A stretch of DNA of 64,000 nt. Origin: a virus. The DNA lies in the IMG/VR virus record IMGVR_UViG_3300045988_103931, positions 1-64,000 of that record. The stretch is one strand, 5' to 3'. Shown here one piece after another: positions 1 through 64,000 of this stretch. The notes under the pieces were generated by a model. That model did not search any database. It was not told the DNA's origin and saw only the letters and a program-made list of their open reading frames with translations. A program made the position numbers and the translations under genes. Every line of letters starts with the position of its first letter. Within the stretch, counting starts at the first letter, position 1.

Positions 1-2
1 AC

Positions 3-179
3 AAGCTAACACAAACACTGACTGGACTTGATGATACTCTGAAGAATCTTCAAAGAGAATTGAGTGATTTTAAGAGCGCAAATAAAGAATCGCACAGTCG
101 TATTTATAACAGACTTGATGAACACGATAAGACACTTGAAGATCACGAGACAAGAATACACGATCTTGAACGTAAATAA
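3..179 (+). CDS. 3' end of a structural-module gene truncated by the window edge (coiled-coil C-terminus)
   Basis: Frame 3 is open from the window edge to TAA 177-179 (...LDDTLKNLQRELSDFKSANKESHSRIYNRLDEHDKTLEDHETRIHDLERK). It lies directly upstream of the sheath-like gene. It is not in the ORF track because no start lies in the window. Confidence 0.45.
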   Translation, partial: KLTQTLTGLDDTLKNLQRELSDFKSANKESHSRIYNRLDEHDKTLEDHETRIHDLERK

Positions 180-211
180 CCGCATAGCGGTAAATATAAG
201 GAGGTTTCTAT

Positions 212-1213
212 ATGGCACTTGATGTAAAAGTAAAAATTGATATGGCTAAAACTTACGGTTCTCTTGGTTTTGGTTATCCTCTCATTCTTGAAGAGAACGC
301 GACAGCGGCAAAGGCTTACGCAGAGTATTCCAATATTGAAGCAGTTGCGACTGGTGGCTATGCAACCACTACGAATGTTTACAAAGCTGCACAGCTTATG
401 TTTATGCAGGAACACAAACCTGAAAAGATTGCGATTTGTTCCGCAACCGACGGCGCAGATGTTTGGCTTGCTGACGAAGCTAACATTTCCAAAGGTTGGA
501 GACAGCTTATTGTAATCAATAGTGGTAGCGGTTCGGCTACGGCTACAACTGCTATTGCAACCGCCATTGAAGCGGCAAGCGTAGAAAAGATGTATTTTGC
601 GAACGAAAGTATGTCCGAAACACTTTCGACTGCACAAGCTATTGTAACAGGCAAGGATAGAACGGTTGAGTTCTACTATACTCCTACAGATGATATTCCC
701 GTTCCTGTTGCGGCTCTTGTGGGCGAAATTGCGGGTCTTACTCCCGGTAGCTATACAGTGAATAACCTTGTTCTCAAAGGTCTTACTCCGCTTGAACTTT
801 CGCAGGATGATATTGACGATATTCACGGCATTAACGGTATTACATTCATTCTGTCTGCGGGTGACGGCGTATGCTCTGAGGGCAAGACTTCAAGCGGCGA
901 GTTCATCGACAACGTAGACGGTAACGACTATATCAAGCAACAGCTTGAATATAAGACACAAAAAGTTCTCAATACAAACCTCAAAGTGCCTTACACTAAT
1001 GCGGGTATCGCGCTTCTTGAAGCTGCTGCTATCAGCGTAATGAAAGACGCACAGAACAAAGGAATCGTTGAGGACTTTACTGTAACTTACGCTCTCCGCG
1101 AACAAACAAGCGAAGCGGACAGAGCAGCGAGAAAGTATTTCGGCGGCAATGTGCAATACTCTATTCAGGGCGCAATTCATACCGTGGAAATCTACTGTCA
1201 AGCAACGGTTTAA
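212..1213 (+). CDS. contractile tail sheath-like protein
   Basis: 333 aa with SD GGAGG upstream. It is followed by a small tube-like protein, a chaperone and the tape measure. The C-terminal part (KVPYTNAGIALLEAAAISVMKDAQNKGIV) resembles sheath-like (DUF3383-type) phage proteins from memory. Confidence 0.55.
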   Translation: MALDVKVKIDMAKTYGSLGFGYPLILEENATAAKAYAEYSNIEAVATGGYATTTNVYKAAQLMFMQEHKPEKIAICSATDGADVWLADEANISKGWRQLIVINSGSGSATATTAIATAIEAASVEKMYFANESMSETLSTAQAIVTGKDRTVEFYYTPTDDIPVPVAALVGEIAGLTPGSYTVNNLVLKGLTPLELSQDDIDDIHGINGITFILSAGDGVCSEGKTSSGEFIDNVDGNDYIKQQLEYKTQKVLNTNLKVPYTNAGIALLEAAAISVMKDAQNKGIVEDFTVTYALREQTSEADRAARKYFGGNVQYSIQGAIHTVEIYCQATV

Positions 1214-1247
1214 ACTAATATTTTAATAAATTCGGGAGGAACTAAAA

Positions 1248-1652
1248 ATGGCTAATATTTCGATTTATAACGCGAAAGATTGTAGCGTCGTTGTAGATGG
1301 AGTATATATCACTGGTCTCGGTGAGGATATGATCTCTATCGAAAAAGAAGAAGCACTCGCGGAAAACGTTGTAGGCGCACAGGGTGATATTATTCGTTCT
1401 GAAATCAACAATACGATATATAACATCACTATTACTGTTCAGCCGACAAGTCCGCAGTTTGCTTATCTTCTCTCGCTGAAAAACAAGGCAGAGACTTTCC
1501 CGATTTGGGTAATCAATAAGTCTCTCAAACTTCGTGCGGGCGGCGAACAGTGCCACATCACAGAAGTGCCTGAAATCTCACTCGGTTCGACAGCGGAAGA
1601 TTGCGAATTTACCTTTACCGCATATGACGGTGATATTATTCCAGAAGTTTAA
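1248..1652 (+). CDS. tail tube-like protein
   Basis: 134 aa with SD GGGAGG. Its size and its position between the sheath-like gene and the chaperone fit a tube protein. The sequence resembles DUF3277/XkdM-type tube proteins from memory. Confidence 0.55.
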   Translation: MANISIYNAKDCSVVVDGVYITGLGEDMISIEKEEALAENVVGAQGDIIRSEINNTIYNITITVQPTSPQFAYLLSLKNKAETFPIWVINKSLKLRAGGEQCHITEVPEISLGSTAEDCEFTFTAYDGDIIPEV

Positions 1653-1669
1653 GAATTTTCGGAATAATC

Positions 1670-1698
1670 TTGACAGAAAAACATTATTTTGATATAAT
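1670..1698 (+). promoter_or_regulatory. consensus sigma-A-type promoter inside the tail module
   Basis: TTGACA (1670-1675), a 17-nt spacer, then TATAAT (1693-1698) preceded by TGa (extended -10). Confidence 0.6.
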
Positions 1699-1704
1699 GT
1701 ATAT

Positions 1705-1856
1705 ACGAAAAGTTATGACCAATGATTGACGGAAGTACATCTCTCACTATCCGAGAATGAAAGAAAACGTAAATCAGACGGACAACTTTTAATGTATATT
1801 TCAATATTGAAGCGGAGGAGGGCGGTTTTTTATACCGCCCTATTTCCGTTATTTTT
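1705..1856 (+). ncRNA. candidate ~150-nt structured RNA (promoter-to-terminator unit)
   Basis: The unit runs from the consensus promoter to an intrinsic terminator. Long-range pairing is possible between ATATACGAAAAGTT (about 1701-1716) and AACTTTTAATGTATAT (about 1783-1798). The only ORFs inside are 4-12 codons long. Confidence 0.3.
1820..1856 (+). terminator. intrinsic terminator
   Basis: GGGCGG (1820-1825), a 9-nt loop, CCGCCC (1835-1840), then a T-rich tail. Confidence 0.6.
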
Positions 1857-1867
1857 AGGAGGATAAT

Positions 1868-2179
1868 ATGGCAAACTTTTATGTAGCAGAAAAGAAAATC
1901 GGTGATACCGTATATAAGGCACAGTTCAACGGTATCGGTGCAGCACTCCGTGCAGTAGATAATTCCTATATTGATGGCACAAGTAATACAAGCCTTGAAA
2001 AACTGTCAAAATATCTGTTTGAAAACGTAATCGTAGAACCGAAGAACCTCACTCCTGACAGCTTCGACAATATGGATGATTTTAACGAGGTTGTCACATT
2101 CGCTCGTGAAGTAATGCAAGGTACATATTTTCGAGAAGGAAAAGTCGAAAAGCCTATTAACAAGGGAAGTAAGGAATAA
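1868..2179 (+). CDS. tail assembly chaperone
   Basis: 103 aa located immediately upstream of the tape measure. An N-terminal pattern (GDTVYKAQFNGIGAALRA) is typical of TAC/XkdN-like proteins. An out-of-frame ORF overlaps its 3' end. Confidence 0.6.
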   Translation: MANFYVAEKKIGDTVYKAQFNGIGAALRAVDNSYIDGTSNTSLEKLSKYLFENVIVEPKNLTPDSFDNMDDFNEVVTFAREVMQGTYFREGKVEKPINKGSKE

Positions 2180-2333
2180 TTGGGATATGTGGCGGTTGGT
2201 TTATTGCGATTATGCTAACTTCACATACGATGAAGTTTTTAATCGTATGACACCGCAAGAAATCAAATCGGCAAATATCGCGCTTGATCTGATACAAGAA
2301 GAAATCAAAAAGGAAACAAAGAAAAAGAAATGA
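2115..2333 (+). other. out-of-frame extension ORF of the tail assembly chaperone (candidate frameshift product)
   Basis: The reading frame with codon starts divisible by 3 is open from 2115 to TGA 2331-2333. It overlaps the last 65 nt of the chaperone ORF, has no own start/SD, and encodes ...WDMWRLVYCDYANFTYDEVFNRMTPQEIKSANIALDLIQEEIKKETKKKK. Confidence 0.4.
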
Positions 2334-2361
2334 AAAGCACTCAAACGCGAGTGCTTTTTTG
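2334..2361 (+). terminator. intrinsic terminator
   Basis: GCACTC (2337-2342), a 6-nt loop, GAGTGC (2349-2354), then TTTTTT. Confidence 0.6.
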
Positions 2362-2389
2362 TTTACTCCTTTTGAAAGGAGGTAGTTAA

Positions 2390-5300
2390 ATGGCTGAGAA
2401 CGTCATCAGAAAAGACGTTATACAGGTCAGTGTGGAAACGGATTCTAAAGGGCTTGAATCTGTTGTTGATATGCTTGATGAGTTGAAAAAGAAACTCACG
2501 GGCGGGGTTAATGATGGACTGGACGATTTGAAAAAGTCGGTCAAGGGCGCGGGACAAGAAGACGGAATTGAGCAATTAGCCAAAGACGCAAAGAAACTGT
2601 CTGACAGTGTTGAAAAAGCTAAAAAGCCGCTAAAAGAAATTGTAAAGACTAATTTTGCGAAATTAAAAAGCGGTTTAGGAAAAGTCGGTAGCAACTTAGC
2701 GGCAATAGCAAAAAAAGCGGGAGTGAGCGCGTATGCAGGATTAAAAAAGTTTGCGCAAGTTGGTTTAGAAAAACTAAAGTCCGGCTTAAAGAAAGTTAAA
2801 GATTACCTATCGGGAATAGCCAAAAAAGCGGCAGGAGCGGCGTGGACGGGTCTTAAAAAGTTGGCAGGTATTTCATTCAAGGCTTTGGCTGCCGGACTTA
2901 CAGGGGCGGCTACTGCTGTAGGATTCATCGTTAAGAACTCCGTCCAAGCCTATGCTGATTATGAGCAGTTGGTTGGTGGTGTAGAAACAATACTCGGTGC
3001 AAAAGGCGCAAAGAGTGTTGAAGAATACGCCAAAATGACTAAAAAATCTGTCGATGAAGTCAAAGATGAATACGGTTCTTTGATGAAAAGCGAAAAGCTC
3101 GTATTAAAGAACGCCGACAATGCTTATAAAACCGCAGGACTTTCAGCAAATGAATACATGGAGACGGTAACGGGATTCTCTGCAAGCCTGTTGCAAGGTC
3201 TTAAAGGTGACACCGTAAAAACTGCTCAATATGCAAATACCGCTGTTATTGACATGGCGGATAACGCGAATAAGATGGGTACTAACATAGGAAGTATCCA
3301 AGACGCATATCAAGGTTTTGCAAAGCAGAATTACACCATGTTAGATAACTTAAAGCTCGGTTATGGCGGCACAAAAGAAGAAATGTCGCGTCTTGTAAAA
3401 GATGCCGCGAACATGACCGATGTTCAAAAGAAACTCGGCGTTACCGTTGATTCAAGCAGTTTGTCTTTTGATAATATCGTAAATGCTATTCACGTCATGC
3501 AAGAAAGCATGGATATTAACGGAACAACGGCGGAAGAAGCAGAGAAAACGATAAGTGGCTCTCTTGCGTCCATGAAATCTGCATGGAATAACTTACTTCC
3601 TGCATTGGTTATGGGCGGTGATAGTTTTGACCGTTGCGTAGATAATCTTGTTGATTCTGTTATGACATTCAAAGACAACATCATGCCCGCGATAACAAAG
3701 GCTTTGTCTGGTGTCGGAGAACTTATAACAAGATTAGCACCTACCATTGAGAAATATTTCCCCGTTCTTGTCAATGAGTTGTTGCCGCCCTTAATCAAGG
3801 CTACAGTGGCATTGGTAAAAGGTCTTATAGCTGCAATGCCGACTATCTTGAAAACAATAGCAAGTGAATTGCCGTGGATTGTACAACAACTCGGACAGGC
3901 AATTTCATCGGCGTTTGGTGCGTCAATGCCGTCTATAGATATATCTGGATTGTTTAACGGTAGCGGCACTTTCAAAGCCATATTTACCGACATTAAAAAC
4001 GCAGTGTCTACCGTTGTGCTTGCTTTGGGCGGTCTTATTGCAAAAATCGTAGAATTTGCAAGCAAACAATCTACGCTTGACGCAATCAAAAATACATGGA
4101 ACGCATTAAAAACGGTCGTGCAAGGCGTATGGACGGTTATTTCTGGTGTTGTTGGATTTTTGGCTAACAATCTTTCGTGGATAGCTCCGTTGGTCATGAC
4201 AATTGTGACGGCTTTCGTAGCATTCAAGACTATAATGCTCGTGATAAAAGGCGTTCAGCTTGCATATGCAGCCGTTCAAGCTATTGTTAATGCGACAATG
4301 TTGGCTTGCCCTGTTACATGGATAGTGCTTGCTATAGCTGCTTTGATAGCTATTATAGTAGCGTGTGCGGTTCACTGGGATACTCTCAGTGCTGCTGCAA
4401 AGAAGTGTTGGGAGGGCATAAAAGGTGCGTGGACAACAGTTGCGGAGTGGTTTAACAATAGTGTGATTCAGCCCGTTGTTTCATTCTTTAAAGGTCTTTG
4501 GAATGGTATAGTTAATATTTTCAAAAGCCTTATGACATGGGTAAAAAATAACTTTAAATCCATACTGTTGTTTATTGTCAACCCCTTTGCGGGAGCATTT
4601 TCTTATTTGTATGAAAATTTTGAGGGGTTCAGAAATTTTGTAAACAATATTTTGCGATCAATCAAAAATTTCTTTGTCGGACTTGGTAGAGGTATTGCAA
4701 AAATAGCTTCAAGCATTAAAGATTCGGTTGTCAATGCGTTCAAAGACGCATGGGATAAAGTTACTGGGATTTGGGATAAATTGAGTGACTTTTTCTCAGG
4801 CATTTGGGACGGAATAAAAGCGACAGGAAAAGGCTTGAAGAACATACTTGTTGATATATGGAAAAATGCGGTAAAGGCTGTTGCGAAACCCGTCAACAAA
4901 GTTATTGGCGGTGCTAACTGGATTCTTGACAAACTCGGCTCTGACAAGAAGCTCGCAGAATGGCAACCTTACGCAAGAGGTACGAATGGGCATAAAGGCG
5001 GTAATGCGCTTGTAAACGACGGAAACGGCGCGGAATTGATACAAATGCCGAATGGCAAAACATTCATTCCGTGTGGTAGAAACGTATTTCTTCCGAACGC
5101 GCCAAAGGGCATGAAAGTGCTTGACGCAGAAAATACCGCTAAACTCATGGGCAAAAACTCCCCGACGTACAATTACAAGGATGGTACAGGTTGGGATATT
5201 TTTGACTTTTTCGATAATGCAAAAGGTCTTGTTGGAAAGGTCATTGAAAAGTTTGTCAATTATAAGGGCATGAGCGGATTTGTTCTTGACGTTGGCAAGT

Positions 5301-6061
5301 CTATGATTTCCAAAGTTAAGGGTACTATGGCTTCGTGGGTTAAAAAAATGTTTAACAAATTCGGCGGCAAAGATATAGCGTCTTATGAGCCGTCCAAAGG
5401 CGTTGAACAATGGAAATCCACAGCCAAACGCGCCCTCAAAATGGAGAAGCAGTATAATGCAGCCAACCTCAAAAGAACACTGTATCAGATGCAAACGGAG
5501 AGCGGCGGTAATCCTCGCGCAATAAACCTGACAGACAGAAACGCGCGAAACGGTACGCCGTCGAAAGGGTTGATGCAAGTCATTGATCCTACGTTCAGAG
5601 CTTACGCAAGAAAAGGCTATAACAAGAATGTATATGACCCGTTAAGCAACATTCTCGCGTCGATACGATATTCCATAGCAACATACGGTTCACTCACAAA
5701 AGCATATCAAGGTCACGGATATGCAAACGGCGGTCTTGTCACTAAACCCGGATGGATTGGAGAGGGCGGCAAGAAAGAAATGGTTATTCCGTTAACCAAA
5801 GGTAAGCGCGAACGTGCTTTAGATCTTTGGGCGCAAACAGGCGATATGCTCGGAGTTTCTTATTCTCCCGAAGGAGATTACGGGAACAGACAATCTGGCA
5901 CAACGGAATACAACACATACAGTCCCTCTTTTTCTATCACAATTAGCGGAACTAATGACGATAGAGCAATGGCAAGAAAAGTCAAGAAGTGGGTAAGCGA
6001 AGCAATGGAAGAGACGTTCGATTCTATGAGCAGAAAAACAACGAGACTTCAAGAAGTATAA
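2390..6061 (+). CDS. tail tape measure protein with C-terminal lytic transglycosylase (SLT) domain
   Basis: 1223 aa. It has repetitive K/A/G-rich helical segments, a central hydrophobic stretch, and the SLT motifs QTESGGNPRAIN and GLMQVIDPTF near the C-terminus. Confidence 0.9.
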   Translation: MAENVIRKDVIQVSVETDSKGLESVVDMLDELKKKLTGGVNDGLDDLKKSVKGAGQEDGIEQLAKDAKKLSDSVEKAKKPLKEIVKTNFAKLKSGLGKVGSNLAAIAKKAGVSAYAGLKKFAQVGLEKLKSGLKKVKDYLSGIAKKAAGAAWTGLKKLAGISFKALAAGLTGAATAVGFIVKNSVQAYADYEQLVGGVETILGAKGAKSVEEYAKMTKKSVDEVKDEYGSLMKSEKLVLKNADNAYKTAGLSANEYMETVTGFSASLLQGLKGDTVKTAQYANTAVIDMADNANKMGTNIGSIQDAYQGFAKQNYTMLDNLKLGYGGTKEEMSRLVKDAANMTDVQKKLGVTVDSSSLSFDNIVNAIHVMQESMDINGTTAEEAEKTISGSLASMKSAWNNLLPALVMGGDSFDRCVDNLVDSVMTFKDNIMPAITKALSGVGELITRLAPTIEKYFPVLVNELLPPLIKATVALVKGLIAAMPTILKTIASELPWIVQQLGQAISSAFGASMPSIDISGLFNGSGTFKAIFTDIKNAVSTVVLALGGLIAKIVEFASKQSTLDAIKNTWNALKTVVQGVWTVISGVVGFLANNLSWIAPLVMTIVTAFVAFKTIMLVIKGVQLAYAAVQAIVNATMLACPVTWIVLAIAALIAIIVACAVHWDTLSAAAKKCWEGIKGAWTTVAEWFNNSVIQPVVSFFKGLWNGIVNIFKSLMTWVKNNFKSILLFIVNPFAGAFSYLYENFEGFRNFVNNILRSIKNFFVGLGRGIAKIASSIKDSVVNAFKDAWDKVTGIWDKLSDFFSGIWDGIKATGKGLKNILVDIWKNAVKAVAKPVNKVIGGANWILDKLGSDKKLAEWQPYARGTNGHKGGNALVNDGNGAELIQMPNGKTFIPCGRNVFLPNAPKGMKVLDAENTAKLMGKNSPTYNYKDGTGWDIFDFFDNAKGLVGKVIEKFVNYKGMSGFVLDVGKSMISKVKGTMASWVKKMFNKFGGKDIASYEPSKGVEQWKSTAKRALKMEKQYNAANLKRTLYQMQTESGGNPRAINLTDRNARNGTPSKGLMQVIDPTFRAYARKGYNKNVYDPLSNILASIRYSIATYGSLTKAYQGHGYANGGLVTKPGWIGEGGKKEMVIPLTKGKRERALDLWAQTGDMLGVSYSPEGDYGNRQSGTTEYNTYSPSFSITISGTNDDRAMARKVKKWVSEAMEETFDSMSRKTTRLQEV

Positions 6062-6065
6062 AGAT

Positions 6066-6093
6066 GGGGGAGCATAGCTCCCCTTTCTATTTT
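6066..6093 (+). terminator. intrinsic terminator
   Basis: GGGGAGC (6067-6073), loop ata, GCTCCCC (6077-6083), then TTTCTATTTT. Confidence 0.6.
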
Positions 6094-6107
6094 AAGGAGG
6101 TGATTAT

Positions 6108-7061
6108 ACGGCTACCGTAAATGGACTTTACGTTTTCGTACAAGATGAAGAAATCACACGAGACATAGAATCAACTACACATCCCGTAGAAACTGGCATT
6201 GAAATAACATCAACCATTCGGAACAAACCTATAACGTTGTCACTTAAAGGCAAAATTGTTGATGTGAAAGGCACAAAGGCGAACGATATTCTTTCCAAAC
6301 TTAAAGAATTGCAAAGAAAAGGTTCTCTTGTGAAATATGTCGGTAGAAATTCTGTGTCGAATTTGCAAATACAATCGTTTAGTACATCGCACCCGTACAC
6401 AAATGCGGGTGGAGCGGATTTTGATATGACACTAAAGGAAATCAGAATTGCCAAAAGTGCATATAACAAATCCACTAATACTGCCAAAAAAACGCAAGAA
6501 CAGAAGAAAAACAGCCCTGATTTATCAGTTGGTTCTATCGTTGTGTTTAAAGGCGGTTCGGTATATGTTTCATCCGACGCAACTAAGCCAGCGGCTACAA
6601 GAGGACGGAGTACTTGCAAAATAACCATAATTAATACGCGCAGTTGGTCTAAACACTCTTATCACTTGATAAGCACAGACGGTGGCAGAGTATATGGATG
6701 GGTAGACAAAAGTAATATTGAGGGTGTTCCGTCAAGTGGCACGGCAGCAAAAACCAACGGCGGTACACAGCAAATTAAGAAATCGACTTCCGCAGTTACC
6801 ACCACAAAAACAACATCAGGCAAACTTGACGTTGTGTATTATACCGTTAAGAAAGGCGATACAGCACTCAAGTTAGTTACTACAACATTCAAGGAATATG
6901 GATTGACTGTCAAAGATTTAATGGACGCAAACCCGTCCGCTTTTTCTGGCAGAGGTATTGCATCGACGTTAAAGGTTGGTGCAAGACTGATGATTGCAAA
7001 GAAATCAACACATACCAGTTCAAGCGGAACAAAGCACGGCGGCGGTGGCGGCAAATTCTAA
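6108..7061 (+). CDS. LysM-domain tail protein (XkdP-like); start uncertain
   Basis: There is a C-terminal LysM motif (YYTVKKGDTALKLVTT...LKVGARLMI) and a central SH3-like stretch. The frame is open from 6096. The first canonical start is TTG 6237, but conserved-looking N-terminal sequence (TATVNGLYVFVQDEEITRDIESTTHPVETG) lies upstream. AAGGAGG at 6094-6100 is correctly spaced for the ACG codon at 6108. Confidence 0.7.
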   Translation, partial: TATVNGLYVFVQDEEITRDIESTTHPVETGIEITSTIRNKPITLSLKGKIVDVKGTKANDILSKLKELQRKGSLVKYVGRNSVSNLQIQSFSTSHPYTNAGGADFDMTLKEIRIAKSAYNKSTNTAKKTQEQKKNSPDLSVGSIVVFKGGSVYVSSDATKPAATRGRSTCKITIINTRSWSKHSYHLISTDGGRVYGWVDKSNIEGVPSSGTAAKTNGGTQQIKKSTSAVTTTKTTSGKLDVVYYTVKKGDTALKLVTTTFKEYGLTVKDLMDANPSAFSGRGIASTLKVGARLMIAKKSTHTSSSGTKHGGGGGKF

Positions 7062-7076
7062 AAACGAGGTGAGCCA

Positions 7077-7406
7077 ATGTATGACACCATTACAATAAAC
7101 AAAGAGCTTGTGCCGTATACATTCAATATATTGCTTGGCGGGGAACTGTTTGAGATTGGCATTGATTACAATGAAACATACGGTTTTTTTACGGTCACCT
7201 TATCAAAAGATGATGAAACGGTATGCGACGGCGAAAAAATAGTATACGGCAAACCTTTGTTTGAAGAAATCTTTGTCAGCGAAAAATTTCCCGCAGTTGA
7301 TATTATCCCATACGATATAAGCGGGAAAGCTGACAGTGTTACATTTGATAATCTATCCGAAACAGTGCAGTTGATTATTGACGATCAAGAAACAAGCGTG
7401 ATATAA
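7077..7406 (+). CDS. small tail/baseplate protein (plug-like), function unknown
   Basis: 109 aa with SD GAGGTGAG, positioned between the LysM protein and the hub-like gene. Confidence 0.5.
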   Translation: MYDTITINKELVPYTFNILLGGELFEIGIDYNETYGFFTVTLSKDDETVCDGEKIVYGKPLFEEIFVSEKFPAVDIIPYDISGKADSVTFDNLSETVQLIIDDQETSVI

Positions 7407-7418
7407 GGCGGTGTTATA

Positions 7419-8327
7419 ATGTCACAGTTTATTAAAAACGGAGAAACAAAACATATATCCCGCTTGATAAAAGCAACAAAAGACTTTGCGGAACAAATTA
7501 AAAGTTATGAGATTGACCCAAAAACAAAAGGTGTATGGGGCAGTCAGGCTAAAGTTATCTGTGGCGGTGTAACCTTAAAATCTGATGAATTGGATTTGGA
7601 GTTTGACGTTGCTTTTGACGATGATATGGAAGCAAACGAAGCCAACGTAACGGTTTATAATTTGTCGGCAAATACGATAAACAATTTAAAGTATCATTCC
7701 AAGATTTCCATTGAAGCGGGATTTAGCGGAGATACGGGAGTAGTGTTTAGCGGATATATTGATAAAGTCACGACAACATACGATGGAGCAGACAAAACAA
7801 CAACTATACGTTGCTATGATGATATATCCAACAAAACAATAACCGAAATTACATATGCGGCAGGAACAAAAGCAAGCTATATACTCAAAGACTTATTGAA
7901 CAAAACAGGAACACCGATAACGGTTTTTGATATGCGCCGTGATTGGACATACAAGAATGAGCAAAAGGTTGACGGGAATCTTGAAGAAAATATAAAGAAG
8001 TTTTCCGAAGTATGCGGAGTATCAACTTATGTCCGTAATGGAAAAATAATAAGTAGATATATAAAAGAATCAGACGGAATAAATTTCACATTGTCAGAAG
8101 AAACTGGTCTGATAGGCTCTCCTACCGCTTTTGAAGAAGAAATAACAGCGGAGGATTACAAGGAAACAGTCAAAGGATGGGAATGTGAGTGTTTGCTTCA
8201 ACACAGATTTGCGGCTGGTGGCAAAATCAAGTTAAAGAGTTTGGGTGCGAACGGAGAGTACAGGATTTGTAGCGGTCATCACACTTTTAACGTTGATGAA
8301 GCTGTAAGTAAAATCAAAATATACTGA
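7419..8327 (+). CDS. baseplate hub / late-control-D-like protein (XkdQ-like)
   Basis: 302 aa. Its position and size match gpD/XkdQ-type hub proteins of PBSX-like tails. Confidence 0.5.
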   Translation: MSQFIKNGETKHISRLIKATKDFAEQIKSYEIDPKTKGVWGSQAKVICGGVTLKSDELDLEFDVAFDDDMEANEANVTVYNLSANTINNLKYHSKISIEAGFSGDTGVVFSGYIDKVTTTYDGADKTTTIRCYDDISNKTITEITYAAGTKASYILKDLLNKTGTPITVFDMRRDWTYKNEQKVDGNLEENIKKFSEVCGVSTYVRNGKIISRYIKESDGINFTLSEETGLIGSPTAFEEEITAEDYKETVKGWECECLLQHRFAAGGKIKLKSLGANGEYRICSGHHTFNVDEAVSKIKIY

Positions 8328-8334
8328 AAACTCA

Positions 8335-8363
8335 TTGACAAATTAATGTTATTGTGGTATAAT
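8335..8363 (+). promoter_or_regulatory. consensus sigma-A-type promoter inside the baseplate module
   Basis: TTGACA (8335-8340), a 17-nt spacer, then TATAAT (8358-8363) with TGg (extended -10). Confidence 0.6.
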
Positions 8364-8369
8364 ATTGTA

Positions 8370-8486
8370 TGGTGAATAGGTATGTACAACCGACAAGGCG
8401 GCAACTCCAAGCCGCCTTTCACTATATTTATAATTGGAGCTGATATAGAAAGAGCATTAAACACACCTTGATTGGTGTGTTTTTTA
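8370..8486 (+). ncRNA. candidate ~115-nt RNA (promoter-to-terminator unit; may encode a 24-codon peptide)
   Basis: The unit contains a GGCGGC/GCCGCC hairpin (8397-8416) and ends at an intrinsic terminator. A possible ORF, MVNRYVQPTRRQLQAAFHYIYNWS, has no obvious SD. Confidence 0.3.
8459..8486 (+). terminator. intrinsic terminator
   Basis: ACACACC (8461-8467), loop ttgatt, GGTGTGT (8474-8480), then TTTTT. Confidence 0.65.
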
Positions 8487-8499
8487 CGTGAGGTGAACG

Positions 8500-9015
8500 A
8501 TGGGTAAACTTGATTTTTTTGAAAACATAGTCGAACAAAAGCTGATGAATTTGCACACTTGTTTTCTTGCTAAAGTCATATCAACGGATGGCAATACCGC
8601 AAAAATACAACCGTTGGGAAAATCAAAACAGTATGGCGAGACTGCGATAAACCAATCACCTTTATCAAGTGTTCCGATAGCAAATAGTGCAAAGTGGAAA
8701 TATACAAAAGAAACGATAACTTATGTAAAAGATGTGACTATAAACACATCGTCAAACAGTTTTGTGACGGGCGTGGGTGGCGGGAATGAATCTCCTGCAT
8801 ATGCTTCATCCACTGGAACGGCATTGACTTCCGCTTCTTTGACAAAGACGAAAGAAACGAAAGATATAGTCACTGTCAAACCGATAGCGACGGGTGATAT
8901 AGTTGTTTGCGTATGCGGAGACAGAAATATCACCGAAGCGAGAAAAGGCAATAACGCTACACCTCCCGCAGGGCATCACTCAATGTCGGATTCGATAATT
9001 GTGGCAATATTATAA
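8500..9015 (+). CDS. baseplate central spike protein (Gp138-N-like)
   Basis: 171 aa. The N-terminus (LHTCFLAKVISTDGNTAKIQPLGK) resembles the OB-fold N-domain of spike proteins, and the position fits. Confidence 0.5.
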   Translation: MGKLDFFENIVEQKLMNLHTCFLAKVISTDGNTAKIQPLGKSKQYGETAINQSPLSSVPIANSAKWKYTKETITYVKDVTINTSSNSFVTGVGGGNESPAYASSTGTALTSASLTKTKETKDIVTVKPIATGDIVVCVCGDRNITEARKGNNATPPAGHHSMSDSIIVAIL

Positions 9016-9026
9016 GGCGGTGAAGA

Positions 9027-9386
9027 ATGAAAAGTTTTAGCCTTAACGAAAATCATGATATAGATATCAAAAACAATAAAATACAACTCGCAGAGGGTTC
9101 AGAGCTTTTGCGTCAAACTGCGGAATGCACTTTGAATACAAAAATCGGAGAGTGGTTCTTGAACAGCGATTTAGGCATTGACTTTGACGCTATTTTAGGC
9201 AAAGGCATACCCGATGATGAAACCATTAAAAATGTGGTTTTGGAGGGGTTAAGACAGGTTGATGAAACATTCAGAATAGATGATTTTGAAACTGTCTATA
9301 ACTCTAAAACGCGAAAATTAACCGTAAATTTTACCGCTTCAACGGATAGCGGTAGAGTGATAACAATATCCGACATATGGGGGTGA
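9027..9386 (+). CDS. baseplate wedge protein (gp25/GPW / XkdS-like)
   Basis: 119 aa. The pattern LRQTAECTLNTKIGEWFLNSDLGIDF is typical of small gp25-like/DUF2634 proteins located just upstream of baseplate J. Confidence 0.6.
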   Translation: MKSFSLNENHDIDIKNNKIQLAEGSELLRQTAECTLNTKIGEWFLNSDLGIDFDAILGKGIPDDETIKNVVLEGLRQVDETFRIDDFETVYNSKTRKLTVNFTASTDSGRVITISDIWG

Positions 9387-9390
9387 TTAA

Positions 9391-10572
9391 ATGCCTTTAA
9401 CGGAACTGGGCTTTTCGAGAAGAACGTTTGCGGAAATTTTAGCCGCGAAAGAACAAAAGGCAAGAGAGTTGTTTGGAGATGACGTAGACACAAGCGAATT
9501 AACACCGCTTGGAAAGTTTCTCAGAATCAACGCATACGATCAAGCGATAACGGAAGAAGAAGCGGAAAATATCTATTATTCCATTTTTCCGTCCACAGCA
9601 ACAGGGCAGAGCCTTGACAGACTTTGTTGGTTAGTCGGTATTACACGCAATCCCGCGACAGCCGCAGAATATACAGTCAAGGTTACAGGAACAGCGGGAA
9701 CTACCGTGCCTGTTGGCTTTTTCGTCGGCACTGATTCAGAACTTACTTATTACAACGTGGAAGAAAAAACGATAGGCGAAAGTGGAACGGTCGATATAAC
9801 TGTATCTTGCTCTCAATCTGGAGAGATCGGCAATGTATCACCCACAGATATATGTAAAATCGTCAATCCGGTTGTTAATATTTCAAGCGTTGTTGGAACT
9901 GAACAGACAGGAGTGGGCGAAGAAACAGAAAACGATTATTCGCTCAGGCGGCGTTTTGAAGATGCAAAAGAAGGAATGGGAAGTTGCAATGAGATAGCTA
10001 TAAAAGCGGCGTTAATGCGTATTCCTACAGTTACATCTGTAAGCATAACGGTTAATGATACCGACAGCACGGATTCAGGAAATAGACCGCCGAGAAGTTT
10101 TGAGTGCTATATATCTGGCGGGGATGATTATCACACACAAATTGCTGAAACGATATTCGACAAAAAGCCTATAGCAATCAAGACATATGGTAATGTATCT
10201 CAAACCATAACGGATGATGGTGGATATACGCACACTATTAAATTCTCTCACACGACAGATATTGACGTATATGTGCGAATTGCGATCAAGACAACAACGG
10301 GATTCAGCAACGAGACGGGAAAAGAGAGAATCAGAGATAATATCAGGAGCTATATTAATGGCGTAGGAGTAGGAAAGCCTGTTGTGCTATCTCAGATGTA
10401 TGGACTAATACTTGATGTAGATGGTGTACAGGATGTTACGTCCATTGAGTTATCGACAAATGGCACAACATGGAGTTCGTCTAACATAACCGTTCAATCA
10501 TATCAAAACTGCGTATTCAAGCAACTGTCCGTAAAGCAAAACAGCGATAGCAGTTATGAGGTGGTAACGTGA
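9391..10572 (+). CDS. baseplate J-like protein (XkdT-like)
   Basis: 393 aa. Its size and position fit, and it shows J-family-like N-terminal motifs (ELTPLGKFLRINAY...). Confidence 0.75.
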   Translation: MPLTELGFSRRTFAEILAAKEQKARELFGDDVDTSELTPLGKFLRINAYDQAITEEEAENIYYSIFPSTATGQSLDRLCWLVGITRNPATAAEYTVKVTGTAGTTVPVGFFVGTDSELTYYNVEEKTIGESGTVDITVSCSQSGEIGNVSPTDICKIVNPVVNISSVVGTEQTGVGEETENDYSLRRRFEDAKEGMGSCNEIAIKAALMRIPTVTSVSITVNDTDSTDSGNRPPRSFECYISGGDDYHTQIAETIFDKKPIAIKTYGNVSQTITDDGGYTHTIKFSHTTDIDVYVRIAIKTTTGFSNETGKERIRDNIRSYINGVGVGKPVVLSQMYGLILDVDGVQDVTSIELSTNGTTWSSSNITVQSYQNCVFKQLSVKQNSDSSYEVVT

Positions 10573-11195
10573 GGTATTTTAACAAAACCAATCACGCCAA
10601 AAATCTTCCAGACACGTACCGAAAAGACGTAAACAGTAATAACCACAAAATACTTGAGACGGAGCGCGACGCTTGCGAAATTTTGCGCGATACCTTGAAT
10701 GACGTGTACGGGATTCTCGATCTTGACAATGCACCGGGCGAAACGCTTGATATGTATGGGGAGAGAATAGGACAGTCAAGGGGAAACACAACGGACGAGC
10801 AGTACATAGTGCTGATTAAAGCCAAAATCATGCGTAACTTAGCGAACGGCAGTTATAAAGGCGTGTGCAATGCCGTGTGCGCCACATTCGGCTGTGAACA
10901 AAGCGCGTTAAAGTTTGAAGAATCAACCGACCCATGCACCATTAAAGCCACGGTGTTCCCCGTAAAAGAAATCAATGCGGCGGGATTTACTGCTTCACAG
11001 GCACTTGCTATTATCAAGTCACTTTTGCCCGTGTGCGTCACACTGGAAACAATCGTCGTTGACGGCACGTTTGAATTTGCGGACAGTGAGGGAGTTATAG
11101 ACAATAACGCAGGATTCGCCGACGTTGAGGGCGGTACGATAGGCGGCACGTTCGGAACGGTATATGGCGGCGAAGGTTCGGAATTACCTATATAA
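10569..11195 (+). CDS. baseplate/tail-fibre attachment protein (gpI / XkdU-like)
   Basis: 208 aa. It overlaps the stop of the J-like gene by 4 nt, and its position matches the gene downstream of J in P2/PBSX-type tails. Confidence 0.5.
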   Translation: MRYFNKTNHAKNLPDTYRKDVNSNNHKILETERDACEILRDTLNDVYGILDLDNAPGETLDMYGERIGQSRGNTTDEQYIVLIKAKIMRNLANGSYKGVCNAVCATFGCEQSALKFEESTDPCTIKATVFPVKEINAAGFTASQALAIIKSLLPVCVTLETIVVDGTFEFADSEGVIDNNAGFADVEGGTIGGTFGTVYGGEGSELPI

Positions 11196-11207
11196 GGAGG
11201 GCGTATA

Positions 11208-11834
11208 ATGAGCTTCACAAATATTTTTACTGAGTGGGCAAAAAACGGAACGAAAGTAGCACCCACCTCAACCCTTGAAAGCACTGGCTTTACAGGTGGC
11301 ATGAAACCTCCTGCCAGTGTTTTTAACTATATGTGGGATAAGATAGGCAAAGCAATAACGGAGCTACAAACGGCTGTGAGTGGCAAGGTAAGCACAAGCC
11401 AAGGCACAACCGAAAAAGGCAAGTTTCTGTCTGTAGGAACGGACGGCAATGTAACAACGGTAGACAGTCCTGCCAACAGTTGTGTATCAAAATGGCAAGG
11501 AACGGCGGCAAGCGGTAAAACGCTTACCGTTGGTACTGACGGCTATGTAACGGCGGTGGATAAGTCAAGTACAAAGGCAACCGCAACCATCGGAACAACA
11601 TGGACGGGAAGTTCCGCACCGTACACACAGTCTATCAACATTACAGGTGTTACAGCTGATAATGTTGTGGAAATTTCACTACCGACAAACGCAACTGCCG
11701 CGCAAGTTTCCGCATATAACGATCTTGTGTTGCAAGACGGCGGTCAAGCGACGGGGAAAATAACTCTCCGTGCGTTCGGTACGAAAAACTCAATAACCAT
11801 ACCGATTAACGTAATCATTAGGGGGGATTTATAA
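11208..11834 (+). CDS. tail fibre-associated protein
   Basis: 208 aa. It contains an internal duplication (GKFLSVGTDGNVTTVD / GKTLTVGTDGYVTAVD) and has SD AGGAGGG. Confidence 0.45.
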   Translation: MSFTNIFTEWAKNGTKVAPTSTLESTGFTGGMKPPASVFNYMWDKIGKAITELQTAVSGKVSTSQGTTEKGKFLSVGTDGNVTTVDSPANSCVSKWQGTAASGKTLTVGTDGYVTAVDKSSTKATATIGTTWTGSSAPYTQSINITGVTADNVVEISLPTNATAAQVSAYNDLVLQDGGQATGKITLRAFGTKNSITIPINVIIRGDL

Positions 11835-12526
11835 TGCCTATTCTGATCAAAGGCTCTGGCGGAAAGAAAGCCAAACTGCAACCGAAGTCAACAACGCCGA
11901 CAAAAAGCGAACAGACTATCATGCCCGACAGTGGATTTGACGGACTGAGCCAATGCAAGGTATACCCTATTCCCTCATCTTATGTTTCTCCGTCGTATAC
12001 GCAAAGCTCTAAAACATGGACACCGGGAACAAGCAATCAATATATTTCAAGCGGAACGTACTGTTCGGGACTACAGACAATCGAAGGTGATAGCAATCTC
12101 GTTGCAAGTAATATAAAAAAAGGCGTTAGCATTTTCGGAAAAACTGGGACTTACGCTCCAGAAATAGTCGAGGGCAAAGTGTATGGAAGTGGTGATTCGA
12201 TAACCATTGATATATCTTCCTTAACAAAGACACCTTACTATGTTTTTTTGGTTGCGGTAAATCCACAAAACAATGATTCTTATGTGAGAATGTTAAGCTG
12301 GCACATCGGTGATTATAGCGTCACAGCAGCGAGACTGTATCTTGGCACTTCTTCTTTCAAAGTTAAGTATCCATCTGTAACTGATTTGGATTCAACTTCA
12401 ACTCAGTTGATCTTAGAAGTAAGTAAGTTGTCATCTGCTCCGAGCGGTGACGGCTCTATTCCCGTAGAAGAAATAAAATATTTTTACACCGATACGCAGT
12501 ACGAATATGTAGTCTTTGCGCAATAA
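11834..12526 (+). CDS. tail-associated protein, function unknown
   Basis: 230 aa. Its start overlaps the previous stop (TAATG). Confidence 0.4.
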   Translation: MPILIKGSGGKKAKLQPKSTTPTKSEQTIMPDSGFDGLSQCKVYPIPSSYVSPSYTQSSKTWTPGTSNQYISSGTYCSGLQTIEGDSNLVASNIKKGVSIFGKTGTYAPEIVEGKVYGSGDSITIDISSLTKTPYYVFLVAVNPQNNDSYVRMLSWHIGDYSVTAARLYLGTSSFKVKYPSVTDLDSTSTQLILEVSKLSSAPSGDGSIPVEEIKYFYTDTQYEYVVFAQ

Positions 12527-12561
12527 TCCCTTAAAATATATTTTTGAAAAGGAGTATTATC

Positions 12562-14769
12562 ATGAACGAGAACGAAACAAAAGTAACTCAATCTTACAAC
12601 GAACAGCCTAACCCTCCAACAGCAGAAACAAATGCAACAAGAGAAGCGTGGGCGTGTACCACTCCCGAAATTGGTTACGGAGATTACGATACCAACGTAT
12701 CGTTGCAAAGCAAGCTCGATGATATTGATAGCACTGTTGCGGGTAAAGCCAATGCAACGCACAATCAGAGCGCAAGCACCATCACAGGACTTGCAACTGT
12801 AGCGACAAGTGGACTGTATGCAGACTTAGAGGGTTCGCCTACCTCACTTCCTGCGAACGGCGGTAATGCCGATACCGTAGACAACAAACACGCAAGTGAT
12901 TTTGCAACGGCAAGCCACACACACACACAATATGCAAGCACAAGTCACAGTCATGCTCAGAGCGACGTAACGGGTCTCACAGACGCATTAAACGGTAAAG
13001 CGAATACTAACCATACCCATAATTACGCCGCTTCTACGCACACTCACACGCTCGACAGCATATCAGAGACAACAAGCAAAAAGGTTATGACAGCAGCAGA
13101 ACGGACAAAGCTGTCAGGCATTGCAGAAAACGCGAACAACTACACACACCCCGCAAGTCATGCGGCAAGCATGATAACAGGACTTGCAACCGTGGCAACG
13201 TCGGGAAAGTACGCTGATTTAAGCGGCAAGCCTACATCAATGACACCGACAGCGCACACGCACGCGCAAAGCGATATAACGGGACTTGCAACCGCTCTGT
13301 CGGGAAAAGCAGATACCGAACATACACATGAACAGTCGGATATAACGGGACTTGCTACCGCTCTTGCAGGAAAAGCCGCTTCAAGTCATACACACAGCGC
13401 AGTTACGGCGGCGGCAAATGGCATGATGATTGCGGCTGATAAACAAAAACTTGATGGCATTGCAACGGGAGCGAACAAAACCGTTGTTGACAGCGCATTA
13501 AGCTCGACAAGCACAAACCCCGTTCAGAATAAAGTTATAAACAATGCACTGTACGGAAAAGCAAACTCAAGTCACACACACGCTCAGAGCGACGTGACAG
13601 GACTTGAGAGCGCATTAAACAACAAGGCTAATACAACACACACCCATGCGCAAACGGCTATTACAGGGCTTTCTGACGCGCTTGCAGGCAAGGCAAACAC
13701 AGACCATACGCACATACTATATCATTCTACACAGACCGTATCGTCTTACAAATTGATATACCTTGCAACTAACGGAAACGACAACAACAATGGATTTTCA
13801 CAGTCAACTCCGATGAAAACGATTAAAGGCACGCTGAAAAAGTACGCAGATAAATACAAGTTCCTTGATCTTCGTCTTGCGGATGGAACTTATACAGAAG
13901 ATATAGGCACTATAGCGTTAGACCAGTGCAATCTTTCGATAAGAAGTATCTCGGAAGACAAAGACAAAGTTACGCTGAATATGCAAACGACGATGGAGTT
14001 GAGCGTGTGTGAAATGAGAATGTACAACATGACGATCAACGTACCAATTACGGGAGTTAGAGCGATAAGTGTAAATGCAGGTGTATTCTATGCGTATGCT
14101 GTAAGGTTTAATGTCCCGATAAACTCTAATTCAAGTTGTATTAACGTATACAATGGAAGTTCCGCATTCCTGATGAACTGCATTCTCAATAGCGGCACTG
14201 GCTCGTCAACAGGCGCGTGCATTTACGGCAATCAAGCAATGATGATTAAAGCTATCAACTGCACAAGCGAAAGAACGGTTGCTACAGCATTCTATGCTCA
14301 TAACGGAACGGAAATCATCTACTCTGACACAATAACAGCAACCACAAAAACTAAGGAGACGTACTACGGCAAATGCACCGTCAGGGCGGCTAATCCAAGT
14401 ACGATTTTGTGGACTGGAGTTCTGTTCATGAACGCAAATCACACTATCACGCCAACAAAGAAGCTTTCAGATTGTCAAAACGGATGGATGTTGCTGTGGT
14501 CTGATTACGATGAGGATGGGAAGGCGGCTCAAGACGCAGACTTCGTTACAACCATGATTCCTAAAAAGAAGCCAAACGGAGGAACATGGGACGGGAAAAC
14601 ATTCCACTGCGATGTTCCGAGGTATTACGGCAGCAACACAAACGATGTAGATACAGAGAGAAGAGTAATAAAAACACTGTATATCTACAACGACAAGATA
14701 GTTGGGCACGTTGTCAACGATAAGGATGAGCGCACGGACGTTGTTCTTCGGGCGGTATATGAATATTAA
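12562..14769 (+). CDS. tail fibre protein with HxH / fibre-repeat array
   Basis: ATG 12562 lies behind AAAGGAG. The protein carries repeated units HTHAQSDITGLATAL.GKA...HTH and the motif ITGLATVATSGKYADLSGKP, followed by a C-terminal, possibly beta-helical, domain. Confidence 0.8.
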   Translation: MNENETKVTQSYNEQPNPPTAETNATREAWACTTPEIGYGDYDTNVSLQSKLDDIDSTVAGKANATHNQSASTITGLATVATSGLYADLEGSPTSLPANGGNADTVDNKHASDFATASHTHTQYASTSHSHAQSDVTGLTDALNGKANTNHTHNYAASTHTHTLDSISETTSKKVMTAAERTKLSGIAENANNYTHPASHAASMITGLATVATSGKYADLSGKPTSMTPTAHTHAQSDITGLATALSGKADTEHTHEQSDITGLATALAGKAASSHTHSAVTAAANGMMIAADKQKLDGIATGANKTVVDSALSSTSTNPVQNKVINNALYGKANSSHTHAQSDVTGLESALNNKANTTHTHAQTAITGLSDALAGKANTDHTHILYHSTQTVSSYKLIYLATNGNDNNNGFSQSTPMKTIKGTLKKYADKYKFLDLRLADGTYTEDIGTIALDQCNLSIRSISEDKDKVTLNMQTTMELSVCEMRMYNMTINVPITGVRAISVNAGVFYAYAVRFNVPINSNSSCINVYNGSSAFLMNCILNSGTGSSTGACIYGNQAMMIKAINCTSERTVATAFYAHNGTEIIYSDTITATTKTKETYYGKCTVRAANPSTILWTGVLFMNANHTITPTKKLSDCQNGWMLLWSDYDEDGKAAQDADFVTTMIPKKKPNGGTWDGKTFHCDVPRYYGSNTNDVDTERRVIKTLYIYNDKIVGHVVNDKDERTDVVLRAVYEY

Positions 14770-15043
14770 ACGTCCAAAAAGAATTGAAACAAGCAAGCTA
14801 ATATTGATAGTATCATACGCAATGGCGGTCGCTTTGACCGCCATTGTTGTTTATGGTTCGTTCGCTTATCTTGATATGTCAAGCGTTGTGCAGATAGCAC
14901 TTGCGGCATGGGCAGAGGTTGCCGCAACAAACGTCTGGTATTACAAAAAAGCGGGCAGAGAAAACGCGCTCAAAATCTACAAATCCTTACCACAAGAAAT
15001 TAAGGATCAAGTTGATATAAATCAAATAATTAATCATGAATGA
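14759..15043 (+). CDS. two-TM membrane protein, holin-like
   Basis: ATG 14759 overlaps the fibre stop. There are two hydrophobic helices (LILIVSYAMAVALTAIVVYGSFAYL and VVQIALAAWAEVAATNVWYY) and a charged C-terminus. It sits upstream of the lysis genes. Confidence 0.5.
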   Translation: MNIKRPKRIETSKLILIVSYAMAVALTAIVVYGSFAYLDMSSVVQIALAAWAEVAATNVWYYKKAGRENALKIYKSLPQEIKDQVDINQIINHE

Positions 15044-15053
15044 GGTGTAATAT

Positions 15054-15365
15054 ATGTTTGATGTAACTGAAATTATTTCTGGGGTTATTACAATTATAAC
15101 GGCTCTCATAACCGTATTTCTGATACCTTATCTCAAGGCGAAACTTGATGAAGCAAAAAGAAAGCGTATAAAAGAATACGTTGACGTTGCCGTGAAAGCC
15201 GCAGAACAATTATTCCCGTCTATTGACGGTGAAAAAATGGGCATAGAAAAGCTCAATTATGTAGCCAAACTGCTTGAAGCAAAAGGCATTACATTCAATG
15301 TTGAAGACGTGACTGATGATATACGTGCAATGATTGAATCGTCCGTGAACGAGTTTACAAAATAA
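15054..15365 (+). CDS. holin (LL-H / phage_holin_6-like)
   Basis: 103 aa. It has an N-terminal TM (IISGVITIITALITVFLIPYL) and then an amphipathic region, and lies immediately upstream of the endolysin. Confidence 0.6.
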   Translation: MFDVTEIISGVITIITALITVFLIPYLKAKLDEAKRKRIKEYVDVAVKAAEQLFPSIDGEKMGIEKLNYVAKLLEAKGITFNVEDVTDDIRAMIESSVNEFTK

Positions 15366-15366
15366 C

Positions 15367-15392
15367 AACGCGCATTTTTTGCGCGTTTTTTT
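15367..15392 (+). terminator. intrinsic terminator-like hairpin between holin and endolysin
   Basis: AACGCGC (15367-15373), loop atttttt, GCGCGTT (15381-15387), then a T-run. Confidence 0.5.
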
Positions 15393-15408
15393 ATTGGAGG
15401 TATAAACT

Positions 15409-16248
15409 ATGGCATACAAAGTTATTGATATATCTCAGTGGAATGGGAATATTGATTGGAATAAGGCGAAAAATGAAATAGATGGGGCTATTATCCGTGC
15501 GGGTTATCGTGGATATGGTGCAGCAGGAACATTAGCAACCGACACCAAATTCAACGAGAACATGAGTAATGCCATTGCGGCGGGTGTGCCTGTCGGGGTT
15601 TACTGGCTTAGTCAGGCATTATCAGAAGCAGAAGCAAAAGCCGAAGCGGTATATCTTGTGAGTCTCATGAAGAAATACAAGGTAGCATATCCTGTTTACC
15701 TTGACAGCGAACACGGAGAAATACACGGCAACGGACGCGCCGATAAGCTCGACAAAGGTACACGAACAAAATACGCAAAAGCGTTTTTAAAAGCACTCAA
15801 AGACGCAGGATACACGGCAGGACTGTATTGCTCTGAATGGTGGTACATGAATGATATTGACGGCAAATCCATCAGTGATGATGGTTATACAGTATGGTGC
15901 GCAAACATTACGAACAAGCCTAAGATAAGCAAATATGACGCATGGCAATACACATGGAAAGGTAAAATCTCTGGTATTAACGGTGATGTAGATGTAAGTT
16001 ATTTTTACAAAAAGTTCGGTGAGAAAACAACTGCCACGGCACAAAAACCTGCCGCGAAATACTTTGTAAAAACTACTTACACGGGTGTGTCATTGGTCGA
16101 GGGATTGCGTTCTATTGGCGCACAAAACACATTCGCTTATCGCAAGCAAATAGCAAAGGCAAACGGCATTTTGAATTACACAGGAACAGCGGTTCAAAAT
16201 ACTAAATTGCTTGATTTGCTCAAAAAAGGCAAATTAATCAAACCATAA
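15409..16248 (+). CDS. endolysin, GH25 muramidase with C-terminal wall-binding-like domain
   Basis: GH25 hallmarks are present: VIDISQWNG.IDW, GAIIRAGY, VGVYW and YLDSE. The C-terminal ~70 aa are unassigned. Confidence 0.85.
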   Translation: MAYKVIDISQWNGNIDWNKAKNEIDGAIIRAGYRGYGAAGTLATDTKFNENMSNAIAAGVPVGVYWLSQALSEAEAKAEAVYLVSLMKKYKVAYPVYLDSEHGEIHGNGRADKLDKGTRTKYAKAFLKALKDAGYTAGLYCSEWWYMNDIDGKSISDDGYTVWCANITNKPKISKYDAWQYTWKGKISGINGDVDVSYFYKKFGEKTTATAQKPAAKYFVKTTYTGVSLVEGLRSIGAQNTFAYRKQIAKANGILNYTGTAVQNTKLLDLLKKGKLIKP

Positions 16249-16251
16249 TAA

Positions 16252-16332
16252 AAAATGAAAATGAAAATGATAATGAGAATGAGAATGAAGTATCGTACCA
16301 CGATTCGTGGCACGATTCGTGCAACGATTCGC
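16252..16332 (+). repeat. origin-like repeat, copy A (AT-rich hexamer run plus ACGATTCGT palindromes)
   Basis: Positions 16252-16304 match 50714-50772 apart from one 6-nt indel. They are followed by three copies of the palindrome ACGAtTCG(T/C). Confidence 0.7.
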
Positions 16333-16354
16333 TCTCATACTCATAATCAGAACG

Positions 16355-16391
16355 AAGCTCATCCGATTATATTTCGGGTGAGCTTTTTTTG
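16355..16391 (+). terminator. intrinsic terminator of the lysis operon
   Basis: AAGCTCAtCCG pairs with CGGgTGAGCTT, followed by TTTTTTT. Confidence 0.7.
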
Positions 16392-16431
16392 TTGATAAAA
16401 ATATCAAAACAAGAAACAAAAAGATAACAAC

Positions 16432-16457
16432 GCGTTCATATCGTGGTAACATATATG
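16432..16457 (+). promoter_or_regulatory. promoter-like unit u0 (partial)
   Basis: GCGTTCATATcgTGGTAACATATATG. It shares the GTTCATAT and TGgTA.CATATAT elements with u1 and u2. Confidence 0.3.
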
Positions 16458-16458
16458 A

Positions 16459-16626
16459 GTTATACTTATAACATCACAGAGATGTGAAATATTTAAAGAA
16501 AAGAGGTAAAACCTTTCTCTTTGCTTTTAGCGCAGGTGTTTTATTATATTTTATAAGAACAGTCCGCTCATAACAAAAAATCGGCAAAACAAAAAATCCG
16601 TAACGAGCAATACGGATTTTTTTGTT
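16459..16626 (+). ncRNA. candidate short transcript 0
   Basis: It runs from u0 to the terminator at 16591-16626 and has no credible ORF. Confidence 0.2.
16591..16626 (+). terminator. intrinsic terminator
   Basis: ATCCGTA (16596-16602), an 8-nt loop, TACGGAT (16611-16617), then TTTTTTT. Confidence 0.65.
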
Positions 16627-16635
16627 TTCAATATT

Positions 16636-16690
16636 AATTTACTTTGTGTTCATATTGAGTTCATAGTGGTGTGGTATCATATATGTACAG
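16636..16690 (+). promoter_or_regulatory. promoter-like repeat u1
   Basis: ATTTACTTTGtGTTCATATtgAGTTCATAgtggTGTGGTATCATATATgTACA. It is a near-copy of u2, with an extended -10-like TGTGgTATCAT. Confidence 0.4.
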
Positions 16691-16800
16691 AGTGATGTTC
16701 CGTTTAAAAATGTCGTAGTTTTTAAAAAAACATTTTAATCTGTCCTTTCTTTCCTATTTCCCCTTGTTTGAAAAACCCACGTCCGCAGCGTGGGTTTTTC
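16688..16800 (+). ncRNA. candidate sRNA 1 (~110 nt)
   Basis: It runs from u1 to the terminator at 16771-16800. The only ORF inside is 7 codons. Confidence 0.3.
16771..16800 (+). terminator. intrinsic terminator
   Basis: CCCACG (16776-16781), a 7-nt loop, CGTGGG (16789-16794), then TTTTT. An A-run lies upstream. Confidence 0.7.
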
Positions 16801-16807
16801 TTATTTT

Positions 16808-16860
16808 ATTTACTTTGCGTTCATATCAAGTTCATATATGCATGGTATCATATATACATG
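16808..16860 (+). promoter_or_regulatory. promoter-like repeat u2
   Basis: ATTTACTTTGcGTTCATATcaAGTTCATAtatgcaTGGTATCATATATACA. Confidence 0.4.
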
Positions 16861-16935
16861 AGATGATTTTAAATCAATCTCAACTCCGATCCGAAAAGTG
16901 CCTTGCTATTGCTCTATGCAAGGTGCTTTTTTTAT
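16858..16935 (+). ncRNA. candidate sRNA 2 (~80 nt)
   Basis: A 5' hairpin (GAGATGATTT / AAATCAATCTC) is followed by a terminator hairpin. Confidence 0.3.
16894..16935 (+). terminator. intrinsic terminator
   Basis: AGTGCCTTGC pairs with GCAAGGTGCT (10 bp including 2 G-U pairs), followed by TTTTTTTATTTT. Confidence 0.6.
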
Positions 16936-16962
16936 TTTCGAAAAGAATAGCGTTTTAATAAA

Positions 16963-17000
16963 TGCCGTCTGATTTTGCAATCGGACGGTTTTATTTTTTT
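16963..17000 (+). terminator. intrinsic terminator
   Basis: CCGTCtGATT (16965-16974), loop ttgc, AATCgGACGG (16979-16988), then TTTTATTTTTTT. Confidence 0.7.
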
Positions 17001-17005
17001 GGAAT

Positions 17006-17079
17006 TGTGAACGATGATTTACAGATTGTTCACAAAATACTGTGGAATACATACCGCGGGAGAGGTATGATATAATCAC
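17006..17079 (+). promoter_or_regulatory. early promoter/operator cassette c1
   Basis: TTGTGAAC-N14-GTTCACAA inverted repeat around GATTTACA; ATACC-N9-GGTAT; then TATGATATAAT. Confidence 0.6.
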
Positions 17080-17121
17080 GATAAGGAAAACACAAACACA
17101 AATCCAAAGAAGGGGAAGAAA

Positions 17122-17358
17122 ATGTATATCGGTAATAATTACATGGTAAACACAAAACTTGCAAATGGAATCTATCACAACGAATACTTCATTGACGAAA
17201 AAAGCGCGATTGCATATGCAAACGAATGCTACAAACGCGGAGACATGGAGATTGAGCTACTGCGTCGTGGGAGATGTGGCTACTACAGAATGAAAAAAAT
17301 CGTCAGAAAGTTCGCTGGAAGTCCGTTATATGAAGTTGTATACGACGATTTCCGTTGA
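17122..17358 (+). CDS. hypothetical protein
   Basis: 78 aa. It is the first ORF after cassette c1 and has SD GAAGGGGAAG. Confidence 0.5.
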   Translation: MYIGNNYMVNTKLANGIYHNEYFIDEKSAIAYANECYKRGDMEIELLRRGRCGYYRMKKIVRKFAGSPLYEVVYDDFR

Positions 17359-17458
17359 ATTTGAGAATGACGCAGACGCAGAGTGACCGCCGAAAGGCGG
17401 GTAATGCGAGTACCGAAAACGGTAGCGGTCACAACTCCGCAAGAAAGGAACAAACAAA

Positions 17459-17725
17459 ATGAAATACGCAAGAAATATATACATACGCAATATATTTAGC
17501 AGTATGTACTCATTCGATTCACGGGATTCTGAATATCGCGAAATCGACCTCAAAGAAGCTACACGAAAGATGAATTCTCTCGAAAATATCTTAACGTGGT
17601 TCACAAAATATGAAACAGGAAGCGCAATAGTCTATTTACACCATAAAATTGAAAAAGAGAAAGACATTCAATATTGGAACACCATGGTTAAGGAAACAAT
17701 CGGAGAATATATTTTCTACAAATAA
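17459..17725 (+). CDS. hypothetical protein
   Basis: 88 aa, with a hairpin plus AGAAAGG SD upstream. Confidence 0.5.
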   Translation: MKYARNIYIRNIFSSMYSFDSRDSEYREIDLKEATRKMNSLENILTWFTKYETGSAIVYLHHKIEKEKDIQYWNTMVKETIGEYIFYK

Positions 17726-17778
17726 AGAATAAATTCACCGAACGAGAGCGGTTATTCTCCCGTAGAAAGGACTAAAAT

Positions 17779-18099
17779 ATGAAAACACGCATTATCGAAA
17801 ATATTTCAATAGCATTGTATCTTTCTTTTATAGTCTTGTGTGGAACGGCTGCATACTGGTGGGAGAACCTCACGAGCGCGGAAACATTAATAGGGTGGTG
17901 TATTTGCCTTGCCGTGCTTTTTGCCGCTGTGAGCGGTTGGAGAGCGTTTGTGAGACATGGTCTTGAAGTCATAGAATGGAGAGCAACACATAGAGCAATC
18001 CAGTATGACGCAAGAGGAAGTAGACAGGATGAAAACCACCTTGGTTACGTTTCGTCAGAATCAATACGAGAGATCAGCAAGAGAGGAAGAAATGAATAG
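17779..18099 (+). CDS. membrane protein (two TM helices)
   Basis: 106 aa, with a hairpin plus AGAAAGG SD. Hydrophobic helices: ISIALYLSFIVLCGTAAYWW and LIGWCICLAVLFAAVSGW. Confidence 0.5.
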   Translation: MKTRIIENISIALYLSFIVLCGTAAYWWENLTSAETLIGWCICLAVLFAAVSGWRAFVRHGLEVIEWRATHRAIQYDARGSRQDENHLGYVSSESIREISKRGRNE

Positions 18100-18457
18100 C
18101 TCAATATGGAAAGGAAAAGAAATAAGTGATTCACTTATTTTGAGAACAACGGAACGTTCCGCGCTAATTGCAATGCCACGTTATAGTGAGTATAGCGGAT
18201 ATACTTTTTGGCATCCTCTAAAATTAGTTCGGCGCGAATATGGCATTGTGTCTCTCAGATATACGGATGATTTTCAATTCCGTTTGCAGAAACGTGAGAA
18301 AACAAGAAAAGGGCAATGGGAACTTACGGACGAAGTTACACTAACGGCAGAAGAAATTGAGGATATTCTATCGGAAGAAGAACCACTGATATACACGCCG
18401 AAACCGTTAGAACCAGAACACGCAACAGTTGATGAAAGTTTGGTGGATGATGAGTAA
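18029..18457 (+). CDS. hypothetical protein
   Basis: ATG 18029 lies behind GAGGAAG. The ORF-track start at 18005 has no SD. Confidence 0.45.
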   Translation: MKTTLVTFRQNQYERSAREEEMNSSIWKGKEISDSLILRTTERSALIAMPRYSEYSGYTFWHPLKLVRREYGIVSLRYTDDFQFRLQKREKTRKGQWELTDEVTLTAEEIEDILSEEEPLIYTPKPLEPEHATVDESLVDDE

Positions 18458-19691
18458 TACAAAAACACAAAATCAAGCAATAGAAAAATTAGGACGATTG
18501 AAAGTTGGTGCGCTATTTATGGAGATGGGAACAGGGAAAACGAAAACCGCCCTTGATCTTATCGCGTCCAAACAAAACAAGATAGATTATACGCTTTGGA
18601 TATGCCCTTGCTCATTAAAAACGGAAATCGAATCCGAACGGCAAAAGTGGCATCCAGAATTAGAACTTGACGTTGTAGGCTGTGAGAGTATCGGCAGCAG
18701 TAACAGAATTTATCTTGAACTCATGAAAAAAGTAGAGGGAAAGCGAACATTTATCGTTGTAGATGAAAGTCTTAAAATCAAGAATCGTCACGCAAAAAGA
18801 ACGATGAGGATAACAAAGTTAGGAGAAGAAGCAAAGTATAAATTGATTCTCAACGGAACTCCTATATCGAAAAGTTATTGCGATTTGTGGACACAAATGG
18901 AATTTTTAAGTCCGAAAATACTCTCGATGTCATACAATCAATTCTACAATACATACTGCGAATATTACACGCGCGGAAAATACAAAGGAAGAATAAAGAG
19001 GTTTGTAAATATACCACACCTTATAGATAAGATATCTCCGTATGTATTTGAAGCTGCACTTGATATAAACACTCAGAAAATTTACCATACACGTTGTTAC
19101 TCAACTCCGATGGACAAATACGAAGAATACAAAGAAGAAATATTCGAACAATATTATGATAATAAAGAGGATGACTTAAATTTTAATGCGTTCTCAATGA
19201 AACTCCAAAAATATTATGGCGAACATTCCGACAGAACGGAATGCATAAATAACCTAATAGAAGAAATAGGCGATCAGGTGATTGTCTTTGTTAGATTTAT
19301 AACGAGCATTCCCGAAGGAGCGCGCAAAATCACAGGAGCTGAAAAACAGTGTGAACGCAAGAATATATTGGATTCATTCAAACGAAAAGAATTTAATGTG
19401 TTGTACATTACTTACGGTTGCGGGTCTTTTGGGCTTAACTTACAGTTTTGCAAGAATATGATATTTGCGGAACACACATGGGACTACGCTGTGAGGGAAC
19501 AAGCAGAAGCAAGAATATATAGAATGGGGCAAGGTGAGGAAGTCAATTATTACAACATGATATGTGATGGCGTGGGACTTGAGGAAATGATATTCGATTG
19601 TGTATCAAAGAAAAGCAATATGCTTGATACGGTGAAAAAAGAGATACAGAAGCACAACGGTAGTACAAAAGATTTTATCAAAACCCTATAA
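18429..19691 (+). CDS. SNF2-family helicase/ATPase
   Basis: Motifs: MGTGKTKTAL (I), VVDESLKIKN (II), LNGTPISKSYCDLWTQMEFL (III) and EQAEARIYRMGQ (VI). The start may be ATG 18447. Confidence 0.7.
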   Translation: MMKVWWMMSNTKTQNQAIEKLGRLKVGALFMEMGTGKTKTALDLIASKQNKIDYTLWICPCSLKTEIESERQKWHPELELDVVGCESIGSSNRIYLELMKKVEGKRTFIVVDESLKIKNRHAKRTMRITKLGEEAKYKLILNGTPISKSYCDLWTQMEFLSPKILSMSYNQFYNTYCEYYTRGKYKGRIKRFVNIPHLIDKISPYVFEAALDINTQKIYHTRCYSTPMDKYEEYKEEIFEQYYDNKEDDLNFNAFSMKLQKYYGEHSDRTECINNLIEEIGDQVIVFVRFITSIPEGARKITGAEKQCERKNILDSFKRKEFNVLYITYGCGSFGLNLQFCKNMIFAEHTWDYAVREQAEARIYRMGQGEEVNYYNMICDGVGLEEMIFDCVSKKSNMLDTVKKEIQKHNGSTKDFIKTL

Positions 19692-19694
19692 ATA

Positions 19695-19766
19695 TGAACA
19701 ACGATTTACAAATTGTTTATAAAATAATGCAGAATTAAGTGCCGCTTGTGTGGTATAATATATACA
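19695..19766 (+). promoter_or_regulatory. early promoter/operator cassette c2
   Basis: TGAACAacGATTTACAaatTGTTTAtAAAATAATgCAGAAT...TGTGGTATAATATATACA. Confidence 0.6.
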
Positions 19767-19813
19767 GAACAAAAGAAAAGCCTACGGGCAAAGCGAGAAA
19801 GAGAGAAAATAAA

Positions 19814-20287
19814 ATGGCAAGAGCGGTAGCAAAGTGTAAATGCGCGACGTGTGGCAAAGAGTTTGAAGTTATCAAGCGTGATATGCGCAACAGTGCAGCG
19901 GCAAGAGACTTTGAAGAATGGGCGGCTAAAAACTGTGATGAATGCTCGGAATGCTATAAAGCGAGAATTGAAACAGAGAAAGCTAAGAAATTCAACGAGA
20001 TTGACGCAGAAGTCAATTTTCCCACACTGACAGCAGTATCTGATAAGCAGTTGGCGTTTGCCAACAAGAGACGTACCGAATATGTTATAGGGCATACAGA
20101 AACAATCAAAGCAATGAGTGAGTTTCTGAAAACACTTGATAGCCGTAAACAAGAGTTGGAACGGATGTGTGCCGAACACGGGACAACATTTGAAGTGGAA
20201 TATAAAAGAACTATCGAACTATATAAGAAAGAATATACAATCCTGACAGAGACAAGCGCAGGAAAGCTCCTTGATGTTATCGCGTAA
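19814..20287 (+). CDS. zinc-ribbon protein, function unknown
   Basis: ATG 19814 lies behind GAGAGAAAA. The protein carries CKCATCGK...CDECSEC. Confidence 0.5.
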   Translation: MARAVAKCKCATCGKEFEVIKRDMRNSAAARDFEEWAAKNCDECSECYKARIETEKAKKFNEIDAEVNFPTLTAVSDKQLAFANKRRTEYVIGHTETIKAMSEFLKTLDSRKQELERMCAEHGTTFEVEYKRTIELYKKEYTILTETSAGKLLDVIA

Positions 20288-20346
20288 ATAAAACAATCTA
20301 CTTGCAAAGAACTGCGCTAACGGTTTGACGGGCAGAAAGGTTGACG

Positions 20347-21207
20347 GTGTTTTATATAGGAGATTGGGATAAGCAGAAAATCATTTCCCACTACATCGAA
20401 AACAATGATGTAAAAAAAGTCTTGGTGATATACAGCAAGCAACGGAATGAATATGAAACGGGCATAGAAACCCGATATATAGAATTACATCTTGCTAAAG
20501 CACATGAGACGCACTACGAGTTATTACAGTACATAAACAGATACACGCTAATTGTTATGGATGATTTGTTAGTATCACAGCAAAGATACATGAACGAATA
20601 TAACTGTGTTGCTAACTTTGTCAATCAAACCCCGCACAGACTTGTATTTAACTATCTCCCGTTTATTGAGCAAAAAGACGATTTCATGATTCTGCTTGAC
20701 TTTTACAACAGAGTGAAATACAAGGGCGAAAGATTTGATTATGAGCTTTTCAAAGACTTCAAATACTTCATCAAGCCTGTGCATATTAAAGTCAATTTTC
20801 ATGAAGTGGAGGTAATGAATGAAGATGTAAGAAATTACAATCAGCAAAGGGATGAATTGTTCGCCGAAATCGGTCTTGCAAATCCGCAGATAATCCCTAA
20901 TAGATTATCCGCAATGTGTGGAGATGTAAAGTATAAAACCGCTCCATTCGATAAAATGATTGCGAGAAATCGGCGATATAAGAATTTAACCACATTCAAG
21001 GATTCTGCGGTTAATCCGATTCTGGAATTTCCCGTTAAAAGACAAGACTTTGTTGAGTGGATTTCAAGAACGAAACAGACGGAGATTGATGTATTAACAA
21101 GCCAGTTGAGCATGGATGAATGGTATAAACAGGATTATCTGAACTGGATAGAAAGGCTTGAAGAATTTTATGATAAGGCAAACATTTATCGGAATAAACG
21201 TAGTTGA
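20347..21207 (+). CDS. module-1 protein X1 (unknown; paralog of 22846..23565)
   Basis: GTG 20347 lies 6 nt after AGAAAGG. It shares IGDWDKQKI / IGEYDKTKI, HRLVFNYLPF / HRLIFNYFPI and DFMIL with X2. Confidence 0.6.
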   Translation: MFYIGDWDKQKIISHYIENNDVKKVLVIYSKQRNEYETGIETRYIELHLAKAHETHYELLQYINRYTLIVMDDLLVSQQRYMNEYNCVANFVNQTPHRLVFNYLPFIEQKDDFMILLDFYNRVKYKGERFDYELFKDFKYFIKPVHIKVNFHEVEVMNEDVRNYNQQRDELFAEIGLANPQIIPNRLSAMCGDVKYKTAPFDKMIARNRRYKNLTTFKDSAVNPILEFPVKRQDFVEWISRTKQTEIDVLTSQLSMDEWYKQDYLNWIERLEEFYDKANIYRNKRS

Positions 21208-22309
21208 AGCAACAAAGAAAAGAATCGAGTGGATTTTTGATAACTTTGAACACATAGTCGTAAGCATTAGTGGCGGGAAAGATAGCACGGTTCTTGCGTA
21301 CATGACATTGCAAGAAGCGCACAAGAGAAACCGAAAGATAGGCATTTTCTTCCTCGATGAAGAAGTGGTCTATCAAAGCACGGTAGATCAGGTGCGGTAC
21401 TTGATGGAACTTTATCCAGAAAACACGGTGAAGATGTGGTATCAATTGGAGTTTAATCTCACAAATGCCACAAGCCTTGATGAAACACAGTTTAAAGTAT
21501 GGGATAAAGACAAGCAAGATATTTGGATGAGACCGAAAGAACCGGACAGCATTACATATCCAACATGGGACTTGAGCAAAGAAACAATCCGCAACAAAAA
21601 GAAAGGTTTTGGGTTTTTCGACGCTATGGATAACTTTGTAGCCACATACACAAATACGGCATATCTAATCGGATTAAGAGCAGCCGAAAGTTTGAACAGG
21701 TGGAGAGCGGTTACAAAGTACGCAGGAATCCCAAACGTCTATTGGAGTACATACAGAAACAACGGCAATTATAACCTATATCCGCTGTACGATTGGAACT
21801 TTCAAGACATTTGGAAATATCTTTACGAAAACAAAATAAGATACTCCAAAATATACGATTATCAGTATAAAAAAGGACTTGGTATGAAAGACATGAGAGT
21901 GTCGAGTTTGATACACGAAAAGTCATTTCATTCACTTGTCGAACTTCCGGAGTTTGAGCCGGAAACATACGATAAGCTAATAATCAGAACACAGGGGGTG
22001 CAGGTCGGAAATATCTATGGCAAAGACGATTTAATGCTCAGATGTAGGAAATTGCCTAAAAATTTCAAAGATTGGATGGAATACAGAGATTTTCTGTTAT
22101 CGACTGTAAAGGAAGACGATATAAAAGCGATATTTGAAAAGCGTTTCTCGAAACAGCTTAACAACAACTACGTCGCGCGTCAGCAGTGCAAACAGCTAAT
22201 ACTGAATGACTATGAAAACAATCTTGGAATAACGAACGGCGAGGACAAACGAGAAAAAGAACTGAAATACTGGAAAGGAGTTTTATATGGTGAAAGTTAT
22301 ACAGAGTGA
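21170..22309 (+). CDS. module-1 PP-loop ATPase, PAPS-reductase family (IbrA-like)
   Basis: It has the PP-loop VSISGGKDS, plus RKIGIFFLDEEVVY, LRAAESLNR, YPLYDW, RVSSLIHEKSF and a C-terminal ARQQCKQLILNDYENN. It overlaps X1. The ORF-track start is 21158. Confidence 0.7.
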   Translation: MIRQTFIGINVVEATKKRIEWIFDNFEHIVVSISGGKDSTVLAYMTLQEAHKRNRKIGIFFLDEEVVYQSTVDQVRYLMELYPENTVKMWYQLEFNLTNATSLDETQFKVWDKDKQDIWMRPKEPDSITYPTWDLSKETIRNKKKGFGFFDAMDNFVATYTNTAYLIGLRAAESLNRWRAVTKYAGIPNVYWSTYRNNGNYNLYPLYDWNFQDIWKYLYENKIRYSKIYDYQYKKGLGMKDMRVSSLIHEKSFHSLVELPEFEPETYDKLIIRTQGVQVGNIYGKDDLMLRCRKLPKNFKDWMEYRDFLLSTVKEDDIKAIFEKRFSKQLNNNYVARQQCKQLILNDYENNLGITNGEDKREKELKYWKGVLYGESYTE

Positions 22310-22844
22310 AAAAGGAGAAATTAAACTACCATGTTTCGATGTGGTGTTGGTTGACATTGATAAGGTTGTGGCGAATGACTACAACCCCAACCATGTCAGC
22401 GTAAAAAATATGCAGTTACTTGAAGAAAGCATTATAAGCAACGGCTTTTGTTTCCCTGTGGTAACCATACATGATGAAAAGAAAGACGAGTACATTATTA
22501 TAGACGGCTTTCACAGATACACGATATTCAAGGACTATCTAAAGGCAAAGCAGCTTCCTGTTGTTGTACTCGACCACGATTTGAGCAAACGTATGATTGC
22601 AACGGTTCAGTTTAACAGAGCAAGAGGAGTTCATCATGTGGAGCTTATGGGGGATCTTGTGAAAGCGTTGGCGGGAGAGGGAATAACAGACGAACAAATA
22701 GCTGTAAGCCTTGGAATGGAAATGGAGGAAGTGTACAGGCTGAAGCAAATCACGGGCGTTGCAGAGCTGTTTAAAAATCAGTTATACAGTCCTGCATGGG
22801 AAATGAAAGACATGGACAAGAACGTGTACTATCAGGGAGATTGA
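22287..22844 (+). CDS. module-1 ParB-N-domain protein (IbrB-like)
   Basis: Motifs: ANDYNPNHV, NGFCFPVVT, IIIDGFHRYT and VQFNRARGVH. It overlaps the IbrA-like gene. Confidence 0.7.
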   Translation: MVKVIQSEKGEIKLPCFDVVLVDIDKVVANDYNPNHVSVKNMQLLEESIISNGFCFPVVTIHDEKKDEYIIIDGFHRYTIFKDYLKAKQLPVVVLDHDLSKRMIATVQFNRARGVHHVELMGDLVKALAGEGITDEQIAVSLGMEMEEVYRLKQITGVAELFKNQLYSPAWEMKDMDKNVYYQGD

Positions 22845-22845
22845 T

Positions 22846-23565
22846 ATGAAAAAAATATACATAGGAGAATACGACAAAACAAAAATTGTCAATGAATATA
22901 TCTCCGAAAACAAAATTGATAAGGTATATATTATCGGAGACGATATATCAATTGACTTTGAGAACAAGGAAAACATAAAATTTTCCGATACCATAATGTA
23001 CAAATATTTCTACAGGCTATTGCAGGAAATCAATAAGGATTCGTTAATCGTACTTAATGAGTGCTTAAAAAAGCAGAACAGATACGATTTAACATATAAC
23101 TGTATCAGACGGTATATGTTACAGACAGACCACCGCTTAATCTTCAACTATTTCCCCATCGTCAAAGAACAAGAAGATTTTATGATCTTGTACGATATGC
23201 TTCAAAACAATCCGTTCTTGAAAGAACCCTATAAATATATCACTGAATTTGAAAATGTTGAAGTTAGCAAGGTTGTATTTGATGTCAACAAAACCGACGT
23301 TGTTTTGCCAGATGAGTGTGAAGCAGAGTATGAGCGTGAAAAAGAAAACCTCATCGGCAAGGTGAATAAAGACCCCGATATAATTCCGAGAGGGTTGTTA
23401 AGATTCAGCGAAAAGAAGAAACCAAAGAACTATGACAGTTTGGCGAAAATTAAGCCAGTGATGAACGTGGCAGTAAGTCAGTTAAAGGTTGATACGTATT
23501 ATTACAACGAATTACTAAACTTTAGAAAGGAATTGACCGATGTCTTACAAAAAATACACGGATAA
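22846..23565 (+). CDS. module-2 protein X2 (unknown; paralog of X1)
   Basis: 239 aa. See X1 for the shared motifs. Confidence 0.6.
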   Translation: MKKIYIGEYDKTKIVNEYISENKIDKVYIIGDDISIDFENKENIKFSDTIMYKYFYRLLQEINKDSLIVLNECLKKQNRYDLTYNCIRRYMLQTDHRLIFNYFPIVKEQEDFMILYDMLQNNPFLKEPYKYITEFENVEVSKVVFDVNKTDVVLPDECEAEYEREKENLIGKVNKDPDIIPRGLLRFSEKKKPKNYDSLAKIKPVMNVAVSQLKVDTYYYNELLNFRKELTDVLQKIHG

Positions 23566-24655
23566 AACCGTGTTAGAAGCAACGAAAGAGAGAATCAGCT
23601 ACATTTTCGATGAGTTTGAAAACATCATTGTTTCTATCAGCGGGGGGAAAGACAGCGAAGTGTTGTGTTATCTTGCACTTCAAGAAGCAAGGAAAAGAGG
23701 CAGAAAGATAGGCATATTCTTTTTGGATGAAGAAGTTGTTTATAAATCCACCATAGAAATGGTGGAGTACCTCATGAGTATGTACCCCGAAAACACAAAC
23801 AGATTTTGGTTGCAAATTCCTTTTAATCTCACAAACTCAACAAGTTTCGCTGACGGGCAGGTGAATTGTTGGGAACAGGCAAAAAAACCTGTATGGATGC
23901 ACAAGAGAAGTGAGAAGAACATACTCAGAAAAACATGGTCGCATGAGACGCATATCGCAGACAAAAACAAAGGTTTTGGCTTCTACGATGTAATGTACAA
24001 CTTTGAATATTCATTTGAAAACACAGCTTTTCTTGTCGGATTAAGAGCGGACGAAAGTTTGAACCGATACAGAACAATGGTAAAGCGCAAAGGCTACAAG
24101 GACATTTACTGGAGTACAAAAAGAGCAGGAACAAATTATTCGTTTTATCCTCTTTATGACTGGGGATTCAATGATGTATGGAAGTTCATCGGAGAAAACA
24201 ATCTGAAATATCATAAGTTTTATGATTTTGCCTACAAAAAAGGAAAGCACATCAATGAGATCAGAGTGTCGAGCTTGACGCACGAAAAAAGTTTCAAGTC
24301 GATTCAAGACTTGCCCGAATTTGAGTTTGATACATACGAAAAACTATTGAAGCGTATAAAAGGCATTTCGTTTGCGCAAGAAACCGCAAAAGACAGGAAA
24401 ATGTTTAAGGTGCAGAAGCTCCCGCAGAACTATAAGTCGTGGAGAGAGTACAGAGATTTTCTACTTGCAACATACCCAGACGAAAGCAAGAAACCTATTT
24501 TTGAAAAACGATTTGCCAAGCATCTTGACAATGAATTTGTTGCAAGACAGCAGTGCAAACAGCTTGTTCTTAACGATTACGAAAATAACTTCCCGGTAAA
24601 AAACACAGAAGACCCGATTATGGAAAGAATCAATTATTGGAGGAAAGTGTTATGA
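23540..24655 (+). CDS. module-2 PP-loop ATPase, PAPS-reductase family (IbrA-like)
   Basis: Motifs: VSISGGKDS, RKIGIFFLDEEVVY, LRADESLNR, YPLYDW, RVSSLTHEKSF and ARQQCKQLVLNDYENN. It is collinear with the module-1 copy. Confidence 0.7.
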   Translation: MSYKKYTDKTVLEATKERISYIFDEFENIIVSISGGKDSEVLCYLALQEARKRGRKIGIFFLDEEVVYKSTIEMVEYLMSMYPENTNRFWLQIPFNLTNSTSFADGQVNCWEQAKKPVWMHKRSEKNILRKTWSHETHIADKNKGFGFYDVMYNFEYSFENTAFLVGLRADESLNRYRTMVKRKGYKDIYWSTKRAGTNYSFYPLYDWGFNDVWKFIGENNLKYHKFYDFAYKKGKHINEIRVSSLTHEKSFKSIQDLPEFEFDTYEKLLKRIKGISFAQETAKDRKMFKVQKLPQNYKSWREYRDFLLATYPDESKKPIFEKRFAKHLDNEFVARQQCKQLVLNDYENNFPVKNTEDPIMERINYWRKVL

Positions 24656-25185
24656 AGATAGATATTCCGTGCCTTAACATCAAACTTGTTGACAGAGATA
24701 TGTTACAGGCGAATAATTACAACCCGAACAATGTGCCAAAGGATAAGATGGAATTGCTCAAGCAGTCGATTATCGACAATGGTTTTTGCTTTCCTATTGT
24801 AACGATTTGGAGCGAGGAAGATGAGAAGTATATCATCATTGATGGATTCCATAGATATACAATGTGTATGCCGGAGTGGTTGGACATAAAACAAGTGCCT
24901 GTCGTTGTGTTGAAACACGATTTAAGTCAGCGAATGGCAGCAACGATTCAGTTCAACAAGGCAAGGGGAGTTCATGCCGTCGACGGTGACGCAGAAATTG
25001 TTAGAAGTCTAATCGAACAGGGATTGAGCGAGGAAGAAATAAGCAAGCACCTTGGTATCGACATGGAAACCGTACTGAGATATAAGCAACTCACAGGAAT
25101 TGTTGAACTGTTCAAGAACGTTGAATATAGCAAGAGTTGGGAAGTCGGAGAGTTCGACGGAGAGGATGAAAAGGAGGATAGATAA
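24652..25185 (+). CDS. module-2 ParB-N-domain protein (IbrB-like)
   Basis: ATG 24652 lies behind GGAGGAAAG. Motifs: ANNYNPNNV, NGFCFPIVT, IIIDGFHRYT and IQFNKARGVH. Confidence 0.7.
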   Translation: MKIDIPCLNIKLVDRDMLQANNYNPNNVPKDKMELLKQSIIDNGFCFPIVTIWSEEDEKYIIIDGFHRYTMCMPEWLDIKQVPVVVLKHDLSQRMAATIQFNKARGVHAVDGDAEIVRSLIEQGLSEEEISKHLGIDMETVLRYKQLTGIVELFKNVEYSKSWEVGEFDGEDEKEDR

Positions 25186-25817
25186 TGAGCAAATGGGAAT
25201 ACGGCGGCGTATATAAGAATTACGATATGGATGGAGAAATCAATATCGGCGGCGGTATCTTGAAAGTGCATAATATTTTCGATCCGCTCCCTGATTTCAT
25301 GAAAAAAGCGGATTGCATTTTCTGTGACCCGCCTTGCTCACAAGGAAACATAAACAGCTTTTACACAAAAGCCGATAGAACAGATTATCAGACGAGCTAT
25401 GACCCGTTTGAAAATCGTTTCTTTGAGTGTATAGATGAGATAAAGCCTAACACTTTGTTTGTTGAAGTGTTCGCACAAAATGCAGCGAATTTCGCGGACA
25501 GATGCAATGATAGATATGCAAATATCCATGTCTACGAAACTACTTATTATCACAAAAAAGATTGCAAGTGTTTTATCATAGCTTGTTCAAACGTCATCGA
25601 CATACATAATCTGCCGTTTGAGGACATGGACGAAGAGGACGTTATAGCGTGGATAGGAAAGAATATTAATTATGAGTGTATTGGTGATTTATGTATGGGC
25701 AGAGGACTTGTAGGATGGCACTCATATATCAACGGAAAGCCTTTTGTCGGAACGGAAATAAACAAAAAACGGCTTGCTGTGCTTATTGATAAGATAACAA
25801 AACATCCGAAAAATTGA
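25185..25817 (+). CDS. divergent DNA-methyltransferase-like protein (motif IV before motif I)
   Basis: 210 aa. CIFCDPPCS resembles motif IV ((D/N/S)PP(Y/F/W)) but carries Cys. C-terminal GDLCMGRGLVG...GKPFVGTEIN resembles the AdoMet motif I of beta-class N4/N6 MTases. Confidence 0.45.
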   Translation: MSKWEYGGVYKNYDMDGEINIGGGILKVHNIFDPLPDFMKKADCIFCDPPCSQGNINSFYTKADRTDYQTSYDPFENRFFECIDEIKPNTLFVEVFAQNAANFADRCNDRYANIHVYETTYYHKKDCKCFIIACSNVIDIHNLPFEDMDEEDVIAWIGKNINYECIGDLCMGRGLVGWHSYINGKPFVGTEINKKRLAVLIDKITKHPKN

Positions 25818-25820
25818 CTA

Positions 25821-25848
25821 TACCGCCAAAATGGTATATTATGAACTA
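25821..25848 (+). promoter_or_regulatory. half-cassette promoter upstream of XRE gene
   Basis: ATACCgccaaaatGGTATATTATGAAC. The ATACC-N8-GGTAT palindrome overlaps a -10-like TATATT and is followed by an AAGAGTGTT / AACACTCTT hairpin. Confidence 0.4.
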
Positions 25849-25907
25849 AACAAAGTAAAGAGTGTTTGCTTATCGTGAACACTCTTTAAGTCTGAAAGGG
25901 TGATACG

Positions 25908-26138
25908 ATGACGTTAAAAGAAAAAAGGATTGAATCAGGATATACACAAAGTGAACTATCAGAAAAAGCAGGAATGAGCCTTAGAACATTACAGCACTTT
26001 GAAAGAAATTATAGACTGCCAGACAAAGCGCAACTTGAAACGCTCTGCAAACTTGCAATCGTGCTTAATTGTCCGATTGACGATTTAATTGTGAACGACG
26101 ATCTGAGAGAGCTATACCGAAAAGCGAAAACACTATAA
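25908..26138 (+). CDS. XRE-family HTH transcriptional regulator
   Basis: 76 aa, with GYTQSELSEKAGMSLRTLQHFERN. Confidence 0.75.
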   Translation: MTLKEKRIESGYTQSELSEKAGMSLRTLQHFERNYRLPDKAQLETLCKLAIVLNCPIDDLIVNDDLRELYRKAKTL

Positions 26139-26149
26139 AGGGCATGGAA

Positions 26150-26178
26150 ACAAAACCGACATAAACTGTCGGTTTTTG
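26150..26178 (+). terminator. intrinsic terminator
   Basis: ACCGACA (26155-26161), a 5-nt loop, TGTCGGT (26167-26173), then TTTT. Confidence 0.6.
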
Positions 26179-26213
26179 TGTGAGGTGAAATTTCAGAAAA
26201 TTCTCTCTAATTA

Positions 26214-26285
26214 TGAACAGTGATTTACATTTTGTTTACAAAATAATACAGAATTAATACCGCTAAAGTGGTAAAATATAATCAC
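26214..26285 (+). promoter_or_regulatory. early promoter/operator cassette c3
   Basis: TGAACAgtGATTTACAtttTGTTTACAAAATAATACAGAATtaATACC-N8-GGTAAAATATAATCAC. Confidence 0.6.
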
Positions 26286-26332
26286 AAGGAAGAACAAAAC
26301 ACAAACACAAAACAGGAAGAGAGAAAGAAAAA

Positions 26333-26620
26333 ATGAAACGCATTAATTTTGATAAGAACATTAAGGCAAGCACGATTGAGAAAGCATCAAAGAAGTTTGC
26401 TGAATATCTTGCAAAAAATGGTTACGAATGGGCGGCAGAAGAAATTATTGAGAGCGTTGAGAACGGGTATTTCTATTGCTCGAACGCGACAATAGCTAAT
26501 CTTGTCAAAGGCGGCAGACCCGTTCACCCCGAAACAAGCGACTGGACATACTACTGGGGAATTGAAAACGTAGATGGTAATGCCTGGTACGCATGGTTTA
26601 TCGAAAGAGTTGAAGATTAA
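26333..26620 (+). CDS. hypothetical protein
   Basis: 95 aa. It is the first ORF after c3. Confidence 0.5.
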   Translation: MKRINFDKNIKASTIEKASKKFAEYLAKNGYEWAAEEIIESVENGYFYCSNATIANLVKGGRPVHPETSDWTYYWGIENVDGNAWYAWFIERVED

Positions 26621-26724
26621 TAATTGTAGAGTGGCGGCGGCAACGCCGTTAATGCAGTCTAACGCAGATTCAACGCATTAAAACAGTGTTAGAGCGGTCA
26701 CAACTCCGCAGAAAGGTAAAAATC

Positions 26725-27201
26725 ATGAAACCCGAAAAAATAGAAATACACGGCAATATTTATGAGGTTTGCGACATTACTGATGGTAAAGTTTACTTGC
26801 AGTCGGTAAATGATGATTATCACATGGATTTATCATCTGAAGAATTTTGCAAATTGATGAAAAACAGAATTAAAGAGATAGACAAGATTCTCGATGATGA
26901 ATCTATCAGTGATGATGAGTTTCAAGATTTGACTGATGAAGCTAAATACTTTACCGCTTTATTAGGTAAGGTCGAAAGAGCAATGGAGTTTAGCAACGTA
27001 AAAGAAATCAAGCCAAATGAATGGACGGCGAATTTTCTGAATTCTTTCGGTGCAGTTCCTACCACTCATAACATATCCGTTAGGCAGTACGAAACGTTTA
27101 GAAAATTTAACAACGGAGATTCATTCAAGTACAACGGGTTGCGATATGATTTCGGAAAAGGGTGCGGCAATTACGCAACTCTTGTTATATCCAAACTTTA
27201 A
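26725..27201 (+). CDS. hypothetical protein
   Basis: ATG 26725 lies behind a hairpin plus AGAAAGG. Confidence 0.5.
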   Translation: MKPEKIEIHGNIYEVCDITDGKVYLQSVNDDYHMDLSSEEFCKLMKNRIKEIDKILDDESISDDEFQDLTDEAKYFTALLGKVERAMEFSNVKEIKPNEWTANFLNSFGAVPTTHNISVRQYETFRKFNNGDSFKYNGLRYDFGKGCGNYATLVISKL

Positions 27202-27253
27202 ATTAAATAAACCAAGCCGGAGTGGTTATTCTCCGCCAGAAAGGAATAAAACA

Positions 27254-27619
27254 ATGGAGTGCAAGTATTTAGATTTTGATAAGAGAGTTTGCAAAATAAC
27301 CGGCAAAGAAACTTTGATTCGTAATTGCGGCGAAAGAAACTACAGATGCCCAAAGTATGAACCAAAGTACGACCTGTTTGACAATCTGAATACAAAAAAT
27401 GAGGATGCGAAACGTGTCACAGCAGAACCACGGAAGAGGGTTCGTCGTAAGGATGTGTTCCTCGAACTGTTCCCGGACGCAAAAGTAGATATGTCCAATA
27501 CACCAACCATGCCCCCATGCTACATAGACAAAAACATACCGATAGACAGGCATATAGCTTGTACGCATGTACCCTGTGAAGAATGCATTAAAAAATATTG
27601 GAACGAAGTGGTTTGCTAA
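27254..27619 (+). CDS. Cys-rich hypothetical protein
   Basis: ATG 27254 lies behind a hairpin plus AGAAAGG. Confidence 0.5.
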   Translation: MECKYLDFDKRVCKITGKETLIRNCGERNYRCPKYEPKYDLFDNLNTKNEDAKRVTAEPRKRVRRKDVFLELFPDAKVDMSNTPTMPPCYIDKNIPIDRHIACTHVPCEECIKKYWNEVVC

Positions 27620-27671
27620 ATAAGTGTAAAATTAAACCTGTGCTATCGGGTTACGGGCAGAAAGGTATAAA

Positions 27672-28064
27672 GTGAAAAGAGTAAGTAAAATCATGATTGC
27701 GGCGGCATTAATTCTCTCAATGATGGGATGTACGCAAGCTGACATAGTATCAACAAACGTATCAAGAAATGCGGATAACTTCAATGTGTGCCGCAGAATA
27801 ACGGTTATCAATAGCCGCACAGATACGGTTATCTACGAGCTTGAAGGAGTGTTCTCACTGAGTAATGGCTATAATAACGAGCTTGAAGTTATTTGTCAGA
27901 CTGGCGAGAACGAATACAAAAAGCACTTCATTTATCTTACCGATACAGTGTTGTATGTCGTGGAAGATATGAGCGGTGCTGACGTATCTCCATATCATTA
28001 CGAAGTCACATTCTATCCGCAGATGGTTGGTGGTGTTGACGTAGATGTAAAGTGGGAGAATTAA
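27672..28064 (+). CDS. putative lipoprotein
   Basis: GTG start behind AGAAAGG. There is a signal peptide with a lipobox (LILSMMGC). Confidence 0.55.
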   Translation: MKRVSKIMIAAALILSMMGCTQADIVSTNVSRNADNFNVCRRITVINSRTDTVIYELEGVFSLSNGYNNELEVICQTGENEYKKHFIYLTDTVLYVVEDMSGADVSPYHYEVTFYPQMVGGVDVDVKWEN

Positions 28065-28805
28065 ATGAAATACATATACAAACCGAAAGGCAAGGCAAAA
28101 GAGTACGGAGATTATGCAATTAACATTTACACCGGATGTCCTCACAGGTGCTATTATTGCTTTGCTCCAAGTGTTTTGCGTAAAGACAAAGAAAAGTTTC
28201 ACACTTGCGTTGAACCGCGAGAAAACATTGTAGAGGGCGTAAAAAGACAGGTGGAGCGCGAGAACATTACAGGAAAGTTAATACACCTATGTTTCATTTG
28301 TGATCCGTACCCAAAAGGATATGACAGCACACCAACAAGAGAGATAATCAAAATTCTTAAAGGTGCGGGAAATCATGTGCAGATTCTCACAAAGAATGGA
28401 TTGGACGCTGCACGTGACTTTGATTTGCTTGACGGTGATGATTGGTTCGGAGTGACTTATGCAGGATATGACGAATATGTGCTTGACAGAACATATATCC
28501 CGATTGAAGAACCGGGCGCGGGAAGTCCGCATGATAGGCTTCTTGCTCTTGCGGTAGCACACAATAGAGGAATCAAAACATGGGTATCCGCCGAACCAAT
28601 TATTAACGCTGCCGATGTACTTCAAGTCATGGAATTTGCAGATTATGTTGACCGTTGGAAAGTCGGAAAGATGAATTATCACGAATCTAATATTGACTGG
28701 GCGGCATTCGGCAGACTTGCAGAAGCAACGCTTAATTCGTTACACAAAGAATACTACATAAAAGAAAGTTTAAGAAAGGAAATGGAAAATGGCAACAAAG
28801 ACTGA
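28065..28805 (+). CDS. radical SAM enzyme (COG1533 / spore-photoproduct-lyase-like)
   Basis: GCPHRCYYC (CxxxCxxC) lies near the N-terminus, with a downstream CDPYP motif. Confidence 0.65.
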   Translation: MKYIYKPKGKAKEYGDYAINIYTGCPHRCYYCFAPSVLRKDKEKFHTCVEPRENIVEGVKRQVERENITGKLIHLCFICDPYPKGYDSTPTREIIKILKGAGNHVQILTKNGLDAARDFDLLDGDDWFGVTYAGYDEYVLDRTYIPIEEPGAGSPHDRLLALAVAHNRGIKTWVSAEPIINAADVLQVMEFADYVDRWKVGKMNYHESNIDWAAFGRLAEATLNSLHKEYYIKESLRKEMENGNKD

Positions 28806-29439
28806 ACAGGTACTTGAAATTAGACTGATTGAGCTTGAAACAGTAACGCTCAAAATTGTAGGAGACACACCGCTTATCATGCACGCATGGAGTGAAAAGG
28901 CAAAGCGTGAAATGCTTGAAAAGCAGATGAAAGCAACAAAGACAAAGAGCCGTGATGCAAAGAATCCTGTAGAGGACTTCATTCGTTCTATGTATTGGCT
29001 GACACCAATGCCAACGGAAATGACAGAGGACGGATTCAATAAAGCTATCGTAGCAGGAGCAAGATTCGGTTTCCCTGTGACAGCATTCAAACAAGCTGCA
29101 ATCTCCGCTTCATATCGACTTGGATGGAGCAAAGACAAAATGTCTCTTAGAGGTGTATTCTTCATTGATGGAGACGAAAATCAGATGCTCGAAATCAAAA
29201 GTGACCCGCCGATTATGCGGGAAGATATGGTAAAGGTTGGTATGGGAACGGCAGATATTCGCTATCGTGGAGAGTTCCGTAATTGGAGCACGGATATGAA
29301 AATCACGTACAACAAAAACGGTCAGTATTCTTTGGAACAGATAATTAACATTATCAATGCGGGTGGTTTTTGCTGCGGCGTAGGCGAGTGGAGACCGGAA
29401 CGAGATGGACAGAATGGCACATTCCACGTAGCGACCTGA
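28789..29439 (+). CDS. hypothetical protein translationally overlapped with the radical SAM gene
   Basis: 216 aa with a 17-nt overlap. I recognised no family (GFPVTAFKQA..., GVGEWRPERDGQNGTF). Confidence 0.5.
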   Translation: MATKTEQVLEIRLIELETVTLKIVGDTPLIMHAWSEKAKREMLEKQMKATKTKSRDAKNPVEDFIRSMYWLTPMPTEMTEDGFNKAIVAGARFGFPVTAFKQAAISASYRLGWSKDKMSLRGVFFIDGDENQMLEIKSDPPIMREDMVKVGMGTADIRYRGEFRNWSTDMKITYNKNGQYSLEQIINIINAGGFCCGVGEWRPERDGQNGTFHVAT

Positions 29440-29440
29440 T

Positions 29441-29625
29441 TTTCGATAGGTTCGGCAGGTGAGGTGGGGTTAGGTGCGGCGAGTTCCGGTACGGTGCGGT
29501 TTGGCAGGTCTGGTAAGGTGCGGTATCGTGGGGCGCGTCTTGGCAAGGTTAGGCTCGGCAGGTATGGTATGGCGAAGTAAGGCGTGGCGCGGTTTGGCGT
29601 GGCAAGGCAGGTATGGATATACCAA
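29441..29625 (+). repeat. G/T-rich, C-poor degenerate repeat tract (non-coding)
   Basis: GGCAGGT occurs 4 times at ~50-nt spacing, GGTGCGG 3 times, and TTGGC 3 times. The composition is very different from the flanks. Confidence 0.6.
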
Positions 29626-29642
29626 ATTAGAAAGGAGTAACT

Positions 29643-30104
29643 ATGGTTTACAGTTGGAAAGAAGCGTCGAGAATTAAAGCCGACGCACAAATAGCAGGAG
29701 AAATGTGTGAGGAACTTGAAAGAACAGTAGGACTTACACCAAAGTCATTGGTAGACGCAAACAGAGACAAAACTGCTCCATTGCACGATGAATTTGAATG
29801 GAACAACGACATTGCAGCGGACAAGTACAGAGAGACACAGGCACAGTATATCATCAGAATGCTTTGTGTCGGCACTGAAAACAAAGAAAAGCAACCGTCA
29901 AGAGCATTTTATTCAATCGTGCAAGGCGATCACAAGTACGAAAGTCTTTCGGTTATCGTTGAAAGTGATGACAAGGCAAAGAAATTATTGCAAGCGGCAT
30001 ACAAAGAGTTGATGGCATTCAAACAGAAATATGAATCACTTGCAGAATTGATTCCTGTGTTTGACATTATCGACGAAGTAACGCAAAACATTGGCGAGAG
30101 GTGA
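29643..30104 (+). CDS. hypothetical protein (conserved-looking PLHDEFEWNND...YRETQAQYIIR motif)
   Basis: 153 aa with SD AGAAAGGAG. Confidence 0.5.
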   Translation: MVYSWKEASRIKADAQIAGEMCEELERTVGLTPKSLVDANRDKTAPLHDEFEWNNDIAADKYRETQAQYIIRMLCVGTENKEKQPSRAFYSIVQGDHKYESLSVIVESDDKAKKLLQAAYKELMAFKQKYESLAELIPVFDIIDEVTQNIGER

Positions 30105-30109
30105 TAAAA

Positions 30110-30313
30110 ATGAGCAACATGGAACACCTTATCGAAAACGGTTTAACTGCCGCTGCCGAAGCGCATAAAAACGGCAAAGACGCAAGAGAAGCGTTTTATC
30201 ATGAAATGTCGTTTCACTATAACGGGAATATGCTTATGAGCACACAAATGAAAAAAGAAGAGCTATGGGAAATAGTTCAGTATGTGTTGTTTACTTGGGA
30301 GAATGGAGAGTGA
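30110..30313 (+). CDS. hypothetical protein
   Basis: ATG 30110 lies behind GAGAGGTGA. The ORF-track GTG start at 30101 lies inside the SD. Confidence 0.45.
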   Translation: MSNMEHLIENGLTAAAEAHKNGKDAREAFYHEMSFHYNGNMLMSTQMKKEELWEIVQYVLFTWENGE

Positions 30314-30314
30314 A

Positions 30315-30725
30315 ATGAAAACAATCTCATCTGAATTAAAAAATGTATCTGATAATTTCCGTAAACTGCTAAACGATTATGCCTATGCAAGTCAGGAATG
30401 CGCAAAACTCGATAAGAGACAGCAGGACTTACTACACGCTATCGAGTTTGGCGATTATAACGAACGAAGAAAATTAGCAACACAACTTGCGGCAGTTAGA
30501 CGTGAACGAAGAATACATAAAGATACAATGGCAGTGCTTCAACCGATGTATGATTTGCTCGGAACGGACGCAGGAAAGAAGTTTACAAATCAGCTTACAC
30601 AGACGTTAGGCAGTACAAGAAAAGCAGAACAGTATCTCGAAACAAAAAGATATTTTCCGAGAATCATGAAAAATCTTGCATTTCAAAACGGACAGAAAAT
30701 AGGAGGTTCAAATGAGCATAAGTGA
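30315..30725 (+). CDS. hypothetical protein
   Basis: The ATG follows the previous stop by 1 nt. Alternative starts are 30282 and 30303. Confidence 0.45.
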   Translation: MKTISSELKNVSDNFRKLLNDYAYASQECAKLDKRQQDLLHAIEFGDYNERRKLATQLAAVRRERRIHKDTMAVLQPMYDLLGTDAGKKFTNQLTQTLGSTRKAEQYLETKRYFPRIMKNLAFQNGQKIGGSNEHK

Positions 30726-31290
30726 AGATTCAATACTCGTGAGAGAAACACTTAATAATATACAAACTCTAAAAAAGAAGTACCCGAAATTTACCTTAGA
30801 GCAGCTACCCGATGCACTTGAGATAAACGAAAAGTATGGAATCCCTATAGATGAAATAAGATACTACGGCGAATATGAATTAGTATGGAAATATAGCAGT
30901 TTTAGATTCCTCGTCTGCCACAAGTATGATCTCACAAATAAAGAGACATTCTATAAATTTGATACATCTAAATGGTATATCCGTCTCACATTCGGCAGAT
31001 GTGGAAGATTTAATTTCGTGACGGATTCAAGATGCTTATCCGATAGTCTTTATTACGAAAAAACAAACGAATTGTATCAGGCATTTCTCGAAAAACTTAT
31101 AAGCTATAGTCCGCTCGATTATGATCGCCTCAACGGAGAGTATCTGTTCACAGTAGAAAACGGCTATAGACTTTATAAGGATTTCAAAGAAATCTACGAA
31201 ACAACAAAGACAGCGATAAATAACGAGCTAAAGAATTTTAAAATAAAACAGCTGAAAGCGGAACTTGAAAAGCTTGAAACAGATAGCTAA
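30712..31290 (+). CDS. hypothetical protein
   Basis: 192 aa with SD AGGAGG. Confidence 0.5.
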   Translation: MSISEDSILVRETLNNIQTLKKKYPKFTLEQLPDALEINEKYGIPIDEIRYYGEYELVWKYSSFRFLVCHKYDLTNKETFYKFDTSKWYIRLTFGRCGRFNFVTDSRCLSDSLYYEKTNELYQAFLEKLISYSPLDYDRLNGEYLFTVENGYRLYKDFKEIYETTKTAINNELKNFKIKQLKAELEKLETDS

Positions 31291-31307
31291 CTTGTAGGAG
31301 AACGAAA

Positions 31308-31523
31308 ATGAAGATTAAATCAGGAACAAAAGTTAGAGTGACACACAAGCGTAAAGGAACCTTTACAGGATATGCGGCAGGAGATTTTGATACGGAAACA
31401 ACTGAATTTTATCCGATAAAGACGGCGCAGTTTGTAAGCGGAATGGCGAACGATTGGGATGAAGGCGAAATTATCCCTTGCAGAAACACACTGTGCAAGA
31501 TTGGAGTCTTGAAGGATGAATGA
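31308..31523 (+). CDS. hypothetical protein
   Basis: 71 aa with SD AGGAGA. Confidence 0.45.
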   Translation: MKIKSGTKVRVTHKRKGTFTGYAAGDFDTETTEFYPIKTAQFVSGMANDWDEGEIIPCRNTLCKIGVLKDE

Positions 31524-31749
31524 GATGACAGATGACCTCAAAAACATAGAAATACCAGTCGAACAACAGACGATGGTGGAAGTTATGCGTGACTCATATG
31601 AAGATTGCAGTATGATAAAATGTGTCGGCTGTCCAGATGGAAAACGCGCACGATTCGGCATGATGAGTTGTATCCTGTTCAAATACGCACGAAAGCTTTA
31701 CGAAGCAGGATTCAGACAGACAGAGAAAGGAGCAGGCAACAATGAATAA
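31516..31749 (+). CDS. hypothetical protein
   Basis: 77 aa. It overlaps its neighbours by 8 nt on each side. Confidence 0.45.
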   Translation: MNEMTDDLKNIEIPVEQQTMVEVMRDSYEDCSMIKCVGCPDGKRARFGMMSCILFKYARKLYEAGFRQTEKGAGNNE

Positions 31750-31969
31750 CTTTATCGAACTGCACCTGTGGGATGCGGTCAAAGACAAGGGCAACACTCC
31801 CGTGTTAGTCAACATAGGCACCATAGGACAAGTAATGATAGATTACAAAGCTCCCACCATTATATATTTTGGTACGGACGACTACATCAGAGTATCGGAG
31901 ACCTACGAAGAAGTAAAGCGGCTGCTCGCGACGGTCGAGTATGTGTACAAGGAGGAAGAGAATGACTGA
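31742..31969 (+). CDS. hypothetical protein
   Basis: 75 aa with SD AAAGGAG. Confidence 0.45.
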   Translation: MNNFIELHLWDAVKDKGNTPVLVNIGTIGQVMIDYKAPTIIYFGTDDYIRVSETYEEVKRLLATVEYVYKEEEND

Positions 31970-32285
31970 TTGGATTAGCGTAAAAGACAAAATGCCCGAA
32001 GTAGAAGAAAGAGTGCTCTTACTCACAGTAAATGATGTGGGCGACAAAAAGTTTTACCACATTACGATAGGCATGTACGAGGACGGTGCTGTTAACGCGG
32101 AATATAGCAAATATTCGTGGGATGAGAGCGCATATTACAGCATAATTGATTATGACGAGGAAAAAGATGCAGACTTTGTATGTAAAGGATGGTGGGAGAT
32201 GGGCGAGTATTCTGAAAAAGTCGCTTGGATTGATGATGAAGTTATAGGGTGGTTGCCGTTGCCGTCAGATCCACAGGAGGAATAG
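31962..32285 (+). CDS. DUF551-like protein
   Basis: MTDWISVKDKMPE...VIGWLPLP. ATG 31962 lies behind AGGAGGAAG. Confidence 0.6.
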   Translation: MTDWISVKDKMPEVEERVLLLTVNDVGDKKFYHITIGMYEDGAVNAEYSKYSWDESAYYSIIDYDEEKDADFVCKGWWEMGEYSEKVAWIDDEVIGWLPLPSDPQEE

Positions 32286-32286
32286 A

Positions 32287-32631
32287 ATGGATGAATTTCG
32301 CAAGGAAACAACACCACGCGCAAGGAAAGAGCATAAATGCGACCTGTGTCACGGGACAATACCAAAAGGCGAAAGATATGTGCATATTACACAGTCAGAC
32401 AGCGGAGATATCTTCGACTTCAAATATCATATAGGGTGCAGCAACTTAGTAGAACGATACGTAAGAAACGAAGGCGGCTACGTTGACGATTTTAAAGAGT
32501 ATAACGTAATCGAGGATATATTCGATAGGGTTTGTTTTGATTGTGTCCATAGAACAGGATGTGAAATACCGAACACAAGATATTGCGAAATTGCTACCTG
32601 CCCTCACGTTGTGGAAAGGTATCTGAGATGA
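32287..32631 (+). CDS. Cys/His-rich hypothetical protein
   Basis: 114 aa with SD AGGAGG. Confidence 0.45.
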   Translation: MDEFRKETTPRARKEHKCDLCHGTIPKGERYVHITQSDSGDIFDFKYHIGCSNLVERYVRNEGGYVDDFKEYNVIEDIFDRVCFDCVHRTGCEIPNTRYCEIATCPHVVERYLR

Positions 32632-33095
32632 CCTATAAACGCTATTGGGAACGCAACGGAACTCGTCGACCGTTTCCTCCGTTGTATGAAGCTATGAAAG
32701 CATACGGAGACGTAATGTACAAAGTGCCGGAGTACGTCGAGCCGAAACACTGTAAATGGTGCGGACAACCTCTGAGCGGCAGACGGACAAGTTTCTGCTC
32801 AAACGAATGCAGTAAAAAGTTTAATAGACTTACAGTTTGGCAAAGAGGACGTAACGCTTACTCACTAAGGATTCTGTACCGCGATAACTTCACTTGTCAG
32901 GACTGCGGCGAGTTTCACGCTTTCAAAAACGAGTTCGGAATTTTCGTTCCAATAGACGACGGGAAACTAAATGTACATCATATAGTGCCAGTATCAGAAG
33001 GCGGCGGCGACGAGCCGACAAATCTTGTCACGCTCTGCATAAGCTGCCATCTCAAAAGGCACGGAAAGAAAGAGAGAACGAAAAATGGAGATTAA
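32628..33095 (+). CDS. HNH endonuclease
   Basis: NVHHIVPVSEGGGDEPTNLVTLCISCHLKRH. The start makes an ATGA overlap with the upstream stop. Confidence 0.8.
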   Translation: MTYKRYWERNGTRRPFPPLYEAMKAYGDVMYKVPEYVEPKHCKWCGQPLSGRRTSFCSNECSKKFNRLTVWQRGRNAYSLRILYRDNFTCQDCGEFHAFKNEFGIFVPIDDGKLNVHHIVPVSEGGGDEPTNLVTLCISCHLKRHGKKERTKNGD

Positions 33096-33405
33096 AGAGG
33101 TTATAGAACAGCTCGAAAGTCTGTTACACGAAGCGCAGTATAACGTGGCTTGCAGTCCTGAAGAATATATGTATCAACGAGACGTAGAAGCACTCGAAAG
33201 CGCGATAAATATCCTAAAACACATTCCAATCGCTGACGTTACACCCGTAACTCACGCACGGTGGATTGATAACGGACGCGGCGGGTACGCTCATGCGTAT
33301 TTCTGCGGTAACTGCGGATGGATTGACGGACATCCGATGGAGGATAGACATAAATACTGCCCGAGCTGCGGCGCGATAATGGACGAAAGCGAGGATGAAG
33401 AATGA
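33085..33405 (+). CDS. zinc-ribbon hypothetical protein
   Basis: 106 aa, with CGNCG...CPSCG. Confidence 0.45.
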   Translation: MEIKEVIEQLESLLHEAQYNVACSPEEYMYQRDVEALESAINILKHIPIADVTPVTHARWIDNGRGGYAHAYFCGNCGWIDGHPMEDRHKYCPSCGAIMDESEDEE

Positions 33406-33421
33406 CAAGAGTGGTGAGAGT

Positions 33422-33841
33422 ATGGGAGTAACAATATACGCAAAGGGTGTTGACCGTTCTTTCGACTGCGGATATATCGGCTTCGCACATCTCCGAAACA
33501 GAATATGCGAAGTGTACGACAAAGACCTGTACAACGTCTATTCCGACATGAAGATGTGCGCATTGTATACATCCGAATGGACAGCGAAAATCAACGCCAT
33601 TTGCAATTTAAAACAGTTTCCAGACGAAGATAAAGACATTCTTGACTTCTTCTTCGAATCCGACTGCGAGGGCAAAATATCCTATAAGACCTGCAAGAAA
33701 ATCTACGACTTAATCAAAGACATTGACTTTGAGGGCAGAATATTTACCTATGCGGCACGTTCGGACAGCAAAGACTACGAACATTTAAAAGAATTTTTGA
33801 ACGAATGCTACCGAAAAAGAGTTAGTATGAGGTGGGGCTAA
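33422..33841 (+). CDS. hypothetical protein
   Basis: ATG 33422 lies behind GGTGAGAG. Confidence 0.45.
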   Translation: MGVTIYAKGVDRSFDCGYIGFAHLRNRICEVYDKDLYNVYSDMKMCALYTSEWTAKINAICNLKQFPDEDKDILDFFFESDCEGKISYKTCKKIYDLIKDIDFEGRIFTYAARSDSKDYEHLKEFLNECYRKRVSMRWG

Positions 33842-34200
33842 TGACGTGCAGAAAAGGCAGATACTGTATAACTTGCCGGAGTGGATTAAGAGGTATATGG
33901 ATTGAAGAAAAGACAGGCTATATCATAGACGATAAATTCGGATTCACAAAAAACGAACAAGGCTTCTATAGACCAACAGAAATAGAAACTGGAGTTTTCA
34001 TAAATGCGCCCGAAGGACTTAAATACAGTCTTGTACAGTCATATCAAAGCGTAAAGCGTTGTTTTGATGAACATCCGGGAGCTTTGGAAGCTTATAAGAG
34101 AAAAAGAGACACTAAGAAAGCCATGAAAATGATAGCAGAATACTGGGAGAAAAGCAATGACACGCAAGAGATACATAAAACTGCTGATGGGACGAGATAG
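33841..34200 (+). CDS. hypothetical protein
   Basis: TAATG overlap with the upstream stop; SD GAGGTGG. Confidence 0.45.
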   Translation: MTCRKGRYCITCRSGLRGIWIEEKTGYIIDDKFGFTKNEQGFYRPTEIETGVFINAPEGLKYSLVQSYQSVKRCFDEHPGALEAYKRKRDTKKAMKMIAEYWEKSNDTQEIHKTADGTR

Positions 34201-34594
34201 GTTCAACCGAAATGAAGCGAGATTACTTGCCGAAAGTGTACAAGTAATGCAAAGGTTTGCGGATAGGGTAAACCACATAGCGAAAAGCAGCGGTAAGCAA
34301 TACCGAGAAACATGGAGGGGCTATGCGTGGAACTGGAATCACAGAGATGAAGCTGAAACGGGAATAATAGTCAAATACTATGGCAAGGCTTATTGTCACC
34401 ACTGCCGCAAAGTTGTGCCACACGGATTACAAGACAAAGAACATACTTATTCGACAGGCAGGCTCGAATTTACGTATATCGAACGTGCGATATTTTGTGA
34501 CAAATGCGGAGAGCCGCTTTATGTAAGCGCAATCAATTATGAAAACGCAGAATCAAAACCGACAACATACTTAAAGGAGAAAAGAAAAGCATGA
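34157..34594 (+). CDS. hypothetical protein (MTRKRYIKLLMG family) with C-terminal zinc ribbon
   Basis: The N-terminus is paralogous to 34591..34827 and 53069..53254. Confidence 0.5.
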   Translation: MTRKRYIKLLMGRDRFNRNEARLLAESVQVMQRFADRVNHIAKSSGKQYRETWRGYAWNWNHRDEAETGIIVKYYGKAYCHHCRKVVPHGLQDKEHTYSTGRLEFTYIERAIFCDKCGEPLYVSAINYENAESKPTTYLKEKRKA

Positions 34595-34827
34595 CAAAGA
34601 AAAGATTCATTAAACTTTTGATGGGGGAATTACGCTATTCCCGAAACGAAGCGAGATATTATGCAGAGAAAGTACAACTCTGGGATGAAATCGCAAGCAC
34701 AAACAATTCCACATTTAAAAGCATTGGAGACAAAACAAGAGAAATTCCCGTGCCGTATATCGCACTTTACGGATTGTGCAAAAGAGAAAAGGAGATGGAG
34801 AAAGGAGAACAACATGGACGCGATTGA
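34591..34827 (+). CDS. hypothetical protein (MTKKRFIKLLMG family)
   Basis: It is a paralog of the previous gene's N-terminus. Confidence 0.5.
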   Translation: MTKKRFIKLLMGELRYSRNEARYYAEKVQLWDEIASTNNSTFKSIGDKTREIPVPYIALYGLCKREKEMEKGEQHGRD

Positions 34828-34930
34828 GTTTTTGAAAGAAAAAAAGAGAATGTATAAAACCATTTGCAATTGTGATGAGCGCAATCTTTACAAAGAAAAG
34901 GAAAATTACTGGCTTGCGGAGGTTGACTAA
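34814..34930 (+). CDS. small hypothetical protein (38 aa)
   Basis: ATG 34814 lies behind AAAGGAGAA. Confidence 0.35.
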   Translation: MDAIEFLKEKKRMYKTICNCDERNLYKEKENYWLAEVD

Positions 34931-35377
34931 ATGCGATGCAAAATAAGCGATTGCTTCAACTGCCCCTATCCCGACTGCATTAACGACACACCGCCGAAAG
35001 TCAAAAGCAAGAGAGCAAAAGAATATGAAAAAGAGTGGGCGAGAAAGAAACGCAAAGAATGCGCAGAGAAAGGCATATGCACAATATGTTTTAAAAGACC
35101 TGCCACTCAGGGATATAAAACTTGCAATGAATGCAGAACACGTACGAATCGTCAGCGGAAAGAACTTTACCGAGCCGCGACAGGTTGCACCCCGCGTTTT
35201 CTTTACGACGGAATAAACCTATGCTCGAAGTGTGGCAAACGTCCTCCAATGGAAGGTCACAAAATGTGCCAACAGTGCTATTCAAATAATAAATCGCCGT
35301 TTCCACTAAAAAACAATCAAAACAAAGCGTTCCGCGAGGAAATAGATGGATTCTGGAATGGGTACAAAAAGCAATGA
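34931..35377 (+). CDS. Cys-rich (multi zinc-ribbon) hypothetical protein
   Basis: 148 aa with repeated CxxC pairs. Confidence 0.5.
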   Translation: MRCKISDCFNCPYPDCINDTPPKVKSKRAKEYEKEWARKKRKECAEKGICTICFKRPATQGYKTCNECRTRTNRQRKELYRAATGCTPRFLYDGINLCSKCGKRPPMEGHKMCQQCYSNNKSPFPLKNNQNKAFREEIDGFWNGYKKQ

Positions 35378-35402
35378 ACCCATAAAAAACAGATCACTCA
35401 AT

Positions 35403-35475
35403 TGTGAATTCCTATTTACATTTTGTTTACAAAATATCGTAGAATTAGTGCCGCAAAAGAGGTATAATATATACA
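35403..35475 (+). promoter_or_regulatory. early promoter/operator cassette c4
   Basis: TGTGAATtcctATTTACAtttTGTTTACAAAATA...AGAAT...GGTATAATATATACA. Confidence 0.55.
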
Positions 35476-35512
35476 TACAAAAAAGAAAACAAAATCGCGG
35501 AGGAAATAAGAC

Positions 35513-35770
35513 ATGAGCGCAATTGAAATGATTAAGGTACAGATTGAGGGGCTGAAATTCGATATCGAGTACGATACAAAGCAACTTGATGAGTTGGTGA
35601 AGCAATTCAAAGAAAGAACGCAGAGACTTGGCGCAGTGGAAATCATAGCATGGGATGTAGCTTTCGATCAGAAGAGAATTTCTGATTTTTACGTCAGGGT
35701 TAAAAACGAGACGGAAATGCTACAGAGGTTGCAGAATATCGTTGATAACGCAAAGGAGGAACAGGCATGA
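35513..35770 (+). CDS. hypothetical protein (coiled-coil)
   Basis: 85 aa. It is the first ORF after c4. Confidence 0.45.
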   Translation: MSAIEMIKVQIEGLKFDIEYDTKQLDELVKQFKERTQRLGAVEIIAWDVAFDQKRISDFYVRVKNETEMLQRLQNIVDNAKEEQA

Positions 35771-36123
35771 GCTACGATATTGGGTTCAAGGTAAAGGTTG
35801 ATGGGGCGGACATTTACGTCCCCGTTGGGAATTGTGAAGCCAACACCACATGGAACGTCCGAAAAATGATTGTGGAATCGACCGGGCTTGAATGGAAGAA
35901 TGAAGAAAACAACGGTTTGTGCGTTGACGTTATCCCGAAAATCAAGCACGGCTATGAAGAACTTTGCAATCACCCAGAAAAATACAGGCAATACAATTCT
36001 CCGAACGGTTGGGGGACTGTAGAAACAACAAAAGGGTTCTTCAAGTGTATTTTAGACGCATGGGAATATATTGTTCGATGGCATGAGGAATTATTGCCTT
36101 ACGCAACATTCTGGATTGAATAA
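35767..36123 (+). CDS. hypothetical protein
   Basis: 118 aa with an ATGA overlap. Confidence 0.45.
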   Translation: MSYDIGFKVKVDGADIYVPVGNCEANTTWNVRKMIVESTGLEWKNEENNGLCVDVIPKIKHGYEELCNHPEKYRQYNSPNGWGTVETTKGFFKCILDAWEYIVRWHEELLPYATFWIE

Positions 36124-36153
36124 ATATTGTGAAGAAACGAAACGGAGCAATTG

Positions 36154-36339
36154 ATGAAAGAAAGAAAACACTATATGTTTTGCTGTGACTGCGGATATGC
36201 GTTTAAGGAAGATGAGATTTTCAAAAAAGTATATACAAATACTGCGATTTGCTTGTGCCGGGAATGTGCGTTGAAATTGGCGCGGGAAATCAAGGATGAA
36301 TACGTGAAAACGACTGCTGAAGTGAGTGAAAAGAGGTAA
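36154..36339 (+). CDS. zinc-ribbon hypothetical protein
   Basis: ATG 36154 lies behind ACGGAG. Confidence 0.4.
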   Translation: MKERKHYMFCCDCGYAFKEDEIFKKVYTNTAICLCRECALKLAREIKDEYVKTTAEVSEKR

Positions 36340-36344
36340 ACACT

Positions 36345-36908
36345 GTGAAAAAAATTATTGTTCCAATTATCGTTGTTGCAATGCTCATGACCTCTTGTGA
36401 GATCGATACGTCAAGCGTAACTACGACAAGCGAACAGGATATAAATGCAACGATTGGAATCGGCGATAAACTCGCATCGAACCAAGCAACGCCGACAGAT
36501 ATTGATTATTCTTTGGAAAGATACAACCTTATCAAACGTGCATATTGGGTTAATGGTCAGCGTGAAAAGGCTAATACGCTTGTTTGTGAGATTCAAAAGC
36601 CACTTGGGTATATCGTCCTCTTTACCGATTCCGGCGCAGTCGTGGGCAGCTTCATTGTTGACGGAAAGGTTTCAAGCCTAAATAGCTATCTCACGCCAGA
36701 CAGCGAATACTACGAGCAGGAAACATTTTATAATGGAATTACATATGGAAATGAATGGCTTCCTGACGTTGACGGTTCATATGGCGAAAATGATTCCGGT
36801 ATATTCTTCTTTACACCTGACGGGAAATATATCGAATGGACTGGCACATACCTATATTCCGATATTCCGTTTATCGTAGAAGACCCGATTGTGAAGATTG
36901 GAGAATGA
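36345..36908 (+). CDS. putative lipoprotein
   Basis: GTG start behind AAGAGG. Signal peptide plus lipobox (AMLMTSC). Confidence 0.55.
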   Translation: MKKIIVPIIVVAMLMTSCEIDTSSVTTTSEQDINATIGIGDKLASNQATPTDIDYSLERYNLIKRAYWVNGQREKANTLVCEIQKPLGYIVLFTDSGAVVGSFIVDGKVSSLNSYLTPDSEYYEQETFYNGITYGNEWLPDVDGSYGENDSGIFFFTPDGKYIEWTGTYLYSDIPFIVEDPIVKIGE

Positions 36909-36909
36909 T

Positions 36910-37323
36910 ATGAAACAAGGGAACATATTAAAGATTTTAGCATATGTGCTATTTGCTCTTGCTGCACTTCAAATGATACTCGCTGTCGTTCTTTTGTTGA
37001 ATAGCTGTTCTCCTGCTGGCGTTGCGATTTGGAATACATATGATTATGCCGTGAAAAAGACTGACGATGCAACAAGCTACAACACAAAAAAGAAAGTAGA
37101 AGATTCATGCCGTTCAATGATCGCGTCATATGAATCTGACAAGCTGACATGGGAGCAATACAAAGATTCAGACAACGAAGAAAAGCAGTCATGGGCAGAA
37201 CAGGCTAAAATGAGAGCAAACAAAACAGCTGCAACCTATAATAATTACATTCTTGAAAATAGTTTCGTGTGGGATGGGAATGTACCGAAAGACATAAACA
37301 AAGAGCTTGAATATTTGGAGTAA
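36910..37323 (+). CDS. membrane-anchored hypothetical protein
   Basis: ATG 36910 lies behind GGAGAA. N-terminal TM: ILKILAYVLFALAALQMILAVVLLL. Confidence 0.5.
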   Translation: MKQGNILKILAYVLFALAALQMILAVVLLLNSCSPAGVAIWNTYDYAVKKTDDATSYNTKKKVEDSCRSMIASYESDKLTWEQYKDSDNEEKQSWAEQAKMRANKTAATYNNYILENSFVWDGNVPKDINKELEYLE

Positions 37324-37334
37324 GGATAACAACG

Positions 37335-37475
37335 ATGAGCTTTTCAAGAAAACTAAGGCGCAAAGGGAAGCACACACTAAGATGCTGTGGTTCGCAAATG
37401 ACGTATAAAGATGGTTACGGTTATGTGTGTGAAAAGTGCGGGAAATTGAAAAAGGACAAACGCCATGAAGATTGA
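37335..37475 (+). CDS. small zinc-ribbon protein (46 aa)
   Basis: MSFSRKLRRKGKHTLRCCGSQM...CEKCG. It overlaps the next start. Confidence 0.35.
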   Translation: MSFSRKLRRKGKHTLRCCGSQMTYKDGYGYVCEKCGKLKKDKRHED

Positions 37476-37728
37476 GAAATGCAAAATCTGTGGATCGATG
37501 GCAATATGGATGAACAGAATAGTGACCGGACACGGATATTTCGCAGAGTGCAGTGAATGCCATTGGTGTGCAAAAAAGAAGTTGACAGAACACGGCGCGT
37601 GGAGAGCGTGGAATAAAGCGATGCGCACTGTGAATTGCAATAATTGCCGGAAGTGGGGGACAGATGAATGCCCAAATTCGGCACTGTGCTATGATTCTGT
37701 CTGTAAACCGTATTTTGAAAGGAAATGA
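37465..37728 (+). CDS. Lar-like (restriction alleviation family) zinc-ribbon protein
   Basis: CKICGS...ECSECHWC...AWRAWNKA matches the C..CG...C..C...A..aWN pattern of the Lar family. Confidence 0.45.
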   Translation: MKIEKCKICGSMAIWMNRIVTGHGYFAECSECHWCAKKKLTEHGAWRAWNKAMRTVNCNNCRKWGTDECPNSALCYDSVCKPYFERK

Positions 37729-37760
37729 AAAAAGGCGGGGATTATTCCCCGCCTTTGTTG
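37729..37760. terminator. bidirectional intrinsic terminator between convergent operons
   Basis: GGCGGGG (37734-37740), loop attatt, CCCCGCC (37747-37753). An A-run lies 5' and a T-rich run 3'. Confidence 0.7.
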
Positions 37761-38045
37761 TCATTCCGCTGTGACTAATTTCTTTTCAAGTTTATCAAGA
37801 TATATTTTGTAAAATACATAGTCATTGTTGTTGTTGAATACAATGTCCTTACTGTGAATAATCAAAGCGAAAACGTCTTGTTCAACGATAACTTTATTTA
37901 TTGCTTCATGAAATTTCGTTCCGTCAAAATCAAGGACTTTTCCGACGATTGAATAACCATATCGTTTTGCAAGTGTGGCACATTGATTGTATTGTTCGTA
38001 CACGCTTATATCATCATTTTTCTTTGCGTAAATCACACAATTCAT
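37761..38045 (-). CDS. degenerate serine-recombinase (resolvase) N-domain-like protein
   Basis: ATG 38045 lies behind AAAGGAG. The fold-like pattern is NCVIYAKKNDD...QYNQCATLAKRYGYSIVGKVLDFDG, but there is no Ser at the catalytic position. Confidence 0.45.
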   Translation of the reverse strand: MNCVIYAKKNDDISVYEQYNQCATLAKRYGYSIVGKVLDFDGTKFHEAINKVIVEQDVFALIIHSKDIVFNNNNDYVFYKIYLDKLEKKLVTAE

Positions 38046-38072
38046 GGTTTTTTCTCCTTTGCTCACGCATTT

Positions 38073-39617
38073 TTATTGCCTGTTTATTTTCGCGTAAAAG
38101 AAAACATTCGGCTGCCGGAATGAATTGTTATACTCCATATCCCCATTAGGGGAGACGATGAGCGTAATATCAATGCTTTCGTCGCTGATAATGATTGATT
38201 CTACAAATTTATCAAAAATCGTTTTTAACACTTCATCGTCTGTATCGTCGGAGATGGATAACATTTTGTTTAGGTAATCGACTATCATTGAATGCGTCAA
38301 GGTTAATTTCGTTTGACGTTCAATATTGTATATTTGTTGTTCTACTTCTTGCAGTTCGTTTTCTTTCTCGCTGATATGCTCCGCAAGAAACGAATCGCTG
38401 ACTATTCTTTTTGCTCTTAGATCGATCAATTCTTTCATTTCGGATTTCAATGCAGATGAACGAGATTTTAACTGTTTGAGTTTGTCCTTTTGTTCGGTCG
38501 GGTTTTCTCCCAATATTTTAAGCATTTCGTTTGCAATGCTGTAAATAGATTTTTCGTTTAATATGTGACGCTTTATTTCTTTCATTGTGATTTCTTCTAA
38601 ATAGTCTTTTCTGATTCTTTTGCAAGAACAAGTGTGATAGTCTTTGCTTTGCGAACAGACATAATATTTATAATCGTATTTTTTCCCGTTCTGCATACTG
38701 CCGGAACGGATACCGAAATAGTGACTTCCGCAGTTGGCACATCTGATCTTTCCTGTCAAAGCATAAAGCTCTTTCCTCTTTCGCGGTCTAACGCCTTTTT
38801 GCGTGCTGTGCCGATATTGTACTCTGTCCCATAGTTCTTTATCTATTATAGGCGGTATTATATCATGCACAATTATTGGCTCATGCCCTTGCGCACTGTA
38901 CCTTAGTACGCCGATATAAAAATCATTTCTAAGCATTCTTGCTATCGTTTGTATGCTAAAATATTTCCCGCGCCTTGTGAATGCTCCATTGTCTTTGAGA
39001 TATGTCTGTAAATATCTAAGAGAATAATTATCGGCATACAACTCAAATATCTTGTTTACGATTTTACTTTCAAATTCATCTGGAACATACTTCTTTCTTG
39101 TTTTCTTGCCGTGTTGTACAACCTCTAATTTGTAACCATATGGAACTGTACCACCCGCGAAAAATCCCTCTGACACCATTTCCCGCATTGCGCTTTTAAC
39201 GTGGTCGCTGATAACGGCACTTTGATATTCGTCTATGTTTGCCATAACACCAATCATTAGTTTGCCTGACGATGTTTCATCGTCTACCATTTGCGTTACG
39301 GATATGAGTTTAACGCCGTGCTTCTTAAACAACTGGCGATATTTGTGACTTTCGTAAGCATTCCGAAAAATACGGCTGAATTTGTAGACTACAACAACGT
39401 CAATCATTCCGTTTTTAACGTCCCGTATCAATTCATGAAACGCTTCACGCCCTGCAACTTTCGTCCCTGTTATAGCTTGATCTATATATGTTTTTGTGAG
39501 TGGCATATCGTTTTTGTCTAAATATGCTTGGCACTCTGTTAGCTGATATTCAATAGAGAAACCATCGTCTTGTTTCGTGTCTGAATATCTTCCATATATC
39601 CCTGTCCTTTTGTTCAT
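38073..39617 (-). CDS. large serine recombinase (integrase)
   Basis: 514 aa. N-terminal IYGRYSDTKQDDGFSIEYQ, a recombinase domain, Cys motifs (CANCGSHY...YYVCS) and a C-terminal coiled coil. Confidence 0.9.
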   Translation of the reverse strand: MNKRTGIYGRYSDTKQDDGFSIEYQLTECQAYLDKNDMPLTKTYIDQAITGTKVAGREAFHELIRDVKNGMIDVVVVYKFSRIFRNAYESHKYRQLFKKHGVKLISVTQMVDDETSSGKLMIGVMANIDEYQSAVISDHVKSAMREMVSEGFFAGGTVPYGYKLEVVQHGKKTRKKYVPDEFESKIVNKIFELYADNYSLRYLQTYLKDNGAFTRRGKYFSIQTIARMLRNDFYIGVLRYSAQGHEPIIVHDIIPPIIDKELWDRVQYRHSTQKGVRPRKRKELYALTGKIRCANCGSHYFGIRSGSMQNGKKYDYKYYVCSQSKDYHTCSCKRIRKDYLEEITMKEIKRHILNEKSIYSIANEMLKILGENPTEQKDKLKQLKSRSSALKSEMKELIDLRAKRIVSDSFLAEHISEKENELQEVEQQIYNIERQTKLTLTHSMIVDYLNKMLSISDDTDDEVLKTIFDKFVESIIISDESIDITLIVSPNGDMEYNNSFRQPNVFFYAKINRQ

Positions 39618-39636
39618 TATGTTTCTCCCTTGCTGT

Positions 39637-39960
39637 TTACTCTTCCATCCGCAAATACAAGCGCATTATCTCTTTGTATAACCTCTCTCGCTCTTCTTTT
39701 GGAATGCCTTCATTCAGAAATACACTCTTTGCTCGGCTCAACAGCTCAAATCCCTCATCCTGCGTTTCTACGCCAAAGTAAGAAAGACCGACTTTGTAAA
39801 ACTCCGCAAACCGTTTCAGGTCGGATAAATGTGGTGAGCGCCGACCGCACTCATAATTGCTGATTGTTGCGCGACTTATTCCGAGCTTTTCGGACAATTC
39901 TTGCTGAGTTAATTTTCTCCCCTTTCTCAAAGTTTTTAATTTTTCTCCAATGAAACACAT
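39637..39960 (-). CDS. XRE/CI-like repressor
   Basis: LTQQELSEKLGISRATISNYECGRRSP. It is divergent from the + strand early genes. Confidence 0.75.
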   Translation of the reverse strand: MCFIGEKLKTLRKGRKLTQQELSEKLGISRATISNYECGRRSPHLSDLKRFAEFYKVGLSYFGVETQDEGFELLSRAKSVFLNEGIPKEERERLYKEIMRLYLRMEE

Positions 39961-39986
39961 TGATTACATCACCTCCCATATGATAC

Positions 39987-40091
39987 ATCATAGCACATTC
40001 TACAATGTGTTTCAAATTGTAATCATTTTATAAAAAATAATCGAATATATGAAACATTTACCATTGAACGAGAAACAAATATTCGTATAAT
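39987..40091. promoter_or_regulatory. divergent promoter/operator region of the lysogeny switch
   Basis: Minus strand: TTGAAA, 17 nt, TATGAT (plus-strand coordinates 40015-39987). The palindrome CACATT-ctac-AATGTG (39994-40009) fills its spacer. Plus strand: TTGAAC (40064-40069), 16 nt, TATAAT (40086-40091). Confidence 0.5.
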
Positions 40092-40140
40092 CATATTCAT
40101 AGGTCACAAAATACTGAATAATGTAACGAGGTGTAACATT

Positions 40141-40338
40141 TTGAAAAGCGTAAGAAAACACACCATTCATGATAGACTGTCGATTGATATTGCGTTAGCT
40201 GAAAACGCAAAAACCACAGAAGATAGGAAAGCATTAGCTTATCAAGCAATCGGTGCGGCGGAAATTGCCGTTGAATTTGACTTAATTACATACATGGAAT
40301 TTGAGGGTTACATAAATAGCATATTTTCGATTTTATGA
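40141..40338 (+). CDS. hypothetical protein (first gene opposite the repressor)
   Basis: TTG start behind GAGGTG; 65 aa. Confidence 0.4.
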   Translation: MKSVRKHTIHDRLSIDIALAENAKTTEDRKALAYQAIGAAEIAVEFDLITYMEFEGYINSIFSIL

Positions 40339-40390
40339 GGGCGATTGCCCTTTGCTTTAACTCCGCCTTGCGTCGTTTTGTTAGCAAATA

Positions 40391-40465
40391 TGAACATTGA
40401 TTTACAAAATGTTCACACAAAAACTGTAGAAACAATACCGCTGTTGTGGTATAATATAGGTACAG
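40391..40465 (+). promoter_or_regulatory. early promoter/operator cassette c5
   Basis: TGAACATT-gatttacaa-AATGTTCA; ATACC-N8-GGTAT; TGTGGTATAAT. Confidence 0.6.
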
Positions 40466-40504
40466 TAAAGGAAAGCAAAACGCACGATAGAGAGGAAAAG
40501 AAAA

Positions 40505-40729
40505 ATGAAAAAATTTGAAGTTGGAAAGTCCTACAGCATGAGAAGCGCGTGTGATCATAATTGCGTATGGACGTACACAGTGACCGAAAGAACAGCACAG
40601 ACAATTACAATCAGTGATGGCAAGGTTAGCAAGAAATGCAGAATCTCAAAAGACGTTTCCGAATACAGGAACGCCGAAACCGTTTACCCGTTGGGCAAAT
40701 ATTCAATGTGTCCTTCGTTGACCGCTTGA
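40505..40729 (+). CDS. hypothetical protein
   Basis: 74 aa. It is the first ORF after c5. Confidence 0.45.
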   Translation: MKKFEVGKSYSMRSACDHNCVWTYTVTERTAQTITISDGKVSKKCRISKDVSEYRNAETVYPLGKYSMCPSLTA

Positions 40730-40768
40730 ATGCGTCACAACGAAACAAATATAAGAAAGGTGATTAAA

Positions 40769-40933
40769 ATGAAAAGCATTTATATCAAGATCGAGAAAGA
40801 CGAAATGTGCGGCTATACGGTGTATGTCAACGGCGAGGTGCTTCTTGAATGCCTTGCGGAAGATGAAGTGGAAGGAATCACCGTAAAAGAGATTGCGGAA
40901 ATGCACGAGAAATACGAAAGCGGTGAACTGTAA
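40769..40933 (+). CDS. small hypothetical protein
   Basis: ATG 40769 lies behind AGAAAGGTGA. An in-frame ATG at 40730 follows the previous stop directly. Confidence 0.4.
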   Translation: MKSIYIKIEKDEMCGYTVYVNGEVLLECLAEDEVEGITVKEIAEMHEKYESGEL

Positions 40934-41160
40934 TGCTTATAAGAGACAAGGACAGTGCAGAGGGATATATTCACCTCTGCGCCGATAGTCACAAATACAC
41001 GAAAAAGGCACTTGCGGAAAGGTTGCAAATTAAGTTGCACGATGTTACAGCTTATACGTTGATAGATGGCAAAAATGGCGTTGATATGGTGCGCATTAAG
41101 TATTGCCCGTATTGCGGAGTAGAGATCGAGAAAGACGAATACGAAAAGGGGAACTTATAA
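40933..41160 (+). CDS. zinc-ribbon hypothetical protein
   Basis: 75 aa, with YCPYCG. Confidence 0.4.
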   Translation: MLIRDKDSAEGYIHLCADSHKYTKKALAERLQIKLHDVTAYTLIDGKNGVDMVRIKYCPYCGVEIEKDEYEKGNL

Positions 41161-42062
41161 TGAGATATTACGAAATTGACGAAACGGCTGCAAGACGTGG
41201 GCGCGAATTGTGGAGCTTTTCCGAATACAAGAACGGCAGCAAAACATCGGAATACAGAGCGCAAGTTGATGAGGTATACAAAATCGTTGATGAACTTCCT
41301 GACGGTCTGAAAGAAAAAGGGGCGGCAATGGCTGAAAGATACGCCCGCCGCCTTGCTGAATGGTATAACAAGCAATTCCGCATTGAAGCGATGTGTCCAT
41401 CGGTTATGATTAGCGGCGGTAGCAACTTCCCCGTGAGAAAGAAAGAAAAACAGAACGCCGCGCAAGATAATCATTATCAGTTATACAATAAAATTCAGCA
41501 GATTCCAGAGAGAATCAAAAGACTTGCGAGAGGTTCAAATATCATTAAATCGGGAGATGCTGACGCATTGGAACAGCTTCAAAAGAAAGTCGAGAAAGCA
41601 GAAGAATTACAGGCAGAAATGAAAGCCGTAAACGCCTATTACAGAAAGAATAAGACGCTTAAAGGGTATAAGGACTATACCGACGAAAAGGCGGCAAAAC
41701 TCGATGAAGCGATCAAGGAGAGCATGTGGGGAGTTCCATTCCCTCCGTATGAGTTGACAAACAACAATGCGAAAATCAGAAACACAAAGGCAAGAATCGC
41801 GGAGCTTGAACGGCTGAAAGAATCCGCAAAAGATACAGAAGAACAGACTGACGAATATAGCACGGATTTGTTTAGAGTGGTGGAGAATACGGAGATCATG
41901 CGCTTGCAGTTGTTCTTTGGCGAAAAGCCAGACGCAGATACAAGAGCCGTGCTAAAGAAGAACGGATTTCGATTCGCGCCGTCACAGAACAATGCTTGGC
42001 AACGTCAGTTGAACGCGAATGGCAAGTACGCATTGAAGCGAGTAATTGAAGAACTCTCTTAA
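41160..42062 (+). CDS. DUF3560-like protein
   Basis: ATG 41160 overlaps the previous stop (TAATG). The segment IKSGDADALEQLQKKVEKAEELQAEMKAVNAYYRKNKTLKGY is typical of DUF3560 proteins from mobile elements. Confidence 0.5.
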   Translation: MRYYEIDETAARRGRELWSFSEYKNGSKTSEYRAQVDEVYKIVDELPDGLKEKGAAMAERYARRLAEWYNKQFRIEAMCPSVMISGGSNFPVRKKEKQNAAQDNHYQLYNKIQQIPERIKRLARGSNIIKSGDADALEQLQKKVEKAEELQAEMKAVNAYYRKNKTLKGYKDYTDEKAAKLDEAIKESMWGVPFPPYELTNNNAKIRNTKARIAELERLKESAKDTEEQTDEYSTDLFRVVENTEIMRLQLFFGEKPDADTRAVLKKNGFRFAPSQNNAWQRQLNANGKYALKRVIEELS

Positions 42063-42081
42063 AACAAAATGTATGTAATTA

Positions 42082-42154
42082 TGAACACGGTTTTACAATC
42101 TGTTTACAAAATAATACAGAAACGATACCTCAAATGCGGTATAATATAGTCACA
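42082..42154 (+). promoter_or_regulatory. early promoter/operator cassette c6
   Basis: TGAACAcgGtTTTACAatcTGTTTACAAAATAATACAGAAacgATACC-N9-GGTATAATATAgTCAC. Confidence 0.6.
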
Positions 42155-42193
42155 AGGAAAGAACAAAACAAACCGCAGAAAGAGAGAAAGAAA

Positions 42194-42385
42194 ATGAAAG
42201 AATTTAGAATCAAGGGAACATGGTACACCGTAAAAGCAAATTGCATTAGACAGGCATTGAAGAAACTGGTGGACGAAGATGGAGACTTTACCTACACTCC
42301 ACACTGGTACACAAGAAGCAATCGGAAATCGTGGGCTGAATTTGAAACAAGCTACGGTTATCGCGGAATCGTCGAAGAGGTATAA
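42194..42385 (+). CDS. hypothetical protein
   Basis: ATG 42194 lies behind GAGAGAAAG. Confidence 0.45.
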   Translation: MKEFRIKGTWYTVKANCIRQALKKLVDEDGDFTYTPHWYTRSNRKSWAEFETSYGYRGIVEEV

Positions 42386-42465
42386 AGCAGAGTGGCGGCG
42401 GCAACGCCGTTAATGCACACAACGAAAGTTGTACGGTCACAAGTCCGAAATTGGAGGGTAAAACA

Positions 42466-42600
42466 ATGAAATGGAAGATTTTCAAAAGCGCAGATGAATA
42501 TGTGATTATCAGAGCAGACAGCTTTGACGAAGCACTTGCAAAGGCGAGAAAGATCGACAAGTCATATTGCGCAGGATATGTAGTTGATGATGATGAATAA
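42466..42600 (+). CDS. small hypothetical protein (44 aa)
   Basis: The ATG lies behind TGGAGGG. Sequence: MKWKIFKSADEYVIIRADSFDEALAKARKIDKSYCAGYVVDDDE. Confidence 0.4.
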   Translation: MKWKIFKSADEYVIIRADSFDEALAKARKIDKSYCAGYVVDDDE

Positions 42601-42641
42601 AATGCGTCACAACGAAACATTTAAGTTGGAGGTGATAACAC

Positions 42642-42923
42642 ATGAACAAGATTACAGACGGCAACAGGAAATTCTTATCGGAGTTGGTAGCAAGGCTTGC
42701 ATTCGAAGATTTTTATCAAGCGAACAAAGAGAATGATAAGAAGCCGTTTAGAAAAGACGGCACAAAGCCGTATACACCATATAGCTTGTCAGACGAAACG
42801 AATGAAGCGATAGAAATGCTCCATATCGCGCAGAAACTTGAAAACACGCCGGAAGAAGTGGAAATTGTAAAATCCTATATTCTTAAAGCGCGACTTATTA
42901 GAAACGAATTGAGATACAAATAA
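42642..42923 (+). CDS. hypothetical protein
   Basis: 93 aa with SD GGAGGTGA. Confidence 0.45.
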   Translation: MNKITDGNRKFLSELVARLAFEDFYQANKENDKKPFRKDGTKPYTPYSLSDETNEAIEMLHIAQKLENTPEEVEIVKSYILKARLIRNELRYK

Positions 42924-43001
42924 CAGTCGAAACGGCGTAATGCCGTCTCGCGTGATTAGCTACACGCGACTGATGAGATAGGCTAAAGAAAGGATGATTA
43001 T

Positions 43002-43211
43002 ATGCGTGTAAACCTAAAAGTTTTGCGCGTGAGAATGAATCTAAATCAAGCGGAAATGGCTGAAAAATGCGGCATAGGCAGAGTTGCATACTCCGCAATT
43101 GAGAGAGGGGATCGCGGCGGTTCAATGGAGTTCTGGAAGAGATTGCAGAACGCATTTAGCGTTCCCGATGAAAAAATGTTTTCTCTTATGAGGGATGAAG
43201 AAAGGAATTGA
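43002..43211 (+). CDS. XRE-family HTH regulator
   Basis: MNLNQAEMAEKCGIGRVAYSAIERGDR. Confidence 0.6.
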   Translation: MRVNLKVLRVRMNLNQAEMAEKCGIGRVAYSAIERGDRGGSMEFWKRLQNAFSVPDEKMFSLMRDEERN

Positions 43212-43212
43212 T

Positions 43213-43554
43213 ATGGAACACATAGTACAGTTTGCGGTAGGCATTGATGATGAGGGAATTAGAAAACGCATTATCGAAACATCGGAAAAGCAGATAATTG
43301 ATAGGCTATACGAGGAATGCAAGAGTGCTGTTATCGGGAAATCTCGGCGATATTGGAACTTCGAGAACAAGGACGAAAAAATTAAAATTGTGCTTAATGA
43401 TCTTGTGTTTGAAGCGGTTGACAAAATGGTAACCGAGCACAAGGACGAGATTATTGATAATGCGTCGAAAATACTTGCTGACCGTATCGGTCGGACAAAA
43501 GCGGCGAGGGAAACTTTTAGAAACATAGTGGAGAGTGAAGTGAGTGAGAAATGA
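43213..43554 (+). CDS. hypothetical protein
   Basis: ATG 43213 lies behind GAAAGGA. Confidence 0.45.
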   Translation: MEHIVQFAVGIDDEGIRKRIIETSEKQIIDRLYEECKSAVIGKSRRYWNFENKDEKIKIVLNDLVFEAVDKMVTEHKDEIIDNASKILADRIGRTKAARETFRNIVESEVSEK

Positions 43555-43669
43555 ACGTAAAGTCATAGTTCGATTAGTGGAAAGCGGAGAGGTACATAAC
43601 GGCAGACTGTTGGCAGAGTATTTTGCCCAAAAGATAAAAGGAAGAGGTGTAACAAATGAAGATTTATAA
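43544..43669 (+). CDS. small hypothetical protein (41 aa)
   Basis: GTG 43544 lies behind GGAGAG. It bridges the otherwise non-coding 100 nt and overlaps both neighbours. Confidence 0.3.
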   Translation: MRNERKVIVRLVESGEVHNGRLLAEYFAQKIKGRGVTNEDL

Positions 43670-43856
43670 AGACATTTACGGGTTTCAGGCTATGGACGAA
43701 ATCAGGAAAGAAAAGGACGTATATGTAATTGACAAAGAAGACCGCGAGGTTTATTGCATGAACACTATGCGTGTGGCTGATTTTATCAACATTGTAAACA
43801 GTGACAACGATAACGATAGATTTTCGTTTTATATAATCGAAGAAACGAATGAATAA
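43656..43856 (+). CDS. hypothetical protein
   Basis: 66 aa with SD AGAGGTG. Confidence 0.45.
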   Translation: MKIYKDIYGFQAMDEIRKEKDVYVIDKEDREVYCMNTMRVADFINIVNSDNDNDRFSFYIIEETNE

Positions 43857-43871
43857 GAAAGGGATATAAAA

Positions 43872-44495
43872 ATGGATGGTATCAAAAACATTTATGAAAA
43901 AATGTCCGCTATTACAGCAGAATTGCAGACAGTAGCAAAGAATCTCACTGTTCAGCAGACCAAAACATCATCGTACAAGGCGGTGTCTGAACGTGATGTA
44001 TTGGACGCTGTAAAACCTCTTGAAGCAAAATATGGCGTGTACAGCTATCCAGTAAGCCGCAAAATCCTTGAAAGCAATATGCTTGAAAGTGAAAGCACGT
44101 ACAATGGAAATACCACAAAGAAAACAACATTCATGACAAGAATCGAAACAGTGTATCGGTTTGTGAATGTAGATAAGCCCGACGAATACATAGAAACAAC
44201 CACTTTTGCAGAGGGCATTGACACACAGGACAAAGGTAGCGGAAAGGCTATGACGTACTCCGATAAGTACGCCCTTATGAAAGCCTACAAGATTTCTACA
44301 GGTGATGACCCCGATCAGACAGCAAGCGAAGAAACAAAGTACACGCAGAAGCCGAAACAGGCAACGCCACGCGAGAAACTTATTGCCAAGCTGAAAGAAA
44401 AAGGTATCGACGCGACAGCATATGCAAAAGAACACAGCTTAACGACACACACAACGGCAGAAGAGTTTGAAAGACTTCTTGCGGAATTGGGGTGA
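43872..44495 (+). CDS. ERF-family single-strand annealing protein
   Basis: GSGKAMTYSDKYALMKAYKISTGDDPD is an ERF-like core. It sits next to the YqaJ-like exonuclease. Confidence 0.6.
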   Translation: MDGIKNIYEKMSAITAELQTVAKNLTVQQTKTSSYKAVSERDVLDAVKPLEAKYGVYSYPVSRKILESNMLESESTYNGNTTKKTTFMTRIETVYRFVNVDKPDEYIETTTFAEGIDTQDKGSGKAMTYSDKYALMKAYKISTGDDPDQTASEETKYTQKPKQATPREKLIAKLKEKGIDATAYAKEHSLTTHTTAEEFERLLAELG

Positions 44496-44499
44496 TTGA

Positions 44500-45408
44500 A
44501 TGGAATACGACGTAACAATAGACAGAGAATCATGGATCGGCGGCAGCGATGTGGGAGCGATAATGAATTTAAGCCCATTCAAAACAAGATACACGTTGCT
44601 TCTTGAAAAAGCAGGACTTAAAGAAATCGAATCAATTCCAACACGTTACACGGTGTATGGAAACAAAATCGAAAGCAAAATCAGAGATTATATCAACGAG
44701 ACTTATTCAACGAATTTCCAACCGAACCGCAAATATTCTGGTGACTTGCGGCTACACTGCGACGGCGATAACGGAGATGAAATTCTTGAAATCAAGTCAA
44801 CGTCACATATCTATGAAGACGTAAACGACTACAAATTATATCTTGTTCAGTTGCTTCTTTACACCAAAGAATACGGATACTCTCATTGTAAGTTGGCGGT
44901 GTATAACAGACCAGAAGATTTGAACGAAACTTTTGATTCTTCAAGACTGCAAGTGTTTGAGATAGATTTGAACGATTACGCTGACCTAATCGCTGAAATC
45001 TATAGCGCACTGGATTTGTTCAGAAAAGACCTTGCACGGCTTAAAGAAAATCCGCTTTTGTCTGAGGAGGATTTTCAGCCAACAGAAGTTATAACTTTAT
45101 CTAATCAAGTGCTTGCATTCGAAAGAAAGATAGCAGAATACAAGGCACTTGAAGAAGATTACAAACGAGTTAAACAGCAACTTTATGAAGCAATGCAAAA
45201 GCACGATGTAAAGAGTTGGACTACCGTAAACGGCGTTAAAGTTACGAGAGTTGACGGTTCAGAACCGATAACCGAAACGGTAACGGAGTTTGACGAAAAG
45301 CAATTTAAAAAGGATTGCCCAGACGAATACGAAAAGTATTGTGTTACACGAGAAAAGAAAGTTAAGGGTAGAAGTGGCTTTATAAAAATTACACTGCCTA
45401 AAGGCTAA
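44500..45408 (+). CDS. YqaJ-like recombination exonuclease
   Basis: The N-terminal motif WIGGSDVGAIMNLSPFKT is present. 302 aa. Confidence 0.65.
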   Translation: MEYDVTIDRESWIGGSDVGAIMNLSPFKTRYTLLLEKAGLKEIESIPTRYTVYGNKIESKIRDYINETYSTNFQPNRKYSGDLRLHCDGDNGDEILEIKSTSHIYEDVNDYKLYLVQLLLYTKEYGYSHCKLAVYNRPEDLNETFDSSRLQVFEIDLNDYADLIAEIYSALDLFRKDLARLKENPLLSEEDFQPTEVITLSNQVLAFERKIAEYKALEEDYKRVKQQLYEAMQKHDVKSWTTVNGVKVTRVDGSEPITETVTEFDEKQFKKDCPDEYEKYCVTREKKVKGRSGFIKITLPKG

Positions 45409-45423
45409 AGGAGTAGATGACAA

Positions 45424-45675
45424 ATGTATAAAGGAATTAGCTATAATGTGGAGTTCAAATCACGTCCAAAGAAATCTAAATACAATATGGAGTTTGCTGC
45501 AACGCATGATTTTCTTGCTTCTGATCACAAGAATGTATGCCTTGAATACAACGACCAGAGAGAAGTTAAAAATGCGTATCAAGCGATATATGCTTATATA
45601 CAAAAAGCGCGTCAGCCGTTAAAAGTGGCAACGCGCGGAAAATGCATTATCATCACAAAAGAATCGAAAGAATAA
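45424..45675 (+). CDS. hypothetical protein
   Basis: 83 aa. Confidence 0.4.
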   Translation: MYKGISYNVEFKSRPKKSKYNMEFAATHDFLASDHKNVCLEYNDQREVKNAYQAIYAYIQKARQPLKVATRGKCIIITKESKE

Positions 45676-45905
45676 TGGATAGAAAAAAATACTTGGATAT
45701 GTGTTGCGAATGCTCAAAGCTGCCGAAAGGCATAATGGGCATTCCAAGGCAAGTTCCGGAACATCTCATAATAAACTACAATGATATATCGTTTTATCCC
45801 TATCAGTATATATTGTCTTATGACAACGGGCAGATCAAACATTATGCAGTATTGCACGATTTACGAGCAAACAGTGTGGTACAAGCCGATTTAACGAGAT
45901 TGTGA
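45675..45905 (+). CDS. hypothetical protein
   Basis: ATG 45675 overlaps the previous stop (TAATG). Confidence 0.4.
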   Translation: MDRKKYLDMCCECSKLPKGIMGIPRQVPEHLIINYNDISFYPYQYILSYDNGQIKHYAVLHDLRANSVVQADLTRL

Positions 45906-45917
45906 GGTGAAACGACA

Positions 45918-46112
45918 TTGACACAGTACGAAAAAATAGAACGCTTATACAATGTTAAACTTGAACGCTACATCAAAAACGGAATTGAAATTTCCGATGA
46001 ACTGAATGATGTTTTGTATGAAGAAGCAATTCAGGAAACGCTCGCAAAGTGTTATATCAATGAGAAAGGGCGGATAAATGGAAATAAAGTTAGACGGCAA
46101 AAAGATACTTGA
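45918..46112 (+). CDS. hypothetical protein
   Basis: TTG start behind GAGGTGA. Confidence 0.4.
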   Translation: MTQYEKIERLYNVKLERYIKNGIEISDELNDVLYEEAIQETLAKCYINEKGRINGNKVRRQKDT

Positions 46113-46308
46113 AGAAGCTATGGCAAATGTTGAACTTGAAATTGGCATGACGCTGAAAGAAGCGGTGGAGAAGCAGATTCCGAAAGAGCCGCTACCCTAT
46201 AAAGGGTGGGAGGGGAAATGCCCTACTTGTGGAGTGATATTTGTTGATAGGTTGACAAATTATTGTGGTAATTGTGGTCAAAAACTTTTGTGGAAACGAG
46301 GTGATTGA
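46078..46308 (+). CDS. zinc-ribbon hypothetical protein
   Basis: CPTCG...CGNCG. Confidence 0.4.
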   Translation: MEIKLDGKKILEEAMANVELEIGMTLKEAVEKQIPKEPLPYKGWEGKCPTCGVIFVDRLTNYCGNCGQKLLWKRGD

Positions 46309-46590
46309 ATGGGCTGTAACTGCAAGGATATGCAACGGGAAATAACCGATTACAAAAAGCAGATCGATGATTTAAGAGAATGCTTTATCAAAAGAATGAC
46401 CGTTGACAGCGAAACGAACGACCGCCGCCGAGAAGATTATAATGAAGCGATATTTTTTGATAACGGCGCGGGAGAATACAAGCAAGTATTTTGCGATACA
46501 ACAATGGAAATGGTGCTTGATTGTTTTGACAATGCCGTTAAAGATTGGCGAAAACATTTCTGTGATGTAGAAAATTGCAATAGGAAATGA
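46309..46590 (+). CDS. hypothetical protein
   Basis: 93 aa. The start directly abuts the previous stop. Confidence 0.4.
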   Translation: MGCNCKDMQREITDYKKQIDDLRECFIKRMTVDSETNDRRREDYNEAIFFDNGAGEYKQVFCDTTMEMVLDCFDNAVKDWRKHFCDVENCNRK

Positions 46591-46600
46591 GGTAAGTAAA

Positions 46601-46754
46601 TGAACTACACGGCGAAAATGTTAAAAGCTCTGTATGATATCATCGAACTGCTGAAAGACATTAAAAGGCAGAACAATACCATCATTCACAGGCTTGAAAG
46701 CATTGACGAAATTAACGCAGAAGCGCATGGATATGTGTTAAAGAAGGATAGCGA

Positions 46755-46759
<5 letters not shown>
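46601..46759 (+). CDS. small hypothetical protein (52 aa)
   Basis: The ATG lies behind GAGGTAAG. It overlaps the next start. Confidence 0.35.
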
Positions 46760-47753
<994 letters not shown>

Positions 47754-47781
47754 TGCGTCATCATGAAACATTATGGCAATT

Positions 47782-47856
47782 TGTGAACAGTGATTTACAT
47801 TTTGTTTACAAAATAATACAGAATCAATACCTCTCACGCGGTATAATATAGATACA
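47782..47856 (+). promoter_or_regulatory. early promoter/operator cassette c7
   Basis: TGTGAACAgtGATTTACAtttTGTTTACAAAATAATACAGAATcaATACC-N9-GGTATAATATA. Confidence 0.6.
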
Positions 47857-47877
47857 AAGAAAGAGAGGTAATACAAC

Positions 47878-48180
47878 ATGACAAACGCAGAAATCATCTA
47901 CAGAACAAGCATAGACCTTGTAAAAGCAGGTAAGTTGAACATGGTAACGGTGAACGGAGAAGAAATGCCCGAACCGATACATACATTTCAGGCGTGGAAG
48001 TCAATGGGCTACAGCGTAAAGAAAGGAGAAAAGTCAGATATAAAAATCACGATTTGGAAACACGCAAGCAAGATGGCTGAGAACGAAGAAACGCATGAGG
48101 AAACAGAAAAATCCTCAATGTTTATGAAGACAGCGGCATTCTTCAAATTCTCTCAGGTAGAAAAGATTAAAGCTAATTAA
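47878..48180 (+). CDS. ArdC-N-like ssDNA-binding domain protein (tentative)
   Basis: IHTFQAWKSMGYSVKKGEKSDIKI resembles the TF.QW...G..V.KGEK core of ArdC-N domains. Confidence 0.35.
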   Translation: MTNAEIIYRTSIDLVKAGKLNMVTVNGEEMPEPIHTFQAWKSMGYSVKKGEKSDIKITIWKHASKMAENEETHEETEKSSMFMKTAAFFKFSQVEKIKAN

Positions 48181-48220
48181 CCGAGCGGGAGCGGTTATTC
48201 TCCCGTAGAAAGGTTTTAAA

Positions 48221-48847
48221 ATGAGTAAGTTTAAAGTTGGAGACAGAGTTAGGAATATTGGCTATGCATGTGACGGACTGAGCATTGGAGACACGGGGAC
48301 GATTGTAGGGGTTATAAAAGACTCTGTAGCTCATTGGGATTACGCTGTGCAACTTGATAAAGGACGATGGAATTTCCATAATTGCGGCGGCAAGGCGAAA
48401 AACGATCATGGTTTGTATTTCTATGAAAAAGACCTTGCACTGATAGAAGGTGAACAGGAATTCAAGTTAATTATCACGTCAAAGGGTGATGGAACAACGG
48501 CAAAACTTATACACGGCAAAGAAGTTGCACGTGAAGTCGAAGTAAAACGCTACCATAAAGACGAATACAGCGAAAGAGCGGCAATCGCAGCAGTTGTGGA
48601 TAAGATGTTTCCCTCGGTGTTGACAAGTAAACAGCCGAAGATATATTTCACGGGGAAAGTGGTGTGTATTGAGGATAACCCTAATCACGCATGGACATTA
48701 GTGCCGAATTTCCGTAAAGGTTGCATATACGAAATAGACGACGGAATTTTAATGGGCGAAAGGGCAGGCGGGATTCTGTGCATTGTTAATGTAGAGGACT
48801 TAAACACAAGAAGCGAACGTTACAAATTCATTGAGCTAAAGGAGTGA
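48221..48847 (+). CDS. hypothetical protein
   Basis: 208 aa, with a hairpin plus AGAAAGG SD. Confidence 0.5.
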   Translation: MSKFKVGDRVRNIGYACDGLSIGDTGTIVGVIKDSVAHWDYAVQLDKGRWNFHNCGGKAKNDHGLYFYEKDLALIEGEQEFKLIITSKGDGTTAKLIHGKEVAREVEVKRYHKDEYSERAAIAAVVDKMFPSVLTSKQPKIYFTGKVVCIEDNPNHAWTLVPNFRKGCIYEIDDGILMGERAGGILCIVNVEDLNTRSERYKFIELKE

Positions 48848-48850
48848 GCA

Positions 48851-49048
48851 ATGAAAAAAACAGTGAATGAATGCGTGGATTGCGGTTTACCTTGTTTGGG
48901 CAAAAGTTGCCCGAACTACTCCGTAACACGTTATTATTGCGACAAATGCGGAGACGAAGCACCGTTGTATCATTATGACGGAAAAGAATTATGTATCGAA
49001 TGTATCAAAGAATTATTAGAGAAAGTTGAGGGCAGTGAAAATGCTTAA
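48851..49048 (+). CDS. zinc-ribbon hypothetical protein
   Basis: 65 aa with four CxxC pairs. Confidence 0.45.
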   Translation: MKKTVNECVDCGLPCLGKSCPNYSVTRYYCDKCGDEAPLYHYDGKELCIECIKELLEKVEGSENA

Positions 49049-49472
49049 CAAATGGATTGGAATGGGAAGACTTACAGCAAAACCGGAGTTAAAAACAACT
49101 CCGAGTGGAACAAGCGTGACATCGTTCACTATCGCCGTTGATCGCGATTATAAGTCTCAGAACGGCGAGAAAGCAACAGATTTTCTGAACATAGTTGCTT
49201 GGAGACAGACAGCGGAATTTATCACCAAATACTTTGACAAGGGAAATCTTATTTTGATTGAGGGGTCAGTCAATGTGCGCTCATACGAAGACCAGAGCGG
49301 TCAAAAACGCTATATAACTGAGATAATGGCAGATAAGGCACAATTCACTGGCGAAAAGAAAGAAACAACACAGAAAGCAGCGTATACGCCTGAATCTTAT
49401 TCGGCAAACACTAAGCAGGAGAGTGCGCCGCAATTTGAAGAGATAAAAGATGACGAGGATTTGCCGTTCTGA
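49041..49472 (+). CDS. ssb: single-stranded DNA-binding protein
   Basis: It has an OB-fold SSB signature (NKWIGMGRLTAKPELKTTPSGTSVTSFTIAV...NIVAWRQTAEF) and an acidic tail (DDEDLPF). Confidence 0.85.
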   Translation: MLNKWIGMGRLTAKPELKTTPSGTSVTSFTIAVDRDYKSQNGEKATDFLNIVAWRQTAEFITKYFDKGNLILIEGSVNVRSYEDQSGQKRYITEIMADKAQFTGEKKETTQKAAYTPESYSANTKQESAPQFEEIKDDEDLPF

Positions 49473-49603
49473 TACATCAGAACAGCGTGTGGACGTATTT
49501 AATGCGTGACAGGTACAAATAACAGGGCGAAGAGAAATGCGCTTACAAAGCGTTAGAGAAGATTGTAGGCTGTCCTAACAGGCTTAACGGGGAGAAGAGA
49601 AAA

Positions 49604-50053
49604 ATGAAAAAGAATTTCAAAACATTGATTGAGTGCGCACCGTTAATTGCAGCCGCTTGCATAGTGGGAATATTATGGTTTGATGGCGCAGAATCGACAG
49701 TAGCAGAATCAAATATAAGCGAGAGCGTAAAACAGGAAACACACGTTGAACTTTCTGTTAAAGAAACGCTTGCTGAAAAGAACGCACGCAAAAGCGCGGA
49801 AATGTATATTAAGACTGTGCCGCTTTCGTACAGCGGTTTAATATCTCAGTTAGAGTTTGATGGATATTCCAAAGAAGAAGCCACCTACGGAGCGGATCAG
49901 TGCGGCGCTGATTGGTTTGCAGAAGCTACAGAATGCGCACAAAACTATCTTGACACTATGGGAATGTCACGGACGGAGTTGTATAATCAGCTCGAATACG
50001 AGGGGTTCACCGATGAACAAATAGAACACGCGCTCGAAGAAGTTGGTTATTGA
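49604..50053 (+). CDS. Ltp-like surface (lipo)protein, superinfection-exclusion candidate
   Basis: An N-terminal TM/signal is followed by two Ltp-type repeats (SGLISQLEFDGYSKEEATYGADQCGADW and ELYNQLEYEGFTDEQIEHALEEVGY). Confidence 0.55.
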   Translation: MKKNFKTLIECAPLIAAACIVGILWFDGAESTVAESNISESVKQETHVELSVKETLAEKNARKSAEMYIKTVPLSYSGLISQLEFDGYSKEEATYGADQCGADWFAEATECAQNYLDTMGMSRTELYNQLEYEGFTDEQIEHALEEVGY

Positions 50054-50126
50054 CGTTTAAGGTGATACGAAATGAAACTATTTACAAATAAGTAATAACA
50101 TAACGAAGAAATGTTAATAAAGTGTT

Positions 50127-50271
50127 TGGTATAATTTCATTACAAGGTTGTAGTTAGAAGTTGCGGTCTGGCTACGACTAAGATGAATAACTGCAACCTT
50201 AGCCTTTGGGGTATATCGAGCCGCAACCTTGATATATTCCGAAGGTTTTTATTTTGAGAGGGTGAATAAGC
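50127..50271 (+). promoter_or_regulatory. promoter plus attenuator-like leader of the replication operon
   Basis: TGgTATAAT lies at 50127-50135. Four mutually pairing segments are AAGGTTG (50144), GCAACCTT (50193), GCAACCTT (50223) and AAGGTT (50242). The last pair is followed by TTTTTATTTT. Confidence 0.4.
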
Positions 50272-51144
50272 ATGGGAATAAAAAGGGTTGTAGATGTGGA
50301 TTTTTGGAATGACGAAAAAGTCATGGATATGTTTTCGCCAGAAGACAAGCTGTTCATGCTTTATCTTCTCACGAATCCGCATACAACACAGCTTGGTATA
50401 TACGCAATAAATCCCAAACACATGGCATTTGAAATAGGGTATAGCGTAGAGGTTATAAATGTATTGCTTGACAGATTTGAAAGCAAATACGGAATGATAA
50501 AGTATTCGACACAGACAAAAGAAATTGCTATAAAAAACTTTTTGCGTCACAGCATTATCAAAGGTGGCAAACCTGTTGAGGATTGCTTATTAAAAGAGTT
50601 GGCAAAGGTCAAAGATAAGTCATTGCTTCAATTTGTGTACAACGGAATAAGCGGCAAAGAATCATTGAACGTGACCGTAAAGAAAATTCTCGTAATCTTA
50701 AATAATGAAATTCAAAATGAAAATGAAAATGATAATGATAATGAGAATGAGAATGAAGTATCGTACCACGATACGCTAACGAATCGTGCCACGAATCGTG
50801 AAGAACCCAAAAAAGAGGAAAAAGAAGTCCGTCATAAATATGGTGAATACAAAAATGTTTTGCTCTCAGACAATGATATGGAAAAGCTCAAAGCAGAGTT
50901 TCCGCAAGACTATAAGGAACGTATAGAACGGTTGAGCGGATACATAGCACAGTCGGGAAAAACATATAAAAGTCACCTTGCGACAATAAGAAACTGGGCA
51001 AGAAAAGATAAAGAAAAGAACACACAAACCAACACGCAGACAATAAACGGAAAAGAATATGAGTTGAAAAACGGCAAATATTATATTAAAGGCGGTAGCG
51101 GGATAGCGGTTGACCCGTATGCAAAAGACGAATTGCCTTTTTAG
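50272..51144 (+). CDS. replication initiator / replisome organizer (DnaD-like N-terminal domain)
   Basis: VDFWNDEKVMDMFSPEDKLFMLYLLTNPHTTQLGIY is typical of phage replisome-organizer N-domains. A low-complexity NENENDNDNENENE linker follows. It lies upstream of the DnaC-like gene. Confidence 0.65.
   Translation: MGIKRVVDVDFWNDEKVMDMFSPEDKLFMLYLLTNPHTTQLGIYAINPKHMAFEIGYSVEVINVLLDRFESKYGMIKYSTQTKEIAIKNFLRHSIIKGGKPVEDCLLKELAKVKDKSLLQFVYNGISGKESLNVTVKKILVILNNEIQNENENDNDNENENEVSYHDTLTNRATNREEPKKEEKEVRHKYGEYKNVLLSDNDMEKLKAEFPQDYKERIERLSGYIAQSGKTYKSHLATIRNWARKDKEKNTQTNTQTINGKEYELKNGKYYIKGGSGIAVDPYAKDELPF
50714..50800 (+). repeat. origin-like repeat, copy B, inside the initiator gene
   Basis: An (AATGAN)n AT-rich run is followed by the palindrome GTATCGTaccACGATAC and two copies of ACGAATCGT. 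Confidence 0.6.
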
Positions 51145-51157
51145 GAGAGTGTAGACA

Positions 51158-52024
51158 ATGGCTCTTGAAAGCATAATAGAGAACATGATCGAAAGGTCAG
51201 GGCACGTTATACCACGAAACGAGGGTGACTATATCGGAGAAGATGGTCTATTATACTGCGGGAACTGTCACACACGGAAACAAACAGAAATAGAGGTGTT
51301 TGGCAAGAAACGCCGTCCATATTGCCTTTGCAAATGCGAAATGCGGAAAAAGGAGGAACAAGAAAAAGCAGAAAAAGAAGCTATAAAACAAAAAGAGTTT
51401 CAGGAACAAGTCAAAAAAATGCGTAGTGTAGGATTTCCAGAGGGCGACAAAATGGCAAACTGGACGTTTGAAAACGATGATATGGCTAACAAAGTCTTAA
51501 CAGAAGCAATGAAAAACTATGTCGCTAATTTCAAAGAGATGCAAGAACGAGGTAAAGGGTTGCTTTTGTGGGGAGAAAAAGGGACAGGAAAAACATTCGC
51601 CGCTTGCGAAGTAGCAAATGCTTTGATTGATAAAGGCTATCCCGTGTTAGCCACTAACTTTGCAAGGCTTACGAATACGTTACAGGGAATGTATGAGGGG
51701 AAGCAAGATTACATAGATAACCTTAATAAATTTGCACTTTTGGTTATTGACGATCTTGGCGCAGAACGTAAAACCGATTTTATGCAAGAAATGGTTTGGA
51801 ATATCGTTGACAGCCGAAGCAGAGCGGGATTGCCTATGATAATAACCACAAACCTCACAATAGATGAAATAAAAAATCCTGACGGAATAGGGTGCGGCAG
51901 AATATACGACAGAATAATAGAACGCTGCCATCCCATTAATGTGAAAGGAGTGAACAGAAGAAAGAAAAAGGCAGGAGCGGAATATCTTGATATGCAGAAA
52001 TTGCTTGGGCTGACCGACAACTAA
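51158..52024 (+). CDS. DnaC/IstB-like AAA+ helicase loader
   Basis: Walker A (GEKGTGKTF) and Walker B (LLVIDDLGAE). Confidence 0.75.
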   Translation: MALESIIENMIERSGHVIPRNEGDYIGEDGLLYCGNCHTRKQTEIEVFGKKRRPYCLCKCEMRKKEEQEKAEKEAIKQKEFQEQVKKMRSVGFPEGDKMANWTFENDDMANKVLTEAMKNYVANFKEMQERGKGLLLWGEKGTGKTFAACEVANALIDKGYPVLATNFARLTNTLQGMYEGKQDYIDNLNKFALLVIDDLGAERKTDFMQEMVWNIVDSRSRAGLPMIITTNLTIDEIKNPDGIGCGRIYDRIIERCHPINVKGVNRRKKKAGAEYLDMQKLLGLTDN

Positions 52025-52038
52025 CGAAAGGAATAAAA

Positions 52039-52263
52039 ATGAACGAAAAAATAAAAGAAGAACTGGATGCTGAGGATTTGTACGCATATATGACTGAGAA
52101 CTTCCCTGATTATCCGTGTAAAAAATGCGCAAAAAGCAACAAAATGCAATGTGCAACGGCGGTGAGAAAAACAAATGGATGTTTAGCCTATGAATTGTGG
52201 TTTAAATACACATGGCGAGAAATCCGAAATGCGTTGAAAAGGAGCGGAAATGAGAAAGCATGA
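52039..52263 (+). CDS. hypothetical protein
   Basis: 74 aa. Confidence 0.4.
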   Translation: MNEKIKEELDAEDLYAYMTENFPDYPCKKCAKSNKMQCATAVRKTNGCLAYELWFKYTWREIRNALKRSGNEKA

Positions 52264-52489
52264 AAAAGAACTTGCTTACATAGAAAAGCAGCTTAAAAAA
52301 GCAAAAATCCATTACAAGACAGCAACAAAGCAAAATGATCATGTGGGAGCGGAGAATCTCAAAAATACTATAGGGATTCTTGAAAACATAAGAATTGCTT
52401 TGGGCGGTGACGTTGGCGTTGAAAATTGCCCGATGTGCGGGAGTATGTATTGTGTTGATAATCCTCACAAATGCGGAAAGGATGTGTAA
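52250..52489 (+). CDS. hypothetical protein
   Basis: 79 aa with SD AAAGGAG. Confidence 0.4.
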   Translation: MRKHEKELAYIEKQLKKAKIHYKTATKQNDHVGAENLKNTIGILENIRIALGGDVGVENCPMCGSMYCVDNPHKCGKDV

Positions 52490-52492
52490 TAA

Positions 52493-52627
52493 ATGGCTGA
52501 AAGATGTGTTTGCTGTGGTAAAGAAATTCCCGACGAACCGCATGATAGAGTTTTTGTGTGGAATGTTCTTTGCTGTATATGGGAGATAAGACACCATGAA
52601 AGTGAAAATACCTCCGAAGTTAACTAA
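52493..52627 (+). CDS. small Cys-rich protein (44 aa), weak call
   Basis: MAERCVCCGKEIPDEP.... The SD spacing is long, and it overlaps the next gene by 32 nt. Confidence 0.25.
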   Translation: MAERCVCCGKEIPDEPHDRVFVWNVLCCIWEIRHHESENTSEVN

Positions 52628-52901
52628 TAAACAAGAAAAAGCAATGACGGTTGAAATTAACCGTCAAATAGTGGAACAACAGAAAGCGTGGGATAGAGCT
52701 TATGAAGCAATGATTGCTTATACGTTGTATGCTCACTATGGCTTCACCTGCAAGAAACTGTTAAACTTCCGAAAATTCTTTAAGCAGGAATATAAAGAAC
52801 TTCAAGAAAAATTTTTGATGGATGATACATACCCCGCAGAGTATGAGCTAAAAAAGATTGGGTATGATGTTGGAAAGATTATGGAGAACGACAATGATTA
52901 A
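52596..52901 (+). CDS. hypothetical protein
   Basis: 101 aa. Confidence 0.45.
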   Translation: MKVKIPPKLTNKQEKAMTVEINRQIVEQQKAWDRAYEAMIAYTLYAHYGFTCKKLLNFRKFFKQEYKELQEKFLMDDTYPAEYELKKIGYDVGKIMENDND

Positions 52902-53091
52902 AACACGCAATACATACTATCGCGCAGCAAATCAACCGCAAATATTAAGCAAAGAAAAGAAGCACGCAAAACGCAAAGAAAAAAACTATGAATCGGTGCA
53001 AATATGTTTGGACTGCACCAAAAAGAAATGTTGCGGCACAAAAGAATGCTTTGAGAGGATGAAAAGCAATGACACGAAAGAAAGCGATTAA
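52894..53091 (+). CDS. hypothetical protein
   Basis: ATG 52894 lies behind GGAGAA. Confidence 0.4.
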   Translation: MIKTRNTYYRAANQPQILSKEKKHAKRKEKNYESVQICLDCTKKKCCGTKECFERMKSNDTKESD

Positions 53092-53254
53092 GCACCTTAT
53101 GAGCATAGGATACTCCATAAATGACGCACGGAGTATTGTCTGTTACGGAAATGCTCACGGAATGACCAATTTTGATGTTGCCGTAAGCTCATATAAAATA
53201 GCAAGAGAACTTGATTTAGACCCCGCAAATTGCAAAAGAGTTTTAAGAGGATAA
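53069..53254 (+). CDS. hypothetical protein (MTRKKAIKHLM family)
   Basis: It is a paralog of 34157.. and 34591... Confidence 0.45.
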   Translation: MTRKKAIKHLMSIGYSINDARSIVCYGNAHGMTNFDVAVSSYKIARELDLDPANCKRVLRG

Positions 53255-53258
53255 AACA

Positions 53259-54002
53259 ATGATTAAAGTAGAAAACATTGAAGTCTTTGGTTGGGAAGCT
53301 GCTATTCGTGGTATGAGGAATCCAATGAACTCATGGGAGAAAAGTGATAGCAGATGGTACTCGATAGGAACACCGGGGACTAATCCAGCAGCCGACAACG
53401 ATAGATGTTTAAGAGAAAAATATTGTATCGGTGAAAATGATTTGAAGCTCATGAAGAACCTCCGAAAAGCCGGAACAGACCATAGGAAGTACCTTCGCAT
53501 GATTAATGTAACTATGGATATAACAGCACCGCTGTACTGGTGGAAAGAGTACGATACATACAAAATCGGAACAGTTGCGAATTCATGCTCAACTATTCAT
53601 AAGATAGCGGATAAAGAATTTACGTCGGATGATTTTAGTCATGAGCATTTACTAAATATGACTAATAATGACGCAGGAGATGCTATTTTTCTTAATGACG
53701 CACCTAACATCAGAGTAGATGCTGACGATCTTATGGGGTTGATAATCAACGTCCTTAACTACTATCGAAGAAGATACCTCAAAACCAAAGATAAGCGTTA
53801 TTGGTGGCAGCTTATCCAGCTTCTTCCTGCATCCTATAATCAGCGTCGAACGGTTCAGCTCAATTATGAAGTTCTTTTGAATATGTACCATGCACGAAAG
53901 AATCATAAACTTGATGAATGGGTTGAGTTTTGCAAAGTCATAGAAGTACTGCCATATTTTAAAATCATTTGTTTGAACAATGAGGATATTGAGAATGTAT
54001 GA
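53259..54002 (+). CDS. ThyX-like (flavin-dependent thymidylate synthase fold) protein with degenerate signature motif
   Basis: It aligns by eye to the ThyX core (HRKYLRMINVTMDITAPLYWWKEY, ARKNHKLDEWVEF). The RHRxxSxxxxSxRY motif is replaced by TYKIGTVANSCSTIH. Confidence 0.5.
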   Translation: MIKVENIEVFGWEAAIRGMRNPMNSWEKSDSRWYSIGTPGTNPAADNDRCLREKYCIGENDLKLMKNLRKAGTDHRKYLRMINVTMDITAPLYWWKEYDTYKIGTVANSCSTIHKIADKEFTSDDFSHEHLLNMTNNDAGDAIFLNDAPNIRVDADDLMGLIINVLNYYRRRYLKTKDKRYWWQLIQLLPASYNQRRTVQLNYEVLLNMYHARKNHKLDEWVEFCKVIEVLPYFKIICLNNEDIENV

Positions 54003-54498
54003 CGAAAGTCTTGTTACAGATAATTTAAACCTCGCACGATATGTTGCAAGAAAGTATCTCAACACTGGAATGGAATACGATGATTTAGAATCAATTGCTT
54101 TCATAGGACTTATAAAAGCGGCTAAAAGTTTTGATGAAAGCAAAGGCTATACATTTTCTACATATTCTGTACGTTGTATCGAAAACGAGATAAGATACTG
54201 TCTGAGGAAGAAAAGCATACGCGCCGAATCATTAGAAGAACCGATACAAGACAATCAGATTCTCGCCGACACCGTTAAAGATGAAACTGATACTTTGGAT
54301 GAATTTGTAATAAGAGAAACGTTGAAGTGTGCAATAAATGAATTAAATGATAGAGAAAGATTTATCGTTAATATGCTTTACTTCAAAAATCCACCGTTGA
54401 CGCAACAGGAAGTTGCTCAAAAATTAAACACAAATCAATCTCAAGTGAGTAAAACGCTCAAACGCGCGTTAAATAAGATTAGGGAATATGTGACGTAA
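53995..54498 (+). CDS. sigma-70-family sigma factor (group 3/sporulation-like)
   Basis: Region 2: DDLESIAFIGLIKAAKSFDESKGYTFSTYSVRCIENEI. Region 4: LTQQEVAQKLNTNQSQVSKTLKRALNKI. An alternative start is at 53980. Confidence 0.75.
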   Translation: MYDESLVTDNLNLARYVARKYLNTGMEYDDLESIAFIGLIKAAKSFDESKGYTFSTYSVRCIENEIRYCLRKKSIRAESLEEPIQDNQILADTVKDETDTLDEFVIRETLKCAINELNDRERFIVNMLYFKNPPLTQQEVAQKLNTNQSQVSKTLKRALNKIREYVT

Positions 54499-54517
54499 TG
54501 AAACATAAAACGATGAG

Positions 54518-54922
54518 GTGATACGATTGCTATATTTTTTCGCCATAAGAAGAAAACTGCCGTCTCTCAATACCGTAATATCCAAAAACAGAACAAATAG
54601 ATATATGGGCGCAAAATTCAAAGCGGATATTGAAGAAGCTATCGGTTGGGATATTAAGCAAGCGTTGACACAACACACGTTAGAGCCTATCACAGAACCG
54701 TGTGATATATTGATAGACTTCTATGAATCCACAATCCGTAGAGACGTAGATAACATACAGAGTGCACAGAAATTCATTCTTGACGCTATGGTAAAAAACG
54801 GAGTGTTGAAAAACGATAATCGAAAATGGGTTAAACAGATATATCACGAAATCCATGATGATTCAGAAGATTGGGTTAACGTGACAATAAAATCAGCAGG
54901 AAAAATGAAAATTGTTATTTAA
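54518..54922 (+). CDS. RusA-like Holliday junction resolvase
   Basis: PSLN...RDVDNIQSAQKFILDAMVKNGVLKNDN; TTG start behind GAGGTGA. Confidence 0.6.
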   Translation: MIRLLYFFAIRRKLPSLNTVISKNRTNRYMGAKFKADIEEAIGWDIKQALTQHTLEPITEPCDILIDFYESTIRRDVDNIQSAQKFILDAMVKNGVLKNDNRKWVKQIYHEIHDDSEDWVNVTIKSAGKMKIVI

Positions 54923-54937
54923 AAGAAAGGGCTAAAC

Positions 54938-55351
54938 ATGAGAATTAAGTTGGACGAATTTGCTTTCATGCCATTAAGAGCTTACAAGAACGACGCGGGG
55001 CTTGACTTGCGTGCGCCTTATGACGTGTGGCTCGATAGAGAATCATACACCACCATAGACACTGGGGTTCATGTAGAACTGCCACAAGGAACGGTAGGGA
55101 TGTTGAAAAGCAAAAGCGGATTGAATGTAAAACATGGAATTGTAAGCGAAGGAGTTATAGATCAAGGGTACACGGGTTCTATCGTTGTGAAGCTGTACAA
55201 TCACGGCAGTTCTGCTTATAGGATTCATGCAGGAGATAAGATAACACAGCTTGTTATAGTGCCTGTTGTTATCCCAGAAGAAATTGAGGTTGTGGACACA
55301 CTCGAAACAACAGAACGAGGTAATGACGGCTTTGGCAGCACAGGAAAATGA
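54938..55351 (+). CDS. dut: dUTPase
   Basis: Motifs: AGLDL, GVIDQGYTGSI and RGNDGFGSTG. Confidence 0.85.
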   Translation: MRIKLDEFAFMPLRAYKNDAGLDLRAPYDVWLDRESYTTIDTGVHVELPQGTVGMLKSKSGLNVKHGIVSEGVIDQGYTGSIVVKLYNHGSSAYRIHAGDKITQLVIVPVVIPEEIEVVDTLETTERGNDGFGSTGK

Positions 55352-55365
55352 AAGAGGTGGCGTAA

Positions 55366-55791
55366 GTGAAACAATTGGATGAAATAATTGAATTGCGGCG
55401 TGATATAAATAGCATTATCGAACGGCTTTCGGAACTAAAACAAATGACGCAACCGAGAGTACAAACAATTACCGATATGCCCCGTGGCGGCGGTGATAGA
55501 AAAAATGTCATAGAAGAATACATAATAAAGTCGGAAAGACTAAGCAAAAAACTTGATGATAAGAAACATGAGCTTGAAAAGAAATGGACGGTTGTCAAAG
55601 ACCTTTCACAAAAAGCACAACTCACAGAAGCGCAACAGGAGATGATAAAAGCGAGGTTCTATAATGCCTTGCCGTGGAAAAAATGCGTAGAAGTCATGAA
55701 AAAATTATATCCTACAACGGTATGGTCTGAGCAAAAATTATTCCGTATGTATTATGGCGTATTATCTAAGTTTAATAAAACAAAAATATGA
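55366..55791 (+). CDS. late-gene transcriptional regulator (DUF1492 / ArpU-RinA-type, sigma region-4-like)
   Basis: It is the last gene before the packaging operon. Sequence: ITDMPRGGG...LTEAQQEMIKARFYNALPWKKCVEVM. Confidence 0.55.
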   Translation: MKQLDEIIELRRDINSIIERLSELKQMTQPRVQTITDMPRGGGDRKNVIEEYIIKSERLSKKLDDKKHELEKKWTVVKDLSQKAQLTEAQQEMIKARFYNALPWKKCVEVMKKLYPTTVWSEQKLFRMYYGVLSKFNKTKI

Positions 55792-55811
55792 AATATTGTG
55801 AAAAATAGCAA

Positions 55812-55840
55812 TAGACAAAAAGTTAATAATATGATAAAAT
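55812..55840 (+). promoter_or_regulatory. sigma-A-type promoter at the head of the late operon
   Basis: TAGACA (55812-55817), a 17-nt spacer, TAAAAT (55835-55840) with TGa (extended -10). Confidence 0.55.
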
Positions 55841-55896
55841 GTTATTGTGGAATAACAATATAAACATAATTTGTTTTTCATATTCTCTCTTTCTTG

Positions 55897-55930
55897 AACC
55901 CTGTCGAAGATATCGGCGGGGTTTTCTTAT
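55897..55930 (+). terminator. intrinsic terminator ~80 nt downstream of the late promoter
   Basis: CCCTGTCG (55899-55906), a 7-nt loop, CGGCGGGG (55914-55921; 8 bp including two G-U pairs), then TTTTCTT. Confidence 0.55.
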
Positions 55931-56005
55931 GATTATTTTTCGGTTTTAAGGGTGTTAACGCTATGAAATGTCAGGGGCGGGAGACGGTAGCGTATATAGG
56001 GGTAA

Positions 56006-56545
56006 ATGTTTGCAACAAAAAACGGCACAGGAGTGATATTGTTGCAAATAGTCAAAATAAAAGTAGAGGATTTAACACCGTATGCAAACAACACAAAAAA
56101 ACATACGGCAGAACAAATTGAGCAAATCAAAAGCAGTATAATGAAGTTCGGGAATAATGACCCGATAGCGATATCAGGGAGTGAAAACCAAATTATAGAG
56201 GGGCATGGACGGTATATCGCATTAAAAGAGTTAGGGCATAGTGAAGCGTTGTGCATTCGGTTAGACCATCTTAACGAAAGTGAACGCAAAGCCTATGCAA
56301 TTGCTCACAACAAAATCAATGCTAACACTGGTTTTGATATGGAACTGCTCAAAGAAGAAATGGAGAGTTTGCAAGACGTTGACTTTGATCTTGAACTTAC
56401 CGCTTTTGCTGATTGGGAACTTGATAACTTATTGAATCCAGTGTCTGATGAAGATTTACAGGATTTTTTTGTTGAAAAAGAACCGAAAGAAAAAGAACCA
56501 AAGAAAACAAAATGCCCATCGTGCGGCTGTGAGTTTGAATTATGA
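56006..56545 (+). CDS. ParB-N-domain protein (DpdB-like) with C-terminal zinc ribbon
   Basis: VKIKVEDLTPYANNTKKH...NDPIAIS...IIEGHGRYIALKELG...AIAHNK; C-terminal CPSCGC. Confidence 0.65.
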   Translation: MFATKNGTGVILLQIVKIKVEDLTPYANNTKKHTAEQIEQIKSSIMKFGNNDPIAISGSENQIIEGHGRYIALKELGHSEALCIRLDHLNESERKAYAIAHNKINANTGFDMELLKEEMESLQDVDFDLELTAFADWELDNLLNPVSDEDLQDFFVEKEPKEKEPKKTKCPSCGCEFEL

Positions 56546-57279
56546 AACTCTGTCTTGCAGGAACAAGCGGGGTATACGAGAGTACAAGACCGCACTTAAA
56601 ACAAGTCCCGTATTTATTGGAGAGCTTTTATTATTTTTGCCCTTTTCAGAAACCTTTAATTAAAAGTGCTGATTTGTTTTTGCTCGACAGTGGCGCATTT
56701 ACATTCATGAACGGGGCGAAAGGCAAAGTTAATTGGGATGACTACATAAACAAGTATATATCGTTCATAAACGAGAATGACGTTGAACATTATTTTGAGC
56801 TTGATATTGACGTTATTGTTGGGTATGAAGAAGTAAGGCGCATACGAACTAAAATAGAAAGAGAGACGGGGAAGAAAGCCGTTCCGGTGTGGCACAAATC
56901 AAGAGGAATGGATGAATTCAAAAGGCTTGTGAATGATTATGACTATATAGCAATCGGGGGATTTGCTATTAAGCATATCAAACGCAATGAATACCCTATT
57001 ATCAAGAGGATGGTGCAATACGCCTATGATAACGGAGTAAAAGTTCATGGTTTGGGATTCACGCCAAAAGAAGTTACACAATACAAATTTTATTCGGTCG
57101 ATAGCACAACGTGGCTGAGTTGTCGGAGGTTTGGCAGCTTGTTCGTTTATAATAACGGACAAATGAAAATGATAACGCCGAAAAACCATGGAACACGGAA
57201 AGACAAACAAAGAGAGATTGAGCTATTAACTCTCAAAGAGTGGATAAAATATCAAAAATATCTCAGTAGGAGTTGTTGA
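56542..57279 (+). CDS. dpdA: DpdA-like DNA (7-deazaguanine) transglycosylase, TGT superfamily
   Basis: LLDSGAFTF, IAIGG, VHGLGF and YSVDSTTW follow the order of TGT/DpdA TIM-barrel motifs. The context is ParB-like, QueF-like and YhhQ-like genes. Confidence 0.6.
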   Translation: MKLCLAGTSGVYESTRPHLKQVPYLLESFYYFCPFQKPLIKSADLFLLDSGAFTFMNGAKGKVNWDDYINKYISFINENDVEHYFELDIDVIVGYEEVRRIRTKIERETGKKAVPVWHKSRGMDEFKRLVNDYDYIAIGGFAIKHIKRNEYPIIKRMVQYAYDNGVKVHGLGFTPKEVTQYKFYSVDSTTWLSCRRFGSLFVYNNGQMKMITPKNHGTRKDKQREIELLTLKEWIKYQKYLSRSC

Positions 57280-57282
57280 CAT

Positions 57283-57594
57283 TTGATAGAGAACACGCAA
57301 CAAGTGAATTTGATTGAAGCAGACAAACAAATCGTTTTATACTGCCCTATCGGAAAAGATTATTATACGGCGATTGTAAACATTGAGTTTATCCCGAATG
57401 AGTATTATATGGACTACATCAAACTCGATCAATTTCTTAATAGATTGAGCGGACTGAGCCTAACAATTGAAGATGCTGCAAGAGATATTTACGATGAATT
57501 GCGGAGTTACAGACCGTCAAAAGCGAAAGTTACGATTGAAGCATTTAGCAACACTCACCTACACGTCAAGGTAACAAAGGGTGATAACATTTGA
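57283..57594 (+). CDS. QueF-like T-fold protein (divergent)
   Basis: It aligns by eye to B. subtilis QueF: LYCPIGKDYYTAIVNIEFIPNEYYMDYIKLDQFL versus [33 protein letters not shown]. The Cys is kept, but the E-S-K-S-L-K motif is changed. Confidence 0.5.
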   Translation: MIENTQQVNLIEADKQIVLYCPIGKDYYTAIVNIEFIPNEYYMDYIKLDQFLNRLSGLSLTIEDAARDIYDELRSYRPSKAKVTIEAFSNTHLHVKVTKGDNI

Positions 57595-58229
57595 GGAAGA
57601 CGCAAGAATCTTTAAATATGCTAACAATTGTATTTATCGTATCGCTTGTTATCTCAAACGTAATAACAGGCAAGGTCATTGATACTGGGATAACATTATT
57701 CGGAAATGCAGTGACGATAGCAGGAGCGGTTATCTGCTATCCAGTGTGTTATCTTATCACGGACATTGTTGGCGAGGTATGGGGCAAACGTGAAGCAAAC
57801 AAAATTGTAAGATACGGCTTTATCGGTCAGGTGATAGCAACACTCATTGTTATTATTACAACCTACACGCCGTATATCGATTCTGAAATGCAAGCGGCAT
57901 ATGTAAAGCTATTGGGGCAGAACTGGGTGTTCGTTGTGGGCAGTCTATCGGCTTACCTTGTTAGTCAGTATCTGGATGTTCACATATTCCACAAACTTAA
58001 AAGCAAGAGCAATAAACATAAATGGTTGAGAAACAACGCAAGTACAATGTTATCTCAATTTGTAGATACAGCGATTTTTATTACTATTGCTTTCGGGTTT
58101 GGGTTTGGATGGATATTCGATAATCAAATTGCATTATTTAATATGCTCATTGGGCAATACGTCATTAAGTTATTTATTGCCATTCTGGACACTCCATTCT
58201 TCTATTATTTCACAAGAGAGCGGCGTTAA
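57591..58229 (+). CDS. YhhQ/VUT-family queuosine-precursor transporter
   Basis: It is multi-TM. ITDIVGEVWGKREANKIVRYGF matches the family core. Confidence 0.65.
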   Translation: MRKTQESLNMLTIVFIVSLVISNVITGKVIDTGITLFGNAVTIAGAVICYPVCYLITDIVGEVWGKREANKIVRYGFIGQVIATLIVIITTYTPYIDSEMQAAYVKLLGQNWVFVVGSLSAYLVSQYLDVHIFHKLKSKSNKHKWLRNNASTMLSQFVDTAIFITIAFGFGFGWIFDNQIALFNMLIGQYVIKLFIAILDTPFFYYFTRERR

Positions 58230-58266
58230 TGCGTCGCTTTGAAACATTTGAACGAGGTATTATTAT

Positions 58267-59061
58267 ATGCTGTCAGATTTTGATATGATAATTCATAATT
58301 ATCAAATGAATAAGGATATGCTTATCATTCCCGTGTCAGATGTTCATTTAGGAAGCAGGGAACATTTACGCGGAGAATGGAAGAAGTTTTGCGCAGATGT
58401 ATTGAAGCAAGACAATGTATTTATCACACTCGGTGGCGATCTGATTAACAACGCTACCCGTTCAAGTGTTTCGAACATATTTGAAGAAACAATGCGTCCC
58501 TCTGAGCAGAAAAAGGAAATGGCAGAAATGCTTAAACCTTTAGCAGAAGCGGGACGCATTCTTTGTGCTGTCAGAGGTAATCACGAAAAGAGAAGTGGCA
58601 AAGACGCGGACGATGACCCTATGTATGATATTATGGCAAAACTTGATCTTGAAGATATATACAGAGAAAACGTAGCGTTTTTAAAAATCTGTATGGGAGA
58701 TAAAAACGGAGACGGCAAAACAAATCCCACATACTGTTTAGCGCTCACTCACGGCGCGGGTGGTGGCATATACACTGGCGCAGCCGTAAACAGAAATGAA
58801 CGCTTCGGAACTATAATAGACGGCATAGACGGACTTATAGTAGGGCATACACACAAGGGAGCTATAACAAAGCCGATGAAGATATTTGTTGATAAATTCA
58901 ATAACAAGATATCATACAAACAATATGTTGTTATATCTTCCGTGCCGTGGTTGCAATATGGCGGTTATGCTCTTGCCAAAATGATGATACCCGCAACGAG
59001 TGGAGAACCGCAGATAATGAAATTACATAGAAACGAGAAAAAGATAGAACTTACTTGGTAA
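58267..59061 (+). CDS. metallophosphoesterase (calcineurin-like)
   Basis: Motifs: VSDVHLG, GGDLIN, GNHE and GHTH. Confidence 0.7.
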   Translation: MLSDFDMIIHNYQMNKDMLIIPVSDVHLGSREHLRGEWKKFCADVLKQDNVFITLGGDLINNATRSSVSNIFEETMRPSEQKKEMAEMLKPLAEAGRILCAVRGNHEKRSGKDADDDPMYDIMAKLDLEDIYRENVAFLKICMGDKNGDGKTNPTYCLALTHGAGGGIYTGAAVNRNERFGTIIDGIDGLIVGHTHKGAITKPMKIFVDKFNNKISYKQYVVISSVPWLQYGGYALAKMMIPATSGEPQIMKLHRNEKKIELTW

Positions 59062-59080
59062 TAACAAAGGAGGGGAGGGC

Positions 59081-59608
59081 GTGGCAAACGATAAAACTAA
59101 ACTGACTGATAAGCAAAAGCTATTTGTACAGGAACTTATCAAGAATGGATATAATGCCACACAAGCCGCTCTTGCCGCAGGATATAGCAAATCTTCTGCT
59201 TACGCACAAGGTTCAAGGCTGCTGAAAAATGTTGAGGTTTTGAAATATAAAGATGAATTGTTGACAAGTCTACAACAACCCGCAATAGCAACGATAGAGG
59301 AAATATTACAATACTACACAAGGGTAATGCGCCGCGAGGAAAAAGAGAGTGTTGTTGTCACGATAAAAGAAAAAGTATCTGGGATGGTGCTGAACCCAGA
59401 TACGGGCAAGAGAGAACGGAAGACAGTAGAAAAAGAAAAAGCGGAGATTGTTGAAATTCCTACAAAGGTATCGGACGCAAACAAAGCTGCTGAAATGCTC
59501 GGCAAGAACTATGGTATATGGACTGATAAAGTTAATGTTGAGACAGAGGATAAGGAAATCAACATAAACATAAGGGCGGCAACACCGGAAGACATGGAAG
59601 AAGCGTGA
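59081..59608 (+). CDS. terS: terminase small subunit
   Basis: LTDKQKLFVQELIKNGYNATQAALAAGYSKSSAYAQGSRLL (Terminase_2-type HTH). Confidence 0.8.
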   Translation: MANDKTKLTDKQKLFVQELIKNGYNATQAALAAGYSKSSAYAQGSRLLKNVEVLKYKDELLTSLQQPAIATIEEILQYYTRVMRREEKESVVVTIKEKVSGMVLNPDTGKRERKTVEKEKAEIVEIPTKVSDANKAAEMLGKNYGIWTDKVNVETEDKEININIRAATPEDMEEA

Positions 59609-59615
59609 TTAAGGT

Positions 59616-60842
59616 ATGAATATATCGGTTGCAATCAATCCGGCATATATGCCGTATCTTGACAAACCGCAGTTTATGCAAATATTCTATGGCGGTTCTT
59701 CATCCGGCAAGAGTTTTTTTATATGTCAGAAAATTGTGTTAGATAACCTTGCGGGAGTTAACTGGCTTGTGTGCCGTAACGTTGGCAGAACGATACGAAA
59801 GAGCGTATACAACGAAATATGCAAAGCCATATCAAGAATGGGACTTAAAGAGTATTTCAAGGTTAATGCGTCTGATATGGTTATCACCAACAAACTGAAT
59901 GGAAAACAGATATTGTTCACTGGATTGGATGACCCCGAAAAGGTAAAGAGTATAACACCCGCTGACGGTGTGCTTGAACGTGTCTTTGTGGAAGAAGCCA
60001 CAGAGGTTAAACGTCAAGCTATTTTGCAATTAAAGAAACGTCTGCGTGGTCGATCGCCAAAAAGCAAATGTATTATTTTAGCCTTTAACCCGATACTCAA
60101 AACACATTTTATATACAAGGATTTTTTTGGCGGTTGGCAGGACGATAAAACAGTCTATGAAGATAGGGATTTGTTAATTGTCAAGACAACATACAAGGAT
60201 AACATATTCCTAACCGAAGACGATAGACGATTACTTGAAGATGAAACAGACCCATATTTCTATAACGTTTATACATTAGGAAATTGGGGCGTGCTTGGAC
60301 ACGTCATTTTCAAGAATTGGCGTGTTGAGAATATACAAGAACAGATTCCGAACTTTGATAGAGTGCATCAAGGCTGCGACTTTGGTTTTTCTGATGACCC
60401 GAACGCATTGATAAAAGTACATCTCGACAAGGCACACAAAAAGATATATGTGTATGACGAATGGTATCGAGCGGGAATGAATGACGATGAATTATTGAGG
60501 GTATGCAGAAACTTCTGTGGAAATCAATATCTCATATGCGATAGTGCAGAACCTAAAACGATAGATTTTCTTGCTGCAAACAATATTAAAGCAGTTGGAG
60601 CGGTAAAGGGAGCAGACAGCATAAACCGTGGCATACGTTGGCTGCAAAGCTATGAAATCGTAATTGATGTACATTGCCAAAATTTCAAAAATGAGATTGA
60701 GCAATACCATTGGAAAGAGGACAAATACGGCAATGCAATGGCAATACCTGTGGATGAGAACAACCACTTGATAGACGCATTAAGATATGCCTTAAATGAC
60801 GAAATACTTGCGGCAGAAGTAAAAGCAGGAAAGAGATTCTAA
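59616..60842 (+). CDS. terL: terminase large subunit (PBSX/XtmB-type)
   Basis: Walker A (YGGSSSGKS). 408 aa. It lies downstream of TerS. Confidence 0.85.
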   Translation: MNISVAINPAYMPYLDKPQFMQIFYGGSSSGKSFFICQKIVLDNLAGVNWLVCRNVGRTIRKSVYNEICKAISRMGLKEYFKVNASDMVITNKLNGKQILFTGLDDPEKVKSITPADGVLERVFVEEATEVKRQAILQLKKRLRGRSPKSKCIILAFNPILKTHFIYKDFFGGWQDDKTVYEDRDLLIVKTTYKDNIFLTEDDRRLLEDETDPYFYNVYTLGNWGVLGHVIFKNWRVENIQEQIPNFDRVHQGCDFGFSDDPNALIKVHLDKAHKKIYVYDEWYRAGMNDDELLRVCRNFCGNQYLICDSAEPKTIDFLAANNIKAVGAVKGADSINRGIRWLQSYEIVIDVHCQNFKNEIEQYHWKEDKYGNAMAIPVDENNHLIDALRYALNDEILAAEVKAGKRF

Positions 60843-60844
60843 TT

Positions 60845-60985
60845 ATGTGCAACCATATATGGAAAAAAGCATTCGAGAACTATGTGTGCGTTCGGTGCGG
60901 ACTTACCCGTTTGCCAGACGGACGCATATTTTTTGATAGGGGATTACCGAATTACAAAGCAAGTAAAAAAAGGAGAAAGAAATGA
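60845..60985 (+). CDS. small zinc-ribbon protein (46 aa)
   Basis: MCNHIWKKAFENYVCVRCG.... It makes an ATGA overlap with the next gene. Confidence 0.35.
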   Translation: MCNHIWKKAFENYVCVRCGLTRLPDGRIFFDRGLPNYKASKKRRKK

Positions 60986-61251
60986 ACGAACAAGATTTTT
61001 ACAAGATGGTAAAGAATGCTGTTGTTGAGTATGCTAACAAGCACCTTGACAAAACAGACAAAGCGCAAATTACGCCTGATGATGTGTTTATCGTTTGGAT
61101 GTGTAAAACATTACAAAACAGCAAGGCTCTTGCGTCCACTACATTGTTTGATGGTATGTACTACGAAGTGACATACAACGGGGATAAACATGAATACTAT
61201 TTTGACGCATATAAGAAGTGGGATAATTTTGCGGTTAAAATCGGTGAATGA
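60982..61251 (+). CDS. hypothetical protein
   Basis: 89 aa. Confidence 0.45.
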   Translation: MNEQDFYKMVKNAVVEYANKHLDKTDKAQITPDDVFIVWMCKTLQNSKALASTTLFDGMYYEVTYNGDKHEYYFDAYKKWDNFAVKIGE

Positions 61252-61272
61252 AATCGGTAGGGCGGTGAGAAA

Positions 61273-62751
61273 ATGACAAGAAACGAGATGGAGCTATATC
61301 CGAATTTCACAGGTGAGCTTGAAGCCATTCGCGAAACCGGAATAACAAAAGAGATTCTGCAAAAGATTATCCAAAAGCATAGACCGAACTCACTTTACAA
61401 CCGCCGTCTGTATAACAGATACAAGGCGATCTATGGCGGTGTGCCGATATTCGATAGGCAACCGCGCTATGAAGAAGAAAACCCGATCAATAATAGAATA
61501 AACAATGACTTTTTCAGTGAGATAGTAGATTTCAAAACAGGATACTTTGCAGGAGAGCCTATTTCATACAGCTACAGTGAAACGGATGAATCGGAAGAAT
61601 CCACAGGCGGTGTACAAGGTGTGGATAAAGCCGCAGAAGCATTGACCGACTTCACGACACGGAACAATATGTTCGGCATTGATATGGAAATAACAAAGAA
61701 TGCAAGTATCTATGGATACTCTGGCAGACTGTTCTATATCGACAAAGAGGGCATGGAACGGGTAATGCCTGTACCCGGTTATGAAACTATTATTCTCTCT
61801 GATACAAAGATAGCAGAGCCGGAATACGCTGTCAGGTATTATGAGGTCTCTGACATAAACGATACAAAGCAATGGATAGTAGAGTTTTACGATGATAAGA
61901 ACGTAACCACCTACAAGGGCGATTTAGGCTCTCTGGCGGAGATGGAAACACGTCCGCATATGTTTGACTATTGCCCGTTGCAAGGCATAGCAAATAACGC
62001 TGAACGCATGGGAGATGCTGAAAAGGTTCTTGAACTGATAGACGGCTATGACCGCGCTGTGTCTGACTGCTCCAACGAGATTGAAGCATTTGTTCATGCC
62101 TTGATGGTTGTCGGCGTGAATGTTGATGATGAAGTCATAACTAAAGCACAGAAAAGCGGAGTTCTTATTATTCCACAAGTTGGCTCTAATGTAGTGAATG
62201 ACCCTGTAAAGTGGGTGACGAAGAACATAGACGATGCTTTTTCCGAACACCATTTGCAACGGTTAGAGGATAACATATACAGATTCTCAAAAACGCCAAA
62301 CCTTAACAAAGACCTGTTCAGTAGTTCAAGCGGAAAAGCATTGAAATTCCGGTTGCACCAGTTGGAAACGAAAAGCGCAATGTTTGAGAGTTGCATGATG
62401 GATGCTGCTATTCATATGTGGCGTTTGCTTTCGTCCAGTTGGGCGAAAAAAGGAATCAAATTCGACCCGCTTCAAGTGGTTATGGATTTCAAGAGAAATT
62501 TCCCCACAGAGGTTTTGGAGAATGCGCAAGCTGCACAGGCTCTTATTGCCGCAGGACTGTCTAAGAAACAGGCATGGGCGATTGCTATTCCAGAAGTTGA
62601 CGATCCAGACTATGCGGAAGAAATGGCAAACGCTGAAAAGGAAGATAACATGGCGTTGTATGAAGCCGCTCAACAGGGATTTAATGATTCGGGCGATGAA
62701 CAAGATGAGCCAGACGAAAAAGACGAGCAAAAGAAGCAGGAGGGAATATGA
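61273..62751 (+). CDS. portal protein (SPP1 Gp6-like)
   Basis: 492 aa with an acidic C-terminus, positioned after TerL. Confidence 0.75.
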   Translation: MTRNEMELYPNFTGELEAIRETGITKEILQKIIQKHRPNSLYNRRLYNRYKAIYGGVPIFDRQPRYEEENPINNRINNDFFSEIVDFKTGYFAGEPISYSYSETDESEESTGGVQGVDKAAEALTDFTTRNNMFGIDMEITKNASIYGYSGRLFYIDKEGMERVMPVPGYETIILSDTKIAEPEYAVRYYEVSDINDTKQWIVEFYDDKNVTTYKGDLGSLAEMETRPHMFDYCPLQGIANNAERMGDAEKVLELIDGYDRAVSDCSNEIEAFVHALMVVGVNVDDEVITKAQKSGVLIIPQVGSNVVNDPVKWVTKNIDDAFSEHHLQRLEDNIYRFSKTPNLNKDLFSSSSGKALKFRLHQLETKSAMFESCMMDAAIHMWRLLSSSWAKKGIKFDPLQVVMDFKRNFPTEVLENAQAAQALIAAGLSKKQAWAIAIPEVDDPDYAEEMANAEKEDNMALYEAAQQGFNDSGDEQDEPDEKDEQKKQEGI

Positions 62752-62969
62752 TTAAACGCACAATTAAAGAAACTATCCGTGAGTATGACAAAGACGGCAA
62801 GGTGATTCGTGAAACAATTACAGAAACGTCGGAGTATGATAACACTGCTTACTGCCTGACTTGTCCTCATGGTCAGCCTGTCACTATAACCAATACGCCT
62901 ATACGCGATACGTCAGATTGGATAAAAGTGACTTGTACAAATTCAGCAACGACAAATTATGAACACTGA
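62748..62969 (+). CDS. hypothetical protein
   Basis: 73 aa with an ATGA overlap with the portal gene. Its last codons lie inside cassette c8. Confidence 0.45.
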   Translation: MIKRTIKETIREYDKDGKVIRETITETSEYDNTAYCLTCPHGQPVTITNTPIRDTSDWIKVTCTNSATTNYEH

Positions 62970-63032
62970 TTTACAAAGTGTTCATAAAATAACATAGAAT
63001 CCATACCGCGAAAAAGGTATAATATAATCACA
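62960..63032 (+). promoter_or_regulatory. promoter/operator cassette c8 (inside the head module)
   Basis: ATGAACACT-gatttacaa-AGTGTTCAT; ATACC-N9-GGTATAATATAATCAC. Confidence 0.55.
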
Positions 63033-63248
63033 AGGAAAAAGAACAACCCCCGAAGAAAGAACCGGGGGCGCGGATACAATCGCTGTCGTGGACGAGTTGA
63101 AAAGCACCGTCCAGCCGAAGCCGCTGAGAAATCGGGTAGGTGAGGTTGATAGTTGCACTGGCTATCACATGATATGCAGGACAACGAAGCGAATTAAAGA
63201 GCCGTAGACGGGTTGTTCTTGAATACTTGCTCATATGGAGGTGATATA
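63033..63248 (+). ncRNA. ~215-nt structured leader / candidate ncRNA downstream of c8
   Basis: Hairpins: CCCCCG/CGGGGG, TGGACG/CGTCCA, TGATAG/CTATCA and GGACAAC/GTTGTTC. There is no credible ORF before TTG 63249. Confidence 0.3.
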
Positions 63249-64000
63249 TTGCCGGAATCGAAAACAAGTCTTGCGAAAATGCTGCATGACATACGCAGGA
63301 TTGAAGAAAATCGGGAAATACTCACTAAAAAGAAAATACAGGAAATATATCACTCTCTTATGGATGATCTTGATGCATTTCTTGCCAAAGAGTATAAGAA
63401 GTACGCCGATGAAGATGGGCGGCTGTACATGACTTATCTTGATAGCAAGAGACAAAGAGCAAAGTTTCTACAAGAGATTGTAGAGAATGTGGACAGCATA
63501 ACGCCTGACCTGAAAAAGACAATGATGAACCTTGTAAACAAGACTTATGAGGAATGCTACAAGGGAATGTCTGAGACGGTCGTACAAGCCACTACAGCGG
63601 AAAACGTTGCGGGGGTGAGTAAAAACCTTGCCGTTCGTCCAGAGGTGTTAAAACAGGCTGTAGACAACAATATAAGCAAGCTGACCTTGCCACAAGTCAT
63701 GCAAAAGCATAGAGCGGAAATAATCTATCAGATTCAGCAGGAATTGAATATCGGTCTGATGAACGGGGATCGATATGAGCGCATGGCTAAACGCATTTCG
63801 GAACGTGTAGGCGTGAGTATGAGCAAAGCAAATAACATTGTCAGAACAGAATCACACCGAAACATAGAAAGCGGAATGATGGATTGCGCCGAACGGCTCG
63901 ACAGTAAATTAAAAGGCAGTGATTTGATTTATGCGGCAACATGGCGAACGATGAAAGATAATCGCGTCCGTCCGCAAGTGCGCAGACGTACAAAACACGG
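63249..64000 (+). CDS. minor head protein (SPP1 gp7 / Mu F-like), 3' truncated by window edge
   Basis: TTG 63249 lies 5 nt after GGAGGTG. The frame is open to the end of the window. NIVRTESHRNIESG and AATWRTMKDNRVRPQ are typical of the gp7 family. It is absent from the ORF track because no stop lies in the window. Confidence 0.7.
   Translation, partial: MPESKTSLAKMLHDIRRIEENREILTKKKIQEIYHSLMDDLDAFLAKEYKKYADEDGRLYMTYLDSKRQRAKFLQEIVENVDSITPDLKKTMMNLVNKTYEECYKGMSETVVQATTAENVAGVSKNLAVRPEVLKQAVDNNISKLTLPQVMQKHRAEIIYQIQQELNIGLMNGDRYERMAKRISERVGVSMSKANNIVRTESHRNIESGMMDCAERLDSKLKGSDLIYAATWRTMKDNRVRPQVRRRTKH

Follow-up and report, generated by a model that had tools for sequence, protein, structure and literature searches.

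What do the repeated promoter-like cassettes of a temperate phage genome do, and to which regulator would they answer? The question is posed by the window, i.e., the 64,000-nucleotide stretch analysed here, which stems from a temperate phage of gut Clostridia, uncultured and ~75 kb in size, and carries eight near-identical 66-base promoter modules, all on the plus strand. A nhmmer profile run on the window returned exactly eight full-length matches (E 1e-20 to 5e-18); the next-best match was a partial copy at 25818-25842 (E = 0.48), and nothing comparable was found elsewhere in the window. Alignment of the eight originally proposed intervals gives 40 invariant columns and a mean column identity of 71%, flanks included, and a degenerate 67-nt pattern matches six of the eight copies, with none expected from 100 shuffles. 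The functional core, from (A/G)TGAAC to TATAATA, measures 66 nt, or 67 nt in c2 and c5. The copies lie at 17007..17072 (c1; 66 nt, GTGAAC...TATGATA, -10 at 17066-17071), 19694..19760 (c2; 67 nt, -10 at 19754-19759), 26213..26278 (c3; -10 TAAAAT at 26272-26277), 35404..35469 (c4; -10 at 35463-35468), 40390..40456 (c5; 67 nt, -10 at 40450-40455), 42081..42146 (c6; -10 at 42140-42145), 47783..47848 (c7; -10 at 47842-47847) and 62959..63024 (c8; -10 at 63018-63023), so that the coordinates given in the original prediction proved accurate within ~2 nt. The geometry is rigid: when the window's eight are pooled with ~36 other distinct copies found in related phages from metagenomes, 36 of the 44 in this family set are exactly 66 nt long.

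The cassette reads as a putative housekeeping-type (sigma-A/sigma-70) promoter, with four modules at fixed spacing. Its upstream module, TGAACA-N4-TTTACA-N5-TTyAmA followed by an A-tract, spans about -70 to -38 and is probably an UP-like or factor-binding enhancer. The -10 element is TATAAT; three of the eight window copies and 29 of 36 family copies extend it by TGn (-15 to -13), and a conserved purine-rich leader follows it. At the -35 position, the window copies carry (C/T)AGAAT, matching TTGACA at only 2-4 of six bases, whereas relatives carry TTGAAT, TTGATT, TTGTTT or TTGACA; the distance to TATAAT is always 17 bp, in the window and in relatives. Because relatives show TTGAAT, TTGATT or TTGACA at the same position, the window's ACAGAAT is, judged by comparison, a decayed -35 (from TTGAAT) and not a separate element. 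The earlier view of the copies as lacking a -35 therefore stands as a description of the window's poor hexamers but fails in treating ACAGAAT as something distinct, and the proposal of -35-independent or alternative-sigma promoters conflicts with the relatives, where these hexamers lie 17 bp from TATAAT. The phage does encode a sigma factor (53995-54498), and in three portal relatives without a portal-adjacent cassette, no sigma gene is seen in the corresponding region either. However, it is very improbable that the cassettes are promoters for this factor, given their textbook TATAAT, TGn in most family copies and TTGAAT-derived -35. The protein is a truncated SigF/G/E/K-like sigma, and the cassette does not match the known consensus promoters of that group. 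Moreover, the sigma gene itself lies within unit c7 and thus could not start the cascade.

Each cassette heads a transcription unit. A ribosome-binding site and start codon lie within ~40-55 nt downstream of every copy except c8, in which a conserved leader of about 220 nt precedes the first gene. Unit c1 comprises ORF 17122-17358, a twister ribozyme and an SNF2 helicase; c2, which begins directly at the helicase gene's stop codon, PAPS-reductase/ParB-like genes; c3, ORF 26333-26620, a twister ribozyme and a radical-SAM gene; c6, ORF 42194-42385, a twister ribozyme, XRE-69 and ERF/YqaJ recombination genes; c7, genes for ArdC-like, SSB, DnaC-like, sigma, terminase and portal proteins; and c8, overlapping ORF 62748-62969 at that ORF's end, genes for head, tail and lysis, wrapping round to window positions 1-16250. 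Unit c4 converges on the lysogeny module. The ribozymes behind the first ORF of c1, c3 and c6 are type-P5 twisters on the plus strand, at 17377..17440 (52.1 bits, E = 6e-8), 26625..26709 (37.8 bits, at the gathering score) and 42386..42448 (49.9 bits, E = 2e-7), respectively. The statement that terminators often precede the copies holds for c1 (terminator-like hairpins at 16964-16989), c3 and, weakly, c5, but not for c2, c4, c6, c7 and c8, which abut or overlap the preceding stop codon; these five are consequently probably read through by transcription. The cassettes are not the sole promoters, as canonical promoter-like sites occur at 40064-40091 and 25814-25842, and further candidate promoters lie at 50127 and 55812. 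The TGgTATAAT at 50127, previously listed as a half-cassette, turned out to be a generic extended -10.

The predicted ATACC..GGTAT dyad with a variable centre was confirmed. It takes the form ATACCnC-N4-GnGGTAT (16-18 bp), nearly fills the 17-bp promoter spacer, and extends its right arm into the -10. Of its seven arm pairs, four keep their symmetry in 30 or more of 32 copies; complementarity at one arm position is confined to a single copy of the 32, and the centre varies. Such a pattern points to a protein operator rather than a hairpin. An action as RNA hairpin, i.e., as a processing or stability signal in read-through transcripts, could draw on the five cassettes lacking an upstream terminator, on left-arm A-to-G changes and a G/T position that would be G-U wobbles in RNA, and on folding better than that of shuffled sequences (z -2.2 to -4.3). 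Yet we regard it as scarcely credible, since the stems have little stability (-4.3 to -8.8 kcal/mol) and lack a U-tract, compensatory double changes occur in none of the 32 copies, and the dyad keeps a fixed register with -35 and -10 and is present too in the spacer of a canonical promoter, that of XRE-76. Of the two operators originally proposed, the downstream one is thus conserved and operator-like. The upstream dyad, although indeed perfect in c1, c5 and c8, shows symmetry in 21 of 36 copies, confined to a TGAA/TTCA core, and a reading as phased direct repeats or as an UP-like element fits it equally well. The broader idea of promoter modules with operator-like dyads is supported.

Which protein would bind the downstream dyad? 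XRE-76 (25908..26138, plus strand; 76 aa, HTH_3, RstR-like, with a terminator-like hairpin after the gene) has a stand-alone promoter at 25814..25842 on the same strand, consisting of TTGACT, the spacer ATACCGCCAAAATGGTA and TATTAT. Its 17-bp spacer holds the dyad (25820-25837) without the upstream module, so that the half-cassette noted here is both genuine and informative. XRE-76 is a candidate repressor because its own canonical promoter contains the same spacer dyad, which also implies negative autoregulation. The dyad before XRE-76 is kept in all five relatives fetched via XRE-76 homologues (L257-L261) and in L346 and L451, two of three IMG/VR genomes with a 68%-identical XRE-76; in the third, L475, the printed stretch before the XRE-76 copy shows no dyad, and a site with both TTGACT and the dyad (L475_6773) is found ~300 nt beyond it in the upstream direction. 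XRE-76 homologues are confined to a narrow phage clade (11 clusters in 5.8 billion proteins), and distant contigs keep the upstream module and geometry with unrelated spacers and show no XRE-76 in their fetched parts. From this pattern we infer an autoregulated XRE-76 as the common dyad-binding repressor, a co-occurrence sampled partly, and hence with bias, through XRE-76 homologues and covering the dyad-less contigs in part. Counting against the link, the dyad half-site does not covary with XRE-76 as the protein diverges from 100% to 68% identity, and genomes bearing XRE-76 also have a cassette with another spacer palindrome, GAATATTC (L431_944 and L464_2242). In the proposed mechanism, a dimeric helix-turn-helix repressor seated on the dyad would keep RNA polymerase off all eight promoters simultaneously, and XRE-76, the likeliest such repressor, would shut its own promoter as well; control of at least eight units by one regulator, as predicted, is thereby plausibly supported. 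Since the XRE-76 gene belongs to lytic unit c2 and is encoded on the lytic strand, its product may serve feedback regulation during the lytic phase instead of lysogeny repression.

The CI-like XRE repressor (39637..39960, minus strand; 107 aa), which adjoins a serine recombinase gene (38073-39617), had also been put forward as the cassette regulator. The neighbouring switch region (39950..40091), with operators and two promoters, speaks against this assignment: its three ATGAAACA(C/T)AT sites, at 39950, 40003 (reverse complement) and 40047, are unlike both cassette dyads, and the XRE protein at 25908 is the better candidate. A leftward promoter lies at 40015-39987 and a rightward one, TTGAAC-16-TATAAT, at 40064-40091. 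The CI-like repressor and switch region would thus form a separate control layer, whose rightward promoter would lead via its first gene, orf65 (40141..40338, plus strand), into c5. orf65 has neither a family match nor a DNA-binding signature; a homologue, 72% identical, occupies the same place in L431, L450 and L493. It is possible, speculatively, that it encodes an anti-repressor or activator.

Five of the eight window copies combine a poor -35 hexamer with a TGn missing its T, and might for this reason need an activator. As the original reading allowed, the cassettes could be silent until a phage or host factor on the TGAACA/TTTACA/TTyAmA module (-70 to -44) recruits RNA polymerase; the phage candidate would be a product of the rightward switch transcript, e.g., orf65, and the CI-like protein, by repressing the rightward promoter, would keep the eight units off in the lysogen, leaving the dyad as secondary control. 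We consider this a serious minority possibility. Besides the 2-4 of six -35 matches and the full TGn in just three of eight copies, it is favored by the upstream module, whose hexamers are phased at 10-11 bp and which never stands alone in the window; this module is the most widely conserved part, and its distance to the -10 stays constant even where contigs have almost no proteins in common with the window. The sole strong canonical rightward promoter, moreover, lies just upstream of c5. However, the module is kept also in relatives with good -35 hexamers and is thus not simply a -35 substitute, no activator gene was identified, and orf65 lacks a DNA-binding signature. In c3, the stretch from -59 to -38 agrees, by hand count, with 12 of the 14 specified positions of the E. 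coli UP-element consensus, NNAAAWWTWTTTTNNNAAANNN, so that alpha-subunit contact without an activator could explain much of the module. Promoters that lack a -35 and depend on a phage activator include T4 middle promoters (MotA/AsiA), phi29 A3 with p4 and the TP901-1 late promoter with Alt. As in the cassettes, a good -10 is combined there with a poor -35 and with a conserved upstream element at fixed spacing. Their activators, however, are identified and, except in T4, act on a single promoter, and the cassette's -35 is decayed, not replaced, and normal in relatives. Taken together, sigma-A promoter cassettes with dyad-bound XRE-76 and a separate CI-like layer form the best explanation, which we hold to be moderately probable.

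Relatives also speak to why the cassettes persist. As anticipated, the cassette is conserved above its flanks: in L248, it is ~92% identical, against 79-81% for the coding flanks, and the DNA upstream is unalignable. The positions substituted between the window and L248 belong to columns in which the paralogous copies differ as well. Where phage variants are mosaic, the breakpoints coincide with cassettes. Homology blocks between variants begin or stop at c1+45, c2+60, c3+52 to +73, c4-58 and c4+47, the window's c6 module occupies the c1 position in L257, and its c2 module the c3 position in L260. These exchanges would fit recombination linkers, i.e., homology patches for swapping a promoter and first gene (plus ribozyme) inside one phage or between phages, a role compatible with promoter function; that the cassettes persist mainly for it is nonetheless most doubtful, as homologous recombination works poorly on 66-80 nt with ~75-85% identity, and column-specific conservation, free linkers and fixed promoter geometry argue for selection on function, beyond homology length.

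Dispersed control by one repressor has several forms. Coliphage P1 has dispersed C1 operators, one repressor serving many scattered operons, and the early promoters of Streptomyces phage phiC31 are near-identical copies with conserved inverted repeats as repressor sites. Both resemble the arrangement proposed here in having one repressor for scattered operons, phiC31 also in its copied promoters; they differ in hosts, sequences and repressor families, and the phiC31 promoters do not appear sigma-70-like, whereas the cassettes do. The original suggestion that a dispersed regulatory repeat is unusual for a temperate phage is contradicted by SPβ (PMC10516654) and Cluster A stoperators (PMC9283540). 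In SPβ, a Bacillus subtilis prophage, the element SPBRE recurs at about ten promoters and is bound by the master repressor MrpR/YopR (PMC10516654). The likeness lies in a conserved element recurring across the promoter regions of a temperate Firmicute phage, and in the design: one repressor silences all SPBRE promoters and maintains lysogeny beside a separate decision system. Compared by description, the MrpR motif is 15 bp and MrpR a protein of ~325 aa with a tyrosine-recombinase fold, whereas the repeat here is an entire 66-nt promoter, including a dyad of 16-18 bp, and the candidate binder an XRE protein of 76 aa. Nothing MrpR-like was detected: ORF 41103-42062 does not match MrpR, and no integrase-type Pfam family occurs among the called genes. 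Cluster A mycobacteriophages (L5 gp71 and relatives) carry numerous dispersed stoperators (PMC9283540, PMC6550527), a repressor site occurring in many copies that all point the same way relative to transcription, through which a single immunity repressor silences the whole genome, as proposed here. Stoperators, however, are short, asymmetric and monomer-bound, are found mostly in transcribed regions, where they halt elongation, whereas the cassette dyad is symmetric and sits inside promoter spacers. The repeated promoter-operator arrangement is real and not unprecedented, being of a kind known from SPβ SPBRE/MrpR and L5 stoperators. Its dyad-bound repressor may serve either lysogeny control or lytic feedback, and one regulator could thereby switch most of the phage genome at once.

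Eight copies of a composite cassette (c1–c8), starting at positions 17007, 19694, 26213, 35404, 40390, 42081, 47783 and 62959, lie on the plus strand of the window, and alignment of the eight originally predicted intervals gives about 85 columns, 40 of them invariant. A degenerate 67-nt pattern matches six of the eight copies, with none expected from shuffled sequences, and an nhmmer profile built from the copies returns exactly eight full-length matches, all on the plus strand (E = 1e-20 to 5e-18), the next best being a partial copy at 25818-25842 (E = 0.48); alignment, pattern and profile thus confirm both the number and the positions of the copies. The -10 hexamer is TATAAT in six copies, TATGAT in c1 and TAAAAT in c3, all close to the consensus of a sigma-70/sigma-A promoter. 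Each copy stands 5′ of the first ORF of a unit, so this temperate phage has the repeated element in many of its promoter regions, and no paralogy is detected among these first ORFs. Downstream of the -10, a purine-rich leader and a ribosome-binding site precede an ATG 40-55 nt on, except at c8, where the first gene (MuF-like, start 63249) lies about 220 nt downstream of the cassette. The leader in between (63030-63248, plus strand, ~220 nt) folds at -64.6 kcal/mol (z = -2.2), has no match in Rfam, and may be a structured regulatory leader of the late operon. The cassettes had been described as often preceded by a terminator, which holds for c1, c3 and weakly for c5, where terminator-like hairpins are found, but not for the other five, which abut or overlap the upstream stop codon. 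The scarcity of preceding hairpins and the stop-codon overlaps argue that most cassettes are internal promoters of a long co-directional array rather than heads of insulated units.

Further promoter-like sites are present at 40064-40091 (TTGAAC-16-TATAAT), 25814-25842, 50127 and 55812. The one at 50127 belongs to a candidate small RNA gene (50127-50250, plus strand): downstream of an extended -10 (TGGTATAAT) come ~110 nt devoid of ORFs and a strong 20-bp terminator hairpin at 50201-50247. A second intergenic repeat, GGTTATTCTCC(C/G)nnAGAAAGG, occurs at 17750-17770, 27224-27244 and 48193-48213 on the plus strand (three copies, none expected) as a hairpin extending into the next gene's ribosome-binding site, with looser variants, a hairpin plus CAGAAAGG, at 20288-20346 and 27620-27692.

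The phage is temperate and siphovirus-like, encoding an SPP1-type portal, a large terminase, a tape-measure protein and tail proteins, a serine recombinase (38073-39617, minus strand) adjoining a 107-aa XRE repressor (39637-39960, minus strand; the CI-like protein), and a sigma-70-family protein. It has no megablast match among cultured phages, to which its portal is at most 37% identical; the portal homologues form a large family of metagenomic phages, 72-80 kb in size, and some lie within MAGs labelled Clostridia. The same phage, at 97-100% identity, is present on metagenome contigs of ~74.8-75.4 kb from several samples, and the contig L002, which reaches 8.7 kb past the window end across head genes, holds no extra cassette there, indicating that c8 heads a head/tail/lysis block wrapping round to window positions 1-16.2 kb. 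Cassette-bearing relatives fall into three groups: L248, with a portal 84% identical and a copy at the position equivalent to c8; L257, L259, L260 and L261, retrieved via homologues of a small XRE gene; and three IMG/VR genomes (73-78 kb) together with several more distant contigs. Searching with portal 8-mers retrieved no IMG/VR relative, and the full cassette had no match in GTDB genomes. Paired PAPS-reductase/DUF3440 and ParB_N-like genes, a radical-SAM gene and a Vut_1 transporter lie at 20341-25185 and 27672-28805, and relatives (L245, L247) carry QueC, a TAGT-family (PF20691) gene and MazG; together these genes hint at hypermodified DNA, perhaps of the 7-deazaguanine type. Other features of relatives are tRNA clusters and, among the head genes, homing endonucleases of the HNH or GIY-YIG type.

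The architecture of the promoter core is rigid: in 36 of 44 distinct copies, the distance from (A/G)TGAAC to TATAATA is exactly 66 nt. In the window, the hexamers 17 bp upstream of the -10 are (C/T)AGAAT, TGGAAT or TAGAAA, matching TTGACA at only two to four of six positions, and the original prediction had taken these promoters to be independent of a -35 element. Across those 36 copies, however, this position is occupied by TAGAAT or CAGAAT but also by TTGAAT (four copies), TTGATT (three) and TTGTTT (one), and TTGACA stands there in one promoter devoid of the upstream module. The presence of TTGAAT, TTGATT and TTGACA at the same position in relatives suggests that the conserved "ACAGAAT" is a decayed -35 and the cassette probably a sigma-A-type promoter, contrary to -35 independence. 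TGn precedes the -10 in three of the eight window copies and in 29 of 36 family copies, adding an extended -10, and c3 has an A+T-rich, UP-like stretch (-59 to -38) that by our own count agrees at 12 of 14 specified positions with what we take to be the E. coli UP consensus. A more distant portal relative, L244, has plain repeated promoters, ATTGAC(A/T)-N17-TATAAT, with the same GTGGTATAAT. Directly 3′ of one of them lies a match to the int-alpA RNA family (14221-14295, 37.2 bits, above the gathering score); the match in the window (8369-8440, plus strand) scores 32.2 bits, below it.

Dependence on an alternative sigma factor, also proposed originally, does not agree with the canonical TATAAT, the TGn and the TTGAAT-derived -35, elements that point to the host primary sigma. 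The phage sigma itself (53995-54498, plus strand, within unit c7) is a truncated, 167-aa protein of the SigF/G/E/K-like sporulation type, resembling the sporulation-like sigmas carried by Bacillus phages, and the cassette does not match the promoters that we take to be the SigF/G/E/K consensus.

Within this promoter, the 17-bp spacer is taken up by the downstream dyad, ATACCnC-N4-GnGGTAT, which reaches into the first bases of the -10. In the 32 copies that carry the dyad, symmetry at four arm pairs is kept in 30 or more, the four central bases are free to vary, and compensatory double changes are absent. These features, namely a dyad in the 14-20-bp range that overlaps the core promoter and has conserved arms around a variable centre, are those of XRE/Cro-CI operators. 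An inverted repeat could also act as RNA, as an intrinsic terminator or a structured element, yet its predicted stems have little stability (-4.3 to -8.8 kcal/mol), no U-tract follows them, and at one arm position just one of the 32 copies is complementary; together with the missing compensatory changes, this makes the RNA reading improbable. Conserved arms, free centre, lack of compensation and weak RNA stems are instead the signature of a dimeric protein operator at the classic repressing position. We regard the cassette as probably a sigma-A-type promoter with an operator in its spacer.

A clue to the protein that would bind this operator comes from the one non-cassette occurrence of the dyad (25820-25837), which occupies the spacer of a promoter of otherwise canonical type, TTGACT-17-TATTAT. 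This stand-alone dyad lies 66 nt upstream of the gene for XRE-76, a 76-aa HTH_3 protein (25908..26138, plus strand), which has a terminator-like hairpin 3′ of it; XRE-76 thus has the putative cassette operator at its own promoter, as expected of an autoregulated repressor. The arrangement is kept in seven relatives: in all five retrieved through the XRE-76 protein, and in two of the three IMG/VR genomes (L346 and L451), in which XRE-76 is only 68% identical and the promoter reads cTTGAAT-ATGCCGCGAATGCGGTAT-AATATA. In the third, L475, the stretch examined 5′ of the gene has no dyad, and a site combining TTGACT with the dyad is found ~300 nt further upstream (L475_6773). Homologues of XRE-76 are limited to this clade, with 11 clusters in the whole protein collection, and none is present in the fetched parts of contigs whose spacers are unrelated although they share the upstream module and 66-nt geometry. 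A dyad within a canonical promoter lacking the upstream module was also encountered in L322, where no XRE ORF follows it. The CI-like protein, named earlier as a possible binder, is probably not one: its gene faces a switch region with divergent promoters and three ATGAAACA(C/T)AT sites, and these match neither cassette dyad. The first gene of the rightward switch promoter, orf65 (40141..40338, plus strand), has no match in PHROGs, Pfam or NCBIfam. Given the dyad at its own promoter, its co-occurrence with the cassettes, its restriction to the clade and the different operators of the CI-like protein, XRE-76 is the candidate autoregulated common repressor of the cassettes, while the CI-like switch would constitute a separate layer of control. 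Its gene stands last in unit c2, on the lytic strand, so XRE-76 may act either in the lysogen or as lytic-phase feedback. The full model with XRE-76 as the binder is, in our estimate, moderately likely at best.

The upstream module consists of TGAACA, TTTACA and TTyAmA, which recur with a 10-11-bp phase between about -70 and -44, with an A-tract after them. It had been read as a second dyad, of which only the TGAA/TTCA core is symmetric, in 21 of 36 copies; the module can equally be read as a direct repeat, with which the doubled TTTACA found in most copies of the window clade (TTCAAA in the clade at 68% identity) is consistent. Besides any UP-like contribution, a sequence-specific factor is suggested by the invariant C/G positions and by TGAACA lying upstream of -60. 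Activator-dependent promoters (T4 MotA, phi29 p4) are further analogues. TTTACA-N5-TTTACA resembles what are presumably Bacillus PhoP boxes, although its position relative to the -10 differs. The module is the most widely distributed part of the cassette, present at an unchanged distance from the -10 even in contigs sharing almost no proteins with the window, and a similar 22-nt motif lies 5′ of some host genes in MAGs of gut Clostridia; a host factor is a possible binder. A relaxed form of the motif yields mostly chance A+T-rich matches in genomes and metagenomes, but two host contexts recur in gut Clostridia, 5′ of a 168-aa ECF sigma gene and 5′ of a gene for a lysine-rich membrane protein. 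There, TTTACA-N3-TGTTCA(C/T)AAAATA is found in Acutalibacteraceae MAGs (L029, L046, L049, L054, L071 and L082) and in L154, L016, L064 and others; it is a possible regulatory site of the host that is related to the upstream module. Compared with the cassette, the host motif has a different distance to the -10 and no TGAACA 5′ of it; the host ECF sigma is unrelated to the phage sigma.

Relatives conserve the cassette better than its surroundings: compared with L248, the window has 79-81% identity in coding flanks, ~92% in the cassette and ~98% in the c8 leader, the DNA 5′ of the c8 cassette being unalignable, and cassette substitutions are confined to columns also variable among the paralogous copies. 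Homology blocks between variants start or end at c1+45, c2+60, c3+52 to +73, c4-58 and c4+47, and whole modules of cassette and first ORF, with or without a twister ribozyme, occupy different positions in different genomes; these recurrent block ends and relocations indicate that the cassettes are also mosaic junctions. Breakpoints cluster at cassette ends and at a twister end (window 17111/17737, 19814, 26324-26345, 26728 and 35405), with matching ones in L254, L256, L257 and L259-L261. The twisters are of type P5 (Rfam RF02684) and lie on the plus strand directly after the first small ORF of units c1 (17377-17440, 52 bits), c3 (26625-26709, 38 bits) and c6 (42386-42448, 50 bits). The order of cassette, small ORF(s) and twister recurs in relatives, whose twisters lie at 2884-2946 and 11020-11083 in L257, 432-486 in L260 and 655-712 in L261. 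A more far-reaching interpretation, which we consider improbable, would make the cassette one half of a mobile module, composed of a rigid promoter-operator unit, a variable small first gene and a self-cleaving twister, that is exchanged between positions and phages of a large family infecting gut Clostridia; the ribozyme would cut the message of the first gene from the rest of the operon, and the upstream module, found also 5′ of Oscillospirales host genes, would be a host-factor site copied by the phages.

Repeated operators under common control are familiar from other temperate phages, among them the P1 C1 operators and the conserved inverted repeats of phiC31. The closest functional analogue is SPβ, in which the SPBRE element at about ten promoters is bound by the master repressor MrpR (PMC10516654). 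MrpR has a tyrosine-recombinase fold, and such a repressor is not detected in the window phage: no integrase-like Pfam family is found among the genes called in window 12.8-64 kb, and a 319-aa ORF between c5 and c6 (41103-42062), considered as an MrpR-like candidate, was rejected as it has no PDB match. The stoperators of Cluster A phages are likewise numerous, genome-wide and co-oriented, but they are short, asymmetric sites, mostly within transcribed regions, that block elongation (PMC9283540), whereas the cassette site is symmetric and sits in promoter spacers, its co-orientation arising because the promoter itself is oriented. Such a repeat is consequently not unusual in principle for a temperate phage, as had been supposed, and the cassette system adds a case to a known kind rather than a new kind. 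Overall, the original interpretation is supported in part, as a promoter-plus-operator repeat with coordinated control, without -35 independence, an alternative sigma or unusualness and probably without CI-like binding.

The regular placement of twisters after the first gene of cassette units gives bacterial twisters a concrete context and a possible role. By swapping upstream element, -35 strength and spacer operator while keeping the geometry fixed, the family presents a natural dissection of promoter parts, of potential use for synthetic promoters in Clostridia. Collectively, the cassettes make regulation accessible from sequence in a large family of temperate phages of gut Clostridia, ~72-80 kb in size and wholly uncultured; in this family, nearly all of the lytic strand appears to be governed by a single small repressor and a single 66-nt promoter design.

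Follow-up and report, generated by a model that had tools for sequence, protein, structure and literature searches.

A phage cassette consisting of a SNF2-family ATPase gene, two collinear gene triplets, and a methyltransferase-fold gene most likely marks DNA chemically rather than feeding sulfur metabolism. It lies within the window, which is the whole stretch of DNA that was analysed (64,000 nt; positions 1-64,000 of virus record IMGVR_UViG_3300045988_103931). Each triplet encodes a predicted SNF2-like protein (X), a predicted IbrA-like protein (A), and a predicted IbrB-like protein (B). We infer, with about an even chance of being right, that SNF2, the doubled X-A-B set, and the methyltransferase-fold protein (M) constitute a DNA-directed covalent modification machine. 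A DNA-directed role had been proposed in the original prediction from the SNF2 and methyltransferase neighbours. It is still the best reading, as A and B accompany M in 73 of 73 loci and fusions of SNF2 with X exist.

Organization of the operon

The two X-A-B triplets are located back to back at positions 20347-22844 and 22846-25185, as predicted and confirmed by the ORF check, and are followed by gene M at 25185-25817, all on the + strand. The region contains the following genes:

orf150, 18005..18457, + strand: small protein immediately 5' of SNF2
SNF2, 18429..19691, + strand: compact SNF2-family ATPase, 420 aa; likely start ATG 18432 or 18447
orf182, 19739..20287, + strand: Cys-rich protein (CKCATC...CDECSEC) between SNF2 and X1
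X1, 20347-21207, + strand: 286 aa; GTG start with AGAAAGG 6 nt 5', which agrees with the MFYIG start of homologues
A1, 21170-22309, + strand: ATG start (the longest ORF begins at TTG 21158); 38-nt overlap with X1
B1, 22287-22844, + strand: GGAAAGGAG, 7-nt spacer, ATG start; 23-nt overlap with A1
X2, 22846-23565, + strand: 239 aa; ATG start; 1-nt gap from B1
A2, 23540-24655, + strand: ATG start; 26-nt overlap with X2
B2, 24652-25185, + strand: ATG start; ATGA overlap with the A2 stop codon
M, 25185-25817, + strand: 210 aa; ATG start; TAATG overlap with B2
Xre-type HTH gene, 25908..26138, + strand: immediately 3' of the cassette; Pfam HTH_3 5e-13

Reading of the ORFs and junctions shows that every X-A-B-M junction overlaps or abuts, each with a strong Shine-Dalgarno site. 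The six triplet genes are thus arranged as originally described, the largest gap being the single nucleotide between B1 and X2. The SNF2 gene is indeed upstream of the triplets (18429-19691), with one 182-aa ORF intervening before X1. No strong + strand terminator was found within 17.0-25.8 kb, and approximately 18.0-25.8 kb is read as a single translationally coupled operon in a temperate myovirus.

The stop codon of orf150 overlaps the candidate SNF2 start codons. This small protein has no Pfam family, and its homologues are found directly 5' of SNF2 in loci L012-L015, L099, and L136; it possibly belongs to the cassette as an accessory gene. The membership of orf182 is doubtful. It has no family in any library searched, and homologues are confined to L015, L056, and L138, which are related loci. 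Homologues of the Xre-type HTH gene exist directly 3' of M in L015, L066, L071, L072, L087, L131, and L133. This gene, which may encode a regulator, has an inverted repeat and a promoter-like site on its 5' side.

Proteins of the cassette

The SNF2 protein matches Pfam SNF2-rel_dom (1.2e-14) and Helicase_C (2.5e-9) as well as phrog_62 (8e-81), and its translation includes Walker A (MGTGKT), motif II (VVDES), and motif VI (QAEARIYRMGQ).

The A proteins are IbrA-like PP-loop ATP pyrophosphatases with PAPS_reduct and DUF3440 domains. Both copies score above the Pfam cutoffs for PAPS_reduct (A1 53 bits, 5e-14; A2 62 bits, 1.2e-16; cutoff 22.5) and DUF3440 (A1 45 bits, 1.3e-11; A2 33 bits, 6.5e-8; cutoff 25), and A1 matches phrog_2302 at 1e-87. 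The PP-loop noted originally as shared by the two copies is intact (SGGKDS) and kept throughout the family, with SISGGKDS and GLRxxESxxR conserved. The nearest solved relatives are FAD synthase, CysD, and CysH. Among 22 IbrA-like sequences aligned, no cysteine is invariant; six have Val or Ala instead of the sole common one, C344. A therefore lacks both an Fe-S ligand set and a Cys dyad.

The B proteins are predicted to have a ParB/Srx nucleotide-binding domain followed by a C-terminal HTH. In the search with the Pfam ParB_N model (cutoff 26.3), B2 passes (29.1 bits, 1e-6) but B1 stays just under the cutoff (22.5 bits, 1.2e-4). Both match phrog_2159 (B1 1.5e-57; B2 2e-52), and the invariant motifs ANxYNPN, DGFHR, and NxARGxH are common to B and annotated IbrB proteins. 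PDB profile matches of B1 are Noc, ParB, and SbnI; models of SerK and SbnI match it weakly (4e-8 and 1e-4, far under cutoff). The comparison with annotated proteins of Escherichia phage PhiR5_2 bears out the assignment of A and B to IbrA-like and IbrB-like proteins: A1 is 30% identical to IbrA (E 3e-44) and B1 is 41% identical to IbrB (E 5e-44).

X1 and X2 match no family in Pfam, PHROG, or NCBIfam. X had been regarded as unassignable, a view that is overturned by structure prediction and remote-homology searches, from which X is modelled as a SNF2-like pseudo-ATPase. The AlphaFold model of X1 has pLDDT 86 and pTM 0.83. Its best 50 Foldseek matches in PDB are SNF2-family ATPases or close relatives (E values down to 5e-6), except for two XPB and one RecQL5, which are SF2 helicases. 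In BFVD, an uncharacterised protein from a phage ranks first (TM 0.77), ahead of phage SNF2 helicases. Aligned by hhalign with the SNF2 family of the same loci, X has motifs II/III in register (E 5.5e-4, probability 30%), which on its own offers modest support for homology. Walker A and Walker B of X are degenerate in the alignment. In P0208, P0220, P0229, and P0309, X forms the C-terminal part of a fusion with a SNF2 helicase; X1 is presumed to be an adaptor. X2 scores 5e-77 against the X-family HMM. It is about 50 residues shorter than X1, with the loss in the C-terminal half, and is 42% identical to the short X of L099.

M also has no family match in Pfam, PHROG, or NCBIfam. Its AlphaFold model (pLDDT 96, pTM 0.91) predicts a beta-class DNA amino-methyltransferase fold, and the protein is dedicated to the cassette. 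The best 37 Foldseek matches in PDB are all beta-class N6-adenine or N4-cytosine DNA methyltransferases (E from 3e-7), including M1.HpyAVI, M.MboIIA, M.BceJIV, CcrM, M.RsrI, and M.PvuII. Motif IV (DPPC) is N-terminal of motif I (DLCMGRG). Both motif I (DxCMGxG) and GTE, which binds ribose, are preserved. In motif IV, Cys takes the place of the aromatic residue (DPPC vs the usual DPPW/Y) in M of the window and another 19 distinct M sequences, which could mean that catalysis is weakened or altered; this weighs against the modification reading.

Linkage and origin of the two copies

Loci were surveyed with X or with M as the seed, and only evaluable loci were counted. In 49/50 X-seeded viral loci, A and B come next after X, so X is an obligately linked third component as predicted and not a passenger gene. 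A and B are found 5' of M in all 73 M-seeded loci. The methyltransferase-like gene originally seen as capping the module has the fold expected; rather than a cap, however, it is a core member. X is upstream of M in 58 of 71 M-seeded loci. SNF2 is upstream of X in 27/46 viral loci; about 40% have no SNF2 gene immediately alongside, which weighs against the modification reading. From these counts, the real unit is SNF2-X-A-B-M.

No match to X or M was found among 50,697 GenBank phage genomes, and the cassette is so far found only in uncultured phages and prophages. X-seeded IMG/VR matches are all viral contigs. Fifteen genome matches of X are mostly from Clostridia, with the prophage context examined for L004 only. 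The cassette is present in prophages (L004) and in virulent T4-like phages (L005-L008), where it exists among replication genes. In temperate phages it sits between the lysis and integrase modules. Type IV-B CRISPR-like genes adjoin it in several contigs. Cultivated phages, too, have IbrA-like genes directly next to methyltransferase, ParB-like, and glycosyltransferase genes.

The original estimate that half or more of the residues are identical between the copies holds for A (56%, E 2e-151) and B (54%, E 6e-69) but not for X (33% over 190 residues, E 2e-27) by BLASTP. DNA similarity between the triplets is limited to short patches over conserved motifs (best 98 nt at 71%), and they are not recent duplicates, as first stated. 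Tandem duplication in place, on the other hand, is refuted. Trees of X, A, and B each place copy 2 in a distinct deep clade, and copy 1 is not its sister group; X2 groups with L012-L015 in a separate clade. A copy-2-type cassette exists alone in L099 with its own SNF2 and M. The triplets thus represent deep lineages. Four related contigs (L012-L015) retain the doubled layout, and a second divergent A-B pair was acquired independently in L051 and L060. For all six triplet genes compared with orthologues, pN is 0.04-0.22 and pS is 0.75-0.97, and A2 orthologues are 83-96% identical despite saturated synonymous sites. By these values, both copies are under strong purifying selection and functional.

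Proposed mechanism and alternatives

The machine would have SNF2 as its active DNA translocase, with two X-A-B sets in parallel and one SAM-binding M that they share. We infer its substrate, chemistry, order of steps, and biological role as follows. B, with its ParB/Srx domain and HTH, would load onto double-stranded DNA and make it accessible to the enzymes. M would then flip a base and transfer a group from SAM or a SAM-derived donor to the exocyclic amine. A, as a PP-loop ATP pyrophosphatase, would adenylate an oxygen function, which could belong to a backbone phosphate or to a carboxylate of the installed group, and a nucleophile would be ligated or substituted there. The SNF2 motor would drive the assembly along DNA, and each A-B pair would be held on the motor or on DNA by X, a catalytically dead SNF2 relative. 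The resulting covalent mark on phage DNA could shield it from host nucleases or distinguish it from host DNA. Two divergent X-A-B sets may provide two chemistries or sequence contexts with the motor and M in common. It counts against the modification reading that no donor-synthesis gene (e.g., CmoA-like) was found in the cassette. The position between lysis and integrase modules, typical of lysogenic-conversion or exclusion genes, also weighs against it. IbrAB is reported by Sandt and Hill, whose work PMC4541368 also cites, to activate prophage eib gene expression in E. coli; to our knowledge, this is the only experimental IbrAB phenotype, and it too weighs against modification.

The cassette might instead be a chromatin-level regulator, in which B spreads like the ParB-family proteins VirB/KorB and switches prophage or host expression, SNF2/X remodel nucleoid proteins, and A and M tune the process, without DNA protection. 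We consider this unlikely. It is favoured by the HTH in B, by the accessory region between lysis and integrase in temperate phages with the Xre-type HTH gene next after the cassette, by phage records that annotate IbrA/IbrB as 'co-activator of prophage gene expression', and by the IbrAB-like pair ybdNM of E. coli, which is controlled by a LysR repressor that H-NS regulates (PMC9068703). However, the cassette also occurs amid replication genes of virulent T4-like phages, and the strict linkage to DNA-methyltransferase-fold and PP-loop enzymes points to covalent chemistry. The two readings partly overlap, because a covalent mark could itself alter expression. There is a slim chance that the cassette serves exclusion or defence, marking or sensing DNA to block rival phages or plasmids, with B as a ParB/Srx-type nuclease or NTPase effector. 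PP-loop, ParB, and SNF2 domains recur in Dnd, Ssp, BREX type 4, and Dpd (PMC10853773, PMC12839542), A has weak local PADLOC matches to DndC and BrxP, the site beside the integrase in L004 and the window is moron-like, and CRISPR-like genes of type IV-B are found nearby in several contigs. Yet no PADLOC model matches over its full length, no restriction effector domain (REase, HNH, PLD, or PglZ) was recognised in Pfam, PHROG, NCBIfam, and PADLOC searches, and both the virulent T4-like phages and the distribution of X matches described above argue against such a role. Chemistry on small molecules has a similarly small chance: A and B would make or destroy a nucleotide-derived metabolite, such as a cofactor analogue or an immune signalling molecule, with SNF2/M loosely coupled. 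PP-loop enzymes mostly target small molecules or RNA, the solved relatives of A fit this, and the ParB/Srx fold includes small-molecule kinases, to which the SerK and SbnI matches of B1 relate. This reading is opposed by the HTH in B with DNA-binding ParB and Noc closest, by the DNA methyltransferase fold of M, and by the SNF2-X fusions and strict X-A-B-M order, which argue for a DNA-bound complex.

Phosphorothioation of the Dnd/Ssp type, in which A would insert sulfur into the backbone like DndC/SspD and B would resemble DndB, is very unlikely. The fold pairing is the same (PAPS-reductase-family PP-loop enzyme and DGxHR-type ParB/Srx), and A has local DndC matches (PADLOC 7e-9 to 2.5e-7 over about 65 residues; TIGR03183 4e-5 and 9e-5). 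The TIGR03183 score, however, is 22 bits where 290 would be needed, A has no invariant cysteine, and no desulfurase, DndD/E, or SspB/C gene exists in the cassette or conserved flanks; phosphorothioation is disfavoured on these grounds. It is hardly conceivable that A is a viral CysH (PAPS reductase) boosting host sulfate assimilation. A matches Pfam PAPS_reduct, its PHROG class is 'moron, auxiliary metabolic gene', and virome papers, which note a DUF3440-bearing clade, count such genes as cysH (10.1101/2021.01.05.425418; PMC12323421). But the scores with CysH models, 30-38 bits, fall below the cutoffs (154-254), an invariant catalytic cysteine is lacking, and A has the additional DUF3440 domain. 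A is also obligately tied to ParB-like, SNF2-like, and DNA-methyltransferase-fold partners, and two copies per genome are odd for sulfur assimilation. The common label "cysH sulfur auxiliary gene" is unsuitable.

For the DNA modification machine, precedents exist among known systems. The PP-loop enzyme DndC works in DNA backbone modification, and the inactive SNF2 domain of DndH is proposed to bind DNA (PMC10853773). A phage ParB homologue is needed by a DNA thymine dioxygenase for action on double-stranded DNA (PMC13229309). CmoX, which has a methyltransferase fold, and CmoY, an ATP-dependent adenylating amide ligase homologous to asparagine synthetase, hypermodify phage DNA, often with a ParBc protein nearby (PMC12783734).

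Gene content and layout of the cassette

Judging from its gene content (tail sheath, tape measure, baseplate, endolysin, integrase, terminase, and portal), the window belongs to a temperate myovirus. A megablast search of GenBank phages with the whole region gave no match; none is close at the DNA level. The cassette SNF2-X-A-B-M, in which X-A-B occurs twice, is located in a long accessory region that has the lysis genes on one side and the integration genes on the other. It is part of a run of tightly packed genes on the + strand from 18.0 to 26.1 kb. The genes referred to below are as follows.

15409-16248, endolysin
18429-19691, SNF2 gene, 420 aa
20347-21207, + strand, X1; GTG start with AGAAAGG 6 nt upstream, product starting MFYIG as in homologues
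21170-22309, + strand, A1, PAPS_reduct and DUF3440
22287-22844, + strand, B1, ParB/Srx and HTH
22846-23565, + strand, X2, X family
23540-24655, + strand, A2, PAPS_reduct and DUF3440
24652-25185, + strand, B2, ParB_N and HTH
25185-25817, + strand, M, beta-class methyltransferase fold
25908-26138, + strand, small Xre-type HTH gene directly after M
38073-39617, minus strand, serine integrase
59616-60842, large terminase
61273-62751, portal

Neighboring genes from X1 to M overlap or nearly touch. The X1/A1 and X2/A2 overlaps are 38 and 26 nt, and in both copies B begins before A ends (overlap of 23 nt for A1/B1; 4 nt, ATGA, for A2/B2). B1 and X2 are separated by a 1-nt gap, and B2 and M overlap by 1 nt (TAATG). 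Most of these genes have a strong Shine-Dalgarno site at their starts, and no strong + strand terminator was found between ~17.0 and 25.8 kb. The 90-nt gap after M contains a promoter-like site and an inverted repeat. The SNF2 protein has Walker A (MGTGKT), motif II (DES), and motif VI (QAEARIYRMGQ) in its translation and is an active-looking translocase.

Several other features of this region are worth recording. Four strong intrinsic-terminator-like hairpins exist within 650 nt 3' of the endolysin gene (16354-16989; 16.3-17.0 kb), and the regional terminator count is 15 against a shuffle expectation of 6.6 +/- 2.6. The hairpins after the endolysin gene probably mark a sharp transcription boundary ahead of the accessory region. 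A 150-aa ORF without family (18005-18457) overlaps the SNF2 start with its end. Since its homologues are found directly upstream of SNF2 in six related contigs (L012-L015, L099, and L136), it may be a sixth component of the cassette. An Xre-type HTH gene is found in the same position after M in seven other loci (L015, L066, L071, L072, L087, L131, and L133), and in Flavobacterium phage 1H an HTH gene is likewise located 3' of the IbrA-like gene. An Xre-type HTH gene placed directly after M is reminiscent of restriction-modification systems with their controller (C) proteins. A radical SAM protein of 246 aa is encoded at 28065-28805, some 2 kb past the end of the cassette (Pfam 1.2e-9; CPHRCYYC near the N-terminus; phrog_13321), followed by a phrog_4652 protein at 28789-29439.

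Protein families of the cassette

The original prediction took A and B for IbrA- and IbrB-like proteins, and the HMM searches bear this out. A1 and A2 score 53 and 62 bits with Pfam PF01507 (PAPS_reduct; cutoff 22.5), and both copies have SISGGKDS. They also pass PF11922 (DUF3440) with 45 and 33 bits (cutoff 25), the match covering the first half of the model only, and match phrog_2302 (1e-87 and 2e-77). Among 22 IbrA-like sequences, the SGGKDS PP-loop and many other positions are invariant. A1 is 30% identical over 316 residues (E 3e-44) to IbrA of the Escherichia phage PhiR5_2. With PF02195 (ParB_N; cutoff 26.3), B2 scores 29.1 bits and B1, just below the cutoff, 22.5 bits; both match the ParB-like phrog_2159 (B1 1e-57, B2 2e-52). 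The B family profile matches Noc (7ol9), ParB (4umk), and SbnI in the PDB with its N-terminal part, and B resembles an HTH in its C-terminal third. All of 21 IbrB-like sequences, which include IbrB of E. coli phage PhiR5_2 and that of S. thermophilus phage CHPC1230, keep the motifs ANxYNPN, DGFHR, and NxARGxH. The invariant positions are N30, N33, P34, N35, D73, G74, H76, R77, N110, R113, G114, and H116. B1 and PhiR5_2 IbrB are 41% identical (E 5e-44).

B was also compared with the chromosome or plasmid partition ParB proteins (CTP-dependent clamps), which have a GERRxRA arginine patch, a ParA partner, parS sites, and a dimerisation domain at the C-terminus; it does not fit them. It has IIDGFHRYT where the GERRxRA patch is expected, and scores with TIGR00180 are 24 and 38 bits against a cutoff of 58. 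No ParA gene was found in the cassette or its conserved flanks.

X matches no family in Pfam (the SNF2-rel_dom model included), PHROGs, or NCBIfam, and its family profile has no match in the PDB sequence set. The original prediction could assign it to no family; the predicted structure, however, leads to an SNF2-like fold. The structure was predicted from an alignment of 21 sequences (pLDDT 86, pTM 0.83). In the Foldseek search against the PDB, the top 50 matches are all SNF2-family ATPases or close relatives, except for two XPB and one RecQL5 (SF2) helicases. These matches (E 5e-6 to 6e-4, TMq up to 0.56) include Rad5, INO80, the Sulfolobus Rad54-like protein, ISWI, CSB, and CHD1. The matches in BFVD are headed by an uncharacterised phage protein (TM 0.77), with phage SNF2 helicases (TMq up to 0.60) coming next. 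When X was compared by hhalign with the SNF2 proteins encoded beside it (E 5.5e-4, probability 30%), motifs II and III were in register; the aligned pairs TLIVMDDLL/TFIVVDESL, QNR/IKNR, and HRLVFNYLP/YKLILNGTP correspond to SNF2 motifs II and III. Of the residues at the Walker A position, the family keeps G7 and K11 alone. At the Walker B position the aspartate is replaced by Asn in most members (NE in most including X2, DD in X1). With both Walker A (GxGKT) and Walker B (DExx) degenerate, X has the SNF2-like fold but is not an active SNF2 member. Furthermore, X forms the C-terminal part of four fusion proteins in the representative library (P0208, P0220, P0229, and P0309), in each case behind an SNF2 ATPase that is complete or nearly so. 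From the fold matches, the lost catalytic residues, and these fusions, X is therefore a degenerate SNF2 paralogue that presumably works with the SNF2 motor.

The X family has 79 clusters at 90% identity by word-indexed search, and 215 representatives at 50% identity among 1.84 billion proteins (E <= 0.001). X is the fastest-evolving of the three module proteins. A weak PADLOC match of X1 to AbiEi (E 2.7e-4) was dropped because X2 gives no such match and the fold search leads to SNF2 throughout. X has no BLASTP match to the ~400-aa protein encoded upstream of ParB in Flavobacterium phage FCL-2, which is itself an SNF2 ATPase.

M of the window also has no family in Pfam, PHROGs, or NCBIfam. It does not reach the threshold of PF01555 (N6_N4_Mtase), which is carried by only three of the 120 M homologues listed. 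A sequence-profile search of the PDB matched DpnA (E 0.014). The predicted structure of M (pLDDT 96) has beta-class N6-adenine or N4-cytosine DNA methyltransferases as all of its top 37 Foldseek matches in the PDB. The motif order is that of the beta class, with motif IV before motif I (DPPC at residues 48-51, DLCMGRG at 168-174); FVGTE is also found near the C-terminus. The SAM-binding motifs of M look intact. Residues 48-51, encoded at 25326-25337, are DPPC and not DPPW/Y, so that D-P-P is kept and the aromatic residue is changed to Cys. The aromatic residue of motif IV normally stacks on the flipped base. Among distinct members of the M family, motif IV is DPPW in 54, DPPC in 20 (the window included), DPPY in 4, and DPPG in 2. 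The base-stacking aromatic has been lost recurrently and is absent in the lineage of the window. Small methyltransferase or unknown genes are found beside IbrA-like genes in Bacillus phage 055SW001, Faecalibacterium phage Pioen, and Rhizobium phage P11VFA; the M profile showed no relationship to them.

Conservation of the unit and history of the two copies

Loci from two seeded IMG/VR surveys, 52 seeded with X and 79 new ones seeded with M, were scanned with family HMMs. X accompanies IbrA/IbrB-type pairs outside the window as well: A and B follow X in 49 of the 50 evaluable X-seeded viral loci. M comes after B in 36 of 46, and an M-like gene exists anywhere in the locus in 43 of 46. SNF2 is upstream in 27 of 46. 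Among the M-seeded loci, A and B are upstream in all 73 that could be evaluated, and X is present in 58 of 71.

The order X-A-B-M is found in three very different settings. In a Bacillus (Heyndrickxia) coagulans prophage (assembly GCA_009936615.1), it has SNF2 directly upstream. In contigs of T4-like gut phages, which reach 186 kb, it exists among replication genes, with a homing endonuclease gene between A and B. The third setting is contigs in which the cassette precedes a type IV-B CRISPR-like gene set. In the T4-like contigs of 118-186 kb, the gene separating A from B is of the HNH/NUMOD4 type (L005:10029-10667; also L006-L008, L016, and L017). In the contigs with CRISPR-like genes (L009:3195-7408; also L011, L019-L021, L092, L093, and L112), the cassette is followed directly by Csf1, two Csf3, and a short (~250 aa) second PAPS_reduct protein. 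This set looks like a type IV-B CRISPR-Cas module with a CysH-like accessory gene. As it brings its own PAPS_reduct gene, two different genes of the PAPS-reductase family exist within 5 kb.

X is found in 15 species-representative genomes, mostly of Clostridia. Cultured carriers of an X homologue include Clostridium luticellarii DSM 29923, Peptoniphilus ovalis MSJ-1, Caldicoprobacter algeriensis TH7C1, and Pelotomaculum propionicicum MGP. Searches of 50,697 GenBank phage records by tblastn gave no match to X or to M. IbrA-like proteins, on the other hand, match 223 of these 50,697 records. In cultivated phages the IbrA-like gene adjoins ParB-like genes and often methyltransferases too, e.g., in Bacillus phages vB_BceS-M2 and 055SW001. 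In Mycobacterium phage Kamiyu (L162:73-4474, genes 1-6), two ParB-like genes flank the IbrA-like gene with the terminase immediately downstream, an arrangement of cluster-B-type mycobacteriophages. In Flavobacterium phages the order is SNF2-ParB-IbrA, and in FCL-2 this block is located between terminase and portal. The positions in Kamiyu and FCL-2 hint at a link with DNA packaging. In Microbacterium phage Rasputia, the IbrA-like gene is near a methyltransferase, an acetyltransferase, and two glycosyltransferases (L161:1-4146, genes 152-156). This 'PAPS reductase-like domain protein' is encoded by the last gene of that operon at the right genome end, and the operon looks like another candidate cluster for DNA or glycan modification. 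The ibrA/ibrB pair is also found in 1930 of 5426 complete E. coli genomes, ~84% identical to the PhiR5_2 pair. In the one example inspected, E. coli UPEC 26-1 (L160:5956-7808), it is a stand-alone two-gene unit beside IS remnants.

Another characteristic of the window is the doubling of X-A-B. The original prediction described two collinear homologous triplets with half or more of the residues identical. The triplets stand, and so does the degree of identity for A (A1/A2 56%, E 2e-151) and B (B1/B2 54%, E 6e-69), but X1 and X2 are only 33% identical over 190 residues (E 2e-27). It also held that the triplets are not recent duplicates, which agrees with the DNA comparison: only short motif-encoding patches match, the best being 98 nt at 71%. 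Recent in-place tandem duplication is ruled out by this comparison together with trees of X, A, and B. Since these are neighbor-joining trees without bootstrap, only the deep split recurring in all three was used. The genes of copy 1 fall with the clade of T4-like gut phages; those of copy 2 make up a deep clade of their own and are not sister to copy 1.

Doubled X-A-B-X-A-B(-M) is found in the window and four related contigs (L012-L015). L099, another related contig, has a single cassette, SNF2-X(short)-A-B-M, in which A shares 72% identity with A2, B 77% with B2, and X 42% with X2, implying that the copy-2 type is a self-sufficient lineage. Independently of the doubling in the window, X-A-B is followed by a very divergent second A-B pair in two loci (L051 and L060). 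When the six X, A, and B genes were compared with their orthologues in L015 and L013, pN was 0.04-0.22 and pS 0.75-0.97; because synonymous sites are saturated, pN and pS are given and no dN/dS ratio. By these values, strong purifying selection has maintained both copies. Between the window and these relatives, conservation is far lower in SNF2 (38% identity, vs L013) and M (59-62%) than in A and B, which shows that the flanking parts have undergone mosaic exchange. The simplest history would be a joining of two cassettes from different lineages, with the loss of one SNF2 and one M.

Possible function and relation to known systems

The cassette combines an active-looking SNF2, a dead SNF2 paralogue, a PP-loop protein A, a ParB/Srx protein B with an HTH, and M tied to A-B. 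This combination suggests a DNA-directed, DNA-bound complex that writes a covalent mark, for which we consider the chances to be about even; any particular chemistry is much less probable. In such a complex, B would open or present double-stranded DNA and M would transfer a group to an exocyclic amine. A would adenylate an oxygen function, either on the group added by M or on the backbone, letting a nucleophile be joined. SNF2 would supply movement, and X would tether each A-B pair. A more specific proposal, which we hold only tentatively, is that SNF2-X-IbrA-IbrB-M is an unrecognised motor-driven, post-replicative pathway of DNA hypermodification. A would adenylate a handle installed by M or the backbone with no sulfur involved, and the two X-A-B sets would write two marks via one motor and one transferase.

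Other roles can be considered for the same set of genes. That the cassette is a regulator of gene expression is improbable, and that it is an exclusion (defence) system, or that it serves small-molecule chemistry, is in either case somewhat more so. Phosphorothioation is very unlikely. A scores 22 bits with the DndC model TIGR03183 (cutoff 290), and the PADLOC match to DndC covers only ~65 residues. Least probable, to the point of being hardly tenable, is sulfur metabolism of the CysH type; TIGR00434, TIGR02057, and NF002537 have cutoffs of 154-254 bits, and A reaches 30-38. A has no invariant cysteine, and even the commonest, C344, is Val or Ala in 6 of 22 sequences. Over the curated CysH and DndC models together, the scores span 20-38 bits, with cutoffs of 154-290. 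From these scores and the lack of conserved cysteines, membership of A in both CysH and DndC/SspD is rejected. Its sequence is instead that of a predicted PP-loop ATP pyrophosphatase, in which the nucleotide loop is intact and a catalytic cysteine is lacking.

The literature found on IbrA/IbrB, DUF3440, ybdN/ybdM, and PAPS reductase with ParB consists of annotations and speculation on virulence or auxiliary metabolic genes, with no functional study among it. To our knowledge, no biochemical function is known for IbrA/IbrB-type pairs. Phage IbrA/IbrB pairs are already known as annotations, and the cassette extends the IbrAB module greatly, making it rich in DNA enzymes. We found no description of the X family, its SNF2 ancestry, the dedicated M family, the five-part cassette, or its doubling; literature coverage is incomplete and an earlier mention in comparative genomics is possible. 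IbrA/IbrB-type pairs are widespread: roughly one complete E. coli genome in three has them, as do 223 phage records of GenBank. Their context is richest in the cassette, where they are joined by an active-looking SNF2 motor, a dead SNF2-like adaptor, and a dedicated enzyme of DNA-methyltransferase fold, which makes covalent DNA modification a testable claim. Its five parts form one operon that can be cloned whole, and this opens a practical way to the function of an orphan gene pair that is widespread. If the hypermodification pathway is real, it would give the IbrA/IbrB (YbdN/YbdM) pair its first biochemical function. A clade of viral 'cysH' auxiliary metabolic genes would then be misassigned; virome studies routinely place phage 'PAPS reductases' with DUF3440 among the sulfur auxiliary metabolic genes, a reading at odds with the context of the cassette. 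Due to the absence of X and M from all cultivated phage genomes searched, the pathway would lie in a blind spot of culture-based phage biology. It may also yield new DNA-modifying enzymes.

The E. coli IbrA/IbrB pair, the paralogous YbdN/YbdM, and the pairs of cultivated phages have the PAPS_reduct and DUF3440 architecture and the PP-loop in common with A. Their second protein shares the ANxYNPN, DGFHR, and NxARGxH motifs and the HTH tail with B, and the genes are adjacent and overlapping. While the E. coli pair stands alone without an SNF2, X, or methyltransferase neighbor, the pair of the window exists twice inside SNF2-X-A-B-M. The order is A-B in the window, whereas it is SNF2-B-A in Flavobacterium phages.

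ParB-methyltransferase fusions and large methyltransferase-helicase anti-restriction proteins of phages and plasmids (e.g., DarB of P1) contain a ParB N-terminal domain, an amino-methyltransferase, and an SNF2 helicase. The domain vocabulary is common to both, but in the window the domains are separate small proteins. We know of no PP-loop enzyme or dead SNF2 paralogue in the DarB-type or ParB-methyltransferase fusion proteins. B matches the N-terminal ParB-like part of phrog_498, a 'DNA methyltransferase' profile (1e-10 to 4e-13), and the SNF2 protein of the window matches phrog_62, a profile of 1881 positions.

DndABCDE and SspABCD also combine a PP-loop enzyme of the PAPS-reductase family with a ParB/Srx protein of the DGxHR type, and their target is DNA. 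DndC acts as a PP-loop enzyme in modifying the DNA backbone, and DNA binding is proposed for an inactive SNF2 domain of DndH (PMC10853773). In contrast, A has neither the Fe-S cysteines nor the Cys dyad and scores far under the DndC cutoff, and the cassette has no desulfurase, DndD/E, or SspB/C. Dnd and Ssp are cellular defence systems and not phage cassettes.

For B, a role like the proposed one is that of ParB176, a small phage ParB homologue encoded beside the thymine dioxygenase 5mYOX176 and needed for its action on double-stranded DNA (PMC13229309). The partner there is an Fe(II)/2-oxoglutarate dioxygenase, and ParB176 has no obvious DNA-binding domain whereas B has an HTH. The Cmo system of phages has neither SNF2 nor X, while the cassette of the window has no CmoA-like donor synthase. 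CmoX is a C5-cytosine methyltransferase homologue and CmoY an asparagine-synthetase homologue, whereas M has the beta-class amino-methyltransferase fold and A is of the PAPS-reductase/DUF3440 family. Cytosine in phage DNA is hypermodified by CmoX, which has a methyltransferase fold, together with the adenylating amide ligase CmoY, and ParBc genes are often nearby (PMC12783734). The logic of CmoA/CmoX/CmoY is that proposed for the cassette: an enzyme of methyltransferase fold acts on DNA together with an ATP-dependent, AMP-forming enzyme that adenylates a DNA-borne group (PMC12783734).

Follow-up and report, generated by a model that had tools for sequence, protein, structure and literature searches.

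7-Deazaguanine modifications of DNA protect phages from restriction enzymes, and protection has been shown against Cas9 in vitro. To our knowledge, all characterised cases rest on de novo synthesis, encoded either by the phage or by its host. The closest described phage systems are the clusters of CAjan, 9g and Dp-1 (Hutinet et al. 2019, Kot et al. 2020), in which a DpdA of about 306-311 amino acids is accompanied by folE, queD, queE and queC. A precursor transporter also lies inside the cluster in CAjan (yhhQ) and Dp-1 (queT), and Dp-1 has a canonical 173-aa QueF. The “group 3” phages of Hutinet et al. 2019 carry DpdA without genes for preQ0 or G+ synthesis; host preQ0 or uptake was proposed for them, some phages encode YhhQ (PMC6884629), and salvage by phage DpdA together with YhhQ is already a published hypothesis (PMC6884629, PMC5699537). 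In the bacterial Dpd system (Thiaville 2016, PMC10164549), a ParB-fold protein accompanies a TGT-like DNA transglycosylase within a restriction-modification island. That partner, DpdB, is an ATPase of the DndB type that carries a DGQQR motif and has a large C-terminal domain (PMC10164549, PMC5699537), and some dpd islands embed yhhQ (PMC5699537).

Here, we describe a four-gene module in a 64,000-nt stretch of viral DNA (IMG/VR record IMGVR_UViG_3300045988_103931; hereafter “the window”), which resembles the group 3 phages in having DpdA without the synthesis genes. We consider it reasonably probable that the module serves a temperate gut-Firmicutes phage as a salvage-type cassette for 7-deazaguanine modification of DNA and is expressed with the packaging genes. 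On the + strand it comprises a ParB-like gene (56006-56545 in the list of open reading frames, 179 aa; gene callers place the start at 56039, giving 168 aa), a DpdA-family gene (56542-57279, 245 aa), a gene for a small QueF-L-like tunnel-fold protein (57283-57594, 103 aa) and a gene for a YhhQ/QPTR (COG1738) transporter (57591-58229, 212 aa), joined by 4-nt overlaps or a 3-nt gap. The initial annotation had reported four consecutive genes, and the translations contain all of the motifs quoted there (LLDSGAF, AIGG, HGLGF, SVDSTTW, YCPIGKD, DYIKLD and ITDIVGEVWGKREANKIVRYGF).

Consensus scans placed a promoter-like site at 55812-55840 and, on the + strand at 55896-55924, a terminator-like hairpin whose 12-bp stem leads into a T-run and which divides the module from the upstream regulator gene. 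The module lies just 5′ of the terminase genes terS and terL, and in several relatives it is found directly upstream of this pair as well; the earlier statement that it opens the late operon agrees with this position and is a positional reading. No preQ1 riboswitch or other Rfam family was detected 5′ of the module, either at gathering scores or at E ≤ 10. A calcineurin-like metallophosphoesterase gene on the same strand (58267-59061; Pfam Metallophos 5e-08; phrog_7339, “DNA repair exonuclease”) separates the module from terS. It was seen only in contigs of the same phage and is missing from other related modules, including that of the close relative L015, and its membership of the module is doubtful. 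The complete phage measures ~74.8 kb, and the ~10.8 kb beyond the window were read on a contig with identical copies of the proteins looked up. The phage is most likely temperate and its host a gut Firmicute.

The 245-aa protein is, judging from its relatives, most likely a short DNA-guanine transglycosylase of the DpdA family. It falls within phrog_887 (7e-52), the PHROG of the CAjan (8e-96), 9g and Dp-1 (1e-66) DpdAs, from which it differs in being shorter, and a family profile search places it nearer to the CAjan type, matched at 7e-21, than to the Dp-1 type. Aligned with CAjan and Dp-1 DpdA, residues D49, S50, D88, H118, H169 and D187 are invariant; the three active-site aspartates (D49, D88, D187) and H118/H169 are thus all kept, and the catalytic residues are also those of the 9g cluster. 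The bacterial DpdA counterparts are Asp95, Asp130, His181 and Asp256 (PMC10164549), as mapped by motifs and not by superposition. The AlphaFold model is a TIM barrel (pLDDT 88), for which Foldseek gave the highest TM-score, 0.57, to arcTGT 1j2b, with E-values no better than those of unrelated TIM barrels. Pfam TGT (PF01702) did not match, nor did any Pfam family at E ≤ 0.01; PDB searches with the single sequence and with a profile returned noise only and no TGT or DpdA sequence, and the sole NCBIfam match was DpdA at 16.7 bits. The original reading as a DpdA-like member of the TGT superfamily is thus upheld by common family membership with the genetically validated CAjan DpdA, and the protein groups with validated phage DpdAs and matches no tRNA-TGT model.

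A ParB gene stands immediately 5′ of DpdA in 45 of 51 related loci, and this near-constant partner of the window-type modules was not found in the CAjan or Dp-1 stretches examined. The window protein belongs to phrog_620 (4.8e-51) and carries the GxxRxxA nucleotide-binding motif as GHGRYIA. Pfam ParB_N reaches 19.6 bits, under the gathering score of 26.3, the homologue in locus L018 passes at 35.9, and NCBIfam yields only generic ParB, Noc and SerK matches. The C-terminus has one CPxCG knuckle plus one further Cys at its extreme end, and 46 of 54 listed rows, several of which derive from near-identical contigs, have a CxxC (typically CPxCG) among their final 30 residues. A ParB-N domain with a C-terminal zinc ribbon had been described at the outset; the domain is confirmed by the PHROG assignment, and the ribbon is a single knuckle instead of a full four-Cys structure. 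The label “Dpd-like” is an analogy: where bacterial DpdB has DGQQR and a large C-terminal domain, the window partner is, on its motifs, a canonical GxxRxxA protein of the ParB/Srx type with a CPxCG tail, and not a DpdB orthologue. Further, its setting is a phage in place of a restriction-modification island. The precomputed Pfam annotations for the phage include no DUF328-family (DpdC) match. Nor does a restriction cluster of the dpdD-K kind lie beside the module; the phage's single helicase, an SNF2 protein, is about 37 kb off.

The 212-aa protein is by sequence a QPTR/YhhQ (COG1738) queuosine-precursor transporter, with a substrate predicted from its family. Both curated models are passed, namely Pfam Vut_1 (4e-48; 164 bits versus 27.2; profile positions 2-151 of 152) and NCBIfam TIGR00697 (145.7 bits versus a cut-off of 50.95), in line with the YhhQ/VUT-type assignment made from the letters and contrary to the failure of VUT-family models that would have spoken against it. 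The E. coli-type model NF008406 gives merely 60.8 versus 252. While the CAjan, 9g and Dp-1 clusters contain folE, queD, queE and queC, neither FolE nor QueD, QueE or QueC turned up in the window or in the remaining ~10.8 kb, so that their absence, first noted for the window, holds across the whole ~75 kb phage. A radical SAM gene at 28065-28805 was considered as a QueE candidate and rejected, having only weak PA0069, Rv2578c and mobile-pair matches; a QueE profile finds nothing in the window.

The relation between transport and synthesis was followed in 49 informative related ParB-DpdA loci, mostly prophages. Next after the ParB-DpdA core, 28 of them have YhhQ and 17 have QueD/QueE/FolE, and none has both (Fisher 9e-10, uncorrected for phylogeny). 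Related modules without YhhQ include those in the prophages of Veillonella sp. VA142, Enterococcus sp. BWB1-3 and Staphylococcus intermedius NCTC 11048. YhhQ-type and de novo-type modules are interleaved on the DpdA tree, which argues for repeated swapping of functionally equivalent supply cassettes. This strict alternation within the short-DpdA/ParB family differs from the survey of Hutinet et al. 2019, in which YhhQ was uncorrelated with any phage group, and in addition the QueF-L-like gene tracks the transporter here: it is present in 10 of the 28 modules with YhhQ and in none of the 17 de novo ones (p = 0.007). The central idea of the initial annotation, a transporter instead of biosynthesis genes, gains further support from this comparison. 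The four-gene order recurs at merely 27-55% DpdA identity (L018, L026 and L031) and also in L073, whose contig is truncated within DpdA. In the viral contig L019 the tunnel-fold gene adjoins YhhQ, and a DpdA was not detected among the 14 kb examined. Conversely, L023, with a DpdA 80% identical to that of the window, has YhhQ and lacks the tunnel-fold gene, which suggests that the tunnel-fold protein is dispensable for the core reaction.

This 103-aa protein differs from the QueF of Dp-1 and forms a distinct family that stands nearer to the amidinotransferase QueF-L (archaeosine synthase) than to the NADPH-dependent nitrile reductase QueF, and the catalytic Asp of these two enzymes is missing from it. 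Its AlphaFold model (pLDDT 92.4) was matched best by Foldseek, over its full length, to QueF-L of Pyrobaculum calidifontis (5jyx/5k0p; TM 0.82-0.89, top 0.88; rmsd about 1.5 Å), followed by B. subtilis QueF and then GTP cyclohydrolase I. Among PDB sequences the profile of the tunnel-fold family, which comprises 267 representative clusters and in a narrower alignment 6 viral loci, scores QueF-L at 0.0065, and Pfam QueF has no match in the window protein and matches 6 of 87 family members. The fold first proposed, a QueF-like T-fold, is therefore confirmed, with QueF-L as its closer relative. Residues were mapped with hhalign and column counts. Cys21 falls on the thioimide-forming Cys21 of QueF-L, and Glu63 preserves the substrate-anchoring Glu; as had been read from the letters, YCPIGKD retains the nucleophilic Cys and DYIKLD stands against E-S-K-S-L-K of canonical QueF, with both Lys of the NADPH motif gone, a motif that QueF-L also lacks. 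In contrast to both enzymes, Tyr28 replaces the general-acid Asp and Ile62 occupies the place of the His beside the Glu (His96 in QueF). The Asp is absent at the aligned column in the family, 39 of the 87 members having D26 and 76 having Y28, and Asn4, Asp44 and His92 are near-invariant residues new to it. Among the hallmarks of QueF (Cys, Asp, E(S/L)K(S/A)hK and a His-Glu pair) only Cys21 and Glu63 thus align, and from QueF-L the protein shares the single tunnel-fold domain of about 105 aa with its thioimide Cys but not the conserved general acid/base Asp of that enzyme, whose substrate is a preQ0-modified nucleic acid. Because of the replacements at Tyr28 and Ile62, QueF-like chemistry is not assured. 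The family is acidic (median pI 4.9, median net charge -6) and, unlike QueF-L and QueF, not suited to nucleic-acid binding; the protein therefore probably acts on the free imported base, and its gene is linked to a transporter where theirs belong to the tRNA pathway. Several other small genes were examined as possible counterparts and dismissed: neither the 144-aa third gene in the phiFN37 module nor any hypothetical gene of the CAjan cluster is a homologue, and a 78-aa “tRNA-ribosyltransferase” of Clostridium phage CDKM15 is really a C-terminal DpdA remnant.

Taken as a whole, the module represents a frequent, though seldom described, version of an anti-restriction system already known, the presumed anti-restriction role being the same as for the CAjan, 9g and Dp-1 clusters. 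In the mechanism that we propose, YhhQ/QPTR would import a free queuosine precursor, most likely preQ0 and possibly preQ1. The 103-aa protein could then form a Cys21 thioimide with the nitrile of the free base, independently of NADPH, and either convert preQ0 to a non-reduced derivative, for which the amidine G+ would be the first choice, or hold it covalently, which would trap preQ0 in the cell and away from host QueF. We regard G+ as a tentative assignment; reduction to preQ1 and a trapping or carrier role are each somewhat unlikely, and hydration to ADG or some other reaction accounts for the rest. By TGT double displacement, the short DpdA would replace guanines of the replicated phage DNA with that base, D187 being the putative nucleophile and D49 the putative general acid/base, and the ParB-type protein may serve as a DNA-loading or NTP-dependent helper of DpdA, analogous to DpdB. 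Phage DNA modified in this way would resist host restriction. Since supply would depend on uptake, sparse or motif-restricted modification is to be expected instead of bulk replacement. A more speculative extension is that the 103-aa protein founds a tunnel-fold enzyme family (Cys21, Tyr28, Asp44, Glu63, His92) for YhhQ-coupled 7-deazaguanine salvage, which traps preQ0 covalently or converts it cofactor-free, and that the ParB, with its CPxCG tail, acts as an obligate cofactor in the manner of DpdB and marks a separate, ParB-dependent class of phage DpdA. If so, either the installed base could not be predicted from gene content, or a useful modification would be obtained from a nanomolar precursor.

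The published experiments leave room for two readings in which salvage plays little or no part. CAjan folE or queC mutants still incorporate about 12-fold less preQ0 drawn from host metabolism, and deletion of the phage yhhQ in CAjan, which also has the de novo genes, changed nothing (PMC7544227). Together with three related ParB-DpdA loci that have neither YhhQ nor de novo genes, these results would fit a module supplied with preQ0 by its host, in which the transporter is a minor supplement or serves the lysogen and there is no true dependence on salvage. We consider this unlikely, as YhhQ and de novo genes are strict alternatives beside the same core and have been swapped repeatedly on the DpdA tree. 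Moreover, PMC11130926 reports that members of the microbiota must exchange queuosine precursors within the mammalian host, which makes salvage plausible there. That the module is inactive or vestigial in the window phage and leaves no modification is less probable again. The Mycobacterium phage Orion, with DpdA only, had no modification (PMC6884629), which speaks against activity, and CDKM15 retains merely its DpdA remnant beside YhhQ; but all four open reading frames are intact here, the tunnel-fold and other looked-up window proteins are identical on independent metagenome contigs, and the catalytic residues are invariant over dozens of diverged homologues, pointing to purifying selection.

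Two further readings change the target or the imported compound and have a much lower probability. YhhQ and QueF-like proteins are classical components of the tRNA-queuosine pathway, and a boost of Q precursor for host tRNA has been proposed for phages with pathway genes but without DpdA (PMC6884629), so the cassette might tune host tRNA queuosine and translation, with the TGT-like enzyme acting on tRNA instead of phage DNA. This is very unlikely given the missing Pfam TGT match, a PHROG shared with DNA-acting DpdAs, a constant partner that is a DNA-binding protein of the ParB type, and the placement of the module among DNA-packaging genes. The least probable reading takes queuine as the imported compound and the SPL-like radical SAM protein mentioned above as a QueL-like lyase that provides preQ1 to DpdA. 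QueL, a radical-SAM enzyme of gut Clostridia, converts queuine (q) back to preQ1, and queuine is a substrate of some YhhQ homologues (PMC11570991); the window protein weakly matches radical SAM families of the PA0069/Rv2578c type, and its close homologues carry the JGI label “DNA repair photolyase”. Yet all of its scores are far under any family cut-off, and a profile search of PDB gave no informative match. Its gene sits beside an RDF-like gene in the early region, at a distance of 28 kb from the module, and gut phages carry the family very commonly (4040 homologues), with no demonstrated link to DpdA.

Should the cassette function in the way suggested here, a large set of gut prophages, infecting Clostridia, Veillonella, Enterococcus and Staphylococcus, would guard their DNA with a micronutrient that they scavenge from the gut. 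The comparison also yields several objects for study, namely a ParB-dependent short DpdA, a transporter that replaces a four-enzyme pathway as a natural experiment, and a relative of QueF-L that is invisible to Pfam. The fitness of these phages would then be coupled to a community-wide pool of queuosine precursors that is also contested by bacteria and by the mammalian host.

The module occupies window positions 56006–58229 as four consecutive plus-strand genes joined by two 4-nt overlaps and one 3-nt gap, and all motifs quoted for them in the initial annotation were found in the window ORFs, so that its observation of the module is confirmed. The ParB gene (56006–56545) matches phrog_620 at 4.8e-51 and scores 19.6 bits with Pfam ParB_N, under the gathering score of 26.3. 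The TGT-like gene, dpdA (56542–57279), matches phrog_887 “queuine tRNA-ribosyltransferase” at 7e-52; Pfam TGT gave no match and the NCBIfam DpdA model only 16.7 bits. The small ORF (57283–57594, 103 aa) matched nothing in Pfam, NCBIfam or PHROGs and was assigned to the tunnel fold by structure. The fourth gene (57591–58229) is indeed a YhhQ/VUT-type transporter: Pfam Vut_1 matches at 4e-48, while TIGR00697, an NCBIfam equivalog named “queuosine precursor transporter”, scores 145.7 bits (cut-off 50.95).

The assignment of the second gene as DpdA-like was upheld, as it shares its PHROG with the DpdA proteins of phages CAjan (genetically validated) and Dp-1, and a profile of its family matches CAjan DpdA at 7e-21. 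Alignment with CAjan, Dp-1, phiFN37 and one divergent relative left D49, S50, D88, H118, H169, D187 and S188 invariant. In bacterial DpdA and TGTs, a general acid/base Asp, an Asp and a His that recognize the base, and a nucleophilic Asp have been defined (PMC10164549); judged by motifs, the invariant Asp and His residues fit these roles. At 245 aa the protein is short, and no CxCxxC...H zinc motif was seen in it. Its AlphaFold model is a TIM barrel (pLDDT 88) for which Foldseek gave an archaeal TGT as the best TM-score (0.57), yet with E-values overlapping those of other barrels. At 4336–5225 of Clostridium phage CDKM15 (L003, NC_048643), where the linear record ends, a dpdA fragment adjoins an intact yhhQ. 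The fragment, annotated as a 78-aa “queuine tRNA-ribosyltransferase”, corresponds to no more than the C-terminal third of DpdA (profile positions 171–242), and the module is either decayed or split by the record's start.

That the window lacks FolE, QueD, QueE and QueC held by three approaches. Precomputed Pfam annotations, which span nearly the entire phage and extend to the ~10.8 kb that lie beyond the window, contained no QueC, QueD, QueE or GTP cyclohydrolase I, tblastn with the Dp-1 pathway enzymes returned only noise, and profiles of QueC, QueD, QueE and FolE built from 16–32 sequences of related prophage modules found nothing at E ≤ 10 in six-frame translations. The one radical SAM gene (28065–28805, plus strand, 246 aa), directly 3′ of a gene for a Phage_VG64/RDF-like protein (both within 27672–28805), was rejected as QueE, its best matches being weak and to PA0069/Rv2578c-type radical SAM families. 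Its product belongs to phrog_13321 (unknown function) and has >4000 homologues, many from gut phages, the close ones labeled “DNA repair photolyase” by JGI; it might be related to the queuine lyase QueL.

Comparative genomics provided the decisive line of evidence. With the DpdA alignment as query, a scan of one genome per species yielded 51 loci, mostly in Clostridia MAGs (Acutalibacteraceae, with 80% identity, Ruminococcaceae, Oscillospiraceae and Lachnospiraceae) and otherwise in Veillonella, Enterococcus and Staphylococcus intermedius; HMM annotation covered these loci, viral contigs and two GenBank phage records. Among the 49 loci informative for genes 3′ of dpdA, 15 carried YhhQ alone, five the tunnel-fold gene with YhhQ as in the window, five QueC with both, and three QueC with YhhQ; QueC plus QueD/QueE/FolE occurred in 15, QueD/QueE/FolE without QueC in two, QueC alone in one, and neither YhhQ nor de novo genes in three. 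YhhQ (28 loci) and QueD/QueE/FolE (17 loci) never occurred together (Fisher 9e-10, phylogeny not corrected for). Module types are thoroughly interleaved on the DpdA tree, and this exclusivity thus reflects repeated swapping of alternative supply cassettes rather than a single inherited state. The alternation directly supports a transporter in place of biosynthesis genes, as had been claimed.

The tunnel-fold gene is restricted to transporter-type modules (10/28 versus 0/17, p = 0.007) and is found in five or more distinct parts of the DpdA tree. One locus with an 80% identical DpdA (L023) has YhhQ and no tunnel-fold gene, which makes the latter an accessory of the salvage cassette and not of the transglycosylase. 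On one viral contig (L019), it lies between QueC and YhhQ, with no DpdA found within the 14 kb covered. Many salvage-type modules contain QueC without QueD, QueE or FolE, namely the QueC and YhhQ loci L028, L041 and L062 and those that also have the tunnel-fold gene (L014, L022, L063, L065 and L072). Import of CDG or ADG as well, with conversion to preQ0, could account for this pattern, but such salvage is not known to occur.

The tunnel-fold model is confident (pLDDT 92.4, 26 homologues as input), and its top 13 PDB matches are all chains of the archaeosine synthase QueF-L (5jyx/5k0p; TM 0.82–0.89, rmsd ~1.5 Å, full length in the 5jyx chains), followed by unimodular QueF and then GTP cyclohydrolase I. 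Searched against PDB sequences, the family profile gave 0.0065 for QueF-L and 0.0036 for a dihydroneopterin aldolase. An exhaustive HMM search placed 267 representative clusters in the family, the members listed being mostly ~100–110 aa, and Pfam QueF matched only six of 87 sampled members. An hhalign comparison with canonical Dp-1 QueF bore out the two motif readings of the initial annotation: the nucleophilic Cys is kept (Cys21 aligns with the thioimide Cys), and Asp44-Tyr-Ile-Lys-Leu-Asp faces Glu-Ser-Lys-Ser-Leu-Lys. Both motif Lys are thereby lost. Glu63 falls on the Glu that anchors the substrate, mapped here to Glu97 of B. subtilis QueF (mutated in PDB 5udg); Tyr28 and Ile62 occupy the positions of the general-acid Asp and the His. 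In the 87 sequences, Cys21 and Glu63 are invariant (87 each), followed by Gly24 and His92 (85 each), Asn4 (84), Asp44 (82), Tyr28 (76) and Asp26 (only 39). The family is acidic (median net charge −6, pI 4.9). These residue differences and the acidity set it outside both characterized families: it is a distinct relative of QueF-L, nearer to it by structure (Foldseek) than to QueF and a member of neither. QueF-L docks on tRNA (PMC5485725), and similar docking on nucleic acid is unlikely here.

The ParB gene lies immediately 5′ of dpdA in 45/51 loci. Of the 54 proteins listed, several of which come from near-identical contigs, 46 carry a CxxC (usually CPxCG) within the last 30 residues, and most have GxxRxxA. 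DpdB is of the DndB type and has a DGQQR motif (PMC10164549). The window ParB has GxxRxxA instead and is analogous, not orthologous, to DpdB, so that “Dpd-like” is an analogy. ParB-domain proteins of “function unknown” have also been described next to phage DNA-modifying enzymes of other kinds (PMC12783734). The salvage concept itself is already published: Hutinet et al. (2019) defined a phage group with DpdA and without synthesis genes, for which they proposed dependence on host preQ0 or on uptake (PMC6884629), and a 2017 review drew the same salvage conclusion from yhhQ embedded in bacterial dpd clusters (PMC5699537). In CAjan, yhhQ lies inside the dpdA cluster and its deletion had no effect (PMC7544227); in Dp-1, queT adjoins dpdA. 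In the literature searched, we found no description of the ParB(CPxCG)–short DpdA core, of strict YhhQ/de novo alternation within one DpdA lineage, or of a QueF-L-like family tied to a transporter. The module type is widespread and was conceptually anticipated.

The phage genome (~74.8 kb, circularly permuted, known from gut metagenome contigs; the window covers 64 kb) encodes a serine recombinase (38073–39617, minus strand), and the phage is thus likely temperate. A sigma factor, a RusA-like resolvase, a dUTPase and a small regulator-like gene lie 5′ of the module, and a metallophosphoesterase, terS, terL and the portal gene follow 3′ in this order. The intergenic region ahead of the ParB gene (55792–56005) holds a promoter-like site (55812–55840) and then, just 5′ of the gene, a strong terminator-like hairpin with a 12-bp stem and T-run (55896–55924); the suggestion that the module opens the late operon is reasonable by position, given this hairpin and terS/terL downstream, and goes no further than position. 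No riboswitch matched in this region, which has a weak sub-threshold likeness to Firmicute sRNAs in Rfam (RsaOG, 24 bits; gathering score 50). Near window 52.5 kb, the otherwise near-identical contigs L006–L008 encode a 173-aa dGTP_diPhyd_N protein (PF18909; 1751–2287) where the window and contig L004 have only a 44-aa ORF; it is a variable nucleotide-metabolism gene within one phage. Three matches to the Rfam Twister-P5 ribozyme that reach the gathering score (37.6) lie on the phage coding strand (plus), at 17377–17440 (52.1 bits), 26625–26709 (37.8 bits) and 42386–42448 (49.9 bits). At 21158–25185 (plus strand), genes for PAPS-reductase/DUF3440 proteins of 383 and 371 aa are each followed by one for a ParB_N protein, of 185 and 182 aa respectively. 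These two tandem pairs resemble IbrA/IbrB and may form another DNA-modification system that has nothing to do with the DpdA module; a comparable pair lies close to the DpdA module of Fusobacterium phage phiFN37.

The family memberships, conserved catalytic residues, pathway absence and conserved linkage support the initial interpretation of a predicted salvage-type DpdA modification. YhhQ would import preQ0 (or preQ1), Cys21 of the tunnel-fold protein would engage the nitrile of the free base without NADPH, and DpdA, aided by ParB, would exchange guanines once the DNA has been replicated and is about to be packaged. Conversion to the amidine (G+) is our tentative first choice for the reaction of the tunnel-fold protein. 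Somewhat less likely, and about equally so, are reduction to preQ1 via an unrecognized cofactor site and a role in which the protein covalently traps or carries scarce preQ0; the latter role would account for the gene's exclusive tie to the transporter. The remainder falls to hydration to ADG or something else, hydration fitting poorly because QueC, adjacent in half of the cases, runs the opposite way. For the proposed salvage route as a whole, by our own arithmetic a genome contains ~30,000 guanines, which, multiplied by burst size, argues that salvage would support only a sparse or motif-specific modification.
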